Origin: Raillietiella orientalis
Lineage: Eukaryota
Direction of reading: 5' to 3'
Assembly: GCA_036172245.1 (NCBI GenBank)
Contig: JAYWIR010000072.1
Coordinates: 62,001 to 126,000 of the forward strand
Length of the DNA stretch: 64,000 nt
This document shows positions 1 through 64,000 of the stretch, one piece after another. Positions within the stretch are counted from its first letter, which is position 1. Every line of letters starts with the position of its first letter. The position numbers and the translations under genes were made by a program. The notes under the pieces are model-generated. The model worked only from the letters and a program-made list of their open reading frames with translations, did not search any database and was not told the DNA's origin.

Positions 1-1561
1 TCGCGAAGAAGAGGTTGGCATCCATACTTCGCCCGGGAACAGCGTACGTCTGCTCCGAGCTAATTATGGAGTCTGCCACCTGTCCTAGACGCGAAGCCTA
101 CAGTCCAGCGATCAGCTTGGCGTCCGTATTCACGATTATGATCGGACGCCAATTGCCCAAGGATCTCAAGTCTCCTCCTTTCGGGAGGAGCCTCACACGG
201 GCTGACCGAAACGAGGCGGGAACGTCGCCTTCGTCTCGGATCAGCCCGGTCAACTAAAGCACCAGGGGTGCCAGCTCTGCCGTGAAACATTAAAAGATTT
301 CCGCAGGCAGGCCGTCCTCCCCTGGCGCCTTTCGCCTCTTGAGACTTTTAATACCAGCGAGAATTTCACCGGTAGAAAAAGGCTCGTCGAGGCTGATCTT
401 CTCCTCCTCCTTTATTGCCGGGGCTCCATCCGGGAGCAGGAGCCGCGAGACGTTCCGCTCTGGGGGTGCGCTAGCGTAGAGGGAGGAGTAATAACGTCGC
501 ACGAGGTGCCTGATCGCGGGTGGGGCGGATCGCTCCCGGCCCTGGTCGTCCAGCAAGCTGGCCGACCCGGATTGCCAGGCTTGGCGTTCGGCCCCGCTCG
601 ATATTCCGCGAGGCGACGGACATTCTGGGTCCTCTCGTACCGGCTGGCCTGTAGATAAGCCCGATGCTTCCGAGCCCCCTCCCCGAATCCGGGGGCAGGC
701 GGTGCAGCGGAAACTCCTCGCAGAACTCGCGGACCGAGGTCTTGAAGAGGTCCCAGTCTTGGAGACTGCGGTGGGTGACGCCTCTCAGGAATTCGCGAAG
801 GTGTTCTTTCGCACCTGAGAGCCGTGTCCAGTCCCCAGGCAGTCGCCACGCCCAGGACGGGGGTCCTTTGTCGCGCGGGCAAACCTCGGCGATGATCCTG
901 GAATGGTCCGACAGCGTCGACGCAACTTTTCCCCGTTTGCCGACCCGCGAGCACAGGTCGACATCCAGGAAGAAGTGATCGATGCTGCGGTCCATTCCCT
1001 CCGCGTCTGCCAACAAGTTGCGCGTGCGCATGGCAGCGCACAACTCGTTGGCCGTGCGTTCTTGTGCTTCGGGCTCACCTGACAGCAGACAGAGATTGAA
1101 GTCTCCAACTATCAGGTGTGCCTTCCGCACATTCGTGTCGGCCAGCCAATCGCGCTTCAGGGTTTCCAGCAGCCTGGTACGGTCGCTGTATCCCCCTTTT
1201 CCGCTCGAGGCGTACACTTTCGTGACGATCAATTCGATCGAGTCGGACCAGCTGAGAATCAGCTGACCGACCCGACCGTCGTCATCAAAGCGTACGCCCT
1301 TCACGGCAGCGTCGATGGCCGACTTGACGAAGAACGCGACCCCGCAGGTGTTGCGGGCGCCGCATCGCCAATGCAGTCGACTCCCCGCGATCGTCTTGAT
1401 TTCTTGCACGTCTGCCGAGGTGATCACGTGGATCTCCTGCAGCAGGGCCAGGTCGAAGTCGCGCAGGGTGTCGGACGTATCTCGTCTGTTGCCGTGGTCG
1501 CGCAGACCGTTGACGTTCCAATTGGCCACGCGGATTCGACGGCGACAGGCGAGCCCAGGTG
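1..1561 (-). pseudogene. ORF2 N-terminal part: APE endonuclease, linker and start of RT, frameshifted
   Basis: WNVNGL, LQEIH, GVAF, VYA, GDFN, IDH and SDH APE motifs; KAPGEDGLPAE; LPKGGDL..NWRPI on the minus strand. Confidence 0.9.
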
Positions 1562-3309
1562 TTATTCCTGGGAAATCGGCTGTGCGGCGTCCGCCACCTG
1601 TTGGGGCGGGACGCTAGGTGGAGGAGGAGGGACAGGTGCCTCTAGCACCTGGCCACCCTCTTCCATCGGTGACGGCGCGTCGGGTGATTCACCCTGAGGT
1701 GTGGTCGCGCCTACCTGATGGCCCTCCTCCATAGGGGTGGGCTCCTCAGGGTCCGCGACGGCAGGAGGGATTTCGCCCTTCTGCTCACCCTCCTCCATGG
1801 GGGTGTCCTGCTCGACGGCTTCCGCGCGTTGGAGCTCCCCCTCCGGGATTGCCACGCTGCCGGCGACTTCCTGCTTCTCCTCCTCGCTCGTAAAGGGGAG
1901 GCGCTTCCTCGGATTTTGGGACTTGCTTCCTGTCTTCCGGGGGGGTGCCTCCGAGGAGGCGGATGCACTTCCGGCTACCAGGTCGTACTCACCTGCGGAT
2001 GCCTTCTTCGGCGGAGCCGGCCTTCGCACGGCCTTGCGTGAGGGGTTCTCACACTCAGCCAGCGTGGCCGCGAGCTCCTCCGCCGCCTTCGCGAAGGCGG
2101 CGTCCTCGCCGGCGGCGAGCGCGTCGCGCGTCTCACCCTCTGTGTAAACAGAGGGTCCGCCGTCGCGAACCTCGGGCGCGGCGGAAGCGGCGAGTGGGGG
2201 CTCGTCGCCCCGGGTGGCAGCCTCGGGAACGCTGATGCGCTCCAGTGCTAGCACTCGCGGAGAGTTTTAGATCGCGGACCAGGTTTTTTCGCCTTCGCGA
2301 CCGACTTTTTCTCCGCCTTCTCTTGTGAACCCTTTTTGGGTTCTTTTCTGGCCTTTACCAGCGTCCATCCTTCTTCTTCGCCCGCGTCTTTCGCGGTTTT
2401 TTCCGCCGCTTTCTGGGTTGGAGGAGGAGGAGAAGGCTGCTGGGGCCGGCCATTTTCGCGATGAGGTCTTTCGACCTTATTCACCTTTTTCGCCTGTGCC
2501 TTTTTGGCAGCAGGTGGCACCGGGGTGGGGCGTTTAGGGCACACACGACGGACGTGTCCCTTTTCCCCGCACAAGTGGCACTCGATATTCGGGCTCCGCC
2601 TGCGCACATGCCCTACTGCATCGCAGTAGCCGCAATAGCGGGGTTTCCCCGCATACCAGAGGTCTACGGGCTCCTTCCCGACCTCCAGTTTGTGGCGTAA
2701 CCCAGCACCCTCGTTCACAGTGACACGCGCTGCTGCCTGGCCACCAAAGAGGCTGTTATAGCCGTCAAAAATGGTTGGCTTTGGCCACAGCGCGTGCACA
2801 TCTCCGTATTTTTTCAATTCCGCGTTCACCGCAGAGCGCGTCATGCGGTTCGTGATCCCCGTTAGATGGACCACTACGGAGCGGTCCATGCTAACGGGTA
2901 GGATCTTTCGGCCAGCCACATTCAGCGGGGTGTTGATGAGGCGCTGCGCTAGGGCTACCTCTTTGCAGACGACCTCCACGCGTTGCCACCCGCTGAGTAC
3001 GGCGAGGCCGTCAAGATCCTCCTCACGCACGGGGAATTCCTGTAGTGCCTTGCTAAAGGCACGCGCGGTGCGACCGTCGAACAGGTTTCCTACCTTATAA
3101 ACCAGGGATGGTTTATATCCGGAGGCCCTGTAGGCCGCTTGCTCAGCCAAGGTTTCCGCGCTCGGCGCAGCGACCATGGCGCTCCAGCTCCTCGTCTTGG
3201 GTGACAAGGGCGATTCCGGGGCGGGTGCCCCTGATTCTGTAGGTCGTGGGGGGGGGCTAGCCTCCCTCACGCCTACCTTCATCGTGGTGTCCTCTGGCAG
3301 CGATGCCAT
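1562..3309 (-). pseudogene. ORF1 (gag-like, CCHC zinc knuckles, acidic/Pro-rich tail), frameshift near 2250
   Basis: ORFs 2248..3339 and 1562..2254; YCGYCDAVGH and CHLCGEKGHVRRVC knuckles; PMEEG repeats in the tail. Confidence 0.85.
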
Positions 3310-3408
3310 CGGACACCAACGATGTGAAAAAGCACACACTGAACCAAAAAGCCGCTTTCCGCTGCTCGTTCGCGGAGCGCCCGAAAAACACGTCCGCTCT
3401 CGAGGAGA

Positions 3409-3888
3409 GGGATTTGGGGAGGGCCCGCGTAACGAAAGGTGCTATCTTCAGGCCCGACGTTACGCGAGAACCCCCGACATTCGCAGGTTAGCAGAGTATC
3501 GAGCGGCAGCCGAGAGGCAAGCCTGGCAATCCGGGTAGGCCAGCTTGCTGGACGACCAAGGCCGGGAGCACTCGGTTCCCGCTCAGAAACGCGGGATAGT
3601 GAGGAAATTTTACTCCTCCCTGTACGCCAGGGCGCCTCCGGAGCGAGACGTCTCACGACTTCTGCTTCCGGAAGGTGCTCCAGCCATCGGGGAGGAGGAG
3701 AAAAGAAACCTTGACGAGCCTTTCACGATGGACGAGATCCTCTCGGCCATCGGAAAGCTCAAGAGGCGGAAGGCTCCAGGGTAGGACGGCCTGCCCGCGG
3801 AGTTTTACCAAACTTTCGCGGCTGAGATTTCCCCCTGGTACAGCAACTCACCTTGCTGATGCGCGAAACAGGTGACGTTCCCACCTCG
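3409..3888 (+). pseudogene. ORF2 fragment (linker to RT domain 0) of a sibling family; host of element A1
   Basis: GFGEGPRNERCYLQARRY...LLDDQGRE...KRRKAPG*DGLP. Confidence 0.8.
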
Positions 3889-4323
3889 TCATAGCACTGA
3901 GCTCCTCTTCTTTCACATCGAGAGCGCGCATGCCTTTCGAAAAGGCGCGCGCGCACTCTAAGGAATAGAAATTGCCTACCTTGTAGAACAATGAGGGTTT
4001 GTACCCCTCCTCTACATATGCCGACAATTCCGCCGCGGCTGCAGGCGATAGCGCCGACACAGCAGCGCTCTACGCCCGCGCTGCAGCGGGTACCGATTCT
4101 GTGGGGGCGGATGCCCCAACCTCCATCGCCTCTGGGGGCGACGTTGCCGTCGCCCTTTGCCTCTCCATCGCCTCTGGGGGAGGCCTTGCCGCTGCCCCCT
4201 GGCCATCCCTGGTGGTCGCGTCAGGCATCGCTTCCTGATCGACCGCCGAGCCACACAACGCTTGCACTGTGGGAGACTTCCTGGCACGAGGAGCACCGAG
4301 AAAACACGTCCACACTTAGCACG
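3889..4323 (-). mobile_element. 5' end and ORF1 N-terminus of a family D/F-type element
   Basis: GGACGTG at 4305-4311 (-); GYKPSLFYKVGNFYS is homologous to the other ORF1 N-termini. Confidence 0.75.
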
Positions 4324-6537
4324 CGAGGCGGTCGACTGCGTAAACCAGAAGCTCCTCTTGTAGCTTCTGGAACTTCTTGGATTTCCGGCGCATCTTCTGC
4401 TTTACTTGCGCGCTAGCGGACGCCACCTGCTCACCTGTATTTCTATTAGCGGCTGCCGTATGTACGGTGTTCTTGTAGGCACAGGCATTCGATAAGGTGA
4501 AACCTTTAGCTTCTTACTCTTCAGCACCTTCTTTTTGTTGGTGCTTGGAGCATACAGGCTCACGCTGCCTCACTTGCCAAGCTCCTGCCCGGGAACGTCT
4601 GCCGTGGCCGCCTCAGCTGATGACCTGCTTCTTCTGCTCCTTATGTCCACCCTGGCGTCCAGTGTCGAGGATTTCCTCGACCTGATTTGTCGGGGAGCGG
4701 GCGTGAGCGGAAACAGAGAGAAGAGCGTGGTCGTTCCTGTGGGTATGTCGAGGGATGGGTAGTCCGACTGGATCCGCCTAGGGATCCCCACGGGAGGGTA
4801 CTTTAAGTACCTTGGCGTTCCGTTGGGCGCTCTGGGCGCAGCCGAAACTCTGCTTTTCTGGAGACAGCTGTACTGTCTCCAGAAAGCAGAGTTGGTCATC
4901 AACCCGTTCTTTAACGGCAAGTTTCCCTTGCAGGAACGGGCGACTATTTGGAACACCTTTGTGGCCCCCCTCTTCCTTTCCCTGTTTTTTGTTTTAAACA
5001 CCCCTATGCGGCGAAAGAGAGGGCTACACGCCTGCTGAGGGACGCTCTCTGGGGTCCAACAAGATCCAGGATCCGCCTTAAAGATTTGTTAGCTCCGCGT
5101 CGGGATGCTGGTTTGGGTATCTTGACAATGGAGCGAATCGGACTGCAGGTGCAGTTCCGACTGCTGGCACTGTGTGCCCAGCTATGGACATCCCCCCTGT
5201 GTGTGCCAGCCCGCATTCTCCTACGGAGATGCACCGGCAGCGGAAAACTGCTCTCGCTTTTGCCGAGCACCTAGTACAAGAAGTGAGGTTTCGGGTTTCC
5301 ATTGCGGCAGTTGACCGCACTTCTGGAAGCTCACTCGTGGATCTCCTGACGCCCAATGAACTTTGAAGCTTGGCGGAAGGAGTCTGTCGAATCCTGAGCA
5401 GCGTTCCAAGGAATGCGCTCTGAAGATCTTTGCTTACTGCGGCATCTCCTTCCGCGATCTTTGGAAGAAGAACTGCAGGACGTGGTGAAGTTTTCTACCC
5501 TGGCTGCCACGCTTCTCACCGCAGAGCTGTCTGCCCTCAGGGCAAGAAACGACAGTTACCAACCGGCGAGGTGGGAGGTTTGCTGCTCGATAGCGGGGAA
5601 AACAAAACTCCTTGGCGCCTAGAAGACGAGTGATTTGGCGGACGCCGCCACTTTTAGTTGTACTTCAAAGGGACTTCTCCGGTGGGCAGAAGAACTTGCT
5701 GTCACCCCCGAAGAACTTGTAGTCCCTTTACAGTGTGTAGACAGTTCGCTGCTCCCCCGTGCTTAAAAACAAGCCGTGCGTTTTATCGTTCACTGGGGTT
5801 TTCAGTGCAACGAGGGTTGCTTTCGATACTCCTAGGGAGTTGCATCTGCCTACTGCGTCCGGTGCTGGTCGACGGAGTCGATTCCGCACCTACCTCTGAA
5901 CTCCGTTGTCCTACAAGGACTGTAGCGTAGGCTGGCAACAGCACTAATGCATCCCGTGGACACGGCAAGAGACTTGCTGCGACGATTCTTCACGCCGAGC
6001 GGGCTGTCCCTAAGCGCAAGGATTGCAACCATCGGTTGCATACGCGCGATAGTTTCGGTCCGCCAGGCGTTGGTAATCAACAACCAGCATCAAGAGGTAA
6101 TCAGCAAAACATCCTTTTACATGGAAGCATATGCTAGATGGCCTCATTTGACAGAGGAGACCAGAAGGAATCTCGCCGCAATACACCGCCGGTTTACACA
6201 CCCTCAGCAGCGGCCAACCCGGTGATCATTGTCCTACCCTCCATAAACTAATTTTGTATTTTCTTTTTACACCCGCGTCCCCATAGGCTCCGGAACATTT
6301 GAGGTGCTCATCGTTTAAATCCCCGTGAGTACGGAGCCTAACCAAAAACCCTTTTCCCTTCTCTCCAGTTTTTGATTTTTGTTTGTTTCCCCTCATTCCC
6401 CCACGCTGCGAGCGGTTTGTTTACCAGGCCTGCGTGCCGGTAATTTTTTTATGTTCGCTGTCGTTCTGTTGGTTGAGGACATTGTCCCTGACCAGTTTAT
6501 TATTATTAATGAACGCCCCGGCGTGACCGGGTGATAA
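4324..6537 (+). mobile_element. 3' half of a family C element (RT from the KAFD motif, C-terminal domain, 3' UTR, terminal hairpin)
   Basis: Collinear with 21515-23718; many stops and frameshifts; ends in AATGAACGCCCCGGCGTGACCGGGTG. Confidence 0.85.
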
Positions 6538-6880
6538 ATTTCAATCTCGGTCTGCTAACAGGTGAGCCAGAAACACAAGAGGACGCGATGAACCAGTTGT
6601 GCGCCGCCATGCGTGCGCGCAACTGGTTCGCAGGTGACAGAGGAATGGTCCGCAGCATCGACCACGTCTTTTTCGACGCTGACCTGTGTTCACAAGTCGG
6701 CAAACGGGGGAGGGTTGCGTCGACGTTGTCGGACCAATCCCGGTTAATTTTCGAGATGTGGCCTCGCGACCAAGGACCGCCATCCAGGGATTGGCGTCTG
6801 CTGGGGGACTGGACGCGACTCTCAGGTGCGAAGGAACACCTTCGCGAACACCTTAGAGGCATCACGCTCCGGAATCTCCA
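6538..6880 (+). pseudogene. Host ORF2 fragment: APE C-terminal half from (D)FN to TLRNL
   Basis: FNLGLLTGEPE...SIDHVFFD...LSD; paralogous to 23719-24061. Confidence 0.8.
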
Positions 6881-6962
6881 TTCAAACCCGGGTGCGCCGG
6901 GACGTTTATTCTCACGGATAAACCTATACAATCTGTGACTGCACCAGTAGTCTGGACCAGTA
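6881..6962 (-). mobile_element. 3' tip of a family F element
   Basis: Terminal hairpin motif at 6886-6910 (-); matches 24062-24135. Confidence 0.75.
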
Positions 6963-6974
6963 GTAAAATCGTTT

Positions 6975-7765
6975 ACCAACAGAAGAAGAAGGAGCAGGGT
7001 AGCGCGATAATTAAAGAGTGCAGCGTCGTTGTCGAACGCGTTCTCGATGCTGCCGAACGCTGCTGAAAAGAACTCGCCGCTACCGACGACCTCCTTTCTC
7101 TTGACACAGTCAACAGCGAGGGAGGCGAGCCGGCGGCGGCGTCCGTCATCGACACCACCATCGAAGACGTAGCCTTCGCGCGAGCCGCGGAGGAGCTGGC
7201 ATTTTCCTTGCAGCCAGAACCCTCCAAGGCTGGCAAGAAGGACGTAAGGCGTCCGGCCTCCCCTCAGGAGTCCCCCACTTCCGACCCCGAGGTGGAGGCG
7301 GGAAGCGCAGCCTCCGTTTCCACGGCACCGCGCAAGAAGGCTGGACGTAAGTCCACAAAGCCAAGGAAGCTCGTCTCCCCCCTCTAAGGGGAGAGATGGC
7401 TTCCGCAAGCGAGGGTGCCATGAGCGTGGGAAACTCTCGGGAACCGTCGTCCGAGAGACTCCCAGGCGCGGACATGGAGGAGATGGAGGGGGTGGAGGCC
7501 GAACAGGTGCCTCAGGTGCCTGGGAAGGCCGAAACCACCATGGACATCCCGCCCGCCTTGCAAGAGGAGGGTTCCCCCACACCTTAATCTTCCCAGCAGT
7601 AATGCCGGGAATCTCCTCCCGCCGTCGTATGCGCATCGCCGTTTGGAACGTCAACGGCATGACAGACGCCGGCAGGAGACGAGACATGGCCGCCCTTCTG
7701 GAGTCCTACGACCTTGCGCTGCTGCAGGAGATCCACGTGATCTCTGCAGAACAAGCGCAAGAGAT
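6975..7765 (+). mobile_element. Family D fragment: ORF1 C-terminus, TAATG junction, start of APE
   Basis: TAATG at 7600-7604, then MPGISSRRRMRIAVWNVNG...LQEIHVIS. Confidence 0.8.
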
Positions 7766-10700
7766 TTCTCACCCGGTCACGCCGGGGCGTTTATTCCACA
7801 TAACATAACATAAAAAAGCAATTATACAAAATAAACCAGTTCGAAACCAAACTCCCAACCGACAACTGGACAACAATGAAGAGAATATTGCTGGCACGCA
7901 GGCCAGAGTAACAGGTTTGTGGACGGTGTGGGGGGCGGAAAACACATAGAAACCAAAATAAAATAAAAAAAAATGAATAAGGAGGACGGGATAAGGGTCT
8001 TTGGGTTTGCTCTGGAAAACAGGGGGATAAAAGCATGGGCATTGGAAATTTTACCGAGCGAACGGGGACGGGGTATGAGTGGGCGAGAGGTCGCAGGGGT
8101 CACCGAATTACGCCGTTCTCAAAGGTTTGTAAACCGGCTATGTATGCCGGTGATGTCCTCATTCACCTTGTCACGAAGATGAGACCACCTTGAAGCCTTC
8201 CTCATGAATATAGCTGCAAGCAGGTGAGCCTCCCTTCGCTGCGCTGACAACTCCAGGGCGTAGCGGGCCGTCACGATGGCGCGAACGCAACACATGGTTG
8301 CGACAATCGCGCCAACCGAAAGTCCATTTCTGCTGAAAAAGCGCCGCAGCACATGAATGGCAGTGCCTCCTTGTGGCATAATGGCCGAAGTGGGCCTTCG
8401 CCACAGTTCCCGGAGGTCAACGCAGTCCAGCAAAAGGTGCGGAAAAGACTCGATCTCTCCGCACCTCAAACAGTTTGGCAAAGCAGCTCCCCCGGAAACG
8501 ATGCTTCGCTGTCTATTACAGTGTAATGCACAATGTAAAATAAGCAGCACATCTTGTTTCCACTTGAGGGAAAACACTGAGCTGTCCAAACAAACGGGGA
8601 GATCCACTATCTCTCCGTGGGGCACACTTAAATGTTCGCTCTGCCGATGCAGACCCTTCGCCCGATTCCGAGGTGTGGAGGCTTGAATCAGTTCCTTTGA
8701 CGTCCAGCTGCCGAGGAGCTTACTGACTCCCGCTATTTTGCAGGAGAACTCCTATTCCGTCGGTAGGCAACCGTCGTTGCTTGCCCTGAAAGCAGACAGC
8801 GCTTCGGCGAGTGGTGTGGTGGCCAGACGATCCGACAACTTCTTGTCCTGCATGAGTTCGTCCATTTGATGACTGAGGAGAAGTCGCAGGCGTCGAAGAT
8901 CTTTCGGCCGCGTTCCTTTGGAAGCTGCCCACGATGAAAAAGATTCCAGCCGCCATGCATTAATGTTCATGGGGCGGCAGGAGATCCAGCTTTGGGCTTC
9001 CAGCAGTGAGGACAGCTGCCTCAGCGGGAAGGCAAACCCTATTCTGGTGTGCCGAAAGTGGGGTAGCAACGAAAGCAGTCCCTCGCTTCCCGTGCAGCGC
9101 CTCAGTATAAGGCGTGCGGGTAAGCACCACGGCGTACACCACAGCTTAAAACAGAGCCGCAGCATGCGGAACTGCACCTGCAGTTCGATGCTGTTTACGT
9201 CGAGGATGCGCAAGCCTGCATCCAGACGCGGCGCCACCAAATCTTTAAGTCTAACACGGGATCTTATAGCGCCCCACAACGCTTTGCGTAGAAGGCGCTG
9301 CGTTCAGAATTTGACTTCCTGGGGGGGTGGACAAACAGCAAACAGAAGGGGGAGGAGGGGGGCAACGAAGGTGTTTTAGATACAGGCTCGTTCCGGCAAG
9401 ACGAACTCGCCTCCTGAAAACGGGCCAAGTGCACGCTCTGCCTCCCGAAGGCAGTCCGACCACGCTTCTGAGATGCAGAAGTCGCCGAACGGCACGCCAA
9501 GGTACCTGAGGTACCTGTCCGCGGGAATCCCCAGGTCGATCCAGTCGGACTGCCCCTCCCACGTCGTACCCACCGGAACAACCATACACTTACTCCTGTT
9601 AACGCTCACGCCCGCACCGCGACGAATCAACTCAAAGAAGCCTTCAAGCGATGTTGCCGGGGTGGACATAGGCAACAGGAGAAGCACGTCGTCGGCATGG
9701 GCTGCCACGGCCGGCGTACCTTGACAGGAGCTCGGCAGGTTGGCTAGCGTCAGCCTGGAAGCCACCAGCACCAATTCAAAATAGATGCTGAAGAGCAGTG
9801 GGCTTAAGCTGTCACCCTGCCTAATTCCTCGTCCTAACGGCACGCCGTACACGCGACAGCCACTGAAAACAATAGTTGTAATCGCGTGGCGCCAGCAGGA
9901 GCGCAAGTATGCCAACAGGGATGCCGGAAGACCCAGAAGTTCCAAAAGCTCAAGAAGAAGCTTTTCGTTCACGCAATCGAAAGCTTTGTGCAGATAGCCT
10001 GCAACCGTCAAGGCTCCCGGTGTCTCCCTTGGCGTCCCGCGCCTCCTTCGGTGAGAGATCAAAGGCGTTGCTTCCGCACGACGATCCACCGCCACACGAT
10101 GCTGCAATTGCAGCCATGCGCTGATGAACAAGAGATTCGCGTTCATGGACCGCCTAGGAACAGTGTTCGTCTGCTCCGGACTTACCAAGGATACCGCGAT
10201 CCTACCCATCCGCGCCAACCAAAGTTTCGAGAACAACTTGACGTCCGAATTTACTAATGTGATCGGACGCCACTTGTTCAGTTGGCGCAAATCTCCCCTT
10301 TTCGGCAGAAGACGCACCTTCGCTAAGCGAAACGAGGCGTGGACATCGCCCCAGTCTCGCATCAGCGACGAGAGTTGGAGCACTAGGGGAGTGAGCTTCG
10401 CCGAAAAACACTGAAAGAATTCCGCGGGGAGCCCATCTTCGCCTGGCGCTTTTCGTCTCTTGAGCCCCGAGATGGCCGAGGAAATTTCCTCTGCCGTGAA
10501 GGGCTCATTGAGACGCGCGCGTTCCTCCTCGTCTACAACAGGTGCATCGATCGGCAGAAGCAGCCGGGAGAGGTTGCGTTCCGTCGGTACCTCTGCATAC
10601 AGAGAAGCGTAATAGCGCCTGAATAATCGTCGCTCGTCGGTTGGAGCCGAGCATTCCCGGTCCTGGTCGTCAAGCAGAACTGTCGCATCTGACTGCCAGA

Positions 10701-11102
10701 CGTGGCGCTCGCCCTTGGCCTTGTACTCGGATAATCGACCAACGTCCGCGCGCCTGGAAAAGGAGCGGGCCTGCAGAAAATCTCTGCTGTCTGCTACGCC
10801 CTCTCCGAAGCCGCGCGGAAGCTGGTGCGAGCGAAACCGGCAGCAGAACTCGCTTACTGATCTTTTCAGATCCTCCCAGTCCTCGAGCTTACTTATGGCA
10901 AAGCCGAAGAGGTACTGGCGAAGCTGTTCAGCCGCCTCCGGGTGGCTTAGCAAGTCTACCGGCATCCTCCAAAAACAGTTTGGAGGCCCCTTGCTTGGCA
11001 GCAGCAACTCGAACTCGAGCCTGTTGTGGTCTGAAAGCACGGACGGCACGGGACCTCTCCGACCCACTCGACAGAGCAAGTGTTCACCAAGGTATACGTG
11101 GT
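7766..11102 (-). mobile_element. Family E copy 1: ORF2 from the end of APE through RT and CCHC domain, 3' UTR, terminal hairpin
   Basis: ORF 9376..11229 has KAPGEDG, WRPITL, HKAFD, GIRQGDSLSP, AHADD and YLG; CLRCGEIESFPHLLLDC; 3' motif at 7770-7795 (-). Confidence 0.9.
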
Positions 11103-14100
11103 ACGGCGTTGCTGCCATAACAGTGTCGCGGGCGTCCAGGCGGTTCAGGACGAGACGCCATCTTGTTCGGCTGGGGCGGCGCAGCCCTTTTCCTATGCGT
11201 TCGTGGCGGCTGGACAAGCGAGTGTCCACCCACTAGGAAAATTCGTGAAGCCGCTATGCGGTAAATTCCAAAAGCTGGATCGGCCGATCGTGGAGTTAGG
11301 GCCGAATGTGAAGCTTATCATTTTCAAGACTGGGCTGATCAAGTTTAATAATATCAGGGAGGTGTGTCTGTCCCTCGATAAAAAGGACATGAATTTTGAT
11401 TGCATACAGGCGATCATACCAGCTAACAACGGGTTCACAGTCTTCACAGACTGTGAAAAGACTAGAGAGCGATTGATCCAGAAGGGGATCAATATACAAG
11501 GGAGGATGGTTTGTGGTGTTGGCGAGATGCCATACACAACCGTGTTTCTGAACAACATCTCCATCGTCACACCGTAACTAAGATTTGGAAGTTTTTGGAG
11601 CAGTATGGGGAAGTTCTGGACCTTGAATTCCAGAACTTCTCTGGAAATATATTTTCTGGCGACATGATCGCCAAAATGAAGTTAAAAGAGGGAGCTGTGA
11701 TCCCTGGATTAGCCGTTCTTGACGAACAATCCCAGGGAGTGAACGTGCGTTACCGGCAACAACCGATATTCTGCACCGGGTGCAAGCAGTTCGGCCACAA
11801 AGCCGGAACTTGCCCAACGTGTCGTTGTTTCCGGTGCGGCAAAGTAGGACATCAAGTCCGAAAGTGCCCGCAGCCGGAGGTGTTCAACTTTTGCAAGAAA
11901 CACGGACATGCGAAATGGAGCTGTCCGGAGATTGCAAACTGCAGAAGGATTCCAGGTCTCTCTCCCGTGAGAGAGAGAAGCACCAAGGAGGCGGAACAGC
12001 CTCAGAAGGCAGGAAGGCCGAAGTAGGTGAGAAAAGCCGTCCCGGTATCGGAAGACGGCTTCATACAGGTAGGGAAGAAAGGAAAGAGGAAGATGCTCGT
12101 CAAGGAGCAAGAAACTTCTCTAATCCTACAAGGTGAAGAGTAAGAAGGCGACAAGATGAAGGTAGTGCAAGAATACGCGAAAGAAGAAATAGCCGAAGCC
12201 ACTCCGGTGTCGCAGGAGGCCCTGCAATCTACCGAGGAGTTGGCATCACTGGCTAATAAAGTCCAAGATGTGCAGAGCGGTCACCAGCGAGAGAAAATCT
12301 TGCAGAAGATCTGCAATGCACAAGAGTAGGTCAACCAGGTTGTGGAGGTCACCGAGCGCCAGAAGCTAGAAGAACAGCTTCTCGACGTAAAGGCGAACTT
12401 CTGCGCCAAGGTCGAAATAGAGGCGCTATCTCGAAAATTGATCGCGCGGGCCGAACACTCGACGGAGGAGCCGTAAGTAACCAACCTCACCGGAACAGAG
12501 AGTGACGCCGGCAGCAAGAAGCCGGCTGCTTCTTCATCGTCTGGAAGAGCACGCTCTCTCAGACAGAAGAAGCTCAGGAAGGCCAAGAAATAAGTCCTCC
12601 CCTTTCAGGGCCTCTTCTCTATCGACCGCCAGGAGGCTGAACATCTCCTCCTGGAATGTAAACGCTGTGGTCGACCAGGGAAAAAGAAAAAGGATTGTGC
12701 GGACCATCGCACGAAAAGACATAGTGTGCCTGCAGGAGACCCACAAGATGGGTCTCGAGATTAGTCAGCAAATGGAACAGCGATTCAACGGGCAGATTTT
12801 CGTCGGCAAGAAAGAACGGAACACGCAAGGTGTGGCGGTCCTAATAAGGAACAACTTGGCTTCCACTCTTCTGGAAGTGTTCTGTCCCCAAACCGGACGA
12901 ATCATCGGCGTGCGACTGGCCTGGTCCGCTACTGTTTGCCTCATCCTGGTGAACGTGTACGGGACGCACAGGCTAAAACATCGTTGTGCGGAGGCGCTGC
13001 ATGCAGCACTCCGTGAAAAGGTTACTTCCAAGGACGTCGTGATTGTTGCTGGCGATCTCAACATATTGGATCAGATCATTTACTCCGAAGACGCCAGAGG
13101 AAGGACGGCGTATCGGCGCTTATCCGACGAGTTCGGACTGGTGAGGCGAACTACAAGTCACAAGCCGATCGATCACGTCCTGCACAGCACGGAACTTGGG
13201 AATCGCATCCAGCGTTTTCGAGACATTATGACCACGGTGTCCGATCACCCCCTGGTGCGGTTTTCCCTAAGAACGGAGAATCCTCTGCAAAGGCAAGGAA
13301 CCAGGGCGGCGCTCATCAGCATGCCCGCCTGGTTCGAAACCCATCATGGACATCAGGCTGTCCTGGAGACGATTCTGAAGGCAACAACAATCCGAAGAGT
13401 CGCCGACTGGGACAGCCTGAAACACAGGATACACCTGTTTGCAAACATGCAGTTTGGAGATAGGCGCTTGAGGCAGGAGGCGTACCGGGAGCTGAACATC
13501 CAAGATCGCTCACTCTCAAAGTACTTCGATCAGTACGAGAGTTGGAACGTCTTCAAGAACATAAAAGGGGAAGTCGGCGTGCTGGAGAACAGAAATCTGG
13601 CAACAGATATCTTCTGCATCCAGTACGACGGTCAAAAGCCACAGTCCCCTGAGGACATCGTGGATGCCTTTCAAAGGCATTACACGAAACACTTCAGGCG
13701 ACAACATCTCTGTCGCTCTAGTCAACAGGCTTTTCTGAGCTACCTCGAGAAGAGGATCGACGATCTCCAGCGGAACAGACTGGAGGAGGAATTCTCCGAA
13801 GACGAGGTAAAGACTGCGTTTGGTCAACTACGCAAGGACGTGGCAGCGGGCCCTGACAGCGTACCCATCACTCACTATCAGCGGTACTTGCATGCCTACC
13901 TGCGTTTGTTCCACCAGTTGATTCTCGGCATCCGCGAAGAAGAAAGACTTCCACAGTCCTTCTACGAGATTCGGATGAGATTGTTGCCAAAAGAAGGCGA
14001 CTCTACCCAGATCGCCCAATGGAGGCCAATCTCGATCCTGAACTCCGATGCCAAGTGGTTGGCGAAGATCTGATCCAACCGCTTAGGCAAGGTCATGTCG

Positions 14101-16235
14101 AGGCTCATCTCTCCGGTCCAAACGTGTGCAGTCCTTGGACGTCACATGTCGGACAATTTCAAGTGTGCCCAGGCCACCGTCGGCCTCAGCCGATGCGTCG
14201 AAGAGAATCTGGCGCTGGTGTTCACTGACATGGAGAAGACTTGCGACTTCATCGACCATGGGATGCTGCTGAAGGTTCTGGAGAAACTAAGCCTTCCGGA
14301 ACACTTCAGCAACTTCGTGAGGGTGGTACTCCAGAACCAGGACTGCCCAATCAAAATCAACGGCCAGGAGACGGCAGCAATCCGGATAACACGGGGAGTC
14401 CGGCAGGGCGATTCGCTTAGTCCGATGCTGTTCGTCATCTACATGGAGGCGTTGTCGTCCTTTATCGAGAAGAGCGGACGACTGCAAGGCATAACAATCG
14501 ATGGTCAGCGTCTTATTCATCTGGCATACGCTGATGATCTACTCTTTTTTATCAAGGGAGAGAGACATCAACGAGGGTTTCTGGATGTGATAGACCTGAT
14601 GGATCAAGGCCTGGGTCTAAAGATCAACGCCCAGAAAATCCAGCTCTTTCTTGTTGGAATCCTCGATCTCTCTGCTCTAGCGGGAAGAGGATTCTGAACA
14701 GTAGACAAGGCCAAGTACCTGGGTGTCTCCATTGGCGACGTCTCCGCGTCGAAGCTATTGTGTACCGAGATCCTAGGGAAAACGGCCAAGGAAGCAGCCG
14801 AGTACACCCGAACGGACCTTGGAATGAAGCGAAAGGCCAACATATGGAACGGAGTACTCCTTCCAAAAGTGCTCTTCGGGGCGGCCTTCGCGAGGATGAA
14901 CAAGGAAACCACGAGGTAGTTCGACTAGCTGCAGAGAAAAGCACTGTGGGGCCACTATCGCCCAAGAGTCCGACTAAAACCCCTGTGTCGTCCCAGGGAA
15001 GAAGGCGGTTCCTGGATGAAGTCGCTTGCGCACTCCATAGAAATCATAAATACGCGACTCATCCTGGACATTGCCACTCACTGGGATGACTGGCCGTATG
15101 CGGCGCACAGGGCCTACGCGTTGCTGTTGAATAACTCGAAAGGCCTGATGACTGCGCTGCTTTGCCGAGCAGGCGTATGGAAAAAAATTGACCCAACCTG
15201 GACGAGGAAGCAACGGCTGGTGCGAAAGCACAAAATCAAGATCGTGCCGAGAAGTAGGGAACTCTGGCAGGACGAGTCCATCCTGGTGATCCCTTGGATG
15301 CTTCCTGTTTCGCCGGACACGAGAAGTTGGATCCACCAGCGGTCCAGAGTAACCCTTCAACGAATCCAGGAGTGGAAACGAGGAGGGTACCCACATCACA
15401 CTCGTATACTTAGGTATATAGAGATGATGTTAGGAAGGTTTACCCACATGACTCGCGAAGTGTGGTTCAAGCACTACGACTTTGCGTGGTCCAGAGTAAC
15501 CAAAACAAATTTCCGAAGACTAAATCAAGAAGAACATAGTGATATTAGTGCCCTCCAAAGAGCCGCCTATCGCTACGGAAGTGACCGGATCAACCTGTTA
15601 GCGATTGGCACGACGCTCTGAAGGAGTAACCTTCCGCCGGGCACCCAGGATGAATTCCTGATGTTTTATCATGGAGGAATCCAGAGTGGGTGCCGACTGC
15701 AGAACTACACCGGAATAAGGGAAGATCGAGACTGCACAGCATGTGGAGACATCGACACGAGACTTCAGGTCTTGACGTGTCCCACATTGCTGCATGACTG
15801 GCAGATCCTGAAAAGGATCATCGGACTCACGATTAGGTCCGTAATGGAGATCCTCGCCGGGATGTTTCAGGGGGATGGTAATGTTCCCTATTACAATCCC
15901 ATGGTGAGGACGACCATCGCCCTCTTCATCACCGCTATTCTTGTGCGTTGGTGGAAAAGGAGGTAAGCCAGAAGAGCCGCACCACCGATGGAGATCCTAC
16001 AAGGGCTCCTTAAGAGTTAAATCGTCATTAGAAACTGTGGGAAAATCCAAGCCTGTACGTACCGATTCATCCTGAAGAGGGTAGAAGACGACGCCCGGGA
16101 CCAAACAGCAGGAAACCCACCATGAGTGCAAAACTTGTGAGAACCCAAGGACTTCTTAGCGGTAAAAAAGTGCTAATGGTATGGATGAGATTGCAGTGTG
16201 AATGTTTTTATAGAAAAATTTTAGCAAAATGAATT
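11103..16235 (+). mobile_element. Family B: divergent L1/Tx1-type element, 5' end missing, degenerate
   Basis: ORF1 CTGCKQFGHKAGTC and CFRCGKVGHQVRKC; ORF2 SWNVN, LQETH, GDLN, IDH, SDH, WRPISILN, RQGDSLSP, YADD and CTACGDIDTRL..LTC. Confidence 0.9.
12593..16125 (+). pseudogene. Family B ORF2 (APE-RT-CCHC) with in-frame stops and a frameshift
   Basis: ORF pieces 12502..14073, 14095..14697, 15016..15621 and 15661..15966. Confidence 0.85.
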
Positions 16236-16239
16236 TACC

Positions 16240-16760
16240 CTACCATTCGTGGGACTTGGGGAAAACTGCCGATTCGGCGATGGGGCGACTGCATGCAGCG
16301 TGCTTTTGCTCGTCGCGACGCTGCTTTTTACGGCTTTCGTAGCCTTTGCAGAGGGGCCTTCGCTGCAGTGGGGCTGTCCGGAACTCGGAGGGGACAACAG
16401 AAAGGGGCAAGAAGCCTTCGCACTGTTGCGATCTTCCTGTTTTCCTACCTTTCCCTCCAGGGTGTTACGGAGATTTCCTGGTTCCTGGCTCGGAGAGGTG
16501 CCTGCGAGTTTGGCAGAGAGGGAAGACACAGCACGCGTCAAACCCTCGCGCCCCTTTTTAATTGGCTTCCCCGACGTGACTTTCCCCTTTCGGGGCGTTG
16601 CGGGCGGGAATGCGTTCTTTTCATCCGCGGATCGCTCGTGGTTTTTTGCGAGTTTTTGCGGACGACGTTTTTTATTTGCCGCTGCGGCTTTTCGTGCAGT
16701 GGTCTCTTAAACCCGACGAATTTCCGCTGCGGCTCTTTTTCTTCCAAGTACCTGGCACTT
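16240..16760 (-). pseudogene. ORF1 fragment (basic region after the zinc knuckles); host flank of B
   Basis: Paralogous to 35675-36190, which continues into CEQCGKDGH/CRYCKDAGH knuckles. Confidence 0.65.
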
Positions 16761-16764
16761 CTGG

Positions 16765-17822
16765 CAGTGCAAACAGAGGGTGAGCCGCGCGACGCGTTGG
16801 TCGACACCGAGGACGCCGCGTTCGCAAAGGCGGCGGAGGAGCTCGCGGCCACGCTAGCGGAGCGTGAGAACCCCTCACGCAAGGCCGTGCGAAGAATGGC
16901 TCCCGCGAAAAAGGCCCCCACAGGTGAGTCGGACCTGGGGGCTGGAAGTGCATCCTCCTCCTTGGAAGCACCCCCCAGGAAGTCGGGACACAAGTCCCAG
17001 AAACCCAGGAGCCGCCTCCCCTCCACCAGCGAGGAGGAGAAGCAGGAAGCTAGCGGTAGCGTGGAAATCCCGGAGGGGGAACTCCCACGTTCGGTAGCCG
17101 TCGAGCCGGCCACCCCCATGGAGGAGGGTGAGCAGGGGGGCGAAGTCCTCCCTGCAGTCTCCGAGCATGAACAGCCCGCCCCCATGGAGGAGGGCCAACA
17201 GGTAGGCGCGAACCCACCTGAGGGTGACCCGCTCGACGCGCCGTTACCCATGGGGCAGGGGGACCAGGTGCACGCAGCGCCTGACCCTCCTCCTCCACCT
17301 ACCGTCCCGCCCCAACAGGTGGCGGACGCCGCATCGCCATCTTCCCAGGAGTAACATTGGGGCTCGCCAGTCGCCGTCGGATTCGCGCCGCCTGTTGGAA
17401 CGTCAAAGGGCTGCGCGACGACGGTAACAGGCGAGATACGGCCGACACCCTGCGTGAGCTCGACCTGGCCCTGCTGCAGGAGATCCACGTGATCACAGCG
17501 GCAGACGCCCAGGAGATCGAGACGATCGCGGGAGGTCGGTTGTATTGGCGGTGCGGCCTCTGCAACACCTGCGGGGTTGCGTTCTTCGTGAAGCCGGCCA
17601 TCGACGCTGCCGTGAAGGGCGTGCGCTTCGATGACGACAGTCGGGTCGGTCAGCTGATTCTCAGCTGGTCCGACTCGATCGAACTGATCGTCACGAATGT
17701 GTACGCCCCCAGCGGTAAACAGGGATACAGCGACCGTACCAGGTTGCTGGAATCCCTGAAGCGCGACTGGCTGGCGGACACGAACGTGCGGAAGGCTCAC
17801 CTGATAGCGGGAGATTTCAATC
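16765..17822 (+). mobile_element. Family A copy: ORF1 C-terminus and APE up to GDFN (left host flank of C)
   Basis: Closely similar to the reverse complement of 1095-2150; stops exactly at GDFN. Confidence 0.85.
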
Positions 17823-17900
17823 GAGTGCGGACGTGTTTTTCTTCGCTCTCGTCTCCGTGCTTTCATCCGCTTCATCTGGGCGTCGTACATTTTGACGACG

Positions 17901-19811
17901 ATGTCGACCCAACTTGAAGCTACTGAAGTTGGAGGAACAGCATCCGGATCTGCAATCGCGGAACCGACGGCCGCCTCCCCTTCGTCTTTCTCGCCAATGG
18001 AGAGGAGTTTTGCTGACGTTGCTGCCACAGCAGCCGTCAAAGGGAAACCACTCGACGAGTCGGAGTTGCGGGCATACGTAGCCCAAGGCTATAGACCTGC
18101 TCTCCGATATAAGGTGAGTGGTTTCTTTCTGCGCGCGACGGGAATCAGTTCAACGATGAACTGACGCGTGTTGGCGTGCGGGAGGAGGACCTTCTCGCCA
18201 TTATGCCCGTAAAAGACATGGGCTATTTCAAGGTGCGTTGCAAAGACGCTGCACTTGTGCAACGCTTGCTGCGCACCCCGTTGTCGATCCGTGGCCAGAA
18301 GGTCTTCCCGGCCGCCATGGACGACTCATTTGTGGTGGAGATTTTCGACATCGAGTCAAAAATCTCCGATACTGATATTCGCAACGCGTTGGCGAAATTC
18401 GCCACGGTCCATGCGCTGTGGAGGGTGCGTAGCAACCTCAAGCACTTCCCGTCCATACACAGCGGAGTCGCTGGAGTCCGGCTTACAATGCCTGACCGCC
18501 GTCTGCTGCCCACCAAACTACAGGTGAAAGACACGGTCGTTCACCTGTGGTTCGTGGGCAAAGTAAAAACGTGCGAGCAATGCGGGAAGTAGGGGCATTG
18601 TTTGGATAAATGCCCCTCTGGAAAATGCCGTTATTGCAAACTATCCGGGCACCAATTGAAAGATTGCCCGGATCTTTTGTGAAAAAAAAAAGCGGCGGAG
18701 CTCCATTTTAAAAAACAAAGCGCGGATAAAAAGAAAAAATCTGCGTAAAACCTGGAGACCCCACGGCAGAAATTCGGTAAAAACGCGAGGCGGAATGTCG
18801 CCCCAAAGCAGCAGGAAACCTCGCACGCGAAGCCCTGCGCACCCCCTCTCGCGGCAGGGGAGCCGCAAAAGAAAGAGTGCGGGGAATCCGGGGCAATGGT
18901 AAGTCCCCCTAGGCGCAATAGCTCTCCTTCCCAAGCACGCCCGGCTCTCTCGGAGTTCGAGCAACCGGCATGGACGCCAATGGACAACGGCGGTAAGGAC
19001 ACTTCCAGTAACGTCAGATCCAATCCTTCACCTCCTGCAGTGGCTGAGAAGCCCAAATCGGGTAAAAACGGTTGTGTTGTGTCGACTTCGAAAGTCGGCA
19101 AAAAAAAATCCGCGTCGCGATCCAACATTGCGAAAGCGGAGAAAAATCTCACGCCGTCGCAGTCGGAGAGCAAGCTCTCGACTGGCGCGGATGCCATGCC
19201 AACGAAGGGATTAAAAGCCCTTCCGAAAGCAGCGTCCATGACGAGCGTGTCGGAGCCATCGAAAGTGCTCCCGTCCAAAGACGCGGATGGCTTAAAAGAT
19301 GGCCATGGAGCACAATCTCCATTTACGGCGCCACGCGAAGTGAGGAACCGTAATGAAGTAAAGAAGACTTCAGCAAAGGTCCCTCGTGCAACTGCGCGTG
19401 AGCACGCTGAAAACGCGCGCGCCGGGAAAGCAGCCGTCACCAAAAGCGATGCTCTGGTGACGGAAAACGAAAACAGGACAGCTGTCAATCCAGCAGAACC
19501 TGTCACTGCTTCGCGGAAGGCCGAAACCCGATCGAACATGCGCCGATCGGACTCCGAAATGGATGCCGTTCCGATCACCGAGACGAGGACAACTCGTTGG
19601 AAAGCGTGTGCGCGCCGATCAAAAGTAGGCAGCCAGGCAACGCTCGCCGCGAGGCAACGCGAAGTCTCCACGAAACCCGACGGGGTTCAGCCTGGCGTGG
19701 AGGCATTACATGCATGCAGCACGACAGAGGACGGTGGCGACCGTCCCCTCCAGCCAGTCGTGCTGCTCGCCGGATAAAGCGAGCAAAAAGCTGCCACCTT
19801 CCCAGCAGTAA
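17901..19811 (+). pseudogene. Family C ORF1 (zinc knuckles, long basic tail), disrupted
   Basis: GYRPALRYKV, LWFVGKVKTCEQCGK*GH..C and CRYCKLSGHQLKDC. Confidence 0.8.
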
Positions 19812-22800
19812 TGCGGGGAATCGCGTTTTCTCGTCGTCTGTCCGTAACGTGTTGAAACGTGAACGGACTGCAGAACGACGAGAAGAGGCGATTAGTAGCC
19901 AACGCCCTGCGCCCCTTCGACCTCGCGCTGCTGCAGGAGATTCACGTAATCTCCGACGAGCAGGCAGCCGAAATCGAGGAGCGCGCAGGCGGAACGCTAC
20001 ATTGGCGGTGCGGCGGCGCACACACCTGCGGCGTCGCGTTCCTCGTAAGAGGAAAAATGGCGGAAGCGGGGCGTACTGTTCGTTTCGATGACAACGGACG
20101 GATAGGCCAGCTTGTCATCAAGTGGTCCGAGTCCATCGATCTCGTCGTTACGAACGTCTACGCGCCGAGTGGCTCTCGCTACCTCGAAGAAAGAGTAGCT
20201 TTCTTTGGTGAGGTGCAGAGCCAGTGGCTCAACAACTCCGGCTTCCAAGTGGCGCACCTCGTAGCTGGGGACTTCAACGTCCGCCTGCTCTCCGACCATT
20301 GGAGCCGCCCGAGAGAGCGCGCGCTTCCCATCGAGATGTGCGCGTCCGTGCTCGCCGCCAACTTGATGGTCAGCGAACCTGGAATGGAAAGATCGCTCGA
20401 TCACGTTTTCCTCAATGAAAACCTGCATTCGCGTGTGGGTAGGAGAGGAAGATTGTTGACTGAGCTCTCTGACCACCACAGGTTGGAGTTTGAGATCCTT
20501 CCGCCAGGCAGGGAGCCTCCGTTGCAAAGCTGGAGGATGCAGGCCGATTGGCTTAGCCAACCGGAGGCTGCGGAGCATCTACGTGGATACCTCCGGGGCC
20601 TTGCCATTCAAGAACTTGCGGACTAGGACGATCTCAAAAGATGTGTCCGCGAGTTCTGTTGCCAATTCCCCTTGCACCGGCTTCCACGCGGTTTCGGAGA
20701 GGGCGTGGCCAACAGTAGAGACTTTCTGCAGGCCCGCACGTTTTCGAGACGCGCGGATGTCGGGCGTCTCGCAGAGTACAAGGCGAGGGCCGAGCGCCAG
20801 GTCTGGCAGTCCGGAGCAGCATGTTTGTTGGACGACAAGGGCCAGGAATGTTCGGCCCCAGCCGAAGTACGCCGCATTGTGAGACGCTACTACTCCTCGC
20901 TCTACGCGGAATCCCCGACGGAGGATATTCTTTCTGAGATACTCCTGTCTCAGGATGCTCTTGTTGTCGGCGAGGAGGAACGCGATCGTCTCGACGAGCC
21001 CTTCACGGCGTATGAATTTTCGTCCGCCATCGCTGGGCTGAAGAGACGAAAGGCGCCAGGCGAGGATGGGCTCCCTGCAGAGTTTTATCAGTGCTTTGCA
21101 GTGGAGGTCATTCTCTTGATGCTAAAACTCGCGACGCTGATGAGTGAATCCGGGAATGTCCCTGATTCCTTCCGCTCAGCGAAGGTGCATCTCCTGCCGA
21201 AAGGCGGAGACTTGCGTCAACTTAACCACTGGCGTCCGATCACCTTGGTTAACTCGGACGTCACGTTGTTTTCCAAGCTGTGGGTCGCGCGGTTAGGAAG
21301 TATCGCGGAATCTGTGGTGAGCCCGGAACAAACCTACGCAGTTCCGGGACGATCCATGGAGGCGAACATCCTTTTCGCGCGTACATCGATGCAGCTGCAG
21401 GAAGTTGTGGCGCAGCAAAGCCAGGCTGCTGCGAAAGTCACTGCCGCAGGCAAGAAGAACAGGCGCTGACGGCAGGAGGGAACGCCAGGTGCCTTGGCGG
21501 TCGCGGTGGATCTCCACAAGGCGTTCGACTGCGTAAACCAGAAGCTGCTTTTGGAGCTAATGGAACGCCTTGGGTTCCCGGCGCAACTCCTGCTGTATTT
21601 GCGCGCGTGCTGGCGCCACGCGCTAACCTGCATCACTTTTAGCGGCTGCCGCGTGTATGGTATTCCCGTTCGTAGGGGCATCCGACAGGGCGACAGCTTA
21701 AGACCGTTTTCTCTTCAGCACCTTCTTTGAGTTGGTGCTAAGAGCATACAGGCTGACGCTGTCTCACTTGCCAAGCTCCTGCCCGGGAACGCCTGCCGTG
21801 GCCGCCTACGCTGATGACCTGCTTCTTCTGCTCCTCATGTCCACCACGGCGTCCAGTGACGAGGATTTCTTCGACCTGATTCGTCGGGGAGCGGGCGTGA
21901 GCGTGAACAGAGAGAAGAGCGTGGTCGTTCCTCTGGGTACGTCGTGGGAGGGGCAGTCCGACTGGATCCGCCTGGGGATCCCCACGGGCGGGTACTTTAA
22001 GTACCTTGGCGTTTCGTTGGGCGCTTTCGGCGCAGCCGAAGCGTGGGCGGACTGTCTTCAGAAAGCAGAGTTGGCCATCAGCCCGTTCTTTAACGGCAAG
22101 TTCACGTTGCAGGAACAAGCGACTATTTGGAACACCTTTGTGGCCCCCCTCCTTCGTCCCCTGTTTTTTGTTTTGGACCCCCCCTATGCGGCAAAACAGC
22201 GGGCTAAGCGCCTGCTCAGGAACGCTCTCTGGGGTCCGGCGATATCCAGGATCCGCCTTAAAGATTTGTCAGCTCCGCGTCGGGATGCTGGTTTGGGTAT
22301 CCTGACAATGGAGCGAATCGGACTGCAGGTGCAGTTCCGACTGCTGGCACTGTGTGCCCAGCTATGGACATCCCCCCTGTGTGTGCCAGCTCGCATTCTC
22401 CTGCGGAGATGCGCCTGCAGTGGAGGATTTCTCTCGCTTTTGCCGGTCACTCAATACAGGAAGCGGGGTTTCGGTTTTCCATTGCGGCAGTTGACCGCAC
22501 TTCTGGAAGCACACTCTTGAATCTCCTGCCGCCCAATAAACTTTGAAGCTTGGCGGCAGGAGTCTGTTGAATCCTGGGCGGCGTTCCAAGGAATACGCCC
22601 TGAAGATCTCCGCCCCCTGCGCCAATTTTTTCCACGATCCTTGGAAGAAGTACTGCAGGACGAGGTGAAGTTTTCTACCCTGGCTGCCACGCCTCTTGCC
22701 GCAGCGCTGTCTGCCCTCAGGGCAAGAAACGACAGTTACCAACCGGCGAGGTGGGAGGTTTCCTGCACGATAGCGGGAAGAACCAGACTCCTTGGCACCT

Positions 22801-23405
22801 GGAAGACAAGTGAGTTGGCGGACGCCGCCACTCCTCGTGTTACTGCAAAGGGACTCCTCCGGTGGGCAGAAGAACTTGCTGTCACCCCCGAAGAACTTGT
22901 AGTCCTTCCACAGTGTATGGACAGTTCGCTGCTCCCCCTTGCTTGGAAATAAGCCGTGCTGCTTTTCGTCCACTGGGGTTTTCAGTGCAACGAGCGTTGG
23001 CATCGTGACTCCGGGGGACTTGCGTCTGCGACCTGCGTTCGGTGCGGATCGACGGAGTCGATTCCGCACCTACTTCTGGAGTGCGGTGTCCTACAAGGAC
23101 TGTGGCGTAGGCTGGCAACAGCACTATTGCATCCCGTGGACACCGCAAGAGACTTGCTGCGACGATTCTTCACGCCGAGCGGGCTTTCACTAAGCGCAAG
23201 GATTGCAACCATCGGTTGCATACAAGCGATAGTTTCCGTCCGCCAGGCGTTGGTAATCAACGGACAGCACCAAGAGGTAATCAGCAAAGCATCCTTCTAC
23301 ATGGGAGCATCCGCTAGATGGCCTCATTTGACAGAGGAGACAATGAGGAGTCTCGCCGCAATACACCGCCGGTTTACACACCCTCATCAGCGGCCAGCCC
23401 GGTGA
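19811..23405 (+). pseudogene. Family C ORF2 APE-RT-CCHC, disrupted by stops and a frameshift
   Basis: LQEIH, GDFN, SLDH, LSDH, KAPGEDG, DLHKAFD, GIRQGD, YADD and CVRCGSTESIPHLLLEC. Confidence 0.9.
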
Positions 23406-23718
23406 TCATTGCCCTACCCTCCATAAACTAAATTTGTATTTTCTTTTTACACCCGCGTCCCCATAGGCTCCGGAACATTTTAGGTGCTCATCGTATAAAT
23501 CCCCGTGAGTACGGAGCCTAACCAAAAACCCGTTACCCTTCCCTCCAGTTTTTGATTTTTGTTTGTTTCCCCTCATTTCCCCCACGCTGCGAGCGGTTTG
23601 TTTACCAGGCCTGCGTGCCGGTAATTTTTCTATGTTCTCTGTCGTTCTCTTGGTTGGGGACATTGTCCCTGACCAGTTTATTATTATTAATAAACGCCCC
23701 GGCGTGACCGGTTGATAA

Positions 23719-24061
23719 ATTTCAATCTCCGTCTGCTAACAGGTGAGCCAGAAACACAAGTGGACGCGATGAACCAGTTGTGCGCCGCCATGCGTGCGCG
23801 CAACTTGTTCACGGGTGAGAGAGGAATGGTCCGCAGCATCGACCACGTCTTCCTCGACGCTGACCTGTGTTCACGGGTCGGCAAACTGGGGAGGGTTGCG
23901 TCGACGTTGTCGGACCATTGCCGGCTAATTTTCGAGTTGCGGCCTCGCGACAAAGGATCGCCATCCAGGGATTGCCTTCTGCCGGGAGACTAAACGCGAC
24001 TCTCAGGTGCGAAGGAACACCTTCGCGAACACCTTAGAGGCATCACGCTCCGGAATCTCCA
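23719..24061 (+). pseudogene. Host APE continuation (right flank of C), cut by F
   Basis: FNLRLLTGEPE...SIDHVFLD...LSDH...ITLRNL. Confidence 0.8.
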
Positions 24062-24798
24062 TCGAAACCCGGGTGCGCCGGGACGTTTATTCTCACGAAT
24101 AAACCTATACAATCTGTGACTGGACCAGTAGTCCAGCCACGCCCTGGAAAGATATAGCTTGCCGTTCTACTAGTGCGCTGACCGGCGCGGTCGACCTCGG
24201 CAGCAGAGGGGAGGGGGAACGAAACAAAAAAAAACAAAAAATAAACAAAAATCATTGAGAGAGCGGGAAGGGATCACAGTCTGCTGGGAGTGTCCGTCAT
24301 CCTCTGGAGAATGCCGACAAGCTGTTTATGCTTGTGTGGTTCCAGATGGGGCCATCGCGTCGCAATCCTGAGGAAACGGGCGGCATACACGTTGGCATCC
24401 CTGTCGCTGGATCCTCCCGTCGCTTTGCTCCATGCCACGACGATACCGCGTAGGCAGCACAGGGCTGCAAGCGAGGCCGCTGGAGGCAGGGCGTCACGGA
24501 CGAACAGGGGGCGCAAAGCGTCTCTGGGGTTGCCTCCGGGGATCCCCAGGGCTGCGGCAAACCGTTCCCACAAGGGACGGAGGGCAACACAATCCACTAA
24601 CAGGTGGGGAAGGTATCCCTCTCCACGGACCTGACACAATTAGGGTTGACACCCCCCCGCGTCCAGTGGTGTCGGCGGGAGTTGCAGGGAAGACCCCATG
24701 CAACACCAGCAGCGACGACGGTCAGACGTGTTCTCTGCGCGCTCCTGACTCGCTCGACTTTATTGGTGTGAGGTGCGGTGCATCCCGGTGGTCGGAGG

Positions 24799-26400
24799 AT
24801 GGCAGAAATGCCTGATCCCGCCACTAGTGAATGTTGGGTGGGGGCCGGGCGAACGTCCCCCGTACCCATGGAGATAAAGGCACCTGCCCCGGAAGCTCCG
24901 TCCCCCCCGCCGGCGACGGACTACAGCGCCGCGGTCGTCGCGCCATCTGCAGCGGCCATCGCCGAGGCCCAGGCCTACAAGGCCTACAACTACAACCCGA
25001 GTCTGCTGTATAAGGTAGGCCGGGTGTTTGATGACTGTGTGGCGCGCTCCTTCGAGAAGGAGCTCTACCGTTTGAACGTTAACAAGGAGGATCTGCTGGG
25101 TCTCTCCATCCGCAGCGGGGGACAGCATGTCGAGTTGACCTGCAAAGAAGCAGGGTTGGCGCAAAGACTGCTGCGAACCCCCGTCAGGGTCGAGGGCCGC
25201 CAGATCTTCCCTGTCCCGGTGGACAACTCAATAGTTGTCCACCTCCGTGGAATCACCGTGCGGATGTCACCGAGCGCCGTGAGGGCTGAACTCAGCAAAT
25301 TCGGCACCATACACGCGCTGTGGCTGAAGCCCAACAGGTTCCGTACTTATGACGGACTCCTGAGCGGACTCGCCGCGGCACGTGTAACTGTGAATAAGGA
25401 CATTGGGGTTCCCCATAAACTAGTAGTCGACGGAGATTCTGTCGACATCTGGTATCTGGGGAAACCCAAATACTGTGCGTTTTGTGATGGTACGGGGCAC
25501 GTGAAGAAACGCTGCCCCAACATCACCTGCCGCAAGTGCGAGGCAATCGGGCACACGGAAGAAGTGTGCCCCAAAAATACTTCGCGCGCGCCGGCTGCTG
25601 CCGTGAGCGGCACGAACGCGAGCAAGAAGCCTGGCAAGACCAGGCCGCCGTCTGAAAATACGGTTGACCCGGAGCCATCCAAAAAGGGCATCCCGACCAC
25701 CCCGTCTGCAGAAACGCAGGCAACCTAGGTGGAAGGAAAAGAGCCTGGCTGGCAAAAGGTCAGTCTAAAGAAAAAGAAAGAAAAAAAGGACGTAAATAAT
25801 AAAAATAAAGTCCCTGCAAAAACCGCGAAACCCGCGAAAAAGCAGGGACTGAAAAAATGCACGGACGCACTGGAGCGCCTTGCAGACGCCGAAGTGCCGT
25901 GCGAACAGGACGTTGCCGTGTGCAACATCGCTGACAGCCCCGTCGCTGTGCAAACAGCGTCCGAGGGCTGCGGCGAGGGGGAGAGCCGCGATGACGCGGG
26001 CTTTGCAATAGCAGCCGCCGAGCTCGCCGCCAGTCAGCAGCCTCCCGCAAAGGTCGGGAAGAAGGCCGTTCGACGTCCGGCCGAGAGGAGGGGGACCGGG
26101 ACCTCGGACTCGGACCCGGAGACCGGACACGCACCATCCGCATCTGCACCCCCGAGGAAGACCGGAAGGAAAATCCGTAACCCGAGGAGGATCGTCTCCT
26201 CCGAGGAAGGGGAATCCTCCGGAAACGAGGGTGCGGCGAGCGTGGGAGAGATGGACACGAGTCCTGAACTCCCACGATCGGTCGAGACGGAGCCGATGGA
26301 GACGGAGGGGGTCGTCGAGCCGCCCCCCACCGCACAGGAGAAAGCCGGCGTCCCGCCCCTAGGTGAGGCGGGAGACGCAGCATCACTTTCCCAGCAGTAA
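24799..26400 (+). pseudogene. Family G ORF1, one in-frame stop at 25726-25728
   Basis: YNPSLLYKVG, WYLGKPKYCAFCDGTGHVKKRC and CRKCEAIGHTEEVC; ORF 25729..26400 continues in frame. Confidence 0.88.
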
Positions 26401-29400
26401 TGCCGGGACTCGCCACCTGCCGTCAAATACGCATCGCCAGCTGGAACGTCAACGGGCTTTGCGATGACGGCAGGAGACGAGACATAGCTGCCACCTTGCA
26501 AGCCTTCGACCTCGTGCTGCTGCAGGAGATCCATGAGATTTCCGCAGAACATGCGCGGGAGATCGAACGGATAGCAGGTGGTCAGCTTATGTGGCGATGC
26601 GGCCACCGCCGTACGCGCGGGGTCGCTTTCCTTCTGAAGCCTGCCTTACAACGCGCGGTGCGGAAAGTTCGTTTCGATGAGGCAGGTCGGGTCGGGCAAA
26701 TCACCTTCAGGTGGTCCGACTCCATCAATCTCGTCGTCACGAACGTGTACGCGCCGAGCGGCGGTCACGCGCGCGTGGCACGGACGGCGTTTTTCCGTGC
26801 GTTCAAGCGCGACTGACTGTCGGAGGCAGGCGCGCGCACGGCGCACCTGATAGCCGGCGATTTTAATATTCGCCTGCTATCAGGTGCGGCGAGGACAGAG
26901 GCCACCCCGGTAAACGAGATGTGCGCTGCGGTGCACGCATCCAACTTGTTAGCCGGGGATACCGGGATGGAACGGAGCGCGGACCACGTCTTCCTCGACG
27001 ATCACCTGCGCTGTCGCGTGGGCAGGCGAGGTAAGATACAGTCCGCAGTCTCCGACCACTCCCGTGTGGAACTCGTCAGTCGCCCGCGCGACAGGGGGCC
27101 CCCCGCGCAGGCGTGGCGTCTACCGAGGGACTGGCTGACCAACCCAGGCGCAGCGGAACACCTCCGCGCATTCTTGCGAGGTTTCAGCCTGCAGACGCTC
27201 GACGACTGGGACGATTTGACAGTCTCGGTGCGAAGGTTCTGCCAACAGTTCCCCATGGACCGTCTCTTTAAAGGATTTGGAGAAGGTGTTCGGAACGATA
27301 GGGCGGGAGTAACGACGGGGCTGCAGGCCCGTCGTTACTCCCGAACACCAGACATCCGAAGACTGGCGGAATTTAAAGCCGGGGCCGAGCGGCTTGCCTG
27401 GCAATCGGGGTCGCCCAGCCTGCTGGACGACGAAGGCCAAGAGCATTAGGCCCCGGCAGAGGTGAGTAGCCTAGTGCGCGGCTATTATTCTTCCCTGTAC
27501 ACCAGGGTGCCTCCGGACCGGGAATTTTCCCAATTTTTGCTTCCGGACGGTGCCCCGGCGATCGGGGAAGAAGAGAGAGTACGCCTGGACGAGCCTTTTA
27601 CGATGGGTGAAATCATCACCGCAATCGGGAAGCTGAAAAGGCGGAAGTCACCGGGGGAAGACGGCCTGCCCGCGGAGTTTTTTCAGTGCTTCGCGGCGGA
27701 GCTGGCTCCCCTGGTGCAGCGGCTACCGCTGATGATCCGGGAGACAGGAGACGTTCCCGCCTCCTTCCGATCGGCACGTATGCGTATCCTACCGAAAGGA
27801 GGAGACTTACGGAACCTCAGCAATTGGCGTCCGATTACCGTACTGAACGCGGACGCCAAGCTGGTTGCGAAGCTATGGTCGGAGCGAATGGGGCGGGTGG
27901 CGGAAAGCTTCATCAGCCCGGAGCAGACCTACGCTGTTCCCGGGCGAAGCATGGACGCCAACCTGCACTTCGCGAACACCTGGTTCGAACTTCAAAGAAC
28001 CAGAATGAATGGAGGAAACAAGGTCGGCAGCCCGATTTGCGGGACGTCCGCTGGTGGTTCGCGGGATAGTCGGGAGAGAGAAGGGGCCCTCGCGGTCGCT
28101 GTCGATTTGCGGATTGCATTCGACAGTGTCGACTAGGAGCTCCTGCTGGAGCTTCTTGAGCGCTTGGGCTTCCCGGCCTCCTTATTGGCCTTTCTGCGCT
28201 CTTGCTGGCGCGACGCGCTGACCAACATTTCTTTCAGGGGAAGGAACGTGTTCGGTGTGCCGGTGCGCCGCGGGATACGGCAGGGTGATAGCTTGAGCCC
28301 CTTGCTCTTCAGCACCTCCTTCGAGTTGGTGCTGAGGGCATTCAGGGAGACTCTTGGTCGCCTGCCGCCCGTGTGGCCAGGTACACCGGCCTTAGCGGCG
28401 TATGCGGACGATCTTCTGCTGCTGCTCCCCATGTCCACCCCGGCGTCGGCGGTCGAAAACTTTTTCGAGCTGCTGCGTCGCGGGACAGGACTGAAGGTGA
28501 ACAGAGCAAAGTCGTCCGTTGTTGCAGTCGGTTCCTCGTGGGCAGGGCAGCTAGACTGGTCTCGCTTGGGGATCCCCACGGTACGGTACCTTAAGTACCT
28601 CGGTGTGCCGTTGGGGGACTACTCCCCAGCGGAACAATGGTCTTGCTGCCTCCAAAAGTCCGAGAGAGCGATCGGCCCGTCCCTGGATGGCAAGTTCTTC
28701 TTGCCGGAACAGACCGTGCTGTGGAACACTTTCGTGGCCCCCCTGTTTCGCTCCTTGCTTTTTGTTTGTCCCCCACCCCGTGGTGTGAGAACACGTACAA
28801 AGGACCTCCTCAGAATCGCCATCTGGGGCAGAGGAAGGCCCCGCGCTTGTTGGAAGGACTTGTGCGCCCCTCGTCGCGATGGGGGCCTTGGCCTCCTCAC
28901 GCTGGAGCGCCTCGAACTGCAGCTGCAATTCCGAACAATCGCCCTAGTGGCGGAGTTGTGGAGCGCCAGCTGGTGCGAGCCTACACGATGCCTGGTTCAG
29001 CGAGTCGGCGGCTGCGCGGGACTGTCTACCTTCCTAGCGCGCCGCAAACGCCGGTACCTGCCTGCGGACTGGCACTTCGGCGAGTGGCAGAGCTGACCAG
29101 CAAGAGCACCTGGATCTCCTGCCGGCCCGCGAACGGCACTTCTTGGTTGCAGGAAAGCCTTCGCACGTGGGCCAGATCAGTGGAGGCGGAGTTGCGGCAG
29201 CGAATGCTGCACTCCTATCATAAGAGCCGCTCGCTGCAGGACATCATCGTGCAGCCCGCCTTGAGTGCGTGGGCTGAGAAGACCTCCCTTGCCACAGCTC
29301 TGTGTCACCTCAAAGAACATCTGGGCAGTAGCCAGCCGGCCATGTGGGAGGTCCCGTGTGCGATCAGGGACACTGAGAAAGAACAAGGTGGTTGGACCAC

Positions 29401-29990
29401 GGGTCAGCTTGCTGATGCCGCGATCCCAAGTTCCCCACCGAGAGGACTGTTGCGCTGGGGCGAGCTGCTGTGCATCCCGCGGGATGAACTCGAGTGGCCC
29501 CCAGTGCTGAGGAATACTCGGGCCCTCCCCCTAAAGTGGCAGGAGTCGGTGTTCCTGGTGTTGCACTGGGGACTCCCCAGCAACGCCCGCCGCTCTTATT
29601 GGACGAGGGGGGTTGTGGACCCAAACTGTGTCAGGTGCGGGGAACGAGAAACTCTCCCGCACCTGCTCGTTGACTGTGTTGCCCTTCGGCCCCTGTGGCT
29701 GCGCATTGCAACAGCCGTTGGTGCACCCTTGCACGCTCCCAGAGACGTTTTAAAGCGCCTCTTCGTGCGCGACGCCCTTTCGCCTGCCGCAGCCCTTGCA
29801 GCCCTCTGCTGCCTACGAGGGAGGAGAGGGCTTGGAGCACCGCCACTGGTGGACCGAACGATAGGGACATCTTGTGCTACGCCCTGCGCTTCCTGAGGAC
29901 GGCAGCCAGATGGACCCATCTGGGACACATGCAGTTTGAACTTGCCGGCATCCTGCAAAGGATGTAGAGGACGTCTCCAGCGGAACGTGA
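26400..29990 (+). pseudogene. Family G ORF2 APE-RT-CCHC, with a few stops and frameshifts
   Basis: Starts at TAATG; WNVNG, LQEIH, GDFN, SDH, KSPGEDG, RQGDSLSP, YADD and CVRCGERETLPHLLVDC. Confidence 0.9.
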
Positions 29991-31671
29991 TCCCTTCCCA
30001 AACCCCTCCCTGCTTTTGTAAATAGTGTTTTCTTTTTGTTTTTTTCTATTTGTCCCTTCCTTCTCCGCTGCCGAGTCGACCTAGGGAGCCTGCGTGCTGC
30101 CCACTCGGCGAGTTCAGAAGAACATGTACTGAACACTGTAGGGGAGATAGCCCTACACTTGCTTGTTTATTTTTTTTTTTTTATTAAAGAAATAAACGCC
30201 CCGGCGCACCCGGGTGTAAAAGCAGTGCCGACTGTTGCCACTTCATGAGAAGGGTGCGCGAGTTCATAAGCACCGGGGGCCACTCGAGATGTTCCTCTGG
30301 AACATCCAGTAGCTCTCCCCAGCGCAAGAGTCCATTTGGGGTGGTCCTCGGGGTCGCAGCGTTGGTGAGCTGACCCGTTCTCCAATCCCCGATCTTCTTT
30401 GCCCTGCTGGCGTTCTTGACAGTAACCTCCCATTGTGCCGCGACGTCGCTACCCAGATGTTCCCGTAGGATAGGCAGTACCGCAGCAAGGGAGGTTCTTT
30501 GAGCCCACGCTCTCCTTCATGGATCCTTGAAGATTTCTCGGAGCGTGTGGTGGGCGTGAGGCTTAAACAGAGCTATTTGCTCGTGTTGCGGGCTCTGCTC
30601 CTGAATCATCGCCCACTTGCGCACGGTTTTTTGCAGCCAGGCAGGACCGTTCGCGGGGTGTACGAGAATCCGCGCCCAGTTGTTCTTCACGAGCTTGGCC
30701 GCCCTCCGAAGTTGAAGTCCGCAATGGCAGATGGGGCTTCGGAGTGCGAAGTAGGACGAGAGTCCCGCATTGCCGGTGGCCCGCTCGACGAGGAGACGTG
30801 CAGGGAGGCACCAAGGGGTGCACCAATTTTCTGCCATCAAGGCGACAACTCGGAACTGGAGCTGTATCTCAAGCCGCTCAGACGTCAGGAGGCCCAGACC
30901 ACCATCCCGACGAGGAGCGCACAAGTCCGAAAGACCGACTCAGGGCCTCCCTCTGCCTTAAAGGGCGATCCTCAGGAGGTGCTCCGTCCTCTTCTTTGAC
31001 TCCGCTGAGGGGGGGCAAACAAAAAGCAAGGGGCGAAGGAGGGGGGCCGCAAACGCGTTCCACGCCGCGGCCCGTTCCTGCAGGAAGAACCTGCCGTCCT
31101 GGAAGGGGCCGATCGCCGCCTCAGCCTTCTGAAGGCAGCCGGATCACGCTTCCGCAGGGGAGTAATCCCCCAACGGCACACCAAGGTACTTGAAGTACCT
31201 CACCGTGGGGATCCTCAAACGGACCCAGTCCTGCTGCCGTACCCACGCCGCTCCGACTGGCATTACGGACGACTTCGCCCTGTTCACCGTCAGTCCTGTT
31301 CCCCGACTCATCAGGTCGAAGAACCCTCGACCGCCGCACCCGGGGTGGACATAGGCAGCAGCAGCAGAAGGTCTTCCGCGTACGCCGAAACCGCAGGCGC
31401 AACGGCACAATCGCACGGAAGTTGCGAAAGGCTCCCTGTACGCTCTCAGCACCAATTCGAAATAGGCGCTGAAGAGCAAGGGGCTGAGGCTGTCAACCTT
31501 CCGCATGCCGCGTCGCACCGGTACGCCGTACACGGTTGATCCACTGAAAAAACATCAATAAGCGCGTCGCGCCAGCTAAAGCGCAGGTGGACCAGCAAAG
31601 AGGCTGGGAAGTCCAAGCGTTCCAGAAGCTCCAAAAGGAGATTCTGGTCGATGCAATCGAATGCTTTATGG

Positions 31672-31908
31672 CCGAAACCCTAATGGTCATCTAACCCGCC
31701 TCGGAAGAGGCGGGTTTCCCCACACAGTCATCTTCCCGGCAGTGATGGCGGGAATCTCCTCCCGCCGTCGTGTGCACATTGCCGTAAGGATCGTAAACGG
31801 CGTAACAGACGACGGCAGGAGACGAGACATGGCCGCCATTCTACAATCGTTCGACCTTGCGCTGCTGCAGAAGATCCATGTGATCTCTTCAGAACAAGCG
31901 CAGGATAA
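31672..31908 (+). mobile_element. Family D fragment (end of ORF1, TGATG, start of APE)
   Basis: Paralogous to ~7545-7765. Confidence 0.75.
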
Positions 31909-34735
31909 TTCTCACGCGGTCACGCCGGGGCGTTTATTCCATACAACATAAACAAAAGCAATTATATCAAATAAACCAGTTGGGAACCAAACTCCCAACC
32001 GACGACAGAACAAGAATGAAGAGAATATTGCTGGCACGCAGGCCAGAGTAACAGTTTTGCAAAAGGTGTGGGGGGGCGGGGAACACAAAGAAACCAAAAT
32101 AAAATAAAAACAGTGAATAAGCAGGACGCGTTAAGGGTCTTTGGGATCGCTATGCAAGACACGGGAATGAAAGCATGGGCACCGGAAATTTCACCGAGCG
32201 AACAAGGACGGGATAGGGGTGGGCGAGAGGTCGCAAGAGTCACCGGATGACGCCGTTCTAAAAGGTCTGTAAACCAGCGATGTATGCCGCTGATGTCCTC
32301 ATTCACCTTGTCACGAAATTGAGACCACCTTGAAGCCTTCTCAATGAATTAAGCTGCAAGCAGGTGAGCCTCCCTTCGCGGCGCTGACAACTCCAGGGCG
32401 TAGCGGGCCTTCACAATGGCGCGAACGCAACACATGGTTGCGACAATCGCGCCAACCGAAAGTCCATTTCTGTTGAAGAAGCGCCGCAGCACATCAATGG
32501 CAGTGCCTTCTTGTGGCATGACGGCCGAAGTAAGCTTTCGCTACAGTTCTCGAAGGTCATCGCAGTCCAGCAGAAGGTGCGGAAAAGACTCGATCTCTCC
32601 TCACCTTAAACAGTTTGGCAAAGCAGCTCCCCCGGAAACGATGCTTCGCTGCCTATTACAGTGTAATGCACAATGTAAAAAGAGCAGCACATCTTGTTTC
32701 CACTTAAGGGGGAACACGGAGCTGCTCAAACAAACGGGAGGAACCACTATCTCTTCGGCGGGCACAATTAAATGTTCGCTTCACCGAAGCAGGTCCTTAG
32801 CCCGATTCCCAGGAGTGGCGGCTTGCATGAGCTCCTTTGTCGTCTAGCTGCCGAGGAGCTTACTGACTCCCGCTAATTTGCAGAACTTTCATTCCGCTAG
32901 TAGGCAACCGTCGTTGCTTGCCCTGAGGGCAGACAGCGCTGCGGCGAGTAGTGTGCGGCCACACGATCCGACATCTTCTTGTCCTGCATGACTTCGTCCA
33001 TTTGATGACTGAGGAGAAGCCGCAAGCGTCGAAGATCTTCCGGGCGCGTTTCTCCGGAAGCTGCCCTTGATAACAAAGATTCCTGCCGTCATGCATTTAT
33101 GTTCATGGGGCGGCAGGAGATCCAGCTTTGGGCTTACAGCAGTGAGCAGAGCTGCCTCAACGGGAAGACAAACCCTATTCTGGGGTGCCCAAAGTAATGT
33201 AGCAACGTAAGCAGTCTCTCGCTTCCTGTGCAGTGCCTCAGTATAAAGCGTGCGGTTAAGCACCACGGCGTCCAACACAGCTTGACACAGAGCCGCAGCA
33301 TGCGAAACTGCACCTGCAGTTCCATGCTGTTTTAGTCGAGGATGCCCAAGCCTGCATCCTGACGCGGCACCAATAATTCTTCAAGTGTCAAACGGGATCT
33401 TCCAGCGAACCACAACGTTTTGCATAGAAGGCGCTGCATCCAAACTTTGACTTTTTGGGGGGGTGGACAAACAAAAAAACAGGGGGCGGAGGAGAAGAGT
33501 AGCGAAGGTGTTCCAGAAGCAGGTCCGTTCCGACAAGACTAACTCGCCTCCTGAAAACGGGCCAAGTGCACGCTCTGCCTTCCGAAGGCAGTCCGACAAC
33601 GCTTCTGAGATGCAGAAGTCGCCCAACGGCACGCCAAGGTTCCTGAGGTACCTGCCCGTGGGGATCCCCAGGCCGATCCAGTCGGACTGCCCCTACCACG
33701 TCGCATCCACCGGAACAACCATACACTTACTCCTGTTAACGCTCACGCCCGCACAACGACGAATCAACTCAAAGAAGTCTTCAAGCGATGTCGCCAGGGT
33801 GGACATGGGCAACAGGAGAAGCAGGTCGTCGGCATAGGCTGCCACGACCGGCGTACCTGGACAGGAGCACGGCAGGTTGGCTAGCGTCAGCCTCTAAGCC
33901 TCTAGCACCAATTCAAAATAAATGCTGAAGAGCAGTGGGCTTAACCTGTTACCCTGCCTAATTCGTTGTCGTACCGGCACGCCGTACACGCGACAGCCAC
34001 TGAAAACAATAAATGTAATCGCGTGGCGCCAGCAGGAGCGCAAGTACGCCAACAGGGATGCCGGAAGACCCAGACGTTCCAAAAGCTCAAGAAGAAGCTT
34101 TTGGTTCACGCAATGGAAAGCTTTGTGCAGATCGACTGCAACCGCCAGGGTTCCCGGGTTCTCCCTTTGCGTCCCGCGCCTCCGTCGGTGAGAGATCAAA
34201 GGCGTCGCTTCCGCAAGACGATCCACCGCCACACAATGCTGCAATTGCAGCCATGTGCGGATGAACAAGAGATTCGCGTCCATGGACCGTCCAGGAACAG
34301 CGTACGTCTGCTCCGGACTTACCAAGGATTCGGCGATCCTACCCATACGCGCCACCCAAAGTTTCGAGAACAACTTGACAGTCCGAATTCACTAATGTGA
34401 TCGGACGCCAGTTGTTCAGTTGGCGCAAATCTCCGCCTTTCGGCAGTAGACGCACCTTTGCTGAGCGAAACGAGGCGGGGACATCGCCCGAGGCTCGCAT
34501 CAGTGACGAGAGTTGGAGCACCAGGGGGATGAGCTCCGCCGCAAAACACTGAAAGAATTCCGCGGGGAGCCCATCTTCGCCTGCCGCTTTTCGTCTCTTG
34601 AGCCCCGAGATGGCCGAGGAAATTTCCTCTGCCGTGAAGGGTCCATGAAGACGCCCGCGTTCCTCCTCGTCTGCAACAGGTGCATCAATCGGCAGAAGCA
34701 GCCGGGAGAGGCTGCGTTTCGTCGGTGCCTCTTCC
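31909..34735 (-). mobile_element. Family E copy 2 (RT to 3' end), degenerate
   Basis: Collinear with 7766-10590; 3' motif at 31913-31938 (-). Confidence 0.88.
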
Positions 34736-34744
34736 GGCTGCTTC

Positions 34745-35670
34745 TGTTGATCCGAGAAGCTGGATCCACCAGCGGTCCAGAGTTACCCTACAACGAATCC
34801 AGGAGTGGAAACGAGGAGGGTACCTACATCACACTCGTATACTTACGTATATAGAGATGATGTTAGCAAGGTTAACCCACATGACTCGCGAATTGTGGTT
34901 TAACCACAACGACTTTGCGTGTTTCAGGGTAACCAAAACAAACCTCCGAAGACTAATTCAAGAAGAAAACAGTGATATCAGTGCCCTCCAGGGAGCCGCC
35001 CTTCGCTACGGGAGTGACCGGATCAACCTGTTAGCGATTGGCACGACGCTCTGGAGGAGTGACCTTCCGCCGGGCACTCACGATGACCTCCTGATGTTTA
35101 ATCATGGAGGAATCCAGAGTGGGACCCGATTGCAGCACTACACTGGGAGAAGGCAAGATCGAGACTGCACAGCATGTGGAGACACCGACACGAGACTTCA
35201 CGTCTTGACGTGTCCCGCATTGCTGCATGACTATCTGATTCTGAAAAGGATCATCGGACTCACCACCAGGTCCGTAATGGAGATCCTCGCCGGGATGTTT
35301 CAGGGGGATGGTAATGTTCCCTGTTACAATCCCATGGTGAGGACGACCTTCGCCCTGTTCATCACCGCCATACTTGTGCGGTGGTGGAAAATGAGGAAAG
35401 TCAGAAGAGCCGCACCACCGATGGAGATCCTACAAGGGCTCCTGAAGAGGGAAATCGGCATTAGAAACTGTAGGGAAATCCAAGCCTAGACGTACCGATT
35501 CATCCTGAAGAGGATAGAACTCGACGTCCGGGACCAAACAGCAGGAAACCCACCATGAGTGCAGAACTTCTGAACCCATGGACTTCATAGTGCAAAAGAC
35601 AGTGCAAATGGTATGAATGAGACTATAGAGTGTATGTTCTTTTACAAAAATTTTTGAAAAATAAATTTAC
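34745..35670 (+). mobile_element. 3' part of family B, copy 2
   Basis: Collinear with ~15310-16235; CTACGDTDTRLHVLTC. Confidence 0.85.
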
Positions 35671-35674
35671 CGCA

Positions 35675-36360
35675 CCCCTTGTGAGATTTGGGGAAACCTG
35701 CGGAGTCGGCGATGGGGCGACTGCGTACAGCATGCTTTTGCTCGTCGCGACGCTACTTTTACGACTTTCGTAGCCTTTGCAGAGGGGCCTGCGCTACAGT
35801 GTGGCTGTCCGGAACTCGGAAAGGACAACGGAACAAGGCAAGAAGTCTTCGCACTGTTGCGATTTTCCTGTTTTTCTACATTTCCCTCCAGAGTGTTACG
35901 GAGATTTCCTGGTTCCTCGCTCGGAGACGTGCCTGCGAGTTCGGCAGAGAGGGAAGGCATGGCACGCGTCAAACCCTCGCGCACTTTTTAAATTGGCTTC
36001 CCCGCCGTCACTTTCCCCTTTCGGGGCATTGCGGGCGGGGATGCTTTCTTTTCTTCCGCGGATTGCTCGTTTTTTTTTCCTTGTTTTTGCGGTCGACGTT
36101 CTTTATTTGCCGCAGCGGCTTTTCGTGCAGTGGTCTCTTGCACCCGACGAATTTCCGCTAAGGCTCTTCTTCTTGCAAGTACCGGGCACTTTTTGATTTC
36201 GTGACCGGCATCTTTGCAATAGCGGCATCTTGGACAGGAGCACTCTTTAATTCGGTGCCCATCCTTGCCGCACTGCTCGCACGCGCGAGTCTGACCTATG
36301 AACCACAGGTAAACGACGTTGCCGTTCACCTGCAGCTGCTCGGGCACAACACGCCTGTTC
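35675..36360 (-). pseudogene. ORF1 fragment with two zinc knuckles
   Basis: LWFIGQTRACEQCGKDGHRIKEC..CRYCKDAGHEIKKC. Confidence 0.8.
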
Positions 36361-36411
36361 GTGACGGTGATCCGCGCGGAGGCTTGTCCGATGTGGAGAA
36401 GTTGGACAGTG

Positions 36412-39400
36412 GATGGCGACAGTTCTGCTCGACGACCACGACCTTGAATGCTCGGCTCCAGTCGAAGTTTGCCACCCGGATATGCCGGGGCATTTATTAT
36501 TCTAATTTTCTACAAAAATTAGATAATAAAGTCTTTCAAAAGTTAATTGTGGGAAACACTTGGTTTTCCCAGCTTGGTTGACGTGTCTGTTGCCGGTGCA
36601 TAGACCGGTTAGGTCCATTCCCGAGGCGCATGGGAAGGGAAAACTAAAACAAAAACAAACAAAAAGAGAGATAACGGGGAGGGAAACAGTTGTATGGGGA
36701 GAGGGGGGGGGCAGGGAAGGGATCACTGAGCGCCTGGGTCGGTCCTCCGCTTCCTGTTCAGGATGCAGTCAAGTTCTGTTTTAACTCTGAAAGGTAGACG
36801 CCACCTTGTCGCCGTCTCTAAAGAGATCGTAGTTCAGTGGATGGCGTCCCTGCATCTTGGGCCTCTTCTTCTGGCGTGCCACCTTTGCACAATGCCGTGC
36901 ACGCAGCAGAGGACTGCTAGAGACGCGGCGGGGCGCAGGCCGTCACGCAGAAAGAGGCGACGGTAAATTTCCTTAGGGTCGCCTACTGGAAGATGGAGGA
37001 TTGGGGCGATTCGACTCCAGAGTCCATCCAGGGCGACACACTCGAGGGTGAGATGCGGGAAGGTTTCTCTTTCTCCGCACTCGACACAGCGGGCATCCAC
37101 ATTTCCCAGTGTCCAGTGAGACAGGCGTGCTCTGCTTAACAGTCCCCAGTCCAGTCGGAGTGCGACGGATAGTCAGGGGCTATTACTCTTCTCTGTATCC
37201 AGAGTCACCGACGGAACGCAGCCTCTCCCGGCTGCTTCTGCCGATTGACGCACCTGTTGTAGACGAGGAGGAGCGCGCGCGTCTCGATAAGCCCTTAACG
37301 GCAGAGGAAGCTTCCTCGGCCATCTCAGGGCTCAAGAGACGAAAAGCGCCAGGCGAAGATGGTCTCCCCGCGGAATTCTTTCAGTGTTTTGCGGCCGAGC
37401 TCATCCCCCTGGTGCTCCAACTGTCGTCGCTAATGCGAGACTCGGGCGATGTTCCCCCCTCGTTTCGCTCAGCGAAGGTGCGTCTCCTGCCGAAAGGCGG
37501 AGACTTGCGCCAACTGAACAACTGGCGTCCGATCACATTAGTGAATTCGGACGTCAAGTTGTCCTCGAAACTTAGAGTGGCGCGGATGGGTAAGATCGCG
37601 GAATCCTTGGTAAGTCCGGAGCAGACGTACGCAGTTCCTGGGCGGTCCATGGACGCGAATCTCTTGTTCATCCGCACATGGCTGCAATTGAAGTATCGTG
37701 TCGCGGTGGATCGTAGTGCGGAAGCGACGCCTTCGATCTCTCACCGACGGAGGCGCGGGACGCAAAGGGAGAAACCGGGAGCCTTGGCGGTTGCAGTCGA
37801 TTTGCACAAAGCTTTCCATTGCGTGAACCAAAATCTTCTTCTTGAGCTTTTGGAACGTCTGGTTCTTCCGGCATCCCTGTTGGCGTACTTGCGCTCCTGC
37901 TGGCGCCACGCGATTACATCCATTGTTTTCAGTGGCTGTCGCGTGTACGGCGTGCCGGTACGACGAGGAATTAGGCAGGGTGACAGCTTAAGCCCACTGC
38001 TCTTCAGCATCTATGTTGAATTGGTGCTGGAGGCTTACAGACTGACGCTAACCAACCTGCCGAGCTCCTGTCCAGGTACGCCGGCCGTGGCAGCCTATGC
38101 CGACGACCTGCTTCTCCTGTTGCCCATGTCCACCCCGGCGACATCGCTTGAAGACTTCTTTGGGTTGATTCGTCGCGGTGCGGGCGTGAGCGTTAACAGG
38201 AGTAAGTGTATGGTTGTTCCGGTGGGTGCGACGTGGGAGGGGCAGTCCGACTGGATCGACCTGGGGATCCCCACGGGCAGGTACCTCAGGTACCTTGGCG
38301 TGCCGTGGGGCGACTTCTGCATCTCAGAAGCGTGGTCGGACTGCCTTCGGAAGGCAGAGCCTGCACCTGGCCCGTTTTCAGGAGGCGAGTTCGTCTTGCC
38401 GGAACGGGCCTGCATCTGGAACACCTTCGTTGTGCCCCTCCTCCGCCCCCTGTTTTTTGTTTGTCCATACCCCCAGGAAGTCAAAGTCTGGGCGCAGCGC
38501 CTTCTACGCAAAGCGTTGTGGGGCGCTGCAAGATCCCGTGTTAGACTTAAGGAGTTGGTGGCGCTGCGTCAGGATGCAGGCTTGGGCATCTTCGACTTAA
38601 ACAGCATCGAACTGCAGCTGCAGTTCCGCATGCTGCGGCTCTGTGCCAAGCTGTAGTGTACGCCGTGGTGCTTACCCGTACGCCTTATACTGAGGCGCTG
38701 CACGGGAAGCAAGGGACTACTTTCGTTGCTACCCCACTTTCGGCACACCAGAATAGGGTTTGGCTTCTTGCTGAGGCAGCTGTGCTCACTGCAGGAAGCC
38801 CCAATCTGGATCTCCTGCCGCTCCATGAACATTATTGCATGGCGGCAGGAATCTTTTTCATCGTGGGCAGCTTCCGAAGGAACACGGCCGGAAGATCTTC
38901 GACGCCTGCGCCTTCTCCTCAGTCATCAAATGGACGAAGTCATGCAGGACAAGAAGTTATCGGATCGTCTGGCCGCCACACCACTCGCCGAAGCGCTGTC
39001 TGCCCCTAGGGCAAGCAACGACGGTTGCCTATTAACGGAATGGGAGTTCTCCTGCAAAATACCGGGAGTCAGTAAGCTCTTCGGCAGCTGGACGACAAAG
39101 GAGCTGATGCAAGCCGCCACTCCTCGGAATCGGGCGAGGGGCCTGCTTCGGTGGAGCGAACATTTAGGTGTGCCTTCCGGAGAGATAGTGGTTTCCCACG
39201 TTTGTTTTGACAGCTCCGTGTTCCCCCTTAAGTTGAAACAAGATGTGCTGCTCTTTTTACATTGTGCATTACCCTGTAATAGGCAGCGAAGCATCGTTTC
39301 CGGGGGAGCTGCTTTGCAAAACTGTTAAAGGTGCGGAGAGATCGAGTCTTTTCCGCACCTTTTGCTGGACTGCGGTGTCCTCCGGGAACTGTGGAAAAGG

Positions 39401-40028
39401 CTCACTTCGGCCATCATGCCACAAGGAGGCACTGCCATTGATGTGCTGCGGTGCTTTTTCAGCAGAAATGGACTTTCGGTTGGCGCGATTGTCGCAACCA
39501 TGTGTTGCGTTCGCGCCATCGTGAAGGCCCGCTACGCTCTGGAGTTGTCAGCGCAGCGAAGGGAGGCTCGCCTGCTTGCAGCTCAATTCATGGAGAAGGC
39601 TTCAAGGTGGTCTTATCTTCGTGACAAGGTGAATGAGGACATCACCGGCATAGATCGCCGGTTTACACACCTTTGAGAACGGCGTAATCCGGTGACCCCT
39701 GCGACCTCTTGCCCACCCATACCTTGTCCCCGTTCGCTCGGTAAAATTTACAATGCCCATGCTTTTATCCCCGTGTCTTCCAGAGCGATCACAAAGACCC
39801 TTATCCCGTCCTCCTTATTCATTGTTTTTATTTTATTTGGTTTCTTTGTGTTTCTCGCCCCCCCACTCCGTTCAAGAAACTGTAACTCTGGCCTGCGTGC
39901 CAGCAATTTTCTCTTCATTCTTGTTCAGTCGTCGGTTGGGAGTTTGGTTACCAACTGGTTTTTTTTGTATAATTGCTTTTTTTGGTAGTGTTATATGGAA
40001 TAAACGCCCCGCCGTGACCGCGTGAGAA
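36412..40028 (+). mobile_element. Family E copy 3 (linker, RT, CCHC, 3' end), interrupted by J at 36469-37149
   Basis: ATVLLDDHDLECSAPVEV resumes as PVGVRRIVRGYY; ORF 37109..38656 has the RT motifs including YADD; 3' motif at 39999-40024. Confidence 0.88.
36469..37149 (-). mobile_element. 5'-truncated family J element with 12-bp TSD (1 mismatch)
   Basis: TCCAGTCGAAGT (36457-36468) vs TCCAGTCGGAGT (37150-37161); CVECGERETFPHLTLEC; 3' motif at 36473-36498 (-). Confidence 0.85.
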
Positions 40029-41916
40029 ATCTCCCAAGCTTGATCTGCGGAGATCACGTGGATGTCCTGCATCAGCACCAGGTCGAAGGATCCCAGGGTG
40101 GCGGCCACGTCACGCCTCTTGCCGTCGTCGCTTAGCCAGTTCACGTTCGAACAGGCTATCAGCAGACGACGGCGAGAGGCTATTCCCGGCATTATGGTTG
40201 GGAAAGTTGCGTCGAGGCACCTCATGCGGTGCAGGTGTAGGAAAGGTTCATCGGTACGAGGACCATCGGAACGAGGACGGAGGCCTCTTCAGGCACCTGG
40301 GGTACCTGTTCGGCCTCCATCCCCTCCATCCCCTCCGTGTCCGAGCGTGGAATTCTCTAGGGTGACGGGTCCCAGGAGTTTCCCACGCTCATGGCACCCT
40401 CGCTACCGGAAGCCATTTCTTCCCCTTCGTTGGGGGATGCGATCTTCCGGGGCATTGTGGACTTTCGTCCTGCCTTTTTGCGGGGAGCCGCGGAGGTGGA
40501 TGCAGTGTTTCCGGCCTCCTCCTCGGGTTCGGAAGTGGCCGACCCCTGAGGAGAAGCCGGACGCCTTACGGCCTTCTTGCCAGCCTTGGGGGCGGCCGGC
40601 TGAAACGAGGCAGCCAGCTCCTCCGCGGTGCGCTCGAAGGCGACGTCTGGCGTCCGGCTTCCCCTTCCGCTGACGGACGCCGTCGCCTCGCTCCCCTCCT
40701 TGTTGACTTTGTCAACGGAGGGTTGAGCGGAGACAGCAGCGAGTGCATTTGTGCCGCATTCATCGATGGCGGGAATCCGCTCAACGACGACGCAGCAACC
40801 TTTGATATTCTCGGGGCGAGGAGGGGTGTCTCTCCGTTATGCCACCTTGTTTCCCTTCTTAGGGGCTTTTTTCTTAGGGTCGACTTTTGCCACCCTGACT
40901 CTTGGCCTTCTTCCTCGACCTTTTCGGCGTTTTCAGCCGAAGTCTTCGGACTAGCCTTCGCCTTGGTGGCGGAGCTGACCTCCTTAGCAGCAGCACGAGC
41001 TGCCAGCTTCTTCCTTTTTTTTGCCGCGCGCTTTCTTGCGTTTCTCGCGGACGCGACGCGGACTGAATTTTGTGGGCACACCAGACGAGTGTGCCATGCT
41101 TGCTTGCACTGCTGGCACTGTACGCTCGAAAACCTCATTTTGAGGTGTCCAAAGCTGCTACAGCAGCCGCAGAACTTGGGTTTCCCCACGTACCACACGT
41201 CGACGGATTCACCGTTGACGGTGAGTTTGTGGGGAAACTCACACCCTTCGCAAACCTTCACTCGCGCTGCACCCAGGCCGCCAAGCAACCCGTCGTAATC
41301 AGCGAACGAGGTTGGCTTCCCCCACAGCGCGTGGACACTCGCAAATTTATTTATTTCGTTCCGGACCGCCTCCTTGGTCATCCCGAACGTAATCCCAGTC
41401 AGGTGAATGATCACCGACCTGTCTTCCGTTATTGGAAAGAGCCTTCGGCTGCCCATCATTACGGGGGTTCGCAGAAGCCTCTGCGGAAGAGTTGCTTCCT
41501 TGCAGATTACTGCCGCGAATTGTCCCCCGCTTCTGACGGACATTGCAAGAAGCTCCTTTTTTACGTCGAGAGCGCGCATCGTTGGCGAAAAGGCGCGCGC
41601 GTACTCTGGAGAATATAAACCGCCTACCTTGTATAGGAGGGGTTGGTTGTACCCCTCCTCCAGGTAGGCCCGCATCTTTACCACAGCCGCCGGCGTAGGC
41701 GCGGCAGCCACGGCGTTCCAAGCCCTGGGTAGGGCCGGGGACGCATCAATGGGGGCGGGAGCCTCCACTTCCATCCCCTCCGGGGGCAATGGGGTCATCG
41801 CCCCCGGAATATCACCAATGGTGGAATCAGGTATTGCTGCCTAATCCTTCACCCACACCACACAAAACACCACCGGAAATAGAAACTCAGGAGCAGCGAA
41901 AAGACACGTCCGCTCG
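40029..41916 (-). mobile_element. 5' part of an F-type element: 5' UTR, ORF1, TAATG, start of APE
   Basis: GGACGTG at 41905-41911 (-); ORF 40566..41798 with CGCCSSFGH and CQQCKQAWH; TAATG at 40190-40194 (-). Confidence 0.85.
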
Positions 41917-43831
41917 ACGCTCCAGAGCCTTTCGCACTGGGAACTCTTCAAGGCCTCGGTCCGGGAGTTCTGCGAGCAGTTCCCCTTGGACCGCCTGCCT
42001 CCCGGATTCGGTGAGGGTCTTCGCAACCATCGGGCCTATTTACAGGCTCGTAGGTACGAGAGAGCTCCTAATGTCCGTCGCCTGGCCGAGTGCCGCACCG
42101 GGGCCGAACGCCAAGCCTGGCAATCCGGGTCGGCCAGCTTGCTGGACGACCAGGGCCGGGAATGTTCGTCCCCGGCGTTCGTACGGCATCTCGTGCGGAG
42201 TTTTTATTCCTCCCTTTACGCCAGGGAGCCCCCGGATCGAGACGCCTCTCGGCGCTTGCTTCCGGATGGCGCCCTGGCAATAGGGGAGGAGGAGATGGAA
42301 AGCCTAGACGAGCCTTCTACCACCGGCGAATTTTTCGCCGGTATTAAAAGGCTCAAAAAACGTAAAGTTCCAGGGGAAGACGGCTTACCTGCGAAGTTGT
42401 TTCAGAGCTTCGCGGATGAGCTGGCACCCCTGATGCTCAAGTTGATCAGGCTGATTCGAGACGAAGGCGATGTTCCCGCCTCGTTTCGGTCAGCCAGAGT
42501 AAGGCTCCTCTTGAAAGGGGGAGACCACAGAGATTTAAAGAACTGGCGTCCGATTATGATCGTGAATACGGACGCCAAGTTAATATCAGGGCTATGGGCT
42601 TCGCGTCTGGGACAGGTGGCAGAGTCCACCTTGCCGGTGCGAGGGACTTACGTCTTTTCTTCTGTGCCCCGGCCGGAAGATCAGAAGATGCGGCCTAAAT
42701 CTCGGGCGCATGGCATCTTCGGCCATGCAAAACAGCTGGATGGTTTGCTGCCCCGCCAACTCCCCCGCCTGGCTGGAGGAAAATATTGGAACATGGGCAG
42801 TGGTAAAACAGAGAAGCCACGTAACGTGGAATCGTCTCCGATGCGGCCCCTACGCCCGCTGCACTCTGAGGAATCTCCTGGAGAGTCCAGCTAGAAGCAC
42901 GTGAGCAGAGACTACCTGCCTGGCTACGGCGCTGCCCTTCCTGAGGAGGGCGCTTCACAGCAGTCAGACGCCAAGGTGGCAAGTCTCCTGCTGCATCAAG
43001 GGACGGGAGAAGAGAATGAGCGGCTAAACCTTGGATCAACTGGCGTACGCCACGATTTTGAGCGTCCAGTCGCGAGGATTAAGATGGGGCGAGCTGCTGG
43101 CCATCCCTGTGGATGTGCTGAAGTGGCTCCCGCTTCTTAGGGAATCCAGGGTCCTGGCCCTTAAGTGGAAGGAGTCGGCGTTGTTGTTGTTGCATTGGGG
43201 TTTACCCTGCAACGCACGCCGCTCTCACTGGACAAGAGGAGTTGTGGATCCTGTGTGTGTCAGGTGCGGAGAGCGGGAATCGCTCTCCCACCTTATTGTG
43301 GATTGTGCTGCCCTCCGTCCCCTTTGGGAACGTTTCGGGACGACCCTCGGTCTGCCTACGGACAGTTCCCCTAAAGACGTTCTTCGGCTTCTCTTCGTGA
43401 AGGACGCCCTGCAGCCAGCAGCAGCCCTCGCAGCCTTGTGCTGCGTCCGAGGCATCGTAGCGGTATGGAGCGACAGCAACAAGGAAGGAGTGTGTCAGCA
43501 AGCGAGGGATGTCATCCCATATGCCCAACGCTTCTTGCGGAGCTGCTGGATGGCCCCAACTGGGGAATATACGGATAGACCTCGAGGGCTTCCTTCAACG
43601 GATGGGCCCTCCTTTCAGCGAACAGTGATCCCTTTCCTGCCCTGCAACCTCTTTGTTTGTTTGTGGTTTTGTTTTTTTACTTTTGTTTTTTCCCCATCTT
43701 CTTTCGCTGCCGGGGAGTGCCACGCCGGGCTGCGTCCCGGCGTCCCGGTAGGTCCCGTGCATATGGCCGTGAGCGGGGCCTGGTACCGCAATTGTAGAGC
43801 TTTATTAATAAACGGTGTACCCGGGTGGCAA
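41917..43831 (+). mobile_element. A-type ORF2 (linker to 3' end) with a large internal deletion near 42630
   Basis: LPPGFGEG..KVPGEDG..NWRPI, then a jump to the C-terminal domain CVRCGERESLSHLIVDC; 3' motif at 43807-43827. Confidence 0.8.
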
Positions 43832-44235
43832 CACCAAATCCCCGGGGCAGGCAGTGCACAGAGAACTCCTCGCAGAACTCACGGACCGAGGCCTTCATGC
43901 GGTCCCAGTCTTGGGGATTCCGGAGGAAGATGCCTCCCAGTACTTGGCGGAGATCTTCTGCCGCACCTGAGATGCGCGTCCAGTCCCCGGGAAGACTCCA
44001 CGCCTTGCATGGTGGTCCTTTGTCGCGAGGCATAACCTCGAATATCAACCGGAAATGGTCCGATAGCGTCGACGGAAGTTCCCCCCGTCTGCCGACCCGT
44101 GGGCACAGGTCGGCGTCAAGGAAGACGTGGTCTACGCTTTGGACCATTTCCGGTATTTCCTTCAACATGTTGAGCGTGCGCATAGCAGCGCACATCTCGT
44201 TGGCTGCGTCTTTTTGCCCGCAAGGCACAGCTAAA
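43832..44235 (-). pseudogene. Host APE C-terminal/linker fragment ending at LPRGFG
   Basis: SVDHVFLD..LSDHFRL..EEFSVHCLPRGFG. Confidence 0.8.
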
Positions 44236-44259
44236 AGCAGGGACGCGGTGAAGTGTAAG

Positions 44260-44836
44260 GCCTGAATGTGCCAGGTGTGGAGAACGGGAATCGCTCACCC
44301 ACCTACTCGTTGAATGTGCTGCCCTCCGACCTAAACGGGAACGGATTGGGACGATGCTCCGGCTCATAATGGGCAGCGCGCCCAAAGACGTTCTTCGGCC
44401 CCTCTTCGTGCGGGACGTCTTGCAGCCCGCCGCAGCCCTCGCAGCCTTCTGCTGCATTCGGTGCATCGTGGCGGCCTGGAGCGACATTCGCGACGAAGGA
44501 GTGGATGCAAAGAGAGGGATGTCATCCCTTATGCGGTCTGCTTCATGCGGAGAGCTGCGAGATGGCCCCAACTGGGAAGCATGCAGAAGGACCTAGAGGG
44601 CATCCTGCAAAGGATGGGAACTCCCTCCAGTGAATTGTGATCCCTTGTTCCTTCTCCAAACTCTTTTTGTTTTTCTTCATTTTTATTTTTATTTTGTTTT
44701 CTCTACCATCCCCCTCCACTGCCGAGGAGCGTCACGCCGTCCCGGCAGGTCCGGTGTTGTGTGGCCGTTAGTGGAACCTAGTACCACGTGATGTAGAGTT
44801 TTTTAAATAAACGCGCCGGACGTACCCGGGTGGCAG
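44260..44836 (+). mobile_element. 3' end of a second A-type element
   Basis: C.RCGERESLTHLLVEC; UTR similar to 43620-43831; 3' motif at 44806-44832. Confidence 0.8.
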
Positions 44837-44982
44837 CCCCGAATCCCCGGGACACGCGTTGCAAGGGGAACTCCTCGCAAAACTCGCGCACCGAGGCCTT
44901 AAAAAGGTCCCAATGGTTGAGTTGTCGGAAGGTGACGCCTCTCAGGAATTCGCGAAGGTGTTCTTTCACACCTGAGAGTCGC

Positions 44983-45145
44983 GTCCATTCCCCAGGCATA
45001 CGCCACGCCCTGAATGGTGGGCCCTTGTCGCGCGGGCACACCTCGAATATCAACCTGAAATGGTCCAGTCCCCAGGCAGACGCCACGCCCTGAATGGGGG
45101 GCCCTTGTCGCGCAGGCACACCTCGAATATCAACCTGAAATGGTC
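44983..45145. repeat. 80-bp tandem duplication inside the APE/linker region
   Basis: CCCAGGCA.ACGCCACGCCCTGAATGG...CCTCGAATATCAACCTGAAATGGTC occurs at 44991 and 45071. Confidence 0.9.
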
Positions 45146-45591
45146 AGAAGGCTCCGACGCAACTTTACCCGGTTTGCCGACCCTTGAGCACAGGTCGACG
45201 TCCAGGAAGACGTGGTCGATGCTGCTGACCATTTCCGGGAGATCCCCTAACAAGTTGCGCGTGCGCATTGCAACCCACAACTCGTTAGCCGTCCGTTCCT
45301 GTGCGCGTGGCTCACCTGATGGCAGTTGGAGGTTGAAGTCTCCCACCATCAGGTGAGTCATGCGCACGTTCGCTTCCACCAGCCAGTCGCGCTTCAGGAT
45401 TTCCAGGAACGCTTTACGTTTCTGGAACATGGCAGGAACGCTAGGGGTGTACACGTTTGTCACGACGAGGTCGATCGTCTCGGACCATCTGAGAATCCGC
45501 TAGCCGACACGACCGGCTCCGTCAAAGCGCACGCACTTCACGGCAGCGTCGATGCCGGCTTCATAAAGAATGCGATGCCACAGGTTGGCGG

Positions 45592-46304
45592 AACAGTGGA
45601 TCCCTCCCCCTGAAATGGCAGGATGTGGCGTTGCTTGTGGTCCTCTGGGGACTTCCATTCAAAGCACGCCTTCATCACGCAACCCGGGGGGCTGTGGATC
45701 CTTATTGTGACCGGTGAGGGGAAAAAGAGACCTTCCCCCACCTTCTCATCGAGTGCAGTGCCATCCGCCCTTTATGGGATCGCCTTACGGCGATCCTGGA
45801 CTTGCGCGGATGCGGCCCTAAGGACGTTTTTAGGCTCCTCTTCCGTAGTGACGCCTTGTCCCCCCCTCTTCTGTAGCAGTCCTCTGCTGCATTCGAGGGA
45901 TCGTGGCGGCTTGGAACGCCACCAGAAGAAGAAGTCAGCCAACCGGCAACGCCTTACGGTTCACTCGCCTATTCGTCCGAGACGTCTGCAAGTGGCGCCA
46001 CTTGGGCGCAGAGAGGACTCAGCTTGTACGGATCCTAAATAGGATCTAGAGGACCTATCCGCGCGCACGGTGATCCTCTCCCTGCCCTCCCATTCCCGAA
46101 ACATTTGCTCCCTCCCATACTTCAACTATTTGTTTGTTTTTTGTTTTTTTTCTTTCCCAACCCCCGCGGATCGGATGGACCTCTCCGGCATAGCGCCGGT
46201 AAATACCAAGCTGTTTTGTAGTGGTGGACCTTTGGGTTCAACACGCGACAATCCACTGTCATTTTATTCTTTTGAATAAATGCCCCGGCATATCCGGGTG
46301 AAAA
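45592..46304 (+). mobile_element. 5'-truncated family I element with perfect 13-bp TSD CACAGGTTGGCGG
   Basis: TSD at 45579-45591 and 46305-46317; LKWQDVALL..WGLP..ETFPHLLIEC; 3' motif at 46275-46300. Confidence 0.88.
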
Positions 46305-48350
46305 CACAGGTTGGCGGGCGTCGCATTCCCACAGCAGCCGCCCCCTTGCGATCCTCTCCATCTCCTGGACGTCCGCCGCGGAGATCACGTGAATCTCCTG
46401 CAGCAGGGCCAGGTCGAGCTCACGCAGAATGTCGGCTGTATCTCGCTGCTACCGTCGTCGCGCAGCCCGTTGACATTCCAACAGGCCGCGCGAATCCGAC
46501 GGCGACTGGCGAGCCCAGGTGTTAATCCTGGTAAAGTGGCGATGCGGCGTCCGCCACCTGCTAGGTGGGACAATAGGTGGAGGAGGGTCAGGTGCTGAAG
46601 GCACCTGGTCGCCCTCCTCCATGGGTAACGGCGCGCCGAGCGGTTCACCCACAGGTGGGGTCGCGCCTACCTGTTGGCCCTCCTCTATGGGGACGGGCTG
46701 TTCAGGGTCGGCGACTGCAGGGGGAATTCACCCCCCTGCTCACCCTCCTCCATCTGGCTGGCCGGCTCGGCGGCTTCCGAGCGTGGGAATTCCTCCTCCG
46801 AAGTTCCCACGCTGGCGACGGCTTCAGTCTTCTCGCTGATGGAGGGGAGGCGCCTCCTGTGCTTCTGGGACTTGGGTCCCGACTTCCTGGGGGGTGCCTC
46901 GGAAGAGAAGGATGTACTTCCGGACCCCAGGTATAACTCACCTGTGAGGGCCTTCTTCGCCGGAGCCGGCCTTTGCACGGCCTTGCGCGAGGGGTTCTCA
47001 CGCTCGGCCAGCGTGGCCGCCAGCTCCTCCACTGCTTGCACGAACGCGGCGTCCTCGGCTTTGTCCGCGCGTCGCGCGGCTCACCCTCTGTGCAAACAAA
47101 TAATTCGCAAGCGCGAACCTCGGGCGCGGCGGAAACGGCGAGGGGAGGCTCGTCACACCGGGTGACAGCCTCGGGAACGCTGACGCGCTCCAGTGCTACC
47201 GTGCACTCGCGGACGGTTTTTGAGAGCGGTATAAGTTTTTACGACTTCCCGGCCGTCTGTCTTTCCGCCTTTTTCTCCTTTCTCTCTTGAGGCCCTTTTT
47301 TGGGCTCTTTCCTGGTTTTAAGCAGCTTGCATCTCTTCTCCATTCCTGCGTCCTCTGGAGTTTTTTAATCCGACGCCTGTTTGGTAGGAAGAGGAGATGC
47401 CAGCTGGGCCACCCAGTTTCACGTTGCGGTCTTTCGACTTCTTGGCTTTCTTTGCCTGCGCTTTTTTGGCAGCGGGCAGCACCGGGGTGGGACGTTTAGG
47501 GCACACACGACGAACGTGTCCTTTGACCCTGCTAAGGTGGCACACAATATTCGGGCACCGCTTGCGCAAGTGTCATTTCAGTAGGCACAGTAACGGGGTT
47601 TGCCCACGAACCAGAGATCGACGGGTTCATTCGCAACCTCTAATTTGTGGGGTCAGTCACCACCCTCTAAAGGTGACACGTGCTGCAGCCTAGCCACCGA
47701 AAAGACCATTATAGCCTTCGAAAATCGTTGGCTTCCGCCACAATGCGTGCACTTCTGCATGCTTTCCTGACTCATCACCAGCCGCTGACCGCGTCATGCG
47801 GCTGGTCATTCCCGTAGGATGGACCACTACAGAGCGGTCCATCGTCACCGGCAAGATCTTGCGACCATCCACCATCAGCGGGTCGGTGATCAGGCGTTGA
47901 ACCAAGGTGATATCCTTACATACAACCTCGACCCGCTGAAAACCGCTGAGGACGGAGAGGCCGTCAAGATCTTGCTCCAATATGTTTGCAGACTGCAGTG
48001 CCTTCGTGAAGGTACGTTCAGTCTTGCCATCGAACAGATTGCCTACCTGATAGACAAGCGATGGCTTGTATCCGGCGGCCCTTTAAGCGGCTTGTTTAGC
48101 CAGAGTTGCCACGCTAGGCGCGGCAACCATGGCGCTCCAGCTCCTCGCCTTCGGCGGCGAAAGTGATTCCGGGGCGGACGCCCCTGACTCTGTAGGCTGT
48201 GGGGGTGGACAAGCCTCCCCCACACCTACCACCATCGTGGTGTCCTCAGACAAGAATGCCATCAGACACCAACGATGTGCACTATACACCACACACAATG
48301 AAACCCGCTTCCTGCTACTCACTCGGGAGCGAAGGGAAAACACGTCCGCC

Positions 48351-50725
48351 TGGCGGTGGCAGGGGGAGGCAATGTCCTACCTGCTCCCCATCCTCCATGG
48401 GGTCGGCCAGCTGCTCGGTGGCAAAGGGTGGGAAAATCCCTCCCTCCGTTCCCACGCTGCCGGATTCCCCCTCGGCTGCCGGTGCGTCCCCCTCCTTCTT
48501 CGTCAGGATGCGCCTTTTTGGATTCTTGGACTTCCACCCAGTCTTATTCGGAGGCGCCTCTGCGGGGGAAAACACTTCCGGCATCCGGGTCCTGGTCACC
48601 TATCAGAGGTGCCTTTCTTGCGGCCGGCCTTCGCAAGGCCTTTCGCCCGCCGTTCTCACGCTCCGCGAGTTCGGCCGCGAGCTCTTCCGTCGCCTGCTCG
48701 AAGGCGCCGTCCTCGATTGCGGCGAGCGCGTCGCTTGGCTCCCCTCTGTTTGCACAGAGGGTTCGCCTTCCGTGATTGCGACTCCGGCGGCAACGAGGCG
48801 GGCGATATCTCCCACGGTGGCGGTCTCGGGTACCTCCACGCGCTCCAAAGCGACCGAACATTTGCGGAGCAAAGCGCGGCGTTGCCTCCTATTCAAAGGA
48901 GTTGTCGCGGGTTCCGCTGTCGGTTCTTAGGTTTTTCGAATTTTTTTGCTTTTCGGCTCCGCCTTGTGCCATCCCTTGCTCCCTGCAGCGTCGTCGAAAT
49001 TTTCCTTGACCGGCGATTGCAGGGAGCATTGGGATTCTGGCTTTTTGCTTAGCCTTTCCTTTGACTCTGTAGGGTTATTTGTTTTCTCCACGCGTTCCCC
49101 CTTACCTTTTTTCAAGGCAGAGGGCGCTAGAGTTTCAGGCTTTCGGCACACTTTCCTGAGATTGCGATTCTCCCCGCATTGGAAACACTGGATGTGAGGG
49201 CACCTTTTTTTCAGCTGCCCTGTTGCATCACAGTGCCCACAGTGGGCACTGTGAGTCAAGAGCTCTTCCGCCGCCTGCTGGAAGGCAACCTCGTCGATAG
49301 CGGCGAGCGCGTCACGCGGTTCCCCCTCTGTTTGCACAGAGGGTTCGCCTTCCGTGATCGCGTTATCGTCGGCGTCGACGCGGGGGATATTTCCCCCGGT
49401 GGCGGTCTCGGGTACCTCCACACGCTCCAAAGCGACCGAACATTCGCGGATCAACGCGCGGCGTTGTCTCCTATTTAAAGGAGACGTCGCGGGTTCCGCT
49501 GTCGACCCTTCGGTTTTCTTAATTTTCTTGGCTTTAGGCTTCGCCTTCTGCCAGCCTTCGCTCTTTTCAGCGTCGTCGGTAGATTCCACGACCGGCGTTT
49601 GCTGCACGGGCTCAAGCTCCGGCTGTGGGTTCCGTCTCACGGGTGCCTTCGCAGGCTTTTCCGTGGCCCCCGCGCGTTTCCCTTTGGCCTTTTTCAAGGC
49701 AGCGGGAGCCAAGGGTTCGCGCTTCGGGCACACTTTGCGGAGGTGGATCTTCTCTCCACAGTGGAAACACTGGATGTGAGGGCACCGCTTTTTCAGGTGC
49801 CCTGTGGCATCACAGTGTCCACAGTACTTGGGCTTGCCCACGTACCAGACGTCGACGACCTCGTTGCCGACATCGAGTTCATGGGGCAGTTCACCGTTTT
49901 CGTGGACGGTCACGCGCTGCAGCCATGCCACTGAACAGTCTTCCGTAACTTTGGAAGATGTTCTGCCTGGTCCATACCGCGTGTACCGTACCCAATTTAC
50001 TTAATTCCTCCTTTACGCCGGTTTTTGACATGCGGAGGGATACTCCCGTATGATGCGCTACCACAAAGCGATCCTCGTTTACAGGGAAGACCATTCTGCC
50101 TTCCAGCATGAGGGGGTATTCAGCAGACGTTCAACCAGGCTTGCATCTCTGCAAGTGAGCTCCACCCGCTGGCCCTCACTGAACACTAAAAGACCTTCCA
50201 GTTCCTACTCTTTAACATCTAGTCGCTGCAATTTCCTCTCGAAATTGCAGGCAATATTACCAACAAACAGATTTCCTGCCTTGTAAATCAAGGACGGCTT
50301 GTATCCTTGTTCCAGGTAGGCGCGCTGTTCTGCTACTGCCCAGGAGATGGCGCTGCAACCACGGAGCTCCAGGTCTTTTGTCGCAGCAAACGGATCCAAT
50401 GACTCGCTTATCCTTTTTCAAGGGAACGGTTGCACCCTATTTCCCAAAGGGCCTTTACCCCTTTTTCAATGGAGCATTTGCCCTCGCTTCCGTGGGGGCA
50501 GTTGCCTCCTTTTTCAAGGTTGCCGTTGCCCCCTCCTTTTTGGGTATGGCTGCCCCCACCTGCGTGGGTTGGGAAGAGGAACAGGCCCTTCCCCTTCCGA
50601 TCTCCATCGCGGTGTACTCAGGCATTCCTGCCATGGGACACCGACGATGCACCACTCACAAACACACTAAAGAAAAAGTTTCGCAAACTTCTGCGGCAGG
50701 AGCGCAGAAAAAACACGTCCGCACG
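48351..50725 (-). mobile_element. Family H 5' end and ORF1, with the knuckle-containing segment present twice
   Basis: GGACGTG at 50714-50720 (-); GYKPSLIYKAG; CGHCDATG.LKKRCPHIQCF.CG occurs twice. Confidence 0.8.
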
Positions 50726-52200
50726 CCTCCCTGTAAGCAAGAACGCCTCCCGCGCGGGATGTATTACGACTTCTGGTTCCGGAAGGCTCTCAAGCGATCG
50801 GGGAGGAGGGCAAAAAGTTCCTCGACGAGACTTTCGCGATGAGCGAGATCATCTTGGCCATCGGCAAGCTTAAAAGGCAAAAGGCTCCAGGGGAGGACGG
50901 CCTGTCCGCGGAGTTTTCTCTAACTTTCGCAGCTGAGCTTACTCCCCCGGTACAAATCACCCTGCTCATACGCGAAACAGGTGACGTTCCCGAGTCGTTT
51001 CGTTCGGAAAAGGTGCGGCTCCTCCCTAAGGGAGGAGATCTGATGAGCATGAACAACTGGCGTTCCATCACAATAGTGAATGCGGATGCCAACTGAAATG
51101 CTAAAATTTAGGCTGAGCGCCAGGGACCGGTTTCATACGCCTCATTTAGCCCGGAACAAACATATGGTGTTCCCGAGCAAAACGTGGACGCTAACCTGTC
51201 CCACGCTTCCACTTGCTTGCATCTCCAACATGGAAGGGGCTTGATTCGCAGCCGGAATTCTGGTGAGTCCGTCAGCCATGGTTCCGATGGTCGGGTCAAA
51301 GAGCCCTTGCGGTCGCAATCGACTTGCGAAAAGCATTCGATTGCGTCGACCAGAATCTCCTTCTGGAGCTTCTGGAACTCTCGGTCTTCTTTGCTTCAAT
51401 ATTGGCCTATCTGCGCTTCAGCTGGCGCGACGCGCTAAATAATCTTACTTTCAGCGTGCAAACCGTGCATGGAGTGCCGGTACAGCGTGCGATACGGCAA
51501 AAAGACAGCCTTAGCTCCTTGCTCTTGAGTTCCAACTTTAAGTTTATACTGAGAGCGTAGAGGGAACCTCTAGCGCACTCGCCGCTCGACTGCGTCGGTA
51601 TACCTGCGCTTTCGGCATATGCGGACGACCTACTTCTGCTGCTCCCTATGTCCACCCCGGCTTCGGAGGTCGAGAAGTTCTTCGACCTCCTGAAACGAGG
51701 AACCGGGCTTACGGTGAACAGGGCGAAGTCGTCCGTGAGGCCAGTTGGTGCGGAGTGGGCAGGGCAGCAGGACTGGGCCCGTTTGGGGATCCCCACGGTG
51801 AGGTACTTTGAGTACCTTGGTGTACCATTGGGGTTCTATTCCCCTGCGGGACCGTGATCCGCCTGACTCTAGAATGTCCAGACGGCGATCGGCTTGTTAC
51901 AAGGCTGCAGGTTTTTCCTGAACGGTCTGCGGTTTGGAACACGTTCGCGGCTCGTCTCCTCTTTTCCCTACTTTTTGTTAGCGCACCCACTGAGCGAATC
52001 ATACAGCGGACGAAGGACCTCCTCATCGCCCTTTGGGGCAACGGGATGGCTCGAGTCCGCTTCAAGGCCTTGTGCGCTCCGCGTAGGAACGGTCGCCTCG
52101 GACTTCTAACATTGGAACAACTGGAGCTTTAGCTCCAGTTCCGTCTTCTGCTTGTTGTGCCGGAGTTGTGGTGCACCTGCTAGTGCGTTCCTGCGAGTCT
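50726..52200 (+). pseudogene. Degenerate ORF2 RT fragment (host of H)
   Basis: KAPGEDG, LLPKGGDL..NWRSI, RKAFDCVDQ, YADDLLLLLPM, YLGVP and GRLGLL. Confidence 0.82.
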
Positions 52201-53649
52201 CCTCGAAATTGAAAAGGAAGAACGTGCTACCTTGGTAAGCACCTTTTATGTTTGCAATTTTTAGGGAGAGTTCTAAGTCAGTAAGAGGTTGGTTTTCCTG
52301 ATTATACTTTGGAAGCGCCTCTACTTTCAAGTAGTACTGCAAGGCAAAATTCAACATTCCCGTCGCCTTGGATGACCGCTTCCAATCTACTTCCTCTTCT
52401 CTTCCATATGGGCAATCCTACCATTGTCTTTTTCGGCAATTTGCAATCCCCCCACTATGAATCCCTCTGCTGAGAATTCGATGCTGCAGAAAGTACTTCC
52501 AAAAATACCACTCCTACATTAGCAAGTCTGTTCGTTTCTCTCTTGCACAATGACATTATCCTCTCCCGTAACAATCACCTTGATGTAAAATTTCCTGTAA
52601 ACAGCGCACTTAAGTGCGTTATATCCTCCTGTAAATGGTGTGCGAGAACCATGGAGTCGAGAACACTTGGTACTCTGAAGCTGGTACTGACCTGAAACTT
52701 CATCATAAACTTCTGTTGCATACTCATGATCTTATTTGCCAAGAGTCTTATTCCACTCTAACGCTTCCTACTGAACACCATATATGTTTCAGGAATAATC
52801 GAAAGCCATCCCCTCCTTACGTCAATCCCAATCCTTCTGTTTATAAATGCTCGCACCAAAATGTTCCTCTTTTACCTCCTCCAGAGGTCCTCAAAATCAC
52901 TTGAGAAGGCACAAACAGATCCTGGGCAGAGCGCAATTGAGGTGTCTATTCTACTGCTTCTTTCGCACCAATCCTCACATCGAACAGATTCTCAGTTTTC
53001 GAAGTTCAAGAAAACGGCCTGGCATTTCTTGAACCTATTTCTGCCAGACCTCCACATTCAATAAACACTCTTAACTCAAATACTCCCAATCTTCGCCCTC
53101 TCTCATAACCGTATATATAAGGTGCCTCTTTGTAAAATTTCAAAGAACCATAAGCAACACGTCTGCTTATTCGAATGAAAGGACCTCTCCAAGCAATCCT
53201 CAATTAATAATTCCTTCGACAAAAATGATTTACAAGGAAAAAAGAAAAGCAGATATGGCACTAAAAACCAGAAATATACGACAAACACATAATATTTATA
53301 AATGACTGCATAAGATTCACAGGATTCCACAGACGATTTCATGCAAGGAAAAATACCAGAAATATAGCAAGAAAATCTACTCTACATATTGCACGAAGAA
53401 CTCAACGGAAGAGACATGCACCGCTGCAGAGATTATCAAGGGAACTCAGGGAAGACAACCATAGCCAAACATATCCACAACAAATACGATGCTTGATATC
53501 TAAATAATTTCGAAAAAGCAGACGTTTACATCATGTATTGATGACCAAAAATAGTCATAAAAGATTCAACAAAAGACATGTAAGAAATCATTAATTATGG
53601 ACTAATCGAATCAATAAAAAATGCAATACTATGATCAACAAAGTACAAA

Positions 53650-54200
53650 GGATTTGTAAGAATGTTTTGCGTTCATGGATTTTTGAAAATTTAATCCTCG
53701 GTCCCCACCAAAAAGGTTTTTCACCCTACTTCGGCGTTCTATATCAAAACTTTCTCCTTGCTTCCATGTTAGAACGCGCTAGGGTGCATCATCGAAATCT
53801 CTGTATTTGTTGGCTCGACTTCGAAGATGCCTTCGCTTCTGTTCCCCACGGCCTTATACTTTCCTCCTTGCGGCACTTTGGAATTGGTGATTACTTGCTC
53901 CCTATTATAAAGGATATGTACACTGAACATTCTAGCAGTATATGCACCGTTACAGAACTTTCTAAACCTGTTTTGATCTACGCCGGAGTTAAACAAGGTT
54001 GTCAACTCAGTGGATTATTATTCCAAATTGCTGTCAAACATTTACATGAAGTGTTTCACAACTGCATCCCTAAATTCTTCCTCTTGCCTATGCAAACGAT
54101 GCAACAAGCTACAAGCGTTCCTCGAATGTCATCTTCCCCTTTGGCAGAAATCAGATGCCATTAACAGGTTTTTTCCTTCGTTTCCTCCACCACGACTTAA
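53650..54200 (+). pseudogene. RT fragment of an RLE-type (NeSL/Utopia-like) element
   Basis: HQKGF, WLDFEDAFASVPH and GVKQGCQLSGLLF. Confidence 0.8.
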
Positions 54201-54289
54201 AAGCGCTGTTTGCCAACAATTCGAGGTGTGGGAGGCTCGTTATGGAAAGAGGCGCACGTCTTGACACTTATGTGCACTCCAAATCGACT

Positions 54290-57200
54290 GGCTATGGCAT
54301 AAGCGCAGTCAAGCGCTTTTGTGATGTCTCAGTCTTCCGCCAGGACGACGAGATCGTCGGCGTAGGGTAAAACATTTGCCCCAGGAACGCTGTTTCACAC
54401 ATACACATACGTTCCAGGAATATGTTAAAAAAAAGGCCTGATAGGGTGCAGCCTAGTTTTACTCCTCGTGTCACAGCAATAGGCGGTGTTAATCCTTCAC
54501 CAGTCACAACTAGCGTTCTGTTATCAAAGTACATTTGACAGATTAGTTCCACAATTCTACCGCCAGCACCTGCACATTGAAAGGCACTTAGGAGTTGCGG
54601 GTGTGGGATCGAGGCGAAAGCATCCTTCAGGTCGAGCCATGCAACACAGCGAGCGATAATACAGCTCGCTGTAGTCCATTTGGTGTCGGAGCATGTAGTT
54701 ATGCTCTAAGACACGGGCATACAGCAAGAAAGCTATATGATGCGGGCCTAAGATGTGTTGCTGGAATATCCACTCACGTAACCGTCGAGCAAGGTACATG
54801 GCAAATATTTTGCCTATTGTGCGGCTGATTGCAATTAAGTGCAACTGGGAAAAATTATCCAATTGCTCGGTCTGTGCTCTGGGAATGATGGTGGTACGAG
54901 GTTTCTTCCATTGGGGGGGTTGCAACGGTGAGCGAGACATATTGAATATGGCAACAAGGAACCAGCATTCTGGATCCATTCGGCGGAACGTCAAGTATGG
55001 AATTCCATCTGCTCCCGGTGCAATGATCGCATAACCGCAGGCAACTGTTGATCCCATGGGGGTCAAAGGGAGATATGTCAATAGGCTCATAGTCAGGAAC
55101 AAGTACATCGTCCCAAGAAGCAGTGCGAAAGCCCTGCTGAGCAGTGAACAGTGGAAAATTATTGCTTGGTGTCGAAGCGACTGGCACTGCACTTAACGGG
55201 AACCGTCGAGAAAGAGTACAATAGCTCAGCGACGACTCCGAAGACGGCCTTTGCAGTGATCTAAGCGACATGTTTGGTTGCGCAGAACGTGCCGAAGGCA
55301 ACACAAGTGGCGAACACCAAAAGTGCTTTGTATAAAGGCATACGTAGTGTTAAGCACAGGCATCTCTGGTCCCCACCAGTCCACGGTGAATGCTTTCGAG
55401 CTCAGAGCATCAACTATCCTCATGGTCCCATCCAGACCTATCAGTTGCGTTCTTAGATTAGTTCCCGGGATTCTAGGCGAACGAGCATGGGCAGCACAAC
55501 TTCCGGTGAAACTGAGTTCGCCTATGCGTTTTTCCCTAAATACATCCAACCGGGAACTACGGGCGGAGGACGGAACAACAGAAAATTTACTCTCACTAAA
55601 GGAAGTTATTAGCTGGCGTGAAAGCTTTGCGCGCGACGGACCAGCATCCCGAGATCTGGTTACATGCCTACTGCGGGCAGACGCCCTGCCACTCCTGAGA
55701 CGCATCAGGTGTTGTAGGTAAAGTGCAGTTAGCCGACCGGTGATGTAAAGGGCTCAAGGTGAGGAGGAGGAAGCGTAAGTTCGAACGCAGCATGGGCAGA
55801 CGACTGGTTGGTAGCGCAGATAATGCCGCCCGCTGCCCTCGCAACCATCGCATATAATTTGTTTTTTCTCAGCCCTGACGAGCGAGTCTGCCAGCGAGAG
55901 TGGTTGGCAAGAGCCTTCCGATTGCGGAAGTGCTTACCACAGTTCGGCTGAGGACAGGAGAGTGGGGCCGATTCTATAAAGCAGACTGCCCGAAAAACGC
56001 AAATGTGTATCCACACTGGGCTCGGTACGTGCATGTTGCACCGTCCGCAGATATGGAAACCACGTACCGGGATCCAATGCGTCATCATAAGATGGCGGGG
56101 CGGCGATCCTAAAGTGCTTTTGGACTGCTGGGTGGTGGTTCGCCATTCATATCTCGGCAGGAGACATGCGATATGGGTGGCAGTGCGAAGATACACATAT
56201 AGCACATCCTCAGTCAATATAACTGGAGCGGGCGGAGCGTGCGTAGCATGAGGAGTTTCCATGCTGGCTGCTTCAGGAGGCCAGACCAGCACGGTTACCT
56301 GCCGTGCAGCTGAAATGCAGTCTGTCCGCGACCAATGGCGTGACGCAGGCTAGGAGATCTGACGTGTGCAGTCACGACGGCTATCGTCAGTTGCGTTGTC
56401 TGTTTGCGCCTCGTTCAACGGTATGGTTCTTTTTGACCTCTGGAACAGGAAAATAATCGGACGAGGCTCTTTGCGCTCACCGCGTTCATTTTCAAATGCG
56501 CGTACTTATGCCAGGTGGACTGGAGAAGGAGTGGGAGGCGATTGTGGCACTATCACGGTGACATTACATCGGAGAGAGTTGTTGAAGGAGGTTTATCCCA
56601 ATTGGTGCGCAGGAGGCAATCGGAAGGGTCGAGTGTTCCCATACGGAGGAGTGTTGGCCCTCTGTGAAATGATGTTGTGGGGAAACAGAATCCAACATTG
56701 GATGGAGAAAGCGTTCCATATCTGCAGCCGAGAGTGGGGTGACTAACACTCTAGGCTGATATCAAGTGAAAACATGAGAACAGTCCTAGACGTAGACAGG
56801 CGGCCTGAGGACAGTAGGGAATAGCAAGAAAGATCCATCTATGGTGTCAGGAATCGGCGGTATTTCAACATCAAGTAGAGATGGTACAGCCGATGAGGAG
56901 TCGGAACACATGATTATGAGTTCCCTGTTAGGGGTGCTCCTCGATTGTAAGCGTAAGGTGCTCTGGTTGCAATGCGTGGCGTACCAAACCAGTTCAGAGC
57001 TTCTTGAGCAGAGTTAGCTGAGCTAGATAAATAGTCAGAAGTCGTCTTCATCCCATGGATTGGGCAAGTCAATGGATGGTCCACAGTCTTCTTAGGCATC
57101 ATTCGCATACCTGGAGGCACGGTCCACATTTAGGTGTTTTTATTTATAATGAGATTTTTGCAGTGAATGGCGTCCAAAGTAGGCGTTGCACTTCAAACAG

Positions 57201-57663
57201 CGGTATTGGATAGTGAGGAGCATTTCGGAAAGGGGCATTGTAAGGTTGTAAGATCGGTGATTGTTTAACACCTGGCTGGTGCTTTCATTCCGGTGACACT
57301 GAGAGCAAAAAAAACGTACAGACTGCAAATGAACACCGTGAATACGGTCCAAATGAGCCCTTCAGTTGTGAACACGATTACATACATCTTCCGCGGTCGT
57401 GGCAAAGGTGCAACCCGGCAAAGGCTTGGCACAGGGGCTTTGATAGCAAGCGAAATCCATATTTCTCTGTCCAATGATAGCACGCAGTGAAACGGCGGCA
57501 TAATTTCAAAATGACAAAAGACGCTACTGGAGACCATGTCTTAGCGCACGCAAGAGCTAATAAGTAGCCGCGCCCACCGAGACGACAATTATAATCGGCC
57601 TAAGGGGGCGCCATAACCTTCCTTTCCGTCTCAGTTTCTTCCTGGTGCAATCCATAGCAGCAA
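54290..57663 (-). mobile_element. RLE-type element: 5' end through part of RT, degenerate; inverted partner of 58557-63690
   Basis: Zinc-finger remnants (CSQCH, CLKC..H, CGRC, CPQPNCGKHF..ALANH); APGADGI; RGVKLGCTLSGLFFN. Confidence 0.8.
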
Positions 57664-57699
57664 CTGCGCGGGGGTCGATTCTTATCCACCGTAGCCACA

Positions 57700-58400
57700 A
57701 AGTTCAAATCGTATCATTACGACACTTCCAATCCTCGCTGTCGCTTCTCCAAGCAGCGCTTTAGAGTTTAAGGTGAACCCACACACTCAGAACCCATACA
57801 CCCATTCCACCTACAGCTACTTAAGGAAACTGGTCGGCTTCGATGCAATCCAGTCAGGCACTCGATTAAGGCATTCTCTCAAGCGTGGCGAAACTATTGG
57901 ATGAACCGCCCGCTAGTTGGCAAAAAATGGATGGCTTCAAGAAGTTTATTCATCCCTCACTCGTGCATCGGATGCGTATGGGCTCTCAACCCAAATCGTT
58001 TTGGTCTGCCCTAGACTCTCTAATCAAGAAAGCCCTAAAGAAAGAGATTCTCATCCTTAACCAGGCCTCCTTCATAAGATACCTTTATGGTACTTTTACC
58101 CGAGGTTCCCTTGGCCTCCTTTTTTGCCATAATAGGCCTATATTCTGAAAGTAGACTCTGCCCTGAAACATTTTTCTCCTTCCAGAATCCCATATTTCGG
58201 GAAATGGCGTGGGCATTCTTCTCCAAGAATGTTCGCAGAAAAGCGAAACGAGAGCTCTCGATGTCACTTGTATCAAAATATCTCAGTGGAGACTTTAATC
58301 TTCCGTTTGAGGTTTCATCGAGAGACCCAGCTAAGTACTGGTCCATGCTCCTGAAGCCACGAAAAGACTTGAAATCAAGTGGTAGGCCATAAATGGACAA
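57700..58400 (+). pseudogene. RLE-type RT C-terminal fragment lying between the inverted copies
   Basis: ASWQKMDGFKKFIHPSLVHRMRMG and YLY..RGSLGL, homologous to ~62170-62400. Confidence 0.65.
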
Positions 58401-58556
58401 ATCTCCAGTGATGTTGCTATTTTTCTGGTTTTTGTGTGAACCCTGGTGAATTTTCATTCTGTGATCCCCAACACCATACTGGACCTCTCCAATGATTCTT
58501 CTGGATTTTCCATTAAAACTGTGGCTACAGTGGAAAAAATTACACTCCCTCCCCAT

Positions 58557-61500
58557 TTGCTGCTATGGATTGAACCAGAAAGCAACTAAGACGGGAAAGG
58601 AGGCAGTGGCGTCCCTTTATGCCGATTGAATTGGTCGTCTTGGCGAGAAGGCTAATAGAATCGGCATAAGACTGAGCGCGATTACCTATTAGCTGTTGCG
58701 TGCTCTAACATGTGATCTCCCGTAGCGTCCCTCGCCATTTTCAAATTATGCCGCCGTTCCACTGCGTGTCATCAGTGTACAGGGAACTATGGACTTCGCA
58801 TGCCACTCACGCCCCTGTGTTCAGTCCTTTGCCTGGTTGAGCCTTCGCCACGACCGCGACAGATCTCCGCAATCGCTTGCCCAACTTCAAGGCTCATTTA
58901 AACCGTATTCACGGTGTACATCTTCCGTCTGCAATTCCTTTTGCTCTCAGTGTTACAAGAATGAAAGCATCAGTCAGGCGGTGAACAATCTCCTATGATA
59001 CTGCCCTCCAACGCCCCATTCCGAAATGATTCTCACTCTCCAATTTTGCTCTTGGAAGTGCAACGCCTCCTTTGGGCGCCATTTACTGCAAACATCCCAT
59101 TATAAATGAAAATACCTAAATGTGAACCACGCCTCCGGGGATGCGAATGACGACCATGAAGACTGTGCACCCTCCATTGACTTGCCCAATTCATGGGACT
59201 AAGACGACTTTTGACTCTTCATCTAGCTGAGCTGACTCTGCTCAAGAAGATCTCAACTGGTTTGGTACGCCACGCATTGGCAACCAGAGCACACCACGTC
59301 CACAATCGACGAGCACCCCTAACGGAACTCATAGTCATGTGTTCCGACTCCTCATCGGCTGTACCATCTCTACTTGATGTAGAAATACCGCCGATTTTTG
59401 ACACCATAGATGGATCTTTCTTGCTATTCCCTACTGTCCTCAGGCCGCCTGTCTACGTCTAGGACTGTTCTCATGTTTTCACTTGATATCAGCCTAGAGT
59501 GTTAGTCACCCCACTCTCGGCTGCAGATATTGAACGCTTTCTCCATCCAATGTTCGATTCTGTTTCCCCACAACATTATTTCACAGAGGGCCAAAACTCC
59601 TCCGTATGGGAACACTCGACCTCTATGGTCGCCTCTCCCAAACAGACTGGGATGGACCTCCTTCAACAACTGTCTCCGAGGTACTGAGTCACCGTGATAG
59701 TGCCACGATCGACTCCTCCTCCTTCTCCAGTTCACACGCCATACGTACGCGCAGTTGGAAATCGGCGCGGTAGGCGCTAACAACCTCGTTCAGTGATTAT
59801 AATTGGACGGTAAAAAGGAACCACACCGTTGAAAGAGACACGAACACACAACACAACTGTTGATCGGAGTCTTGACTGCACACGTTCGAGATCAGCCTGC
59901 GTCGCACCAGAGGGCTCAGACAGACTGCGTTTCAGCTGTACGGCAGGTGATCGTGCCGGTTTCACTTCTTCCTAAAACGCCCACACGGAAAGTGCTGCCA
60001 CTACGGATGCTGCGGCCGATTCAGCCGTCTTGACTGAGGACGATGTGCTCCTTGTGGATCTCCTCACTGCCCCCTAATGGCATCTCCACTGCCGAGATGT
60101 CGATGGCGAACCACCACCCAGCAGTCCAAAAGCACCTTAGGATCGCTGCGCCGCCACCTCATGATGGCTTATTGGATCCCGGTACGTGGTTTCCATCAAA
60201 TCTGCGGACGGTGCAACATGCACGTATCGAGCCCAGTGTGGATACACATTTGCGTTTTTCGGGCAGTCTGCTTTATAGAATCGGCCCCACTCTCCTGTCC
60301 TCAGTTGAACTGTGGTAAGCACTTCCGCAATCGGAAGGCTCTTGCCAACCACTCTCGCTGGCATGAATCGCTCGTCAAGGCTGAGGAAAAAAATTATATG
60401 CGAGGGTTGCGAGGACAGAGGGCGGCACCATCTGCGCTACCACCCACTCGTCTGCCCATGCTTCGTTCGAACTTTCGCTTCCTCCTCCTCACCATGAGCC
60501 CTTTAGATCACCGGTCGGCTAACTGGACTTCACCTACAACACCTGATGCGTCTCAGGAGTGGCAGGGCGTCCACCCGCAGTAGGCATGTAACCAGATTTC
60601 GGGATGCTGGACCGTCGCGCGCAAAGTTTTCACGCCAGCGAATAACTTTCTGCAGTGAGAGTGAATTTCTTATTGCACGCGACAGCAGTGCTGCCCCTGC
60701 TCGCTCACGCATGCATCCTCCCGAAACATCTGCATCCAGAAACAGAAACTACTGGCAGAACTCAATCGAAAGCGCTGGAAGAGTCCACCTGGCTACTAGA
60801 AGCTCTCAGCTCGCAAGCGCTCACGGTAGGTAGGTGGGGCTTAGCGATACGTGCGCTCAACAACGCAAATGGCACTATACAGAGCGCTTTGGGTCCTCGC
60901 CGTTTTGTCGTCCCAGAGGCTCGCACAAGACGAGCTACCATGTCTCCAAGATTCCACGAAATATTATGTAATCGTGACCTCTGTCCAGCTACTACGCTCC
61001 TCCTTGAAGGTCCCTCATTAAAGTGCCATGCTAATTGGCAGGAAGGCGAGGCTTAGTTTCTCTAACTTTTTGCAGTTACGCCTGGCTTCCGACCTATCAG
61101 TAGAAACTCCACCGTTGGCTCGGACTGCGAACAGGTGGACATGTTTTCTTTTGCTCCTCAAGAAATCGCCAGCTGCCTTATGCTTTTACGAGTACACTGC
61201 GCCAGGCTCTGACGAAATCTCTTATACGGCATTCTCTTTCCTTGATCCTCAGTGCCGCTTTCTGGAGGCTATATTTAACCTTTGCCTTGCCCGTCGTCGT
61301 ATTCTGCCGGAGTGGCAGGAGTCCCGGACATCCCTCATTCCGAAGGCACAAGCTGATCAGTCGGATGTCCCCTCTCAATTCCCTTCAATTACTATCAGGA
61401 GGACAATTGGAAAAACTTTCTCCAAGTGCCTCGCCTGGTGTTTACTTGTGTGGATCTTTCATAATAAAATCCTTGACCCGCACCAAAAAGGATTCTTGCC

Positions 61501-63690
61501 ATACGACGGTGTCCTGGAGGATAGCCTCATGCTCCGACATTACATGGTCTACAGCAAGCATCACCATCGCACGCAGTGTGTAGCCTAGCTGGACCTTAAT
61601 GATGCCTTTGCCTCCATCTTCCACCCTCAGCTCCTTTGTGCCCTTCAGTGTGCTGCTGCTGGCGATGGCCTTGTTCAGCTGATCTGCCAAATGTACGCAA
61701 ATTATAGCACCCAGGTAGTCACCGCCGAAGGGTTGACATCATCTATCGCAGTTACCAGAGGTCTCAGGCAGGGTTACCCCTCTAAGGCATTCTTTTTAAC
61801 ATTGCCTTTGAGTTTTTGTGTGTTAGCGTCAAATAGTGTTCCAGGGGTACGTGTGCTTGCGTATGCTGATGACCTCGTCCTTTTAACTGAAGACCCCAAG
61901 ACCTTGCAAACAGGTTTTGACTGTGCCTCTGTGACGGCCAGTCGACTTGAATTGAGCATCAATGCCAAAAGTGTGCATCCTTCCACCTCGACCCAAGCAC
62001 CCTGCGTACTGTTGGCAAGCAGCGTTTCCGAGTGGCAGGTGAACCCATGCCTGCACTTACGGACGCTGCCACCCACAGTTATCCAGGGAAACCAGTCGGG
62101 TTTGATGCCATCCATAGCGAAGCACTGCACACATTCTCTCCAGCGTTGCTAAAGTGCTCGATGCTTCACTAGCACCATGGCAAAAGATTGATGCACTGAA
62201 GACTTTTATCTTACCCTCGATAGTGCATCCGATGCGAATAGGATCAAAGCCTAAATCATTTTGGACTGCATTGGATTCCTTGGTTAGGAAGGAAGAGATC
62301 CTCTAAAGGAAGAGATCCTCCCCCTTACGCAAGTCTTGTCTAGACAATACCTGTATGATAGTGTAGCTCGCGGTGGTCTCGGCCTGATGCTTCTGGAGGA
62401 AGAGGCCGATATCATGGCCGTTGACTCAACCTTCAAGCTCCTTTCCTGTCCGCACCCACTCATTAAAGTAATGCCATCGGCTTCACTTTATGAAACTGTA
62501 CGCAGGAAAGTAAGGCAAGAACCTTCCACGGCCCTTACAGCGGGATATCTTAATGGTGAAACCCATCTCACATTTGACCTTTTATCGGGGGAACCCGCAG
62601 ACTATTGTTGCCGTGAACGCTAAGCCTCCAAGAGACTTCAACTCCAATGGGTCACAGAACCTGGCCAAATGTCGACTGAGCTGGCCTTAAAGACTATTCG
62701 CGAGACCGACCGTAAAGTCGTTACTCGCCCCGTTCGAGGCTTGCGTCGCCTCAATCGCAGTGAGGCTCTTCGATCCAAACCGGATCAGGGCGGTATAATG
62801 GACTGCTTGGTTCTGCACTTGGGATCTATGCCCTTCAGCGAGCGCTCAGAGCTCATACGTTTCTGTGACTGGCGCTTTATCCATCGAGCCCGCTTGAACC
62901 AACTGTTCCTCAATGGAAACCGAAAGCGTCCAGGTTTACACGAGGCTTGTCGTCACTGCCCGTACACCAGGGAAACCCTGTTCCACGTGCTGTGCCATTG
63001 CACAAGACATTTAGCTACACGTATCCCGGCACAGCACAATCAAGTTCTCGATATCATTGACCAGTTTGCTCGGCCAAAATGTCGCCACCTCGCCATAGAC
63101 CGATCTGACCCGACGATCAACAGTTCCCTTAGACCAGACATTGTTGCGACATACGGTTGCCGTATGCTGATTGTGAACATCACCATATCGTTCGAGAATC
63201 CACGCGACGCCATGAATGCAGCACGGAGCTAAGCCAAAAGTGGAAGAATACCAGGAAGTCAGCAGGGAATACCAGGCACAGGGTCTCCGGGTCAAGGTAG
63301 ATGCGCTCGTTGTCGGGTAGCTTGGGATCTGGCACCCAAACAACCATGCAGTTTTCAGCTGTCTTTGCCTGGGCACGCAGGAAATAAAGGCGATACGCCC
63401 TAGAATCGTGTGCTCAGTGATCCGAGCAGAGAGGGATATCTACTTTGACCACAACACAACCCGTCCTTCAGCGACTACCGCTGGTGAACCTGCAGCGCAG
63501 GAGCTGAAACCGGCGGCTCATTTTAATTTTTTCATGGTGCAGGGCGGCTTAACGGGACCTAATCGAAGTTTGAGCCTATCATGTAGTTTCCCCTTTCGAA
63601 CTCCTCGTCCTCGGTGAACACTTGCGTGTCCCCAAGATTAATCCCCCTTTAAGAACTTCTTTGTACAAATGAAAACGTGGTTAACTAAAA
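58557..63690 (+). mobile_element. Near full-length, decayed RLE non-LTR retrotransposon (NeSL/Utopia-like): N-terminal zinc fingers, RT, CCHC, PD-(D/E)xK-type endonuclease
   Basis: APGSDEI, HQKGFLPYDG, LDLNDAFAS, RGLRQG, LAYADDLVLL, RGGLGL, RFCDWRFIHRARLN, CRHC..ETLFHVLCHC, HN, LRPDIV and DALVVG*LG.W. Confidence 0.88.
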
Positions 63691-63708
63691 GTCATCGTCG
63701 CCGCGTTC

Positions 63709-63730
63709 GGACGTGTTTCCGCGTCGCTCC
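63709..63730 (+). promoter_or_regulatory. Copy of the shared 5' motif GGACGTG-N10-GCTCC; possible 5' end of another element
   Basis: GGACGTG TTTCCGCGTC GCTCC, with the same spacing as at six element 5' ends in the window. Confidence 0.5.
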
Positions 63731-64000
63731 GTTGTTGACTCTGTGAAATCGTTTTTGCGACTAAATAATCCCTAGATTCTGTAAGCATTTTTGCAATTTG
63801 CAAGAACTTGGTCCATTCGGGACCCAAATATTTCTTGTTCTAAGTTTATTGAACTCAAAACATCAATTTTCAAGTGTTTTGTATAGTATCAACGGAAAGG
63901 TAGGACCATTCCTTTTGACTGTTTTTCCCGTAATATTGCGCCTGCCCGATAATTTGACACTTTGTGTTCAAATTATCGGCCTTTGAGATCGTCGTATCCC

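Follow-up and report, generated by a model that had tools for sequence, protein, structure and literature searches.

Evidence for precise reuse of ORF2 sites by two families in a nested array of L1-like sibling LINEs from Raillietiella orientalis

Introduction

LINEs of the Tx1 clade are APE-type elements with family-preferred sites inside transposable elements, and related families have different targets (PMC4494074). Among the cases described in that paper, Tx1L inserts in the Tx1D piggyBac element, the crocodilian Tx1-Mar families in Mariner-N4_AMi, Tx1-9_AMi in Harbinger, and Tx1-8_Crp and Tx1-4_AMi in LTR elements. Zepp of Chlorella/Coccomyxa and ZeppL of Chlamydomonas are L1-type LINEs that nest in copies already present; the resulting clusters are GC-rich, each a local GC peak, and measure 1.5-42.3 kb in Coccomyxa and 51-320 kb in Chlamydomonas (PMC8226300, PMC3446292, PMC9940879). 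One or two families occur per genome, mostly as 5'-truncated 3' ends, and the available parts of these accounts do not describe nucleotide-precise, family-specific sites.

Here we analyse a locus of Raillietiella orientalis; the window is the whole stretch of 64,000 nucleotides examined. Its elements share with the Tx1 clade a preference for sites inside transposable elements, a trait present here in two families (A and E), and the likeness is one of target preference; unlike the targets found here, those given for the Tx1 clade are DNA transposons, LTR elements, snRNA genes and microsatellites (PMC4494074). Like Zepp and ZeppL, the cluster was built by nested insertion in existing copies, here with TSDs, a likeness in architecture; unlike them, it comprises at least seven diverged families and seven canonical full-length 5' ends. 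The mechanism class, an APE nick followed by target-primed reverse transcription (TPRT), is that of human L1 ORF2p and its endonuclease. Human L1 cuts loosely at TTTT/AA and ends in a long poly(A) tail, whereas the array elements end in a hairpin plus 4-6 A-rich nucleotides and show site reuse. By analogy, this reuse looks like a variant of Tx1/Zepp-type targeting. A literature search, which the original Zepp target-site details lay outside, found no description of a multi-family sibling-targeting network.

Results

Positions 1-52246 of the window form a nested array of degenerate LINEs, apparently of the L1 superfamily, with APE and RT domains, a putative zf-RVT domain and an ORF1 carrying putative CCHC knuckles; GC content drops at the right edge (52246). 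The array holds at least seven sibling families, several of them closely related at 55-65% amino-acid identity, and one distant lineage, K, with about 29% amino-acid and 40% nucleotide identity to the siblings and without their 3' motif. Pfam matches to Exo_endo_phos and RVT_1 place an N-terminal APE-type endonuclease before the RT in the array ORF2s. The best solved-structure match of the RT was human L1 ORF2p (E 6e-32; PDB 8c8j, 8uw3, 8sxt), and that of the APE was the L1 endonuclease (1vyb; E about 1e-4). The C-terminal cysteine-rich domain matched zf-RVT at 21.5 bits, under the 27.5 cut-off; the CCHC knuckle matches were also under cut-off, and the translated ORF1 shows CX2CX4HX4C motifs. 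Database relatives of the array proteins are at most 31% identical and carry no clade names, with PF13966 present in relatives. A Protein Atlas search returned generic RT clusters only, and Rfam gave no match in the window. Judged from sequence, membership of the array elements in the L1 superfamily is supported.

The segments, from left to right, are listed below. Element B served as the coordinate axis for placing the others; B, G' and G3' correspond to G, I and J of the earlier note.

1-3410, minus: A1, A family; runs off the left edge; full-length 5' end 3410 abuts host GFGEG (RGFG site)
3411-3888, plus: X1, X-family host ORF2 fragment; axis 27273-27764; 81% identical to X2
3889-4324, minus: D, 5'-terminal 436 nt of a full-length element; 5' end 4324 abuts (K/E)AFD of C'
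4325-6538, plus: C', 3' half of a C copy; segmental duplicate of 21519-23719
6539-6880, plus: hA', from GDFN to TLRNL; duplicates host fragment P2
6881-6952, minus: duplicate of the final 72 nt at the F 3' end
6953-7765, plus: Fl1, F-like host; axis about 25800-26562; stops after AQEI
7766-11232, minus: E1, E family; 3' end 7766; 5' boundary (about 11232) adjoins K
11233-16760, plus: K, distant L1-like lineage
16761-17822, plus: P1, A-family host; axis 25942-26867; interrupted at GDFN by C
17823-23719, plus: C, full-length, sense orientation; 9/9 TSD
23720-24061, plus: P2, where host P resumes; axis 26859-27200; ends TLRNL
24062-24719, minus: F3, 3' part of F; 3' end 24062
24720-30221, plus: B, full-length, antisense in F at SALL; 9/11 TSD
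30222-31670, minus: F2, part of F between axis 29578 and HKAFD (28107)
31671-31907, plus: Fl2, 237-nt F-like fragment; host of E2
31908-34732, minus: E2, E copy interrupted just past YASLY; a 20-nt filler, 34733-34752, comes next
34753-36191, plus: K3', 5'-truncated K copy, 89% identical to K
36192-36415, minus: O1, piece of a C/E-clade ORF1; probably belongs to E2, upstream
36416-36468, plus: E3a, E3 piece left of the G3' insertion
36469-37158, minus: G3', 5'-truncated, at SAPVEV; 11/12 TSD; empty-site contig
37159-40029, plus: E3b, E copy; 3' end 40029 antisense in F1 after AQEI
40030-41917, minus: F1, 5' part of F; canonical 5' end 41917 abuts host (T)LQSL
41918-43832, plus: P3, rest of host P; internal deletion from axis 27938 to 29009; own 3' end 43832 antisense after RGFG
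43833-44257, minus: Y, host fragment, RGFG back to GDFN; first unit of a tandem duplication
44258-44837, plus: A3', 3' piece of an A element; tandem duplication, second unit
44838-45584, minus: A2a, A-family host running upstream from RGFG; includes a tandem duplication of 80 bp, 44983-45145
45585-46305, plus: G', 5'-truncated, at TCG; 12/12 TSD
46306-48350, minus: A2b, A2 up to canonical 5' end 48350; sense orientation inside H, off RGFG
48351-50726, minus: H, 5' UTR and ORF1 of another family; 5' end 50726 abuts YSSLY of X2
50727-52246, plus: X2, X-family host; axis 27493-29033; 3'-truncated at the array edge

A 5' terminus, GCGGACGTGTTT, is common to the siblings, and its conserved form is found at 8 of 26 loose motif matches; seven canonical full-length 5' ends lie inside the array, and a related terminus occurs at 63709 in AT-rich non-array DNA. 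Their 3' terminus consists of AATAAA, a CCGG-N5-CCGG hairpin and a short A-rich tail (11 matches to the motif vs 0.06 expected, plus one degenerate copy at 43807-43826). In stringent-type LINEs the RT recognises a 3' stem-loop; here the hairpin is kept in seven of eight distinct 3' ends, the eighth being without the 5' arm; none of its seven pairs covaries, and the consensus energy is only -3.6 kcal/mol. A metagenome scan for the 3' motif yielded 33 loci, which we regard as chance matches because none was similar to the window by tblastn or blastn. The G3' and G' elements have an identical 26-nt 3' terminus at different sites and are only 61% alike otherwise.

All 15 junction coordinates listed in the earlier note are real junctions at the host motifs it named, and the four TSDs it claimed are all present: ATTTCAATC for C (9/9), GCAGCGACGAC/GCAGTGCCGAC for B (9/11), CACAGGTTGGCG for G' (12/12) and TCCAGTCGAAGT/TCCAGTCGGAGT for G3' (11/12). 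These measured TSDs span 9-13 bp; the A junctions imply a 9-nt TSD, and none is readable for E. At least one contig of public run X1 omits exactly 36466-37158, the empty site for G3'. In the same run, 37% of sampled words of 17001-27000 were present, and 459 contigs align to 34790-54789, 313 of them less than 90% alike and only 11 at least 99%; from public runs X2 and X3 came just 7 and 22 matching pieces, short and of low complexity, which carry no information. The proposed insertion of H at a YASLY site also stands, as nucleotide alignment with host fragment X1 places the H/X2 junction at YSSLY. This alignment rules out a junction at APxEV, which would match the G3' site, and that coincidence was dropped. 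We also rejected two different hosts flanking C: P-to-A1 identity is 76-91% without a consistent step, and hence the C flanks were kept as one host.

Rearrangements, both inverted and segmental duplications, are abundant in the array, and the caution that segmental duplication explains some repeated junctions proved sound for C, the F 3' end and one A pair. A single segmental duplication of 2.6 kb comprises 4326-6952 and 21519-24133, with 85-95% identity and no step across C, host and F, so that 6538 equals 23719 and 6880 equals 24061. The supposed reuse of GDFN by C (6538, 17822/23719) thus reduces to one insertion and its duplicate. Reuse of TLRNL/TLQSL by F (6880, 24061, 41917) likewise falls away, since 41917 and 24062 are most simply, and probably, the two ends (5' and 3') of a single F element. 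Nor does D recur before (H)KAFD (4324, 31671), as 31671 marks where an F-like fragment with a truncated 5' side begins and is not a canonical 5' end. The adjacent 1-kb tandem copies 43201-44254 and 44213-45339 show a uniform 76-78% identity across insert and host, from which 43832 equals 44837. Families C, F, D, H, B, G' and G3' are each left with one demonstrable insertion event within the window.

Two recurrences survive, both antisense to their hosts. Family E had been assigned to one site at 7765, 31908 and 40029; we find two independent events there, possibly three. The insertion point follows AQEI, 12 codons past QEIHVIS, and the junction nucleotide is identical in all three copies. Between copies 1 (7765) and 3 (40029) the hosts are 69.7-79.8% identical and the inserts 89.7-94.2%, with the step exactly at 7765/7766; between copies 2 and 3 the values are 72.2% and 87.8-94.8%. 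Inserts more alike than their hosts, with a step at the junction, indicate that the same nucleotide was hit independently. On the 5' side, the host sequence does not resume next to any of the three E copies. The claimed use of RGFG by A (3410, 43832, 44837) holds for two independent events, while 43832/44837 is a tandem duplication: the A1 5' end 3410 and the P 3' end 44837 bracket the same 9 nt, the copies are distinct and the host families differ. The third A-family end (48350) lies elsewhere, in sense orientation inside H, as the earlier note had cautioned. By insert vs host divergence, same-site junctions are copies of one insertion for C and the F 3' end and independent for E. These data support nucleotide-precise, family-specific reuse of sibling ORF2 sites by A and E. 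Replicated sites in the window number only two, with two events each.

In simulations with 14 events, P for obtaining two pairs, each in matching orientation and no more than 3 nt apart, was 0.0014 when the target was 5.5 kb long and 0.010 when it was 2 kb, within an overall range of about 0.001-0.04 (0.0014 to 0.036). By our tally, 7-9 pairs among about 30 breakpoints lie within 10 nt vs 1.66 expected (P <=0.003). Sibling-in-sibling events are antisense in 9 of 11 cases (two-sided P = 0.065). The suggestion that sites lie in conserved positions is borne out only as a weak, non-significant trend, with a mean conservation of 0.61 at nine insertion sites vs 0.56 on average (P = 0.08).

Discussion

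Element anatomy, termini, TSDs, duplications and the independent reuse of two sites are direct observations. We consider it probable that the array arose by TPRT nesting of siblings followed by duplication, at least two of the families having a site-specific endonuclease. Sibling LINEs of the L1 superfamily would have inserted into one another by TPRT, and later segmental, tandem and inverted duplications would have copied some junctions. In at least two families, a sequence-specific apurinic-type endonuclease would nick one site in the sibling ORF2, with antisense insertion in both cases: GGATTYGGN (the RGFG codons) for A and the position just after ..CAAGAGAT (the AQEI codons) for E. The endonuclease would then be the determinant of site specificity, the shared 3' hairpin may act as the recognition signal for the RT, and the other families may be equally specific. 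Against this explanation, ectopic gene conversion among E copies, stopping at the element border, could give the E identity step. Further points against it are the small number of replicated sites, the missing host on the 5' side of the E copies, the off-site, sense-oriented A-family end at 48350, the different sites of G3' and G' despite their identical 3' terminus, the non-significant site conservation and the related 5' terminus at 63709 outside the array.

A more far-reaching reading, which we hold only tentatively and think somewhat less likely to be right than wrong, is a radiation of about nine sibling families, the endonuclease of each owning a different short, conserved ORF2 site, mostly in antisense. 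Families would parasitise and disable one another in a self-growing, mutually targeting network that spares host genes; as part of this reading, the nested array may be a block of heterochromatin, centromere-like or otherwise. The demonstrable insertions do differ in site from family to family, 9 of 11 are antisense, and the A and E sites are replicated. Further breakpoints fall 3-12 nt from the C site (the Y start at 44254-44260; the E1/K boundary) and, at 31670, within 3 nt of the D site, and Tx1 families that target other transposons are on record (PMC4494074). However, the single events of the seven remaining families, the mere trend in site conservation (P = 0.08) and the off-site 5' end of A2 weigh against so general a rule.

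It is unlikely that the elements were drawn to the array regionally, for example by chromatin as has been proposed for clusters of the Zepp type, without sequence specificity, the repeats being due to duplication and chance. Clusters of Zepp/ZeppL are described as nesting in existing copies (PMC8226300), inverted and segmental duplications are plentiful here, and three of five claimed repeated sites collapse to duplications or a single nest; but such attraction would fit poorly with the sharp change in identity at the E junction, with a single 9-nt site hit by two different A copies, or with the simulated P of 0.0014 to 0.036 for two same-site pairs. Still more improbable is an artefact, whether from recombination hot spots in conserved motifs, from E copies homogenised by gene conversion or from assembly mis-joins, because the replicated junctions lie at canonical element termini and are not internal-to-internal joins, and TSDs and the empty-site contig mark genuine insertions, even though conversion among dispersed E copies would halt at the element border and mimic the step, non-TPRT junctions exist (3888/3889, 6952/6953, 31670/31671 and the inverted 20-nt filler 34733-34752) and only 11 of the 459 aligned contigs of public run X1 are at least 99% alike.

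Target-specific LINEs are models of how an APE-type endonuclease gains specificity and candidate scaffolds for site-directed integration. Within the window, the mutual-targeting pattern is seen for two families only. If the sibling-radiation reading is true, several closely related families, each with a 9-13-bp target of its own, would offer a natural series in which to map the determinants of specificity. Families that find a safe harbour in one another's coding sequence would then represent a new interaction in genome ecology, and one that would supply a sequence-level mechanism for the growth of Zepp-like nested clusters.

Composition, families and termini

GC content is 53-62% up to ~52.2 kb of the window and 41-52% beyond. 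Exo_endo_phos, RVT_1 and weak zf-RVT domains are encoded by the long open frames of the GC-rich part, with CCHC knuckles in the ORF1-like frames of the array. The array reverse transcriptase resembles human L1 ORF2p (E-value 6e-32) far more than R2 proteins (1e-9 or weaker), the endonuclease has its match in L1 EN, and the closest proteins in a large protein database are at most 31% identical, which points to L1-superfamily LINEs of an unsampled lineage. Every copy is broken by stops or frameshifts. The full-length element B (24720-30221) served as reference axis:

24772-26397, ORF1 of B
26367-29893, ORF2 of B
Motif positions: QEIHEIS 26523, GDFN 26856, SLQTL 27186, KGFG 27270, YSSLY 27486, IAFD 28113, YADD 28401

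A segment map from tblastn of this element against the window and self-blastn comprised 31 parts, and identity matrices for four regions grouped the sibling families into two clades, {C, E} and {A, B, F, X, D, G, G', H}, with nucleotide identity between families mostly 45-75%. The 3' region by itself separates seven (A, B, C, E, F, G, G'). D and H are seen from 5' parts only and X from middle parts only, and these may be members of some of the seven; the earlier note's "about nine" families are thus plausible, with at least seven shown. K (11233-16760) is a separate L1-like lineage (~40% nucleotide and ~29% amino acid identity to the siblings) of lower GC; it has an ORF1 of its own, which carries CCHC knuckles, and lacks the sibling 3' motif (AATAAA/CCGG hairpin end). 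It is present twice, as one long copy and a 5'-truncated copy (K3', 34753-36191), 89% alike with different right flanks.

At sibling 3' ends, AATAAA is followed by a short CCGG-N5-CCGG hairpin and an A-rich tail of 4-6 nt; none in the window has a long poly(A) tail. The 3' pattern proposed earlier is matched 11 times, where 0.06 matches are expected, and 43807-43826 holds a degenerate twelfth end. The hairpin is conserved, with 0 of 7 pairs covarying. Elements G3' and G' have an identical 26-nt 3' terminus (at 36474-36498 and 46275-46299) while their remaining 3' regions are only ~61% alike, which suggests that the terminal hairpin is under strong constraint or has been exchanged. Eight of the 26 loose matches to GGACGTGTTTT are genuine conserved 5' termini:

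17823, C
24720, B
3410, A1
4324, D
41917, F
48350, A2
50726, H
~63700 (63696-64000), outside the array in AT-rich DNA, CGGACGTGTTTCCGCGTCGCTCC, element running off the window

Insertions and reuse of sites

Four insertions by target-primed reverse transcription (TPRT) are clean, in that the host is contiguous on both flanks, and the target site duplications (TSDs) reported for them earlier all hold:

17823-23719, sense, C in the A-family host P at GDFN; TSD ATTTCAATC, 9/9
24720-30221, antisense, B in F at SALL; TSD 9/11
45585-46305, antisense, G' in A2 at TCG; TSD 12/12
36469-37158, antisense, G3' in E3 at SAPVEV; TSD 11/12

One contig from the public sequencing run X1 has the empty G3' site, joining 36465 to 37159 with 693 nt skipped.

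For each shared junction, insert-to-insert and host-to-host identities were compared on both sides. Between E copies 1 (7766-11232) and 3 (36416-36468 and 37159-40029), the host is 69.7, 78.5, 79.8 and 77.0% identical in four windows and the E insert 89.7-94.2% in six, the change falling exactly at 7765/7766. Copies 2 (31908-34732) and 3 are 72.2% identical in host and 87.8-94.8% in E; copies 1 and 2 are borderline (host 83.6% over 238 nt, E 86.8-92.4%). The junction nucleotide, after ..GAGAT of AQEI, is identical in all three. The insert being more alike than the host, with a step at a shared junction nucleotide, the comparison indicates that a young E family inserted antisense at one position into two or more different old hosts of F type. 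Such a step could also be mimicked by gene conversion between E copies, and in no E copy of the window does the host resume on the 5' side. The E repeat, although the earlier note had cautioned that some repeated junctions come from segmental duplication, is the best evidence in the window for site reuse.

The full-length 5' end of A1 (1-3410) adjoins GGATTTGGGGAG of host element X1 (3411-3888), and the 3' end of P adjoins ..GGATTCGGG of host A2 (44838-45584 and 46306-48350). Both junctions flank one and the same stretch of 9 nt; the inserts are different copies, their hosts are of different families and both insertions are antisense. Of the three A junctions placed earlier at RGFG, 3410 and 44837 thus bracket one site, whereas 43832 is probably a tandem duplicate of 44837. 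Segments 43201-44254 and 44213-45339 are directly adjacent and 77.4 and 77.7% (insert) and 77.6 and 75.8% (host) identical. The left copy's insert runs on 5' and the right copy's host runs on upstream, exactly as a 1-kb tandem duplication predicts, so the pair was counted once, not as two events; two events in an old long-TSD scenario are conceivable.

Other repeats also collapse. Identity between segments 4326-6952 and 21519-24133 stays at 85-95% over their whole length and does not step at 6538 or 6880. The C repeat (6538/23719) and the F 3' repeat (6880/24061) are therefore one segmental duplication, and C and the F 3' junction each count once. Nor need the F ends at 24062 and 41917 be separate uses: P1 (16761-17822) and P2 (23720-24061) to the left and P3 (41918-43832) to the right act as a single element of family A (76-91% identity to A1, no consistent step) and meet at axis 27186-27200, where 10 of 13 nt match in a possible TSD. 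Most simply, one F insertion would span 24062-41917 and carry later inserts and rearrangements, two separate events being a lesser possibility. The D repeat before KAFD stands at 4324, where a canonical 5' end adjoins (K/E)AFD of C' (4325-6538), but the break in F at 31670/31671 lies 3 nt upstream of the D-site position, and the partner there is a 5'-truncated F-like fragment with no canonical end; as this fragment has no overlap with D, a D-family insertion truncated at its 5' end is conceivable. The H junction lies at YSSLY, as described earlier.

Host P has an internal deletion (axis 27938 to 29009, at 42635-42651) that removes most of RT. A2 contains an 80-bp tandem duplication (44983-45145; two copies, 95% alike), and a run X1 contig has just a single copy of it (joint 45066 to 45155).

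Statistics, breakpoints and counter-evidence

Fourteen independent events were counted (C, B, G', G3', F, P, A1, E1, E3, D, H, A2, K, K3'). Among them, two pairs that share orientation and lie no more than 3 nt apart have a probability of 0.0014 on a 5.5-kb target and 0.010 on a 2-kb target, or 0.036 on the latter with orientation ignored. Of 11 insertions of one sibling into another, nine run antisense to the host (P = 0.065; 10 of 12 with E counted twice, P = 0.039).

Breakpoints of all kinds (~30, by our tally) form 7-9 pairs within 10 nt against 1.66 expected (P <= 0.003), some positions resting on fading homology and being softer than terminus-defined junctions. In addition to the E and A pairs, three breaks fall within ~12 nt of GDFN (the C insertion, a tandem-duplication break at 44254-44260 in host fragment Y, and the E1/K boundary at ~11232), two at KAFD (one being 31670) and two near YSSLY. 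The rearrangement breaks among these (44254-44260, ~11232, 31670) lie a few nucleotides from insertion sites of other elements, and element X1 ends at axis 27764 (3888), 4 nt from the position at which a run X1 contig shows a joint in an E copy (37466). Site-specific endonuclease breaks repaired without insertion may underlie these coincidences. Plain rearrangement junctions are 3888/3889, 6952/6953 and the filler at 34733-34752, 20 nt between E2 and K3' that repeat E2 sequence from close by in inverted orientation (CCGGCTGCTTCTG) and look like a snap-back or template-switch footprint. The array terminates in the 3'-truncated X2 (50727-52246), so its edge is not a TPRT junction. The flank (52247-64000) has lower GC and other RT-bearing repeats (RVT_1 at 53595-54164 and 61589-62152), and a 2.1-kb inverted repeat (55583-57699 versus 60668-58520, 83% alike).

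Besides the two caveats on E and the plain rearrangement junctions above, several observations argue against the wider interpretation. The A2 5' end at 48350 is off-site, as the earlier note had cautioned, and also in sense orientation, which counts against family-specific targeting. The sibling-type 5' terminus in AT-rich DNA at ~63700 implies that not all relatives reside inside a sibling, against family-specific targeting of siblings. Conservation at the nine insertion sites is only slightly above average (0.61 versus 0.56; P = 0.08), against targeting of conserved sites. External data did not enlarge the sample of junctions: relatives of the array occur in only one of three runs (X1-X3) filed under the same organism label, and its contigs are short, 313 of 459 being <90% alike to the corresponding window sequence; none of 33 metagenome loci matching the 3' motif is related to the window.

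Comparison with known systems

The available text of published accounts describes Tx1-clade families that prefer sites within DNA transposons or LTR elements (PMC4494074), and Zepp and ZeppL clusters that enlarge by nesting in existing copies, with one or two families per genome (PMC8226300, PMC3446292, PMC9940879, bioRxiv 10.1101/2025.03.28.645958). The literature searched yielded no account of a set of sibling LINE families in which every family has a site of its own in the ORF2 of the others. The likeness to Zepp lies in the nested array and that to Tx1 in site specificity, seen in the window for A and E. The earlier observation is therefore confirmed in part, and its interpretation supported in part: site reuse by A and E stands, while the C, F and A 43832/44837 repeats count as one event each. 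A partition of sites among nine families would be an attractive extrapolation; the array combines Zepp-like nesting with Tx1-like site specificity shown for two families.

Follow-up and report, generated by a model that had tools for sequence, protein, structure and literature searches.

Genomic refuges known for site-specific LINEs are rDNA, snRNA genes, telomeres, microsatellites, DNA transposons and LTR elements. According to the account in PMC4494074, several LINEs of the Tx1 clade use another mobile element as the target: Tx1L inserts into the Tx1D piggyBac element of Xenopus, Tx1-Mar into Mariner-N4_AMi, Tx1-8_Crp and Tx1-4_AMi into LTR elements, and Tx1-9_AMi into Harbinger elements. 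Swaps between TRAS1 and SART1 are described as showing that the endonuclease decides the site (PMC1919474); a hairpin of the endonuclease is reported to be required for recognition in TRAS1 and R1Bm, and its deletion cripples L1-EN (PMC1919474, PMC1950540). L1-type LINEs in nested clusters have been described as Zepp in Coccomyxa and ZeppL-1_cRei in Chlamydomonas (PMC3446292, PMC8226300). In the literature consulted, no LINE targeting the ORF2 of another LINE was found, and the Repbase Reports or the supplements of PMC4494074 may list one.

The window (the whole stretch of 64,000 nucleotides analysed here) begins inside an element termed A1, a 5.3-kb LINE of the Tx1/L1 type that lies within a copy of its sister family B. 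The 3' end of this copy is located 1.9 kb to the left of the window (G000:C72:60111), and the copy, spanning G000:C72:65409 to 60111, carries CCCCAAATCC at both ends. A target site duplication of ~10 bp, which had been predicted from the overlap of the junctions, was thereby seen directly. ORF2 of the Tx1 clade comprises an N-terminal APE, an RT and a C-terminal zinc motif; here, PF03372 and PF00078 exceeded the cut-off and zf-RVT fell below it (E 0.006). In ORF1, two CCHC knuckles are visible in the translation, zf-CCHC was below the cut-off, and the atlas neighbours include ZCCHC3-type clusters at 0.91–0.93. An ORF1 with RNA-binding folds and CCHC knuckles is presumably a mark of the Tx1 clade, and the actin in locus L161 is taken to be an animal cytoplasmic actin, in agreement with the animal hosts of Tx1 elements. 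Among 20 RT hits there was no named Tx1 protein; one relative was close (P0001, 69%) and the others were 20–27% identical. A metagenome scan with P0001 yielded 7 distant loci (22–35% identity, with one 28-residue match at 61%), and 1 protein among 1.84 billion representatives fell below E 1e-10. Most copies in the genome contain stops or frameshifts.

The initial annotation had placed A-type ends at the G-F-G codons of three different hosts. All three junctions, read directly from the window sequence, were present at the quoted positions, the peptides of both antisense hosts read as quoted, and the antisense orientation of the A inserts was borne out (Table 1). Exact matches to GGATTYGGKG occurred 5 times in the window, including 681–690 and 42004–42013, and at least 5 occurred in 2 of 100 Markov simulations (mean 0.74). 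When one mismatch was allowed, 17 matches were seen and 17.6 were expected; as this is the chance level, the motif count alone carries little weight. It is the register of the junctions that supports the target site. Measured on a complete A1 copy, the two A-type 3' ends terminate at element base 5656–5657, their hosts both begin at the homologous base 2733–2735, and the 5' end of A1 joins its host at base 2726, which gives a 10-base overlap with the 3' junctions. Eight homologous G-F-G sites lie in the window, of which 3 are interrupted and 5 intact (681, 10812, 20690, 27273 and 42004). A fixed 730-base 3' flank carried with A1 was rejected as an artefact of the reference copy, in which B is interrupted by family C at that base.

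Table 1. Elements, target sites and junction features in the window.
Feature	Position	Strand	Remarks
A1, 5' 3.4 kb	1..3409	-	ORF1 (2251-3441 frame, zinc knuckles) and APE, running into the RT linker; 94.7% to the complete A1 copy of L064
A1's own G-F-G site, empty	681..690	-	exact 10-mer match
APE endonuclease of A1	850..1535	-	GDFN-Asp to SIDH-Asp segment (hairpin region) ~20 residues shorter than in relatives
Host family B, downstream half (APE-RT linker), antisense to A1	3410..3889	+	93-97% to B copies L232, L069; 70% to A1
Target 10-mer GGATTTGGGG	3410..3419	+	G-F-G codons of host B; 5' copy of A1 duplication; second copy after A1 3' end in L061
5' piece of family inserting antisense at RT D-L-H-K-A-F-D codons (base ~3553), here in F copy	3890..4325	-	
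Family F, full length, sense at GDFN codons of A5-type APE	17816..23718	+	
Family B 3' end at base 2655 of A5-type host (23719-24061)	24062..24718	-	
Family J, full length, antisense in B copy at base ~5000	24720..30220	+	
Family C, antisense in B at APE base 2016	37181..40028	+	
Family B 5' half, antisense at base ~2647 of A5-type element	40029..41925	-	B's return insertion in A
A5-type element, downstream half, internal deletion	41926..43831	+	3' end adjoins host E at G-F-G; own site 42004-42013 empty
Family-E fragment (end of APE to G-F-G)	43832..44240	-	host of A5-type element
Target 10-mer GGATTTGGTG	43832..43841	-	in host family E
A-type 3' piece (A1 bases 5049-5656)	44241..44836	+	86-87% to A1/A3; 3' end adjoins host H at G-F-G
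Clade-wide 3' terminus	44808..44836	+	AATAAA, GC-rich stem-loop, without poly(A); same at 43808-43831
Host H, 5' half of A-clade element of own family (ORF1 + APE)	44837..48360	-	interrupted at 45592-46304 by another 3' piece
Target 10-mer GGATTCGGGG	44837..44846	-	in host H

Genome-wide, 28 of 29 A1 5' ends matched with at most one mismatch adjoined the site, as did 19 of 19 exact matches; two-mismatch matches numbered 18 vs 16 in the control, and 2 of the 18 adjoined the 10-mer. At 19 of 29 loci outside the window, the A-type 3' end was followed by the 10-mer, with an antisense host in 15 cases, a tandem copy in 3 and a rearrangement in 1. Among the first 100 of 243 3'-end matches, obtained with a pattern that also catches other families, 48 were judged by reading to be on target, and the off-target ends were typically short. 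The expectation that A copies sit at this site therefore held for the A1 5' ends, but about half of the A-type 3' ends lay elsewhere. Both fractions, that of the 5' ends and that of the 100 listed 3' ends, lie above the >20% of flanks given for target preference in PMC4494074.

Empty sites were found with a single copy of the 10-mer in 29 of 29 B loci outside the window, and an independent DNA run joined 2326 to 8000 of L066, with 11 letters that fit both sides (one contig). When the A1 copies were read at both ends (n=14), 4 showed an exact duplication with B on both sides, 4 a duplication with 1–3 mismatches, and the other 6 were flanked by unlike hosts or by a tandem copy. Other target alleles were duplicated faithfully, namely CGCCGAAACC in L235, CGCCAAATCC in L014 and CCCCGAATC in L027. 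The 5' copy of the 10-mer reads ACTCC in 11 of 30 cases and in 0 of 29 empty sites; given this form and the 6 mixed or tandem copies, the junctions have been reworked. As an inherited lineage mark, ACTCC was rejected because its carriers do not form a single clade: there were 7 changes, and 42 of 500 shuffles gave a count as low. The 5' flanks of A1 (n=30) consisted of 23 B, 2 D, 2 other, 2 tandem and 1 contig end.

As A1 copies (88–95% alike) and B hosts (89–97%) are of similar age, one or a few old insertions could have been multiplied by segmental duplication or by transposition of an A-in-B composite. Near-identical pairs such as L011/L012 show that some loci are recent duplicates, and the window blocks 43250–44061 and 44261–45066 are 74% alike. 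However, 7 changes on the tree are required to account for the filled B hosts, a single clade of them was rejected (p-AU 2e-36), and their nearest neighbours are empty copies. At least 5 host families are struck at the same base by at least 4 subfamilies with host-specific duplications, 5'-truncated copies carry duplications of their own (L014, L020 and L027), and each half of both window blocks has closer relatives elsewhere. When the flanks were aligned, the two 3'-end hosts were 74–80% identical to each other; they are different hosts, as had been claimed, and not one duplicated locus. Element and host distances were uncorrelated (rho -0.23 and 0.03; 21 pairs of 7 copies). Speaking against independence, the scatter or clustering of the filled label was only weak, on a tree that is star-like, and 26 of 500 shuffles scored as low. 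Co-amplification is thus largely refuted and would be most improbable as the main source, and it is concluded with high confidence that A elements inserted independently and site-specifically at one site, as the initial annotation had proposed.

The single family A of the initial annotation had to be divided into several families (A1, A3, A5 and others), each favouring hosts of its own: A1 goes into B, A3 into E, and A5 into the P/K family. The two inserted A-type 3' ends are 73% identical to each other and 86–89% identical to copies elsewhere. The left end of the A5-type element at 41926–43831 was cut by family B at B's own site, and its family-E host is 83–92% identical to the hosts in L095/L098. 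This family-E fragment appears to have itself entered the next A-type element in antisense, at base ~5049; accordingly, 44241–44836 would more plausibly be the downstream half of an A-type element that family E has split at the site used by E, and not a simple truncated insertion. For 43832–44836, a twin-priming inversion was also weighed, since the top-strand end would be able to pair with the G-F-G site of the RNA itself. It was abandoned because the piece is of family E and the 3' piece is of another family, and because the joint falls at the site used by E, just as it does in L024/L096 and L099.

Antisense self-targeting had also been read from host H, and this reading was not sustained. 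Host H belongs to the A clade (76–80% identical to A1 and A5), but it is not of the same family as the A-type piece it carries, and the 5' end of H itself lies in sense in the ORF1 of another element, not at G-F-G. The B site was filled in 53 copies and empty in 60 (47% filled), and A1's own site was filled in 0 and empty in 17 (p 8e-5). Zepp-like insertion into the same family was thus not seen at A1's own site; two possible A5-in-A5 cases (C119 and C129) were seen as junction patterns, and same-family insertion is rare. Tandem copies arise only at the regenerated 10-mer. In the B site, a synonymous GGA to GGT form was present in 2 of 53 filled and 17 of 60 empty copies.

The target site of A is one node of a network in which ~10 sister families each insert at their own ORF2 site. 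Family B strikes A at base 2647–2655, 80 bases upstream of the site used by A, and a second B 3'-end junction in an A5-type host lies at 6881. The sites of the other families are 2016, 2042, 2313 (sense), 2904, 3308, 3553–3564, 5004 and 5051–5063, and no common motif was found among the target sites of different families. Targeting is mutual, with A in B and B in A, and with D in B and B in D/A5-type elements. Further family C 3' ends lie at 7766 (-) and 31909 (-). A second F 3' end lies at 6537, and the F junction at the GDFN codons recurs in L075, L097, L150, L232 and L234; as all 7 F junctions are in sense, an always-antisense rule was rejected. Overall, it appears probable that a Tx1/L1-type APE radiation uses the ORF2 of sister families as a multicopy landing pad, as judged from sequence.

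The pattern could also arise if insertion were loose, directed by a 4-base core, and long copies survived only inside other elements, with antisense copies retained because the clusters give rise to silencing RNA or have a role in the chromosome. Short copies are indeed dispersed with the 4-base core alone, most families are antisense, and on-target copies are clustered, with several clusters on some contigs and many near contig ends of the 491-contig assembly. However, survival inside another element cannot yield one base of 5.7 kb in 28 of 29 cases, as GGGG occurs throughout these elements. The invariably sense family F and the filling of 47% of B sites vs none of A1's also argue against it, and such selection is considered very improbable.

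With regard to the mechanism of the targeted insertion, family A would nick the host coding strand just after the G-F-G codons (GGATTTGGGG, followed by the cut). Reverse transcription would then start from the freed 3' end at a set position, a few nucleotides behind the 3' stem-loop and with no poly(A) copied, and the other strand would be cut ~10 bases upstream, giving an antisense insertion with a 10-bp duplication by what is presumably TPRT chemistry. The 3' stem is conserved in 20 ends; since two-sided change occurred in 0 of 7 pairs, the stem-loop structure is read from conservation only. No poly(A) tail was found in 20 aligned or 61 clustered ends. Dispersed copies keep ~10–14 bp duplications that open with the first four bases of the family's site: CACC in 3 of 4 A3-type copies, and ACAR for family H. 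In dispersed A4-type copies, CCCC occurred in 4 of 6 and CACC in none. The first four bases of the site may pair with the RNA 3' end, and the longer specificity may be read by the endonuclease, probably through a family-specific basic/aromatic loop after Y-A-P-S-G, which is proposed as the reader because the usual hairpin is missing. The element would gain a harmless multicopy site and the destruction of a competitor. Family-specific nicking combined with 4-base pairing of RNA and primer is the likely mechanism.

In the A1 APE, measured on a 92% identical copy in L064, the GDFN-Asp and SIDH-Asp are 41 residues apart vs 60 in L1-EN. The GDFN-Asp to SDH-Asp spacing is 65 vs a median of 87 in the 68 scorable of the best 150 hits, and 3 of the 68 have a spacing of 68–71. 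The predicted fold matches L1-EN (Z 23, rmsd 2.5) with a 14-residue low-confidence loop at the hairpin position; by spacing and model, the beta-hairpin (bB6-bB5) before the SKID aspartate of the L1, TRAS1 and R1Bm endonucleases is absent. As this hairpin is needed in TRAS1 and R1Bm, its absence counts against a protein-led choice of site. However, A1 and A5, which have a common site, are 91–93% alike over the N-terminal part of the APE vs 74–84% elsewhere, and the loop after YAPSG is common to both and different in B, E, F, H and J. Family D (site 3308) and A5 (site 2735) are 95% identical over the C-terminal part, and therefore the site changes faster than this part. On balance, we lean slightly towards protein-led site choice.

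Alternatively, target memory may be carried by the RNA. Transcripts would read through into the antisense strand of the host, the tail would pair with the primer strand of other host copies, and a weak hairpin-less endonuclease would nick loosely, so that the RNA picks the site and the target is inherited with position, not with the protein. Read-through RNA of R1Bm is known to pair with its target. The lack of poly(A) at every 3' junction, the usual four bases that open dispersed copies, the ~10 unrelated sites in one clade, and the different sites of D and A5 despite their common C-terminal part fit this reading. So does the sparing of A1's own site; the difference between this site and that of B lies mainly in the flanks. 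Moreover, the filled host L067 carries 2 of the 3 alleles that are linked to the GGT form, yet both 10-mer copies read GGA; this is a single case. On the other hand, A1 also sits in hosts of other families (2 D and 2 other among the 30 5' flanks), other target alleles were duplicated and not overwritten, and the N-terminal part and loop of the APE track the site between A1 and A5. AATAAA lies ~25 bases before the element end, and thus long read-through is not expected. RNA guidance is consequently regarded as rather unlikely. Somewhat more doubtful still is its extension to a guild of LINEs without a target-reading hairpin, in which read-through tails guide new copies to the same sister-family codons, with self-avoidance and an arms race. 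A stray copy in a multicopy sister would then found a new target, a network of mutual parasites would organise itself, and hosts would escape by synonymous change, such as GGA to GGT in B.

The shelter used here would be the coding sequence of the closest competitors, hit both ways, in a readable interaction web of ~10 sister families that also hints at self-avoidance and at an allele of escape by synonymous change. Moreover, these families provide a natural panel of near-identical endonucleases (50–95% alike) that differ in target and lack the hairpin to which target reading is ascribed. This panel would allow a direct test of the old question of what determines target choice in APE retrotransposons and is relevant to site-specific gene insertion tools; if true, the RNA-guided guild would be a natural RNA-programmable TPRT system.

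Compared with the systems as described in the cited accounts, nested group II introns of Methanosarcina acetivorans (PMC4424553) also home repeatedly and site-specifically into related retroelements, in nests several levels deep that offer a perpetual harmless homing site. However, they belong to another element class, are RNA-guided by exon-binding sites and are spliced from the host, and hence serve as an analogy only. Mammalian-type L1 has a poly(A) tail and a TTTT/A target, whereas the present elements are tail-less with a G-rich nick site. Zepp and ZeppL are likewise L1-type LINEs that insert into existing copies in nested clusters, but Zepp targets its own copies, giving tandem arrays of 3' ends with one cluster per chromosome, placed at the centromere; here, a single codon block is used, mostly antisense and mostly in other families. 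As in R1Bm, TRAS1 and SART1 (PMC1919474, PMC1950540), an APE directs insertion to one site of a multicopy sequence with a 10–14 bp duplication, but their targets are host repeats (rDNA and telomeres), and their endonucleases keep and need the beta-hairpin. The closest resemblance in form is to the target-specific Tx1 LINEs, which share the two-ORF organisation with an APE, the zinc-knuckle ORF1, an animal host, a fixed site in another mobile element, duplications, and tandem copies sandwiching a duplication. Unlike Tx1L, which has the hairpin, the endonuclease here is without it, and unlike in the described Tx1 systems, insertion is into the ORF2 of sister LINEs within the same clade, mutually and with ~10 sites in use.

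The three junctions between family A and its hosts were confirmed in the sequence. From window 1 to ~52,000, related non-LTR retrotransposons of the two-ORF type, which encode APE and RT domains, form a nest. Junctions were mapped on a full-length A1 copy (A1, A3 and A5 are subfamilies of family A) of 5,657 bases in locus L064, and the genome searched comprised 210 Mb in 491 contigs, with the window at G000:C72:62001-126000. The actin encoded in this genome was judged to be of the animal cytoplasmic type. In coordinates of the L064 copy, both 3' ends in the window terminate at base 5656-5657; the antisense host of each starts at base 2733-2735, and the A1 5' end at window 3409 adjoins host base 2726. 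As the initial annotation had proposed, the hosts differ; they represent three families: 3410-3889 is family B (93-97% identity), 43832-44240 is family E (83-92% to L095/L098), and 44837-48360, termed host H, has no relative above 80% among the compared loci. The latter two hosts are 74-80% alike, and the two inserted 3' ends are 73% identical to each other versus 86-89% to copies elsewhere. In a phylogeny of 38 B copies, from which L101 and L126 were omitted, the 10 filled hosts required 7 changes. The number of events is somewhat overestimated by such counts, given the star-like topology and the recent duplication of some loci (L011/L012). A single clade of filled hosts was rejected (p-AU 2e-36), which, with the 7 changes, upheld independent insertions at one site. 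The nearest neighbours of filled B hosts were empty B copies, and element distances did not correlate with host distances. A single duplicated locus behind the junctions was rejected on the basis of the three host families, the rejected clade and the uncorrelated distances.

The predicted target-site duplication of ~10 bp was seen directly: the window's A1 ends on the far side at C72:60111, where CCCCAAATCC follows, and these ten bases also precede its 5' end. Both ends were read for 14 A1 copies: four were flanked on either side by family B with an exact duplication, four likewise by B but with 1-3 mismatches, three had differing hosts on the two sides, and three were followed by a tandem copy. 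Alternative 10-mer alleles were duplicated unchanged in L014, L027 and L235. All 29 B loci outside the window were empty and carried a single 10-mer; they were among 30 retrieved loci, with 40 of 1,157 candidates scored. One contig from an independent DNA run lacks the L066 element, with 11 letters matching both sides. Separately, the host family differs between the flanks of full-length A1 in L064, L074 and L075, suggesting that copies recombined or were misassembled. At its own site, family B was also observed as head-to-tail tandems enclosing a 9-base duplication, in L232 (G000:C11:4608500-4618499) and at L061 1975.

The specificity for the G-F-G site (GGATTYGGKG in host ORF2) was evaluated from both ends of the element. 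Searching for the pattern of the A1 5' terminus returned 47 matches; the site was adjoined by all 19 exact, 9 of 10 one-mismatch and 2 of 18 two-mismatch matches, the reversed control yielding 16 of the last class. The 10-mer directly followed the A-type 3' end in 19 of 29 non-window loci, drawn from the best 30 of 40 scored among 1,279 candidates. With an unranked 3'-end pattern, which also picks up other families, 48 were read as on target among the first 100 listed of 243 matches, the remaining 143 sitting on smaller contigs. Accordingly, intact copies are nearly restricted to the site and truncated copies are not; the possibility that most other A copies lie elsewhere failed for intact 5' ends (28 of 29 exact or one-mismatch matches on site) and held for about half of the 3' ends. 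Dispersed copies are often short, with duplications of ~10-14 bases beginning C-C/A/G-C-C, resembling the site. On contigs C5, C26, C33, C35, C53, C60, C74 and many small ones, on-target copies form clusters that span tens to hundreds of kb and frequently lie at the contig end, and short copies are dispersed. Two A-type 3' ends (L074 7657 and G000:C26:871282) share one off-site sequence, CCTCCAAGGCT, in a sister ORF1, possibly a secondary insertion site. Family H has numerous dispersed copies beginning ACAR.

Antisense self-targeting by family A was not supported as proposed. Host H belongs to the A clade (its 5' end is located, in sense, within ORF1 of another element), but to another family than the piece inserted in it, and A1's own site was filled in 0 of 32 junction matches, with 17 empty. 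B sites were 53 filled (55 junction matches minus 2 of E type) and 60 empty, differing from A1's own site (p 8e-5); A1, A5 and M-type sites pooled were ~6 filled and 85 empty. Thus, A elements target sister families in and out of the A clade, mostly sparing their own. A synonymous GGT codon for the first glycine was present at 17 of 60 empty B sites versus 2 of 53 filled ones (p 7e-4). Escape from insertion is only suggested, because the copies with GGT are younger as well, and overwriting of junction bases is possible.

The APE retains its catalytic residues and, as modelled (pLDDT 72), is folded like L1-EN (Z 23, rmsd 2.5 over 207 residues). It is ~20 residues short where L1, TRAS1 and R1Bm are described as carrying a target-reading hairpin (PMC1950540, PMC1919474): 41 residues versus 60, or 65 over a longer span, for which 68 scorable relatives have a median of 87 and three of them are likewise short. 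The loop after YAPSG is R-, K- and Y-rich, common to A1 and A5 and different in families with other sites, and the APE part holding it is where A1 and A5 resemble each other most. In R1Bm, a neighbouring surface loop is described as a predicted major-groove reader (PMC1950540), and the YAPSG loop may be its counterpart. The rival explanation is that read-through RNA may guide site choice. D and A5 are 95% alike over the APE C-terminal part, yet their sites differ; no motif is common to the families' target sites; and the four bases that open the usual site of their subfamily recur at dispersed copies, all of which counts against protein-led choice. Judged from sequence, TPRT-based insertion at G-F-G is most likely: the first nick would fall on the host coding strand after G-F-G, priming would be aided by ~four bases of RNA-DNA pairing, and the second nick would lie ten bases upstream. 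The 5' end would be joined via an overlap of a few bases; the ACTCC form of the 10-mer occurred in 11 of 30 5' copies versus 0 of 29 empty sites and 1 of 55 3' copies. In L064, L235 and L234, A1 bases 1850-2500 form a mosaic endonuclease (A1/A5 91-93% N-terminal, A5/D 95% C-terminal, versus 74-89% elsewhere); its segments look swapped between families.

Mapping all termini in the window and loci gave a network in which sister families each have their own fixed ORF2 site, as summarized in the table. In L069, D lies within B, A1 within that B, and B within that A1. All families share a 3' terminus of AATAAA and a conserved GC stem-loop, without poly(A); no compensatory pairs were found for the stem-loop in the aligned ends. 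We infer from the junctions that the right-hand block of the window is a chain of nested insertions with the far halves missing.

Insertion sites, nested chain and inverted repeats (bases on the L064 A1 copy; repeats in window coordinates)
Feature	Position	Remark
Family C site	2008-2016	antisense
Family H site	2042	antisense
Family B site	2647-2655	antisense
A1, A3, A5 and others, site	2726-2735	antisense
Family P site	2904	antisense
Family D site	3308	antisense
Family G site	3553-3564	antisense
Family J site	~5004	antisense
Family E site	5051-5063	antisense
Family F site	2313	sense
Chain step 1: A-type copy in host H	G-F-G of H	putative
Chain step 2: E in the A-type copy	5049	putative
Chain step 3: A5-type copy in E	G-F-G of E	putative
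Chain step 4: B in the A5-type copy	2647	putative
Chain step 5: C in B	2016	putative
Inverted repeat pair	55583-57699 with 58520-60668	83% identity
Inverted repeat pair	54201-54836 with 61387-62027	68% identity

Host H contains an 83-base tandem duplication (95%) at window 44983-45145 and a separate 3' piece (window 45592-46304) inserted near its base 2060. A more distant L1/Tx1-type lineage in the same cluster (window 12481-16760, 34753-36191; L233 4437-5096) has an APE 27% identical to that of A1, with an equally short hairpin region. The two inverted repeats, one nested in the other, lie in the lower-GC right end of the window. An ORF at 62624-63229 (+) has a zinc motif followed by an apparent restriction-like endonuclease motif, which we take to resemble the arrangement of R2/NeSL-type elements; a Pfam search of this ORF gave 0 hits. 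It belongs to another element type outside the nest.

Site-specific insertion of family A at G-F-G of sister LINEs is considered real. The clade exists outside this assembly, since relatives were present in the DNA run X1 and in a metagenome, whose ORF2 protein P0001 is 69% identical. The literature search, with Repbase Reports and subscription papers outside its scope, found no LINE aimed at ORF2 of another LINE. The architecture of the families fits a putative Tx1 membership. A similar mode of insertion is described for target-specific Tx1 elements, which occupy LTR elements or DNA transposons (PMC4494074). Zepp is described as building nests, as do the families in the window (PMC3446292, PMC8226300), and archaeal group II introns, as described, home into related introns and may be likened to family A by analogy (PMC4424553).
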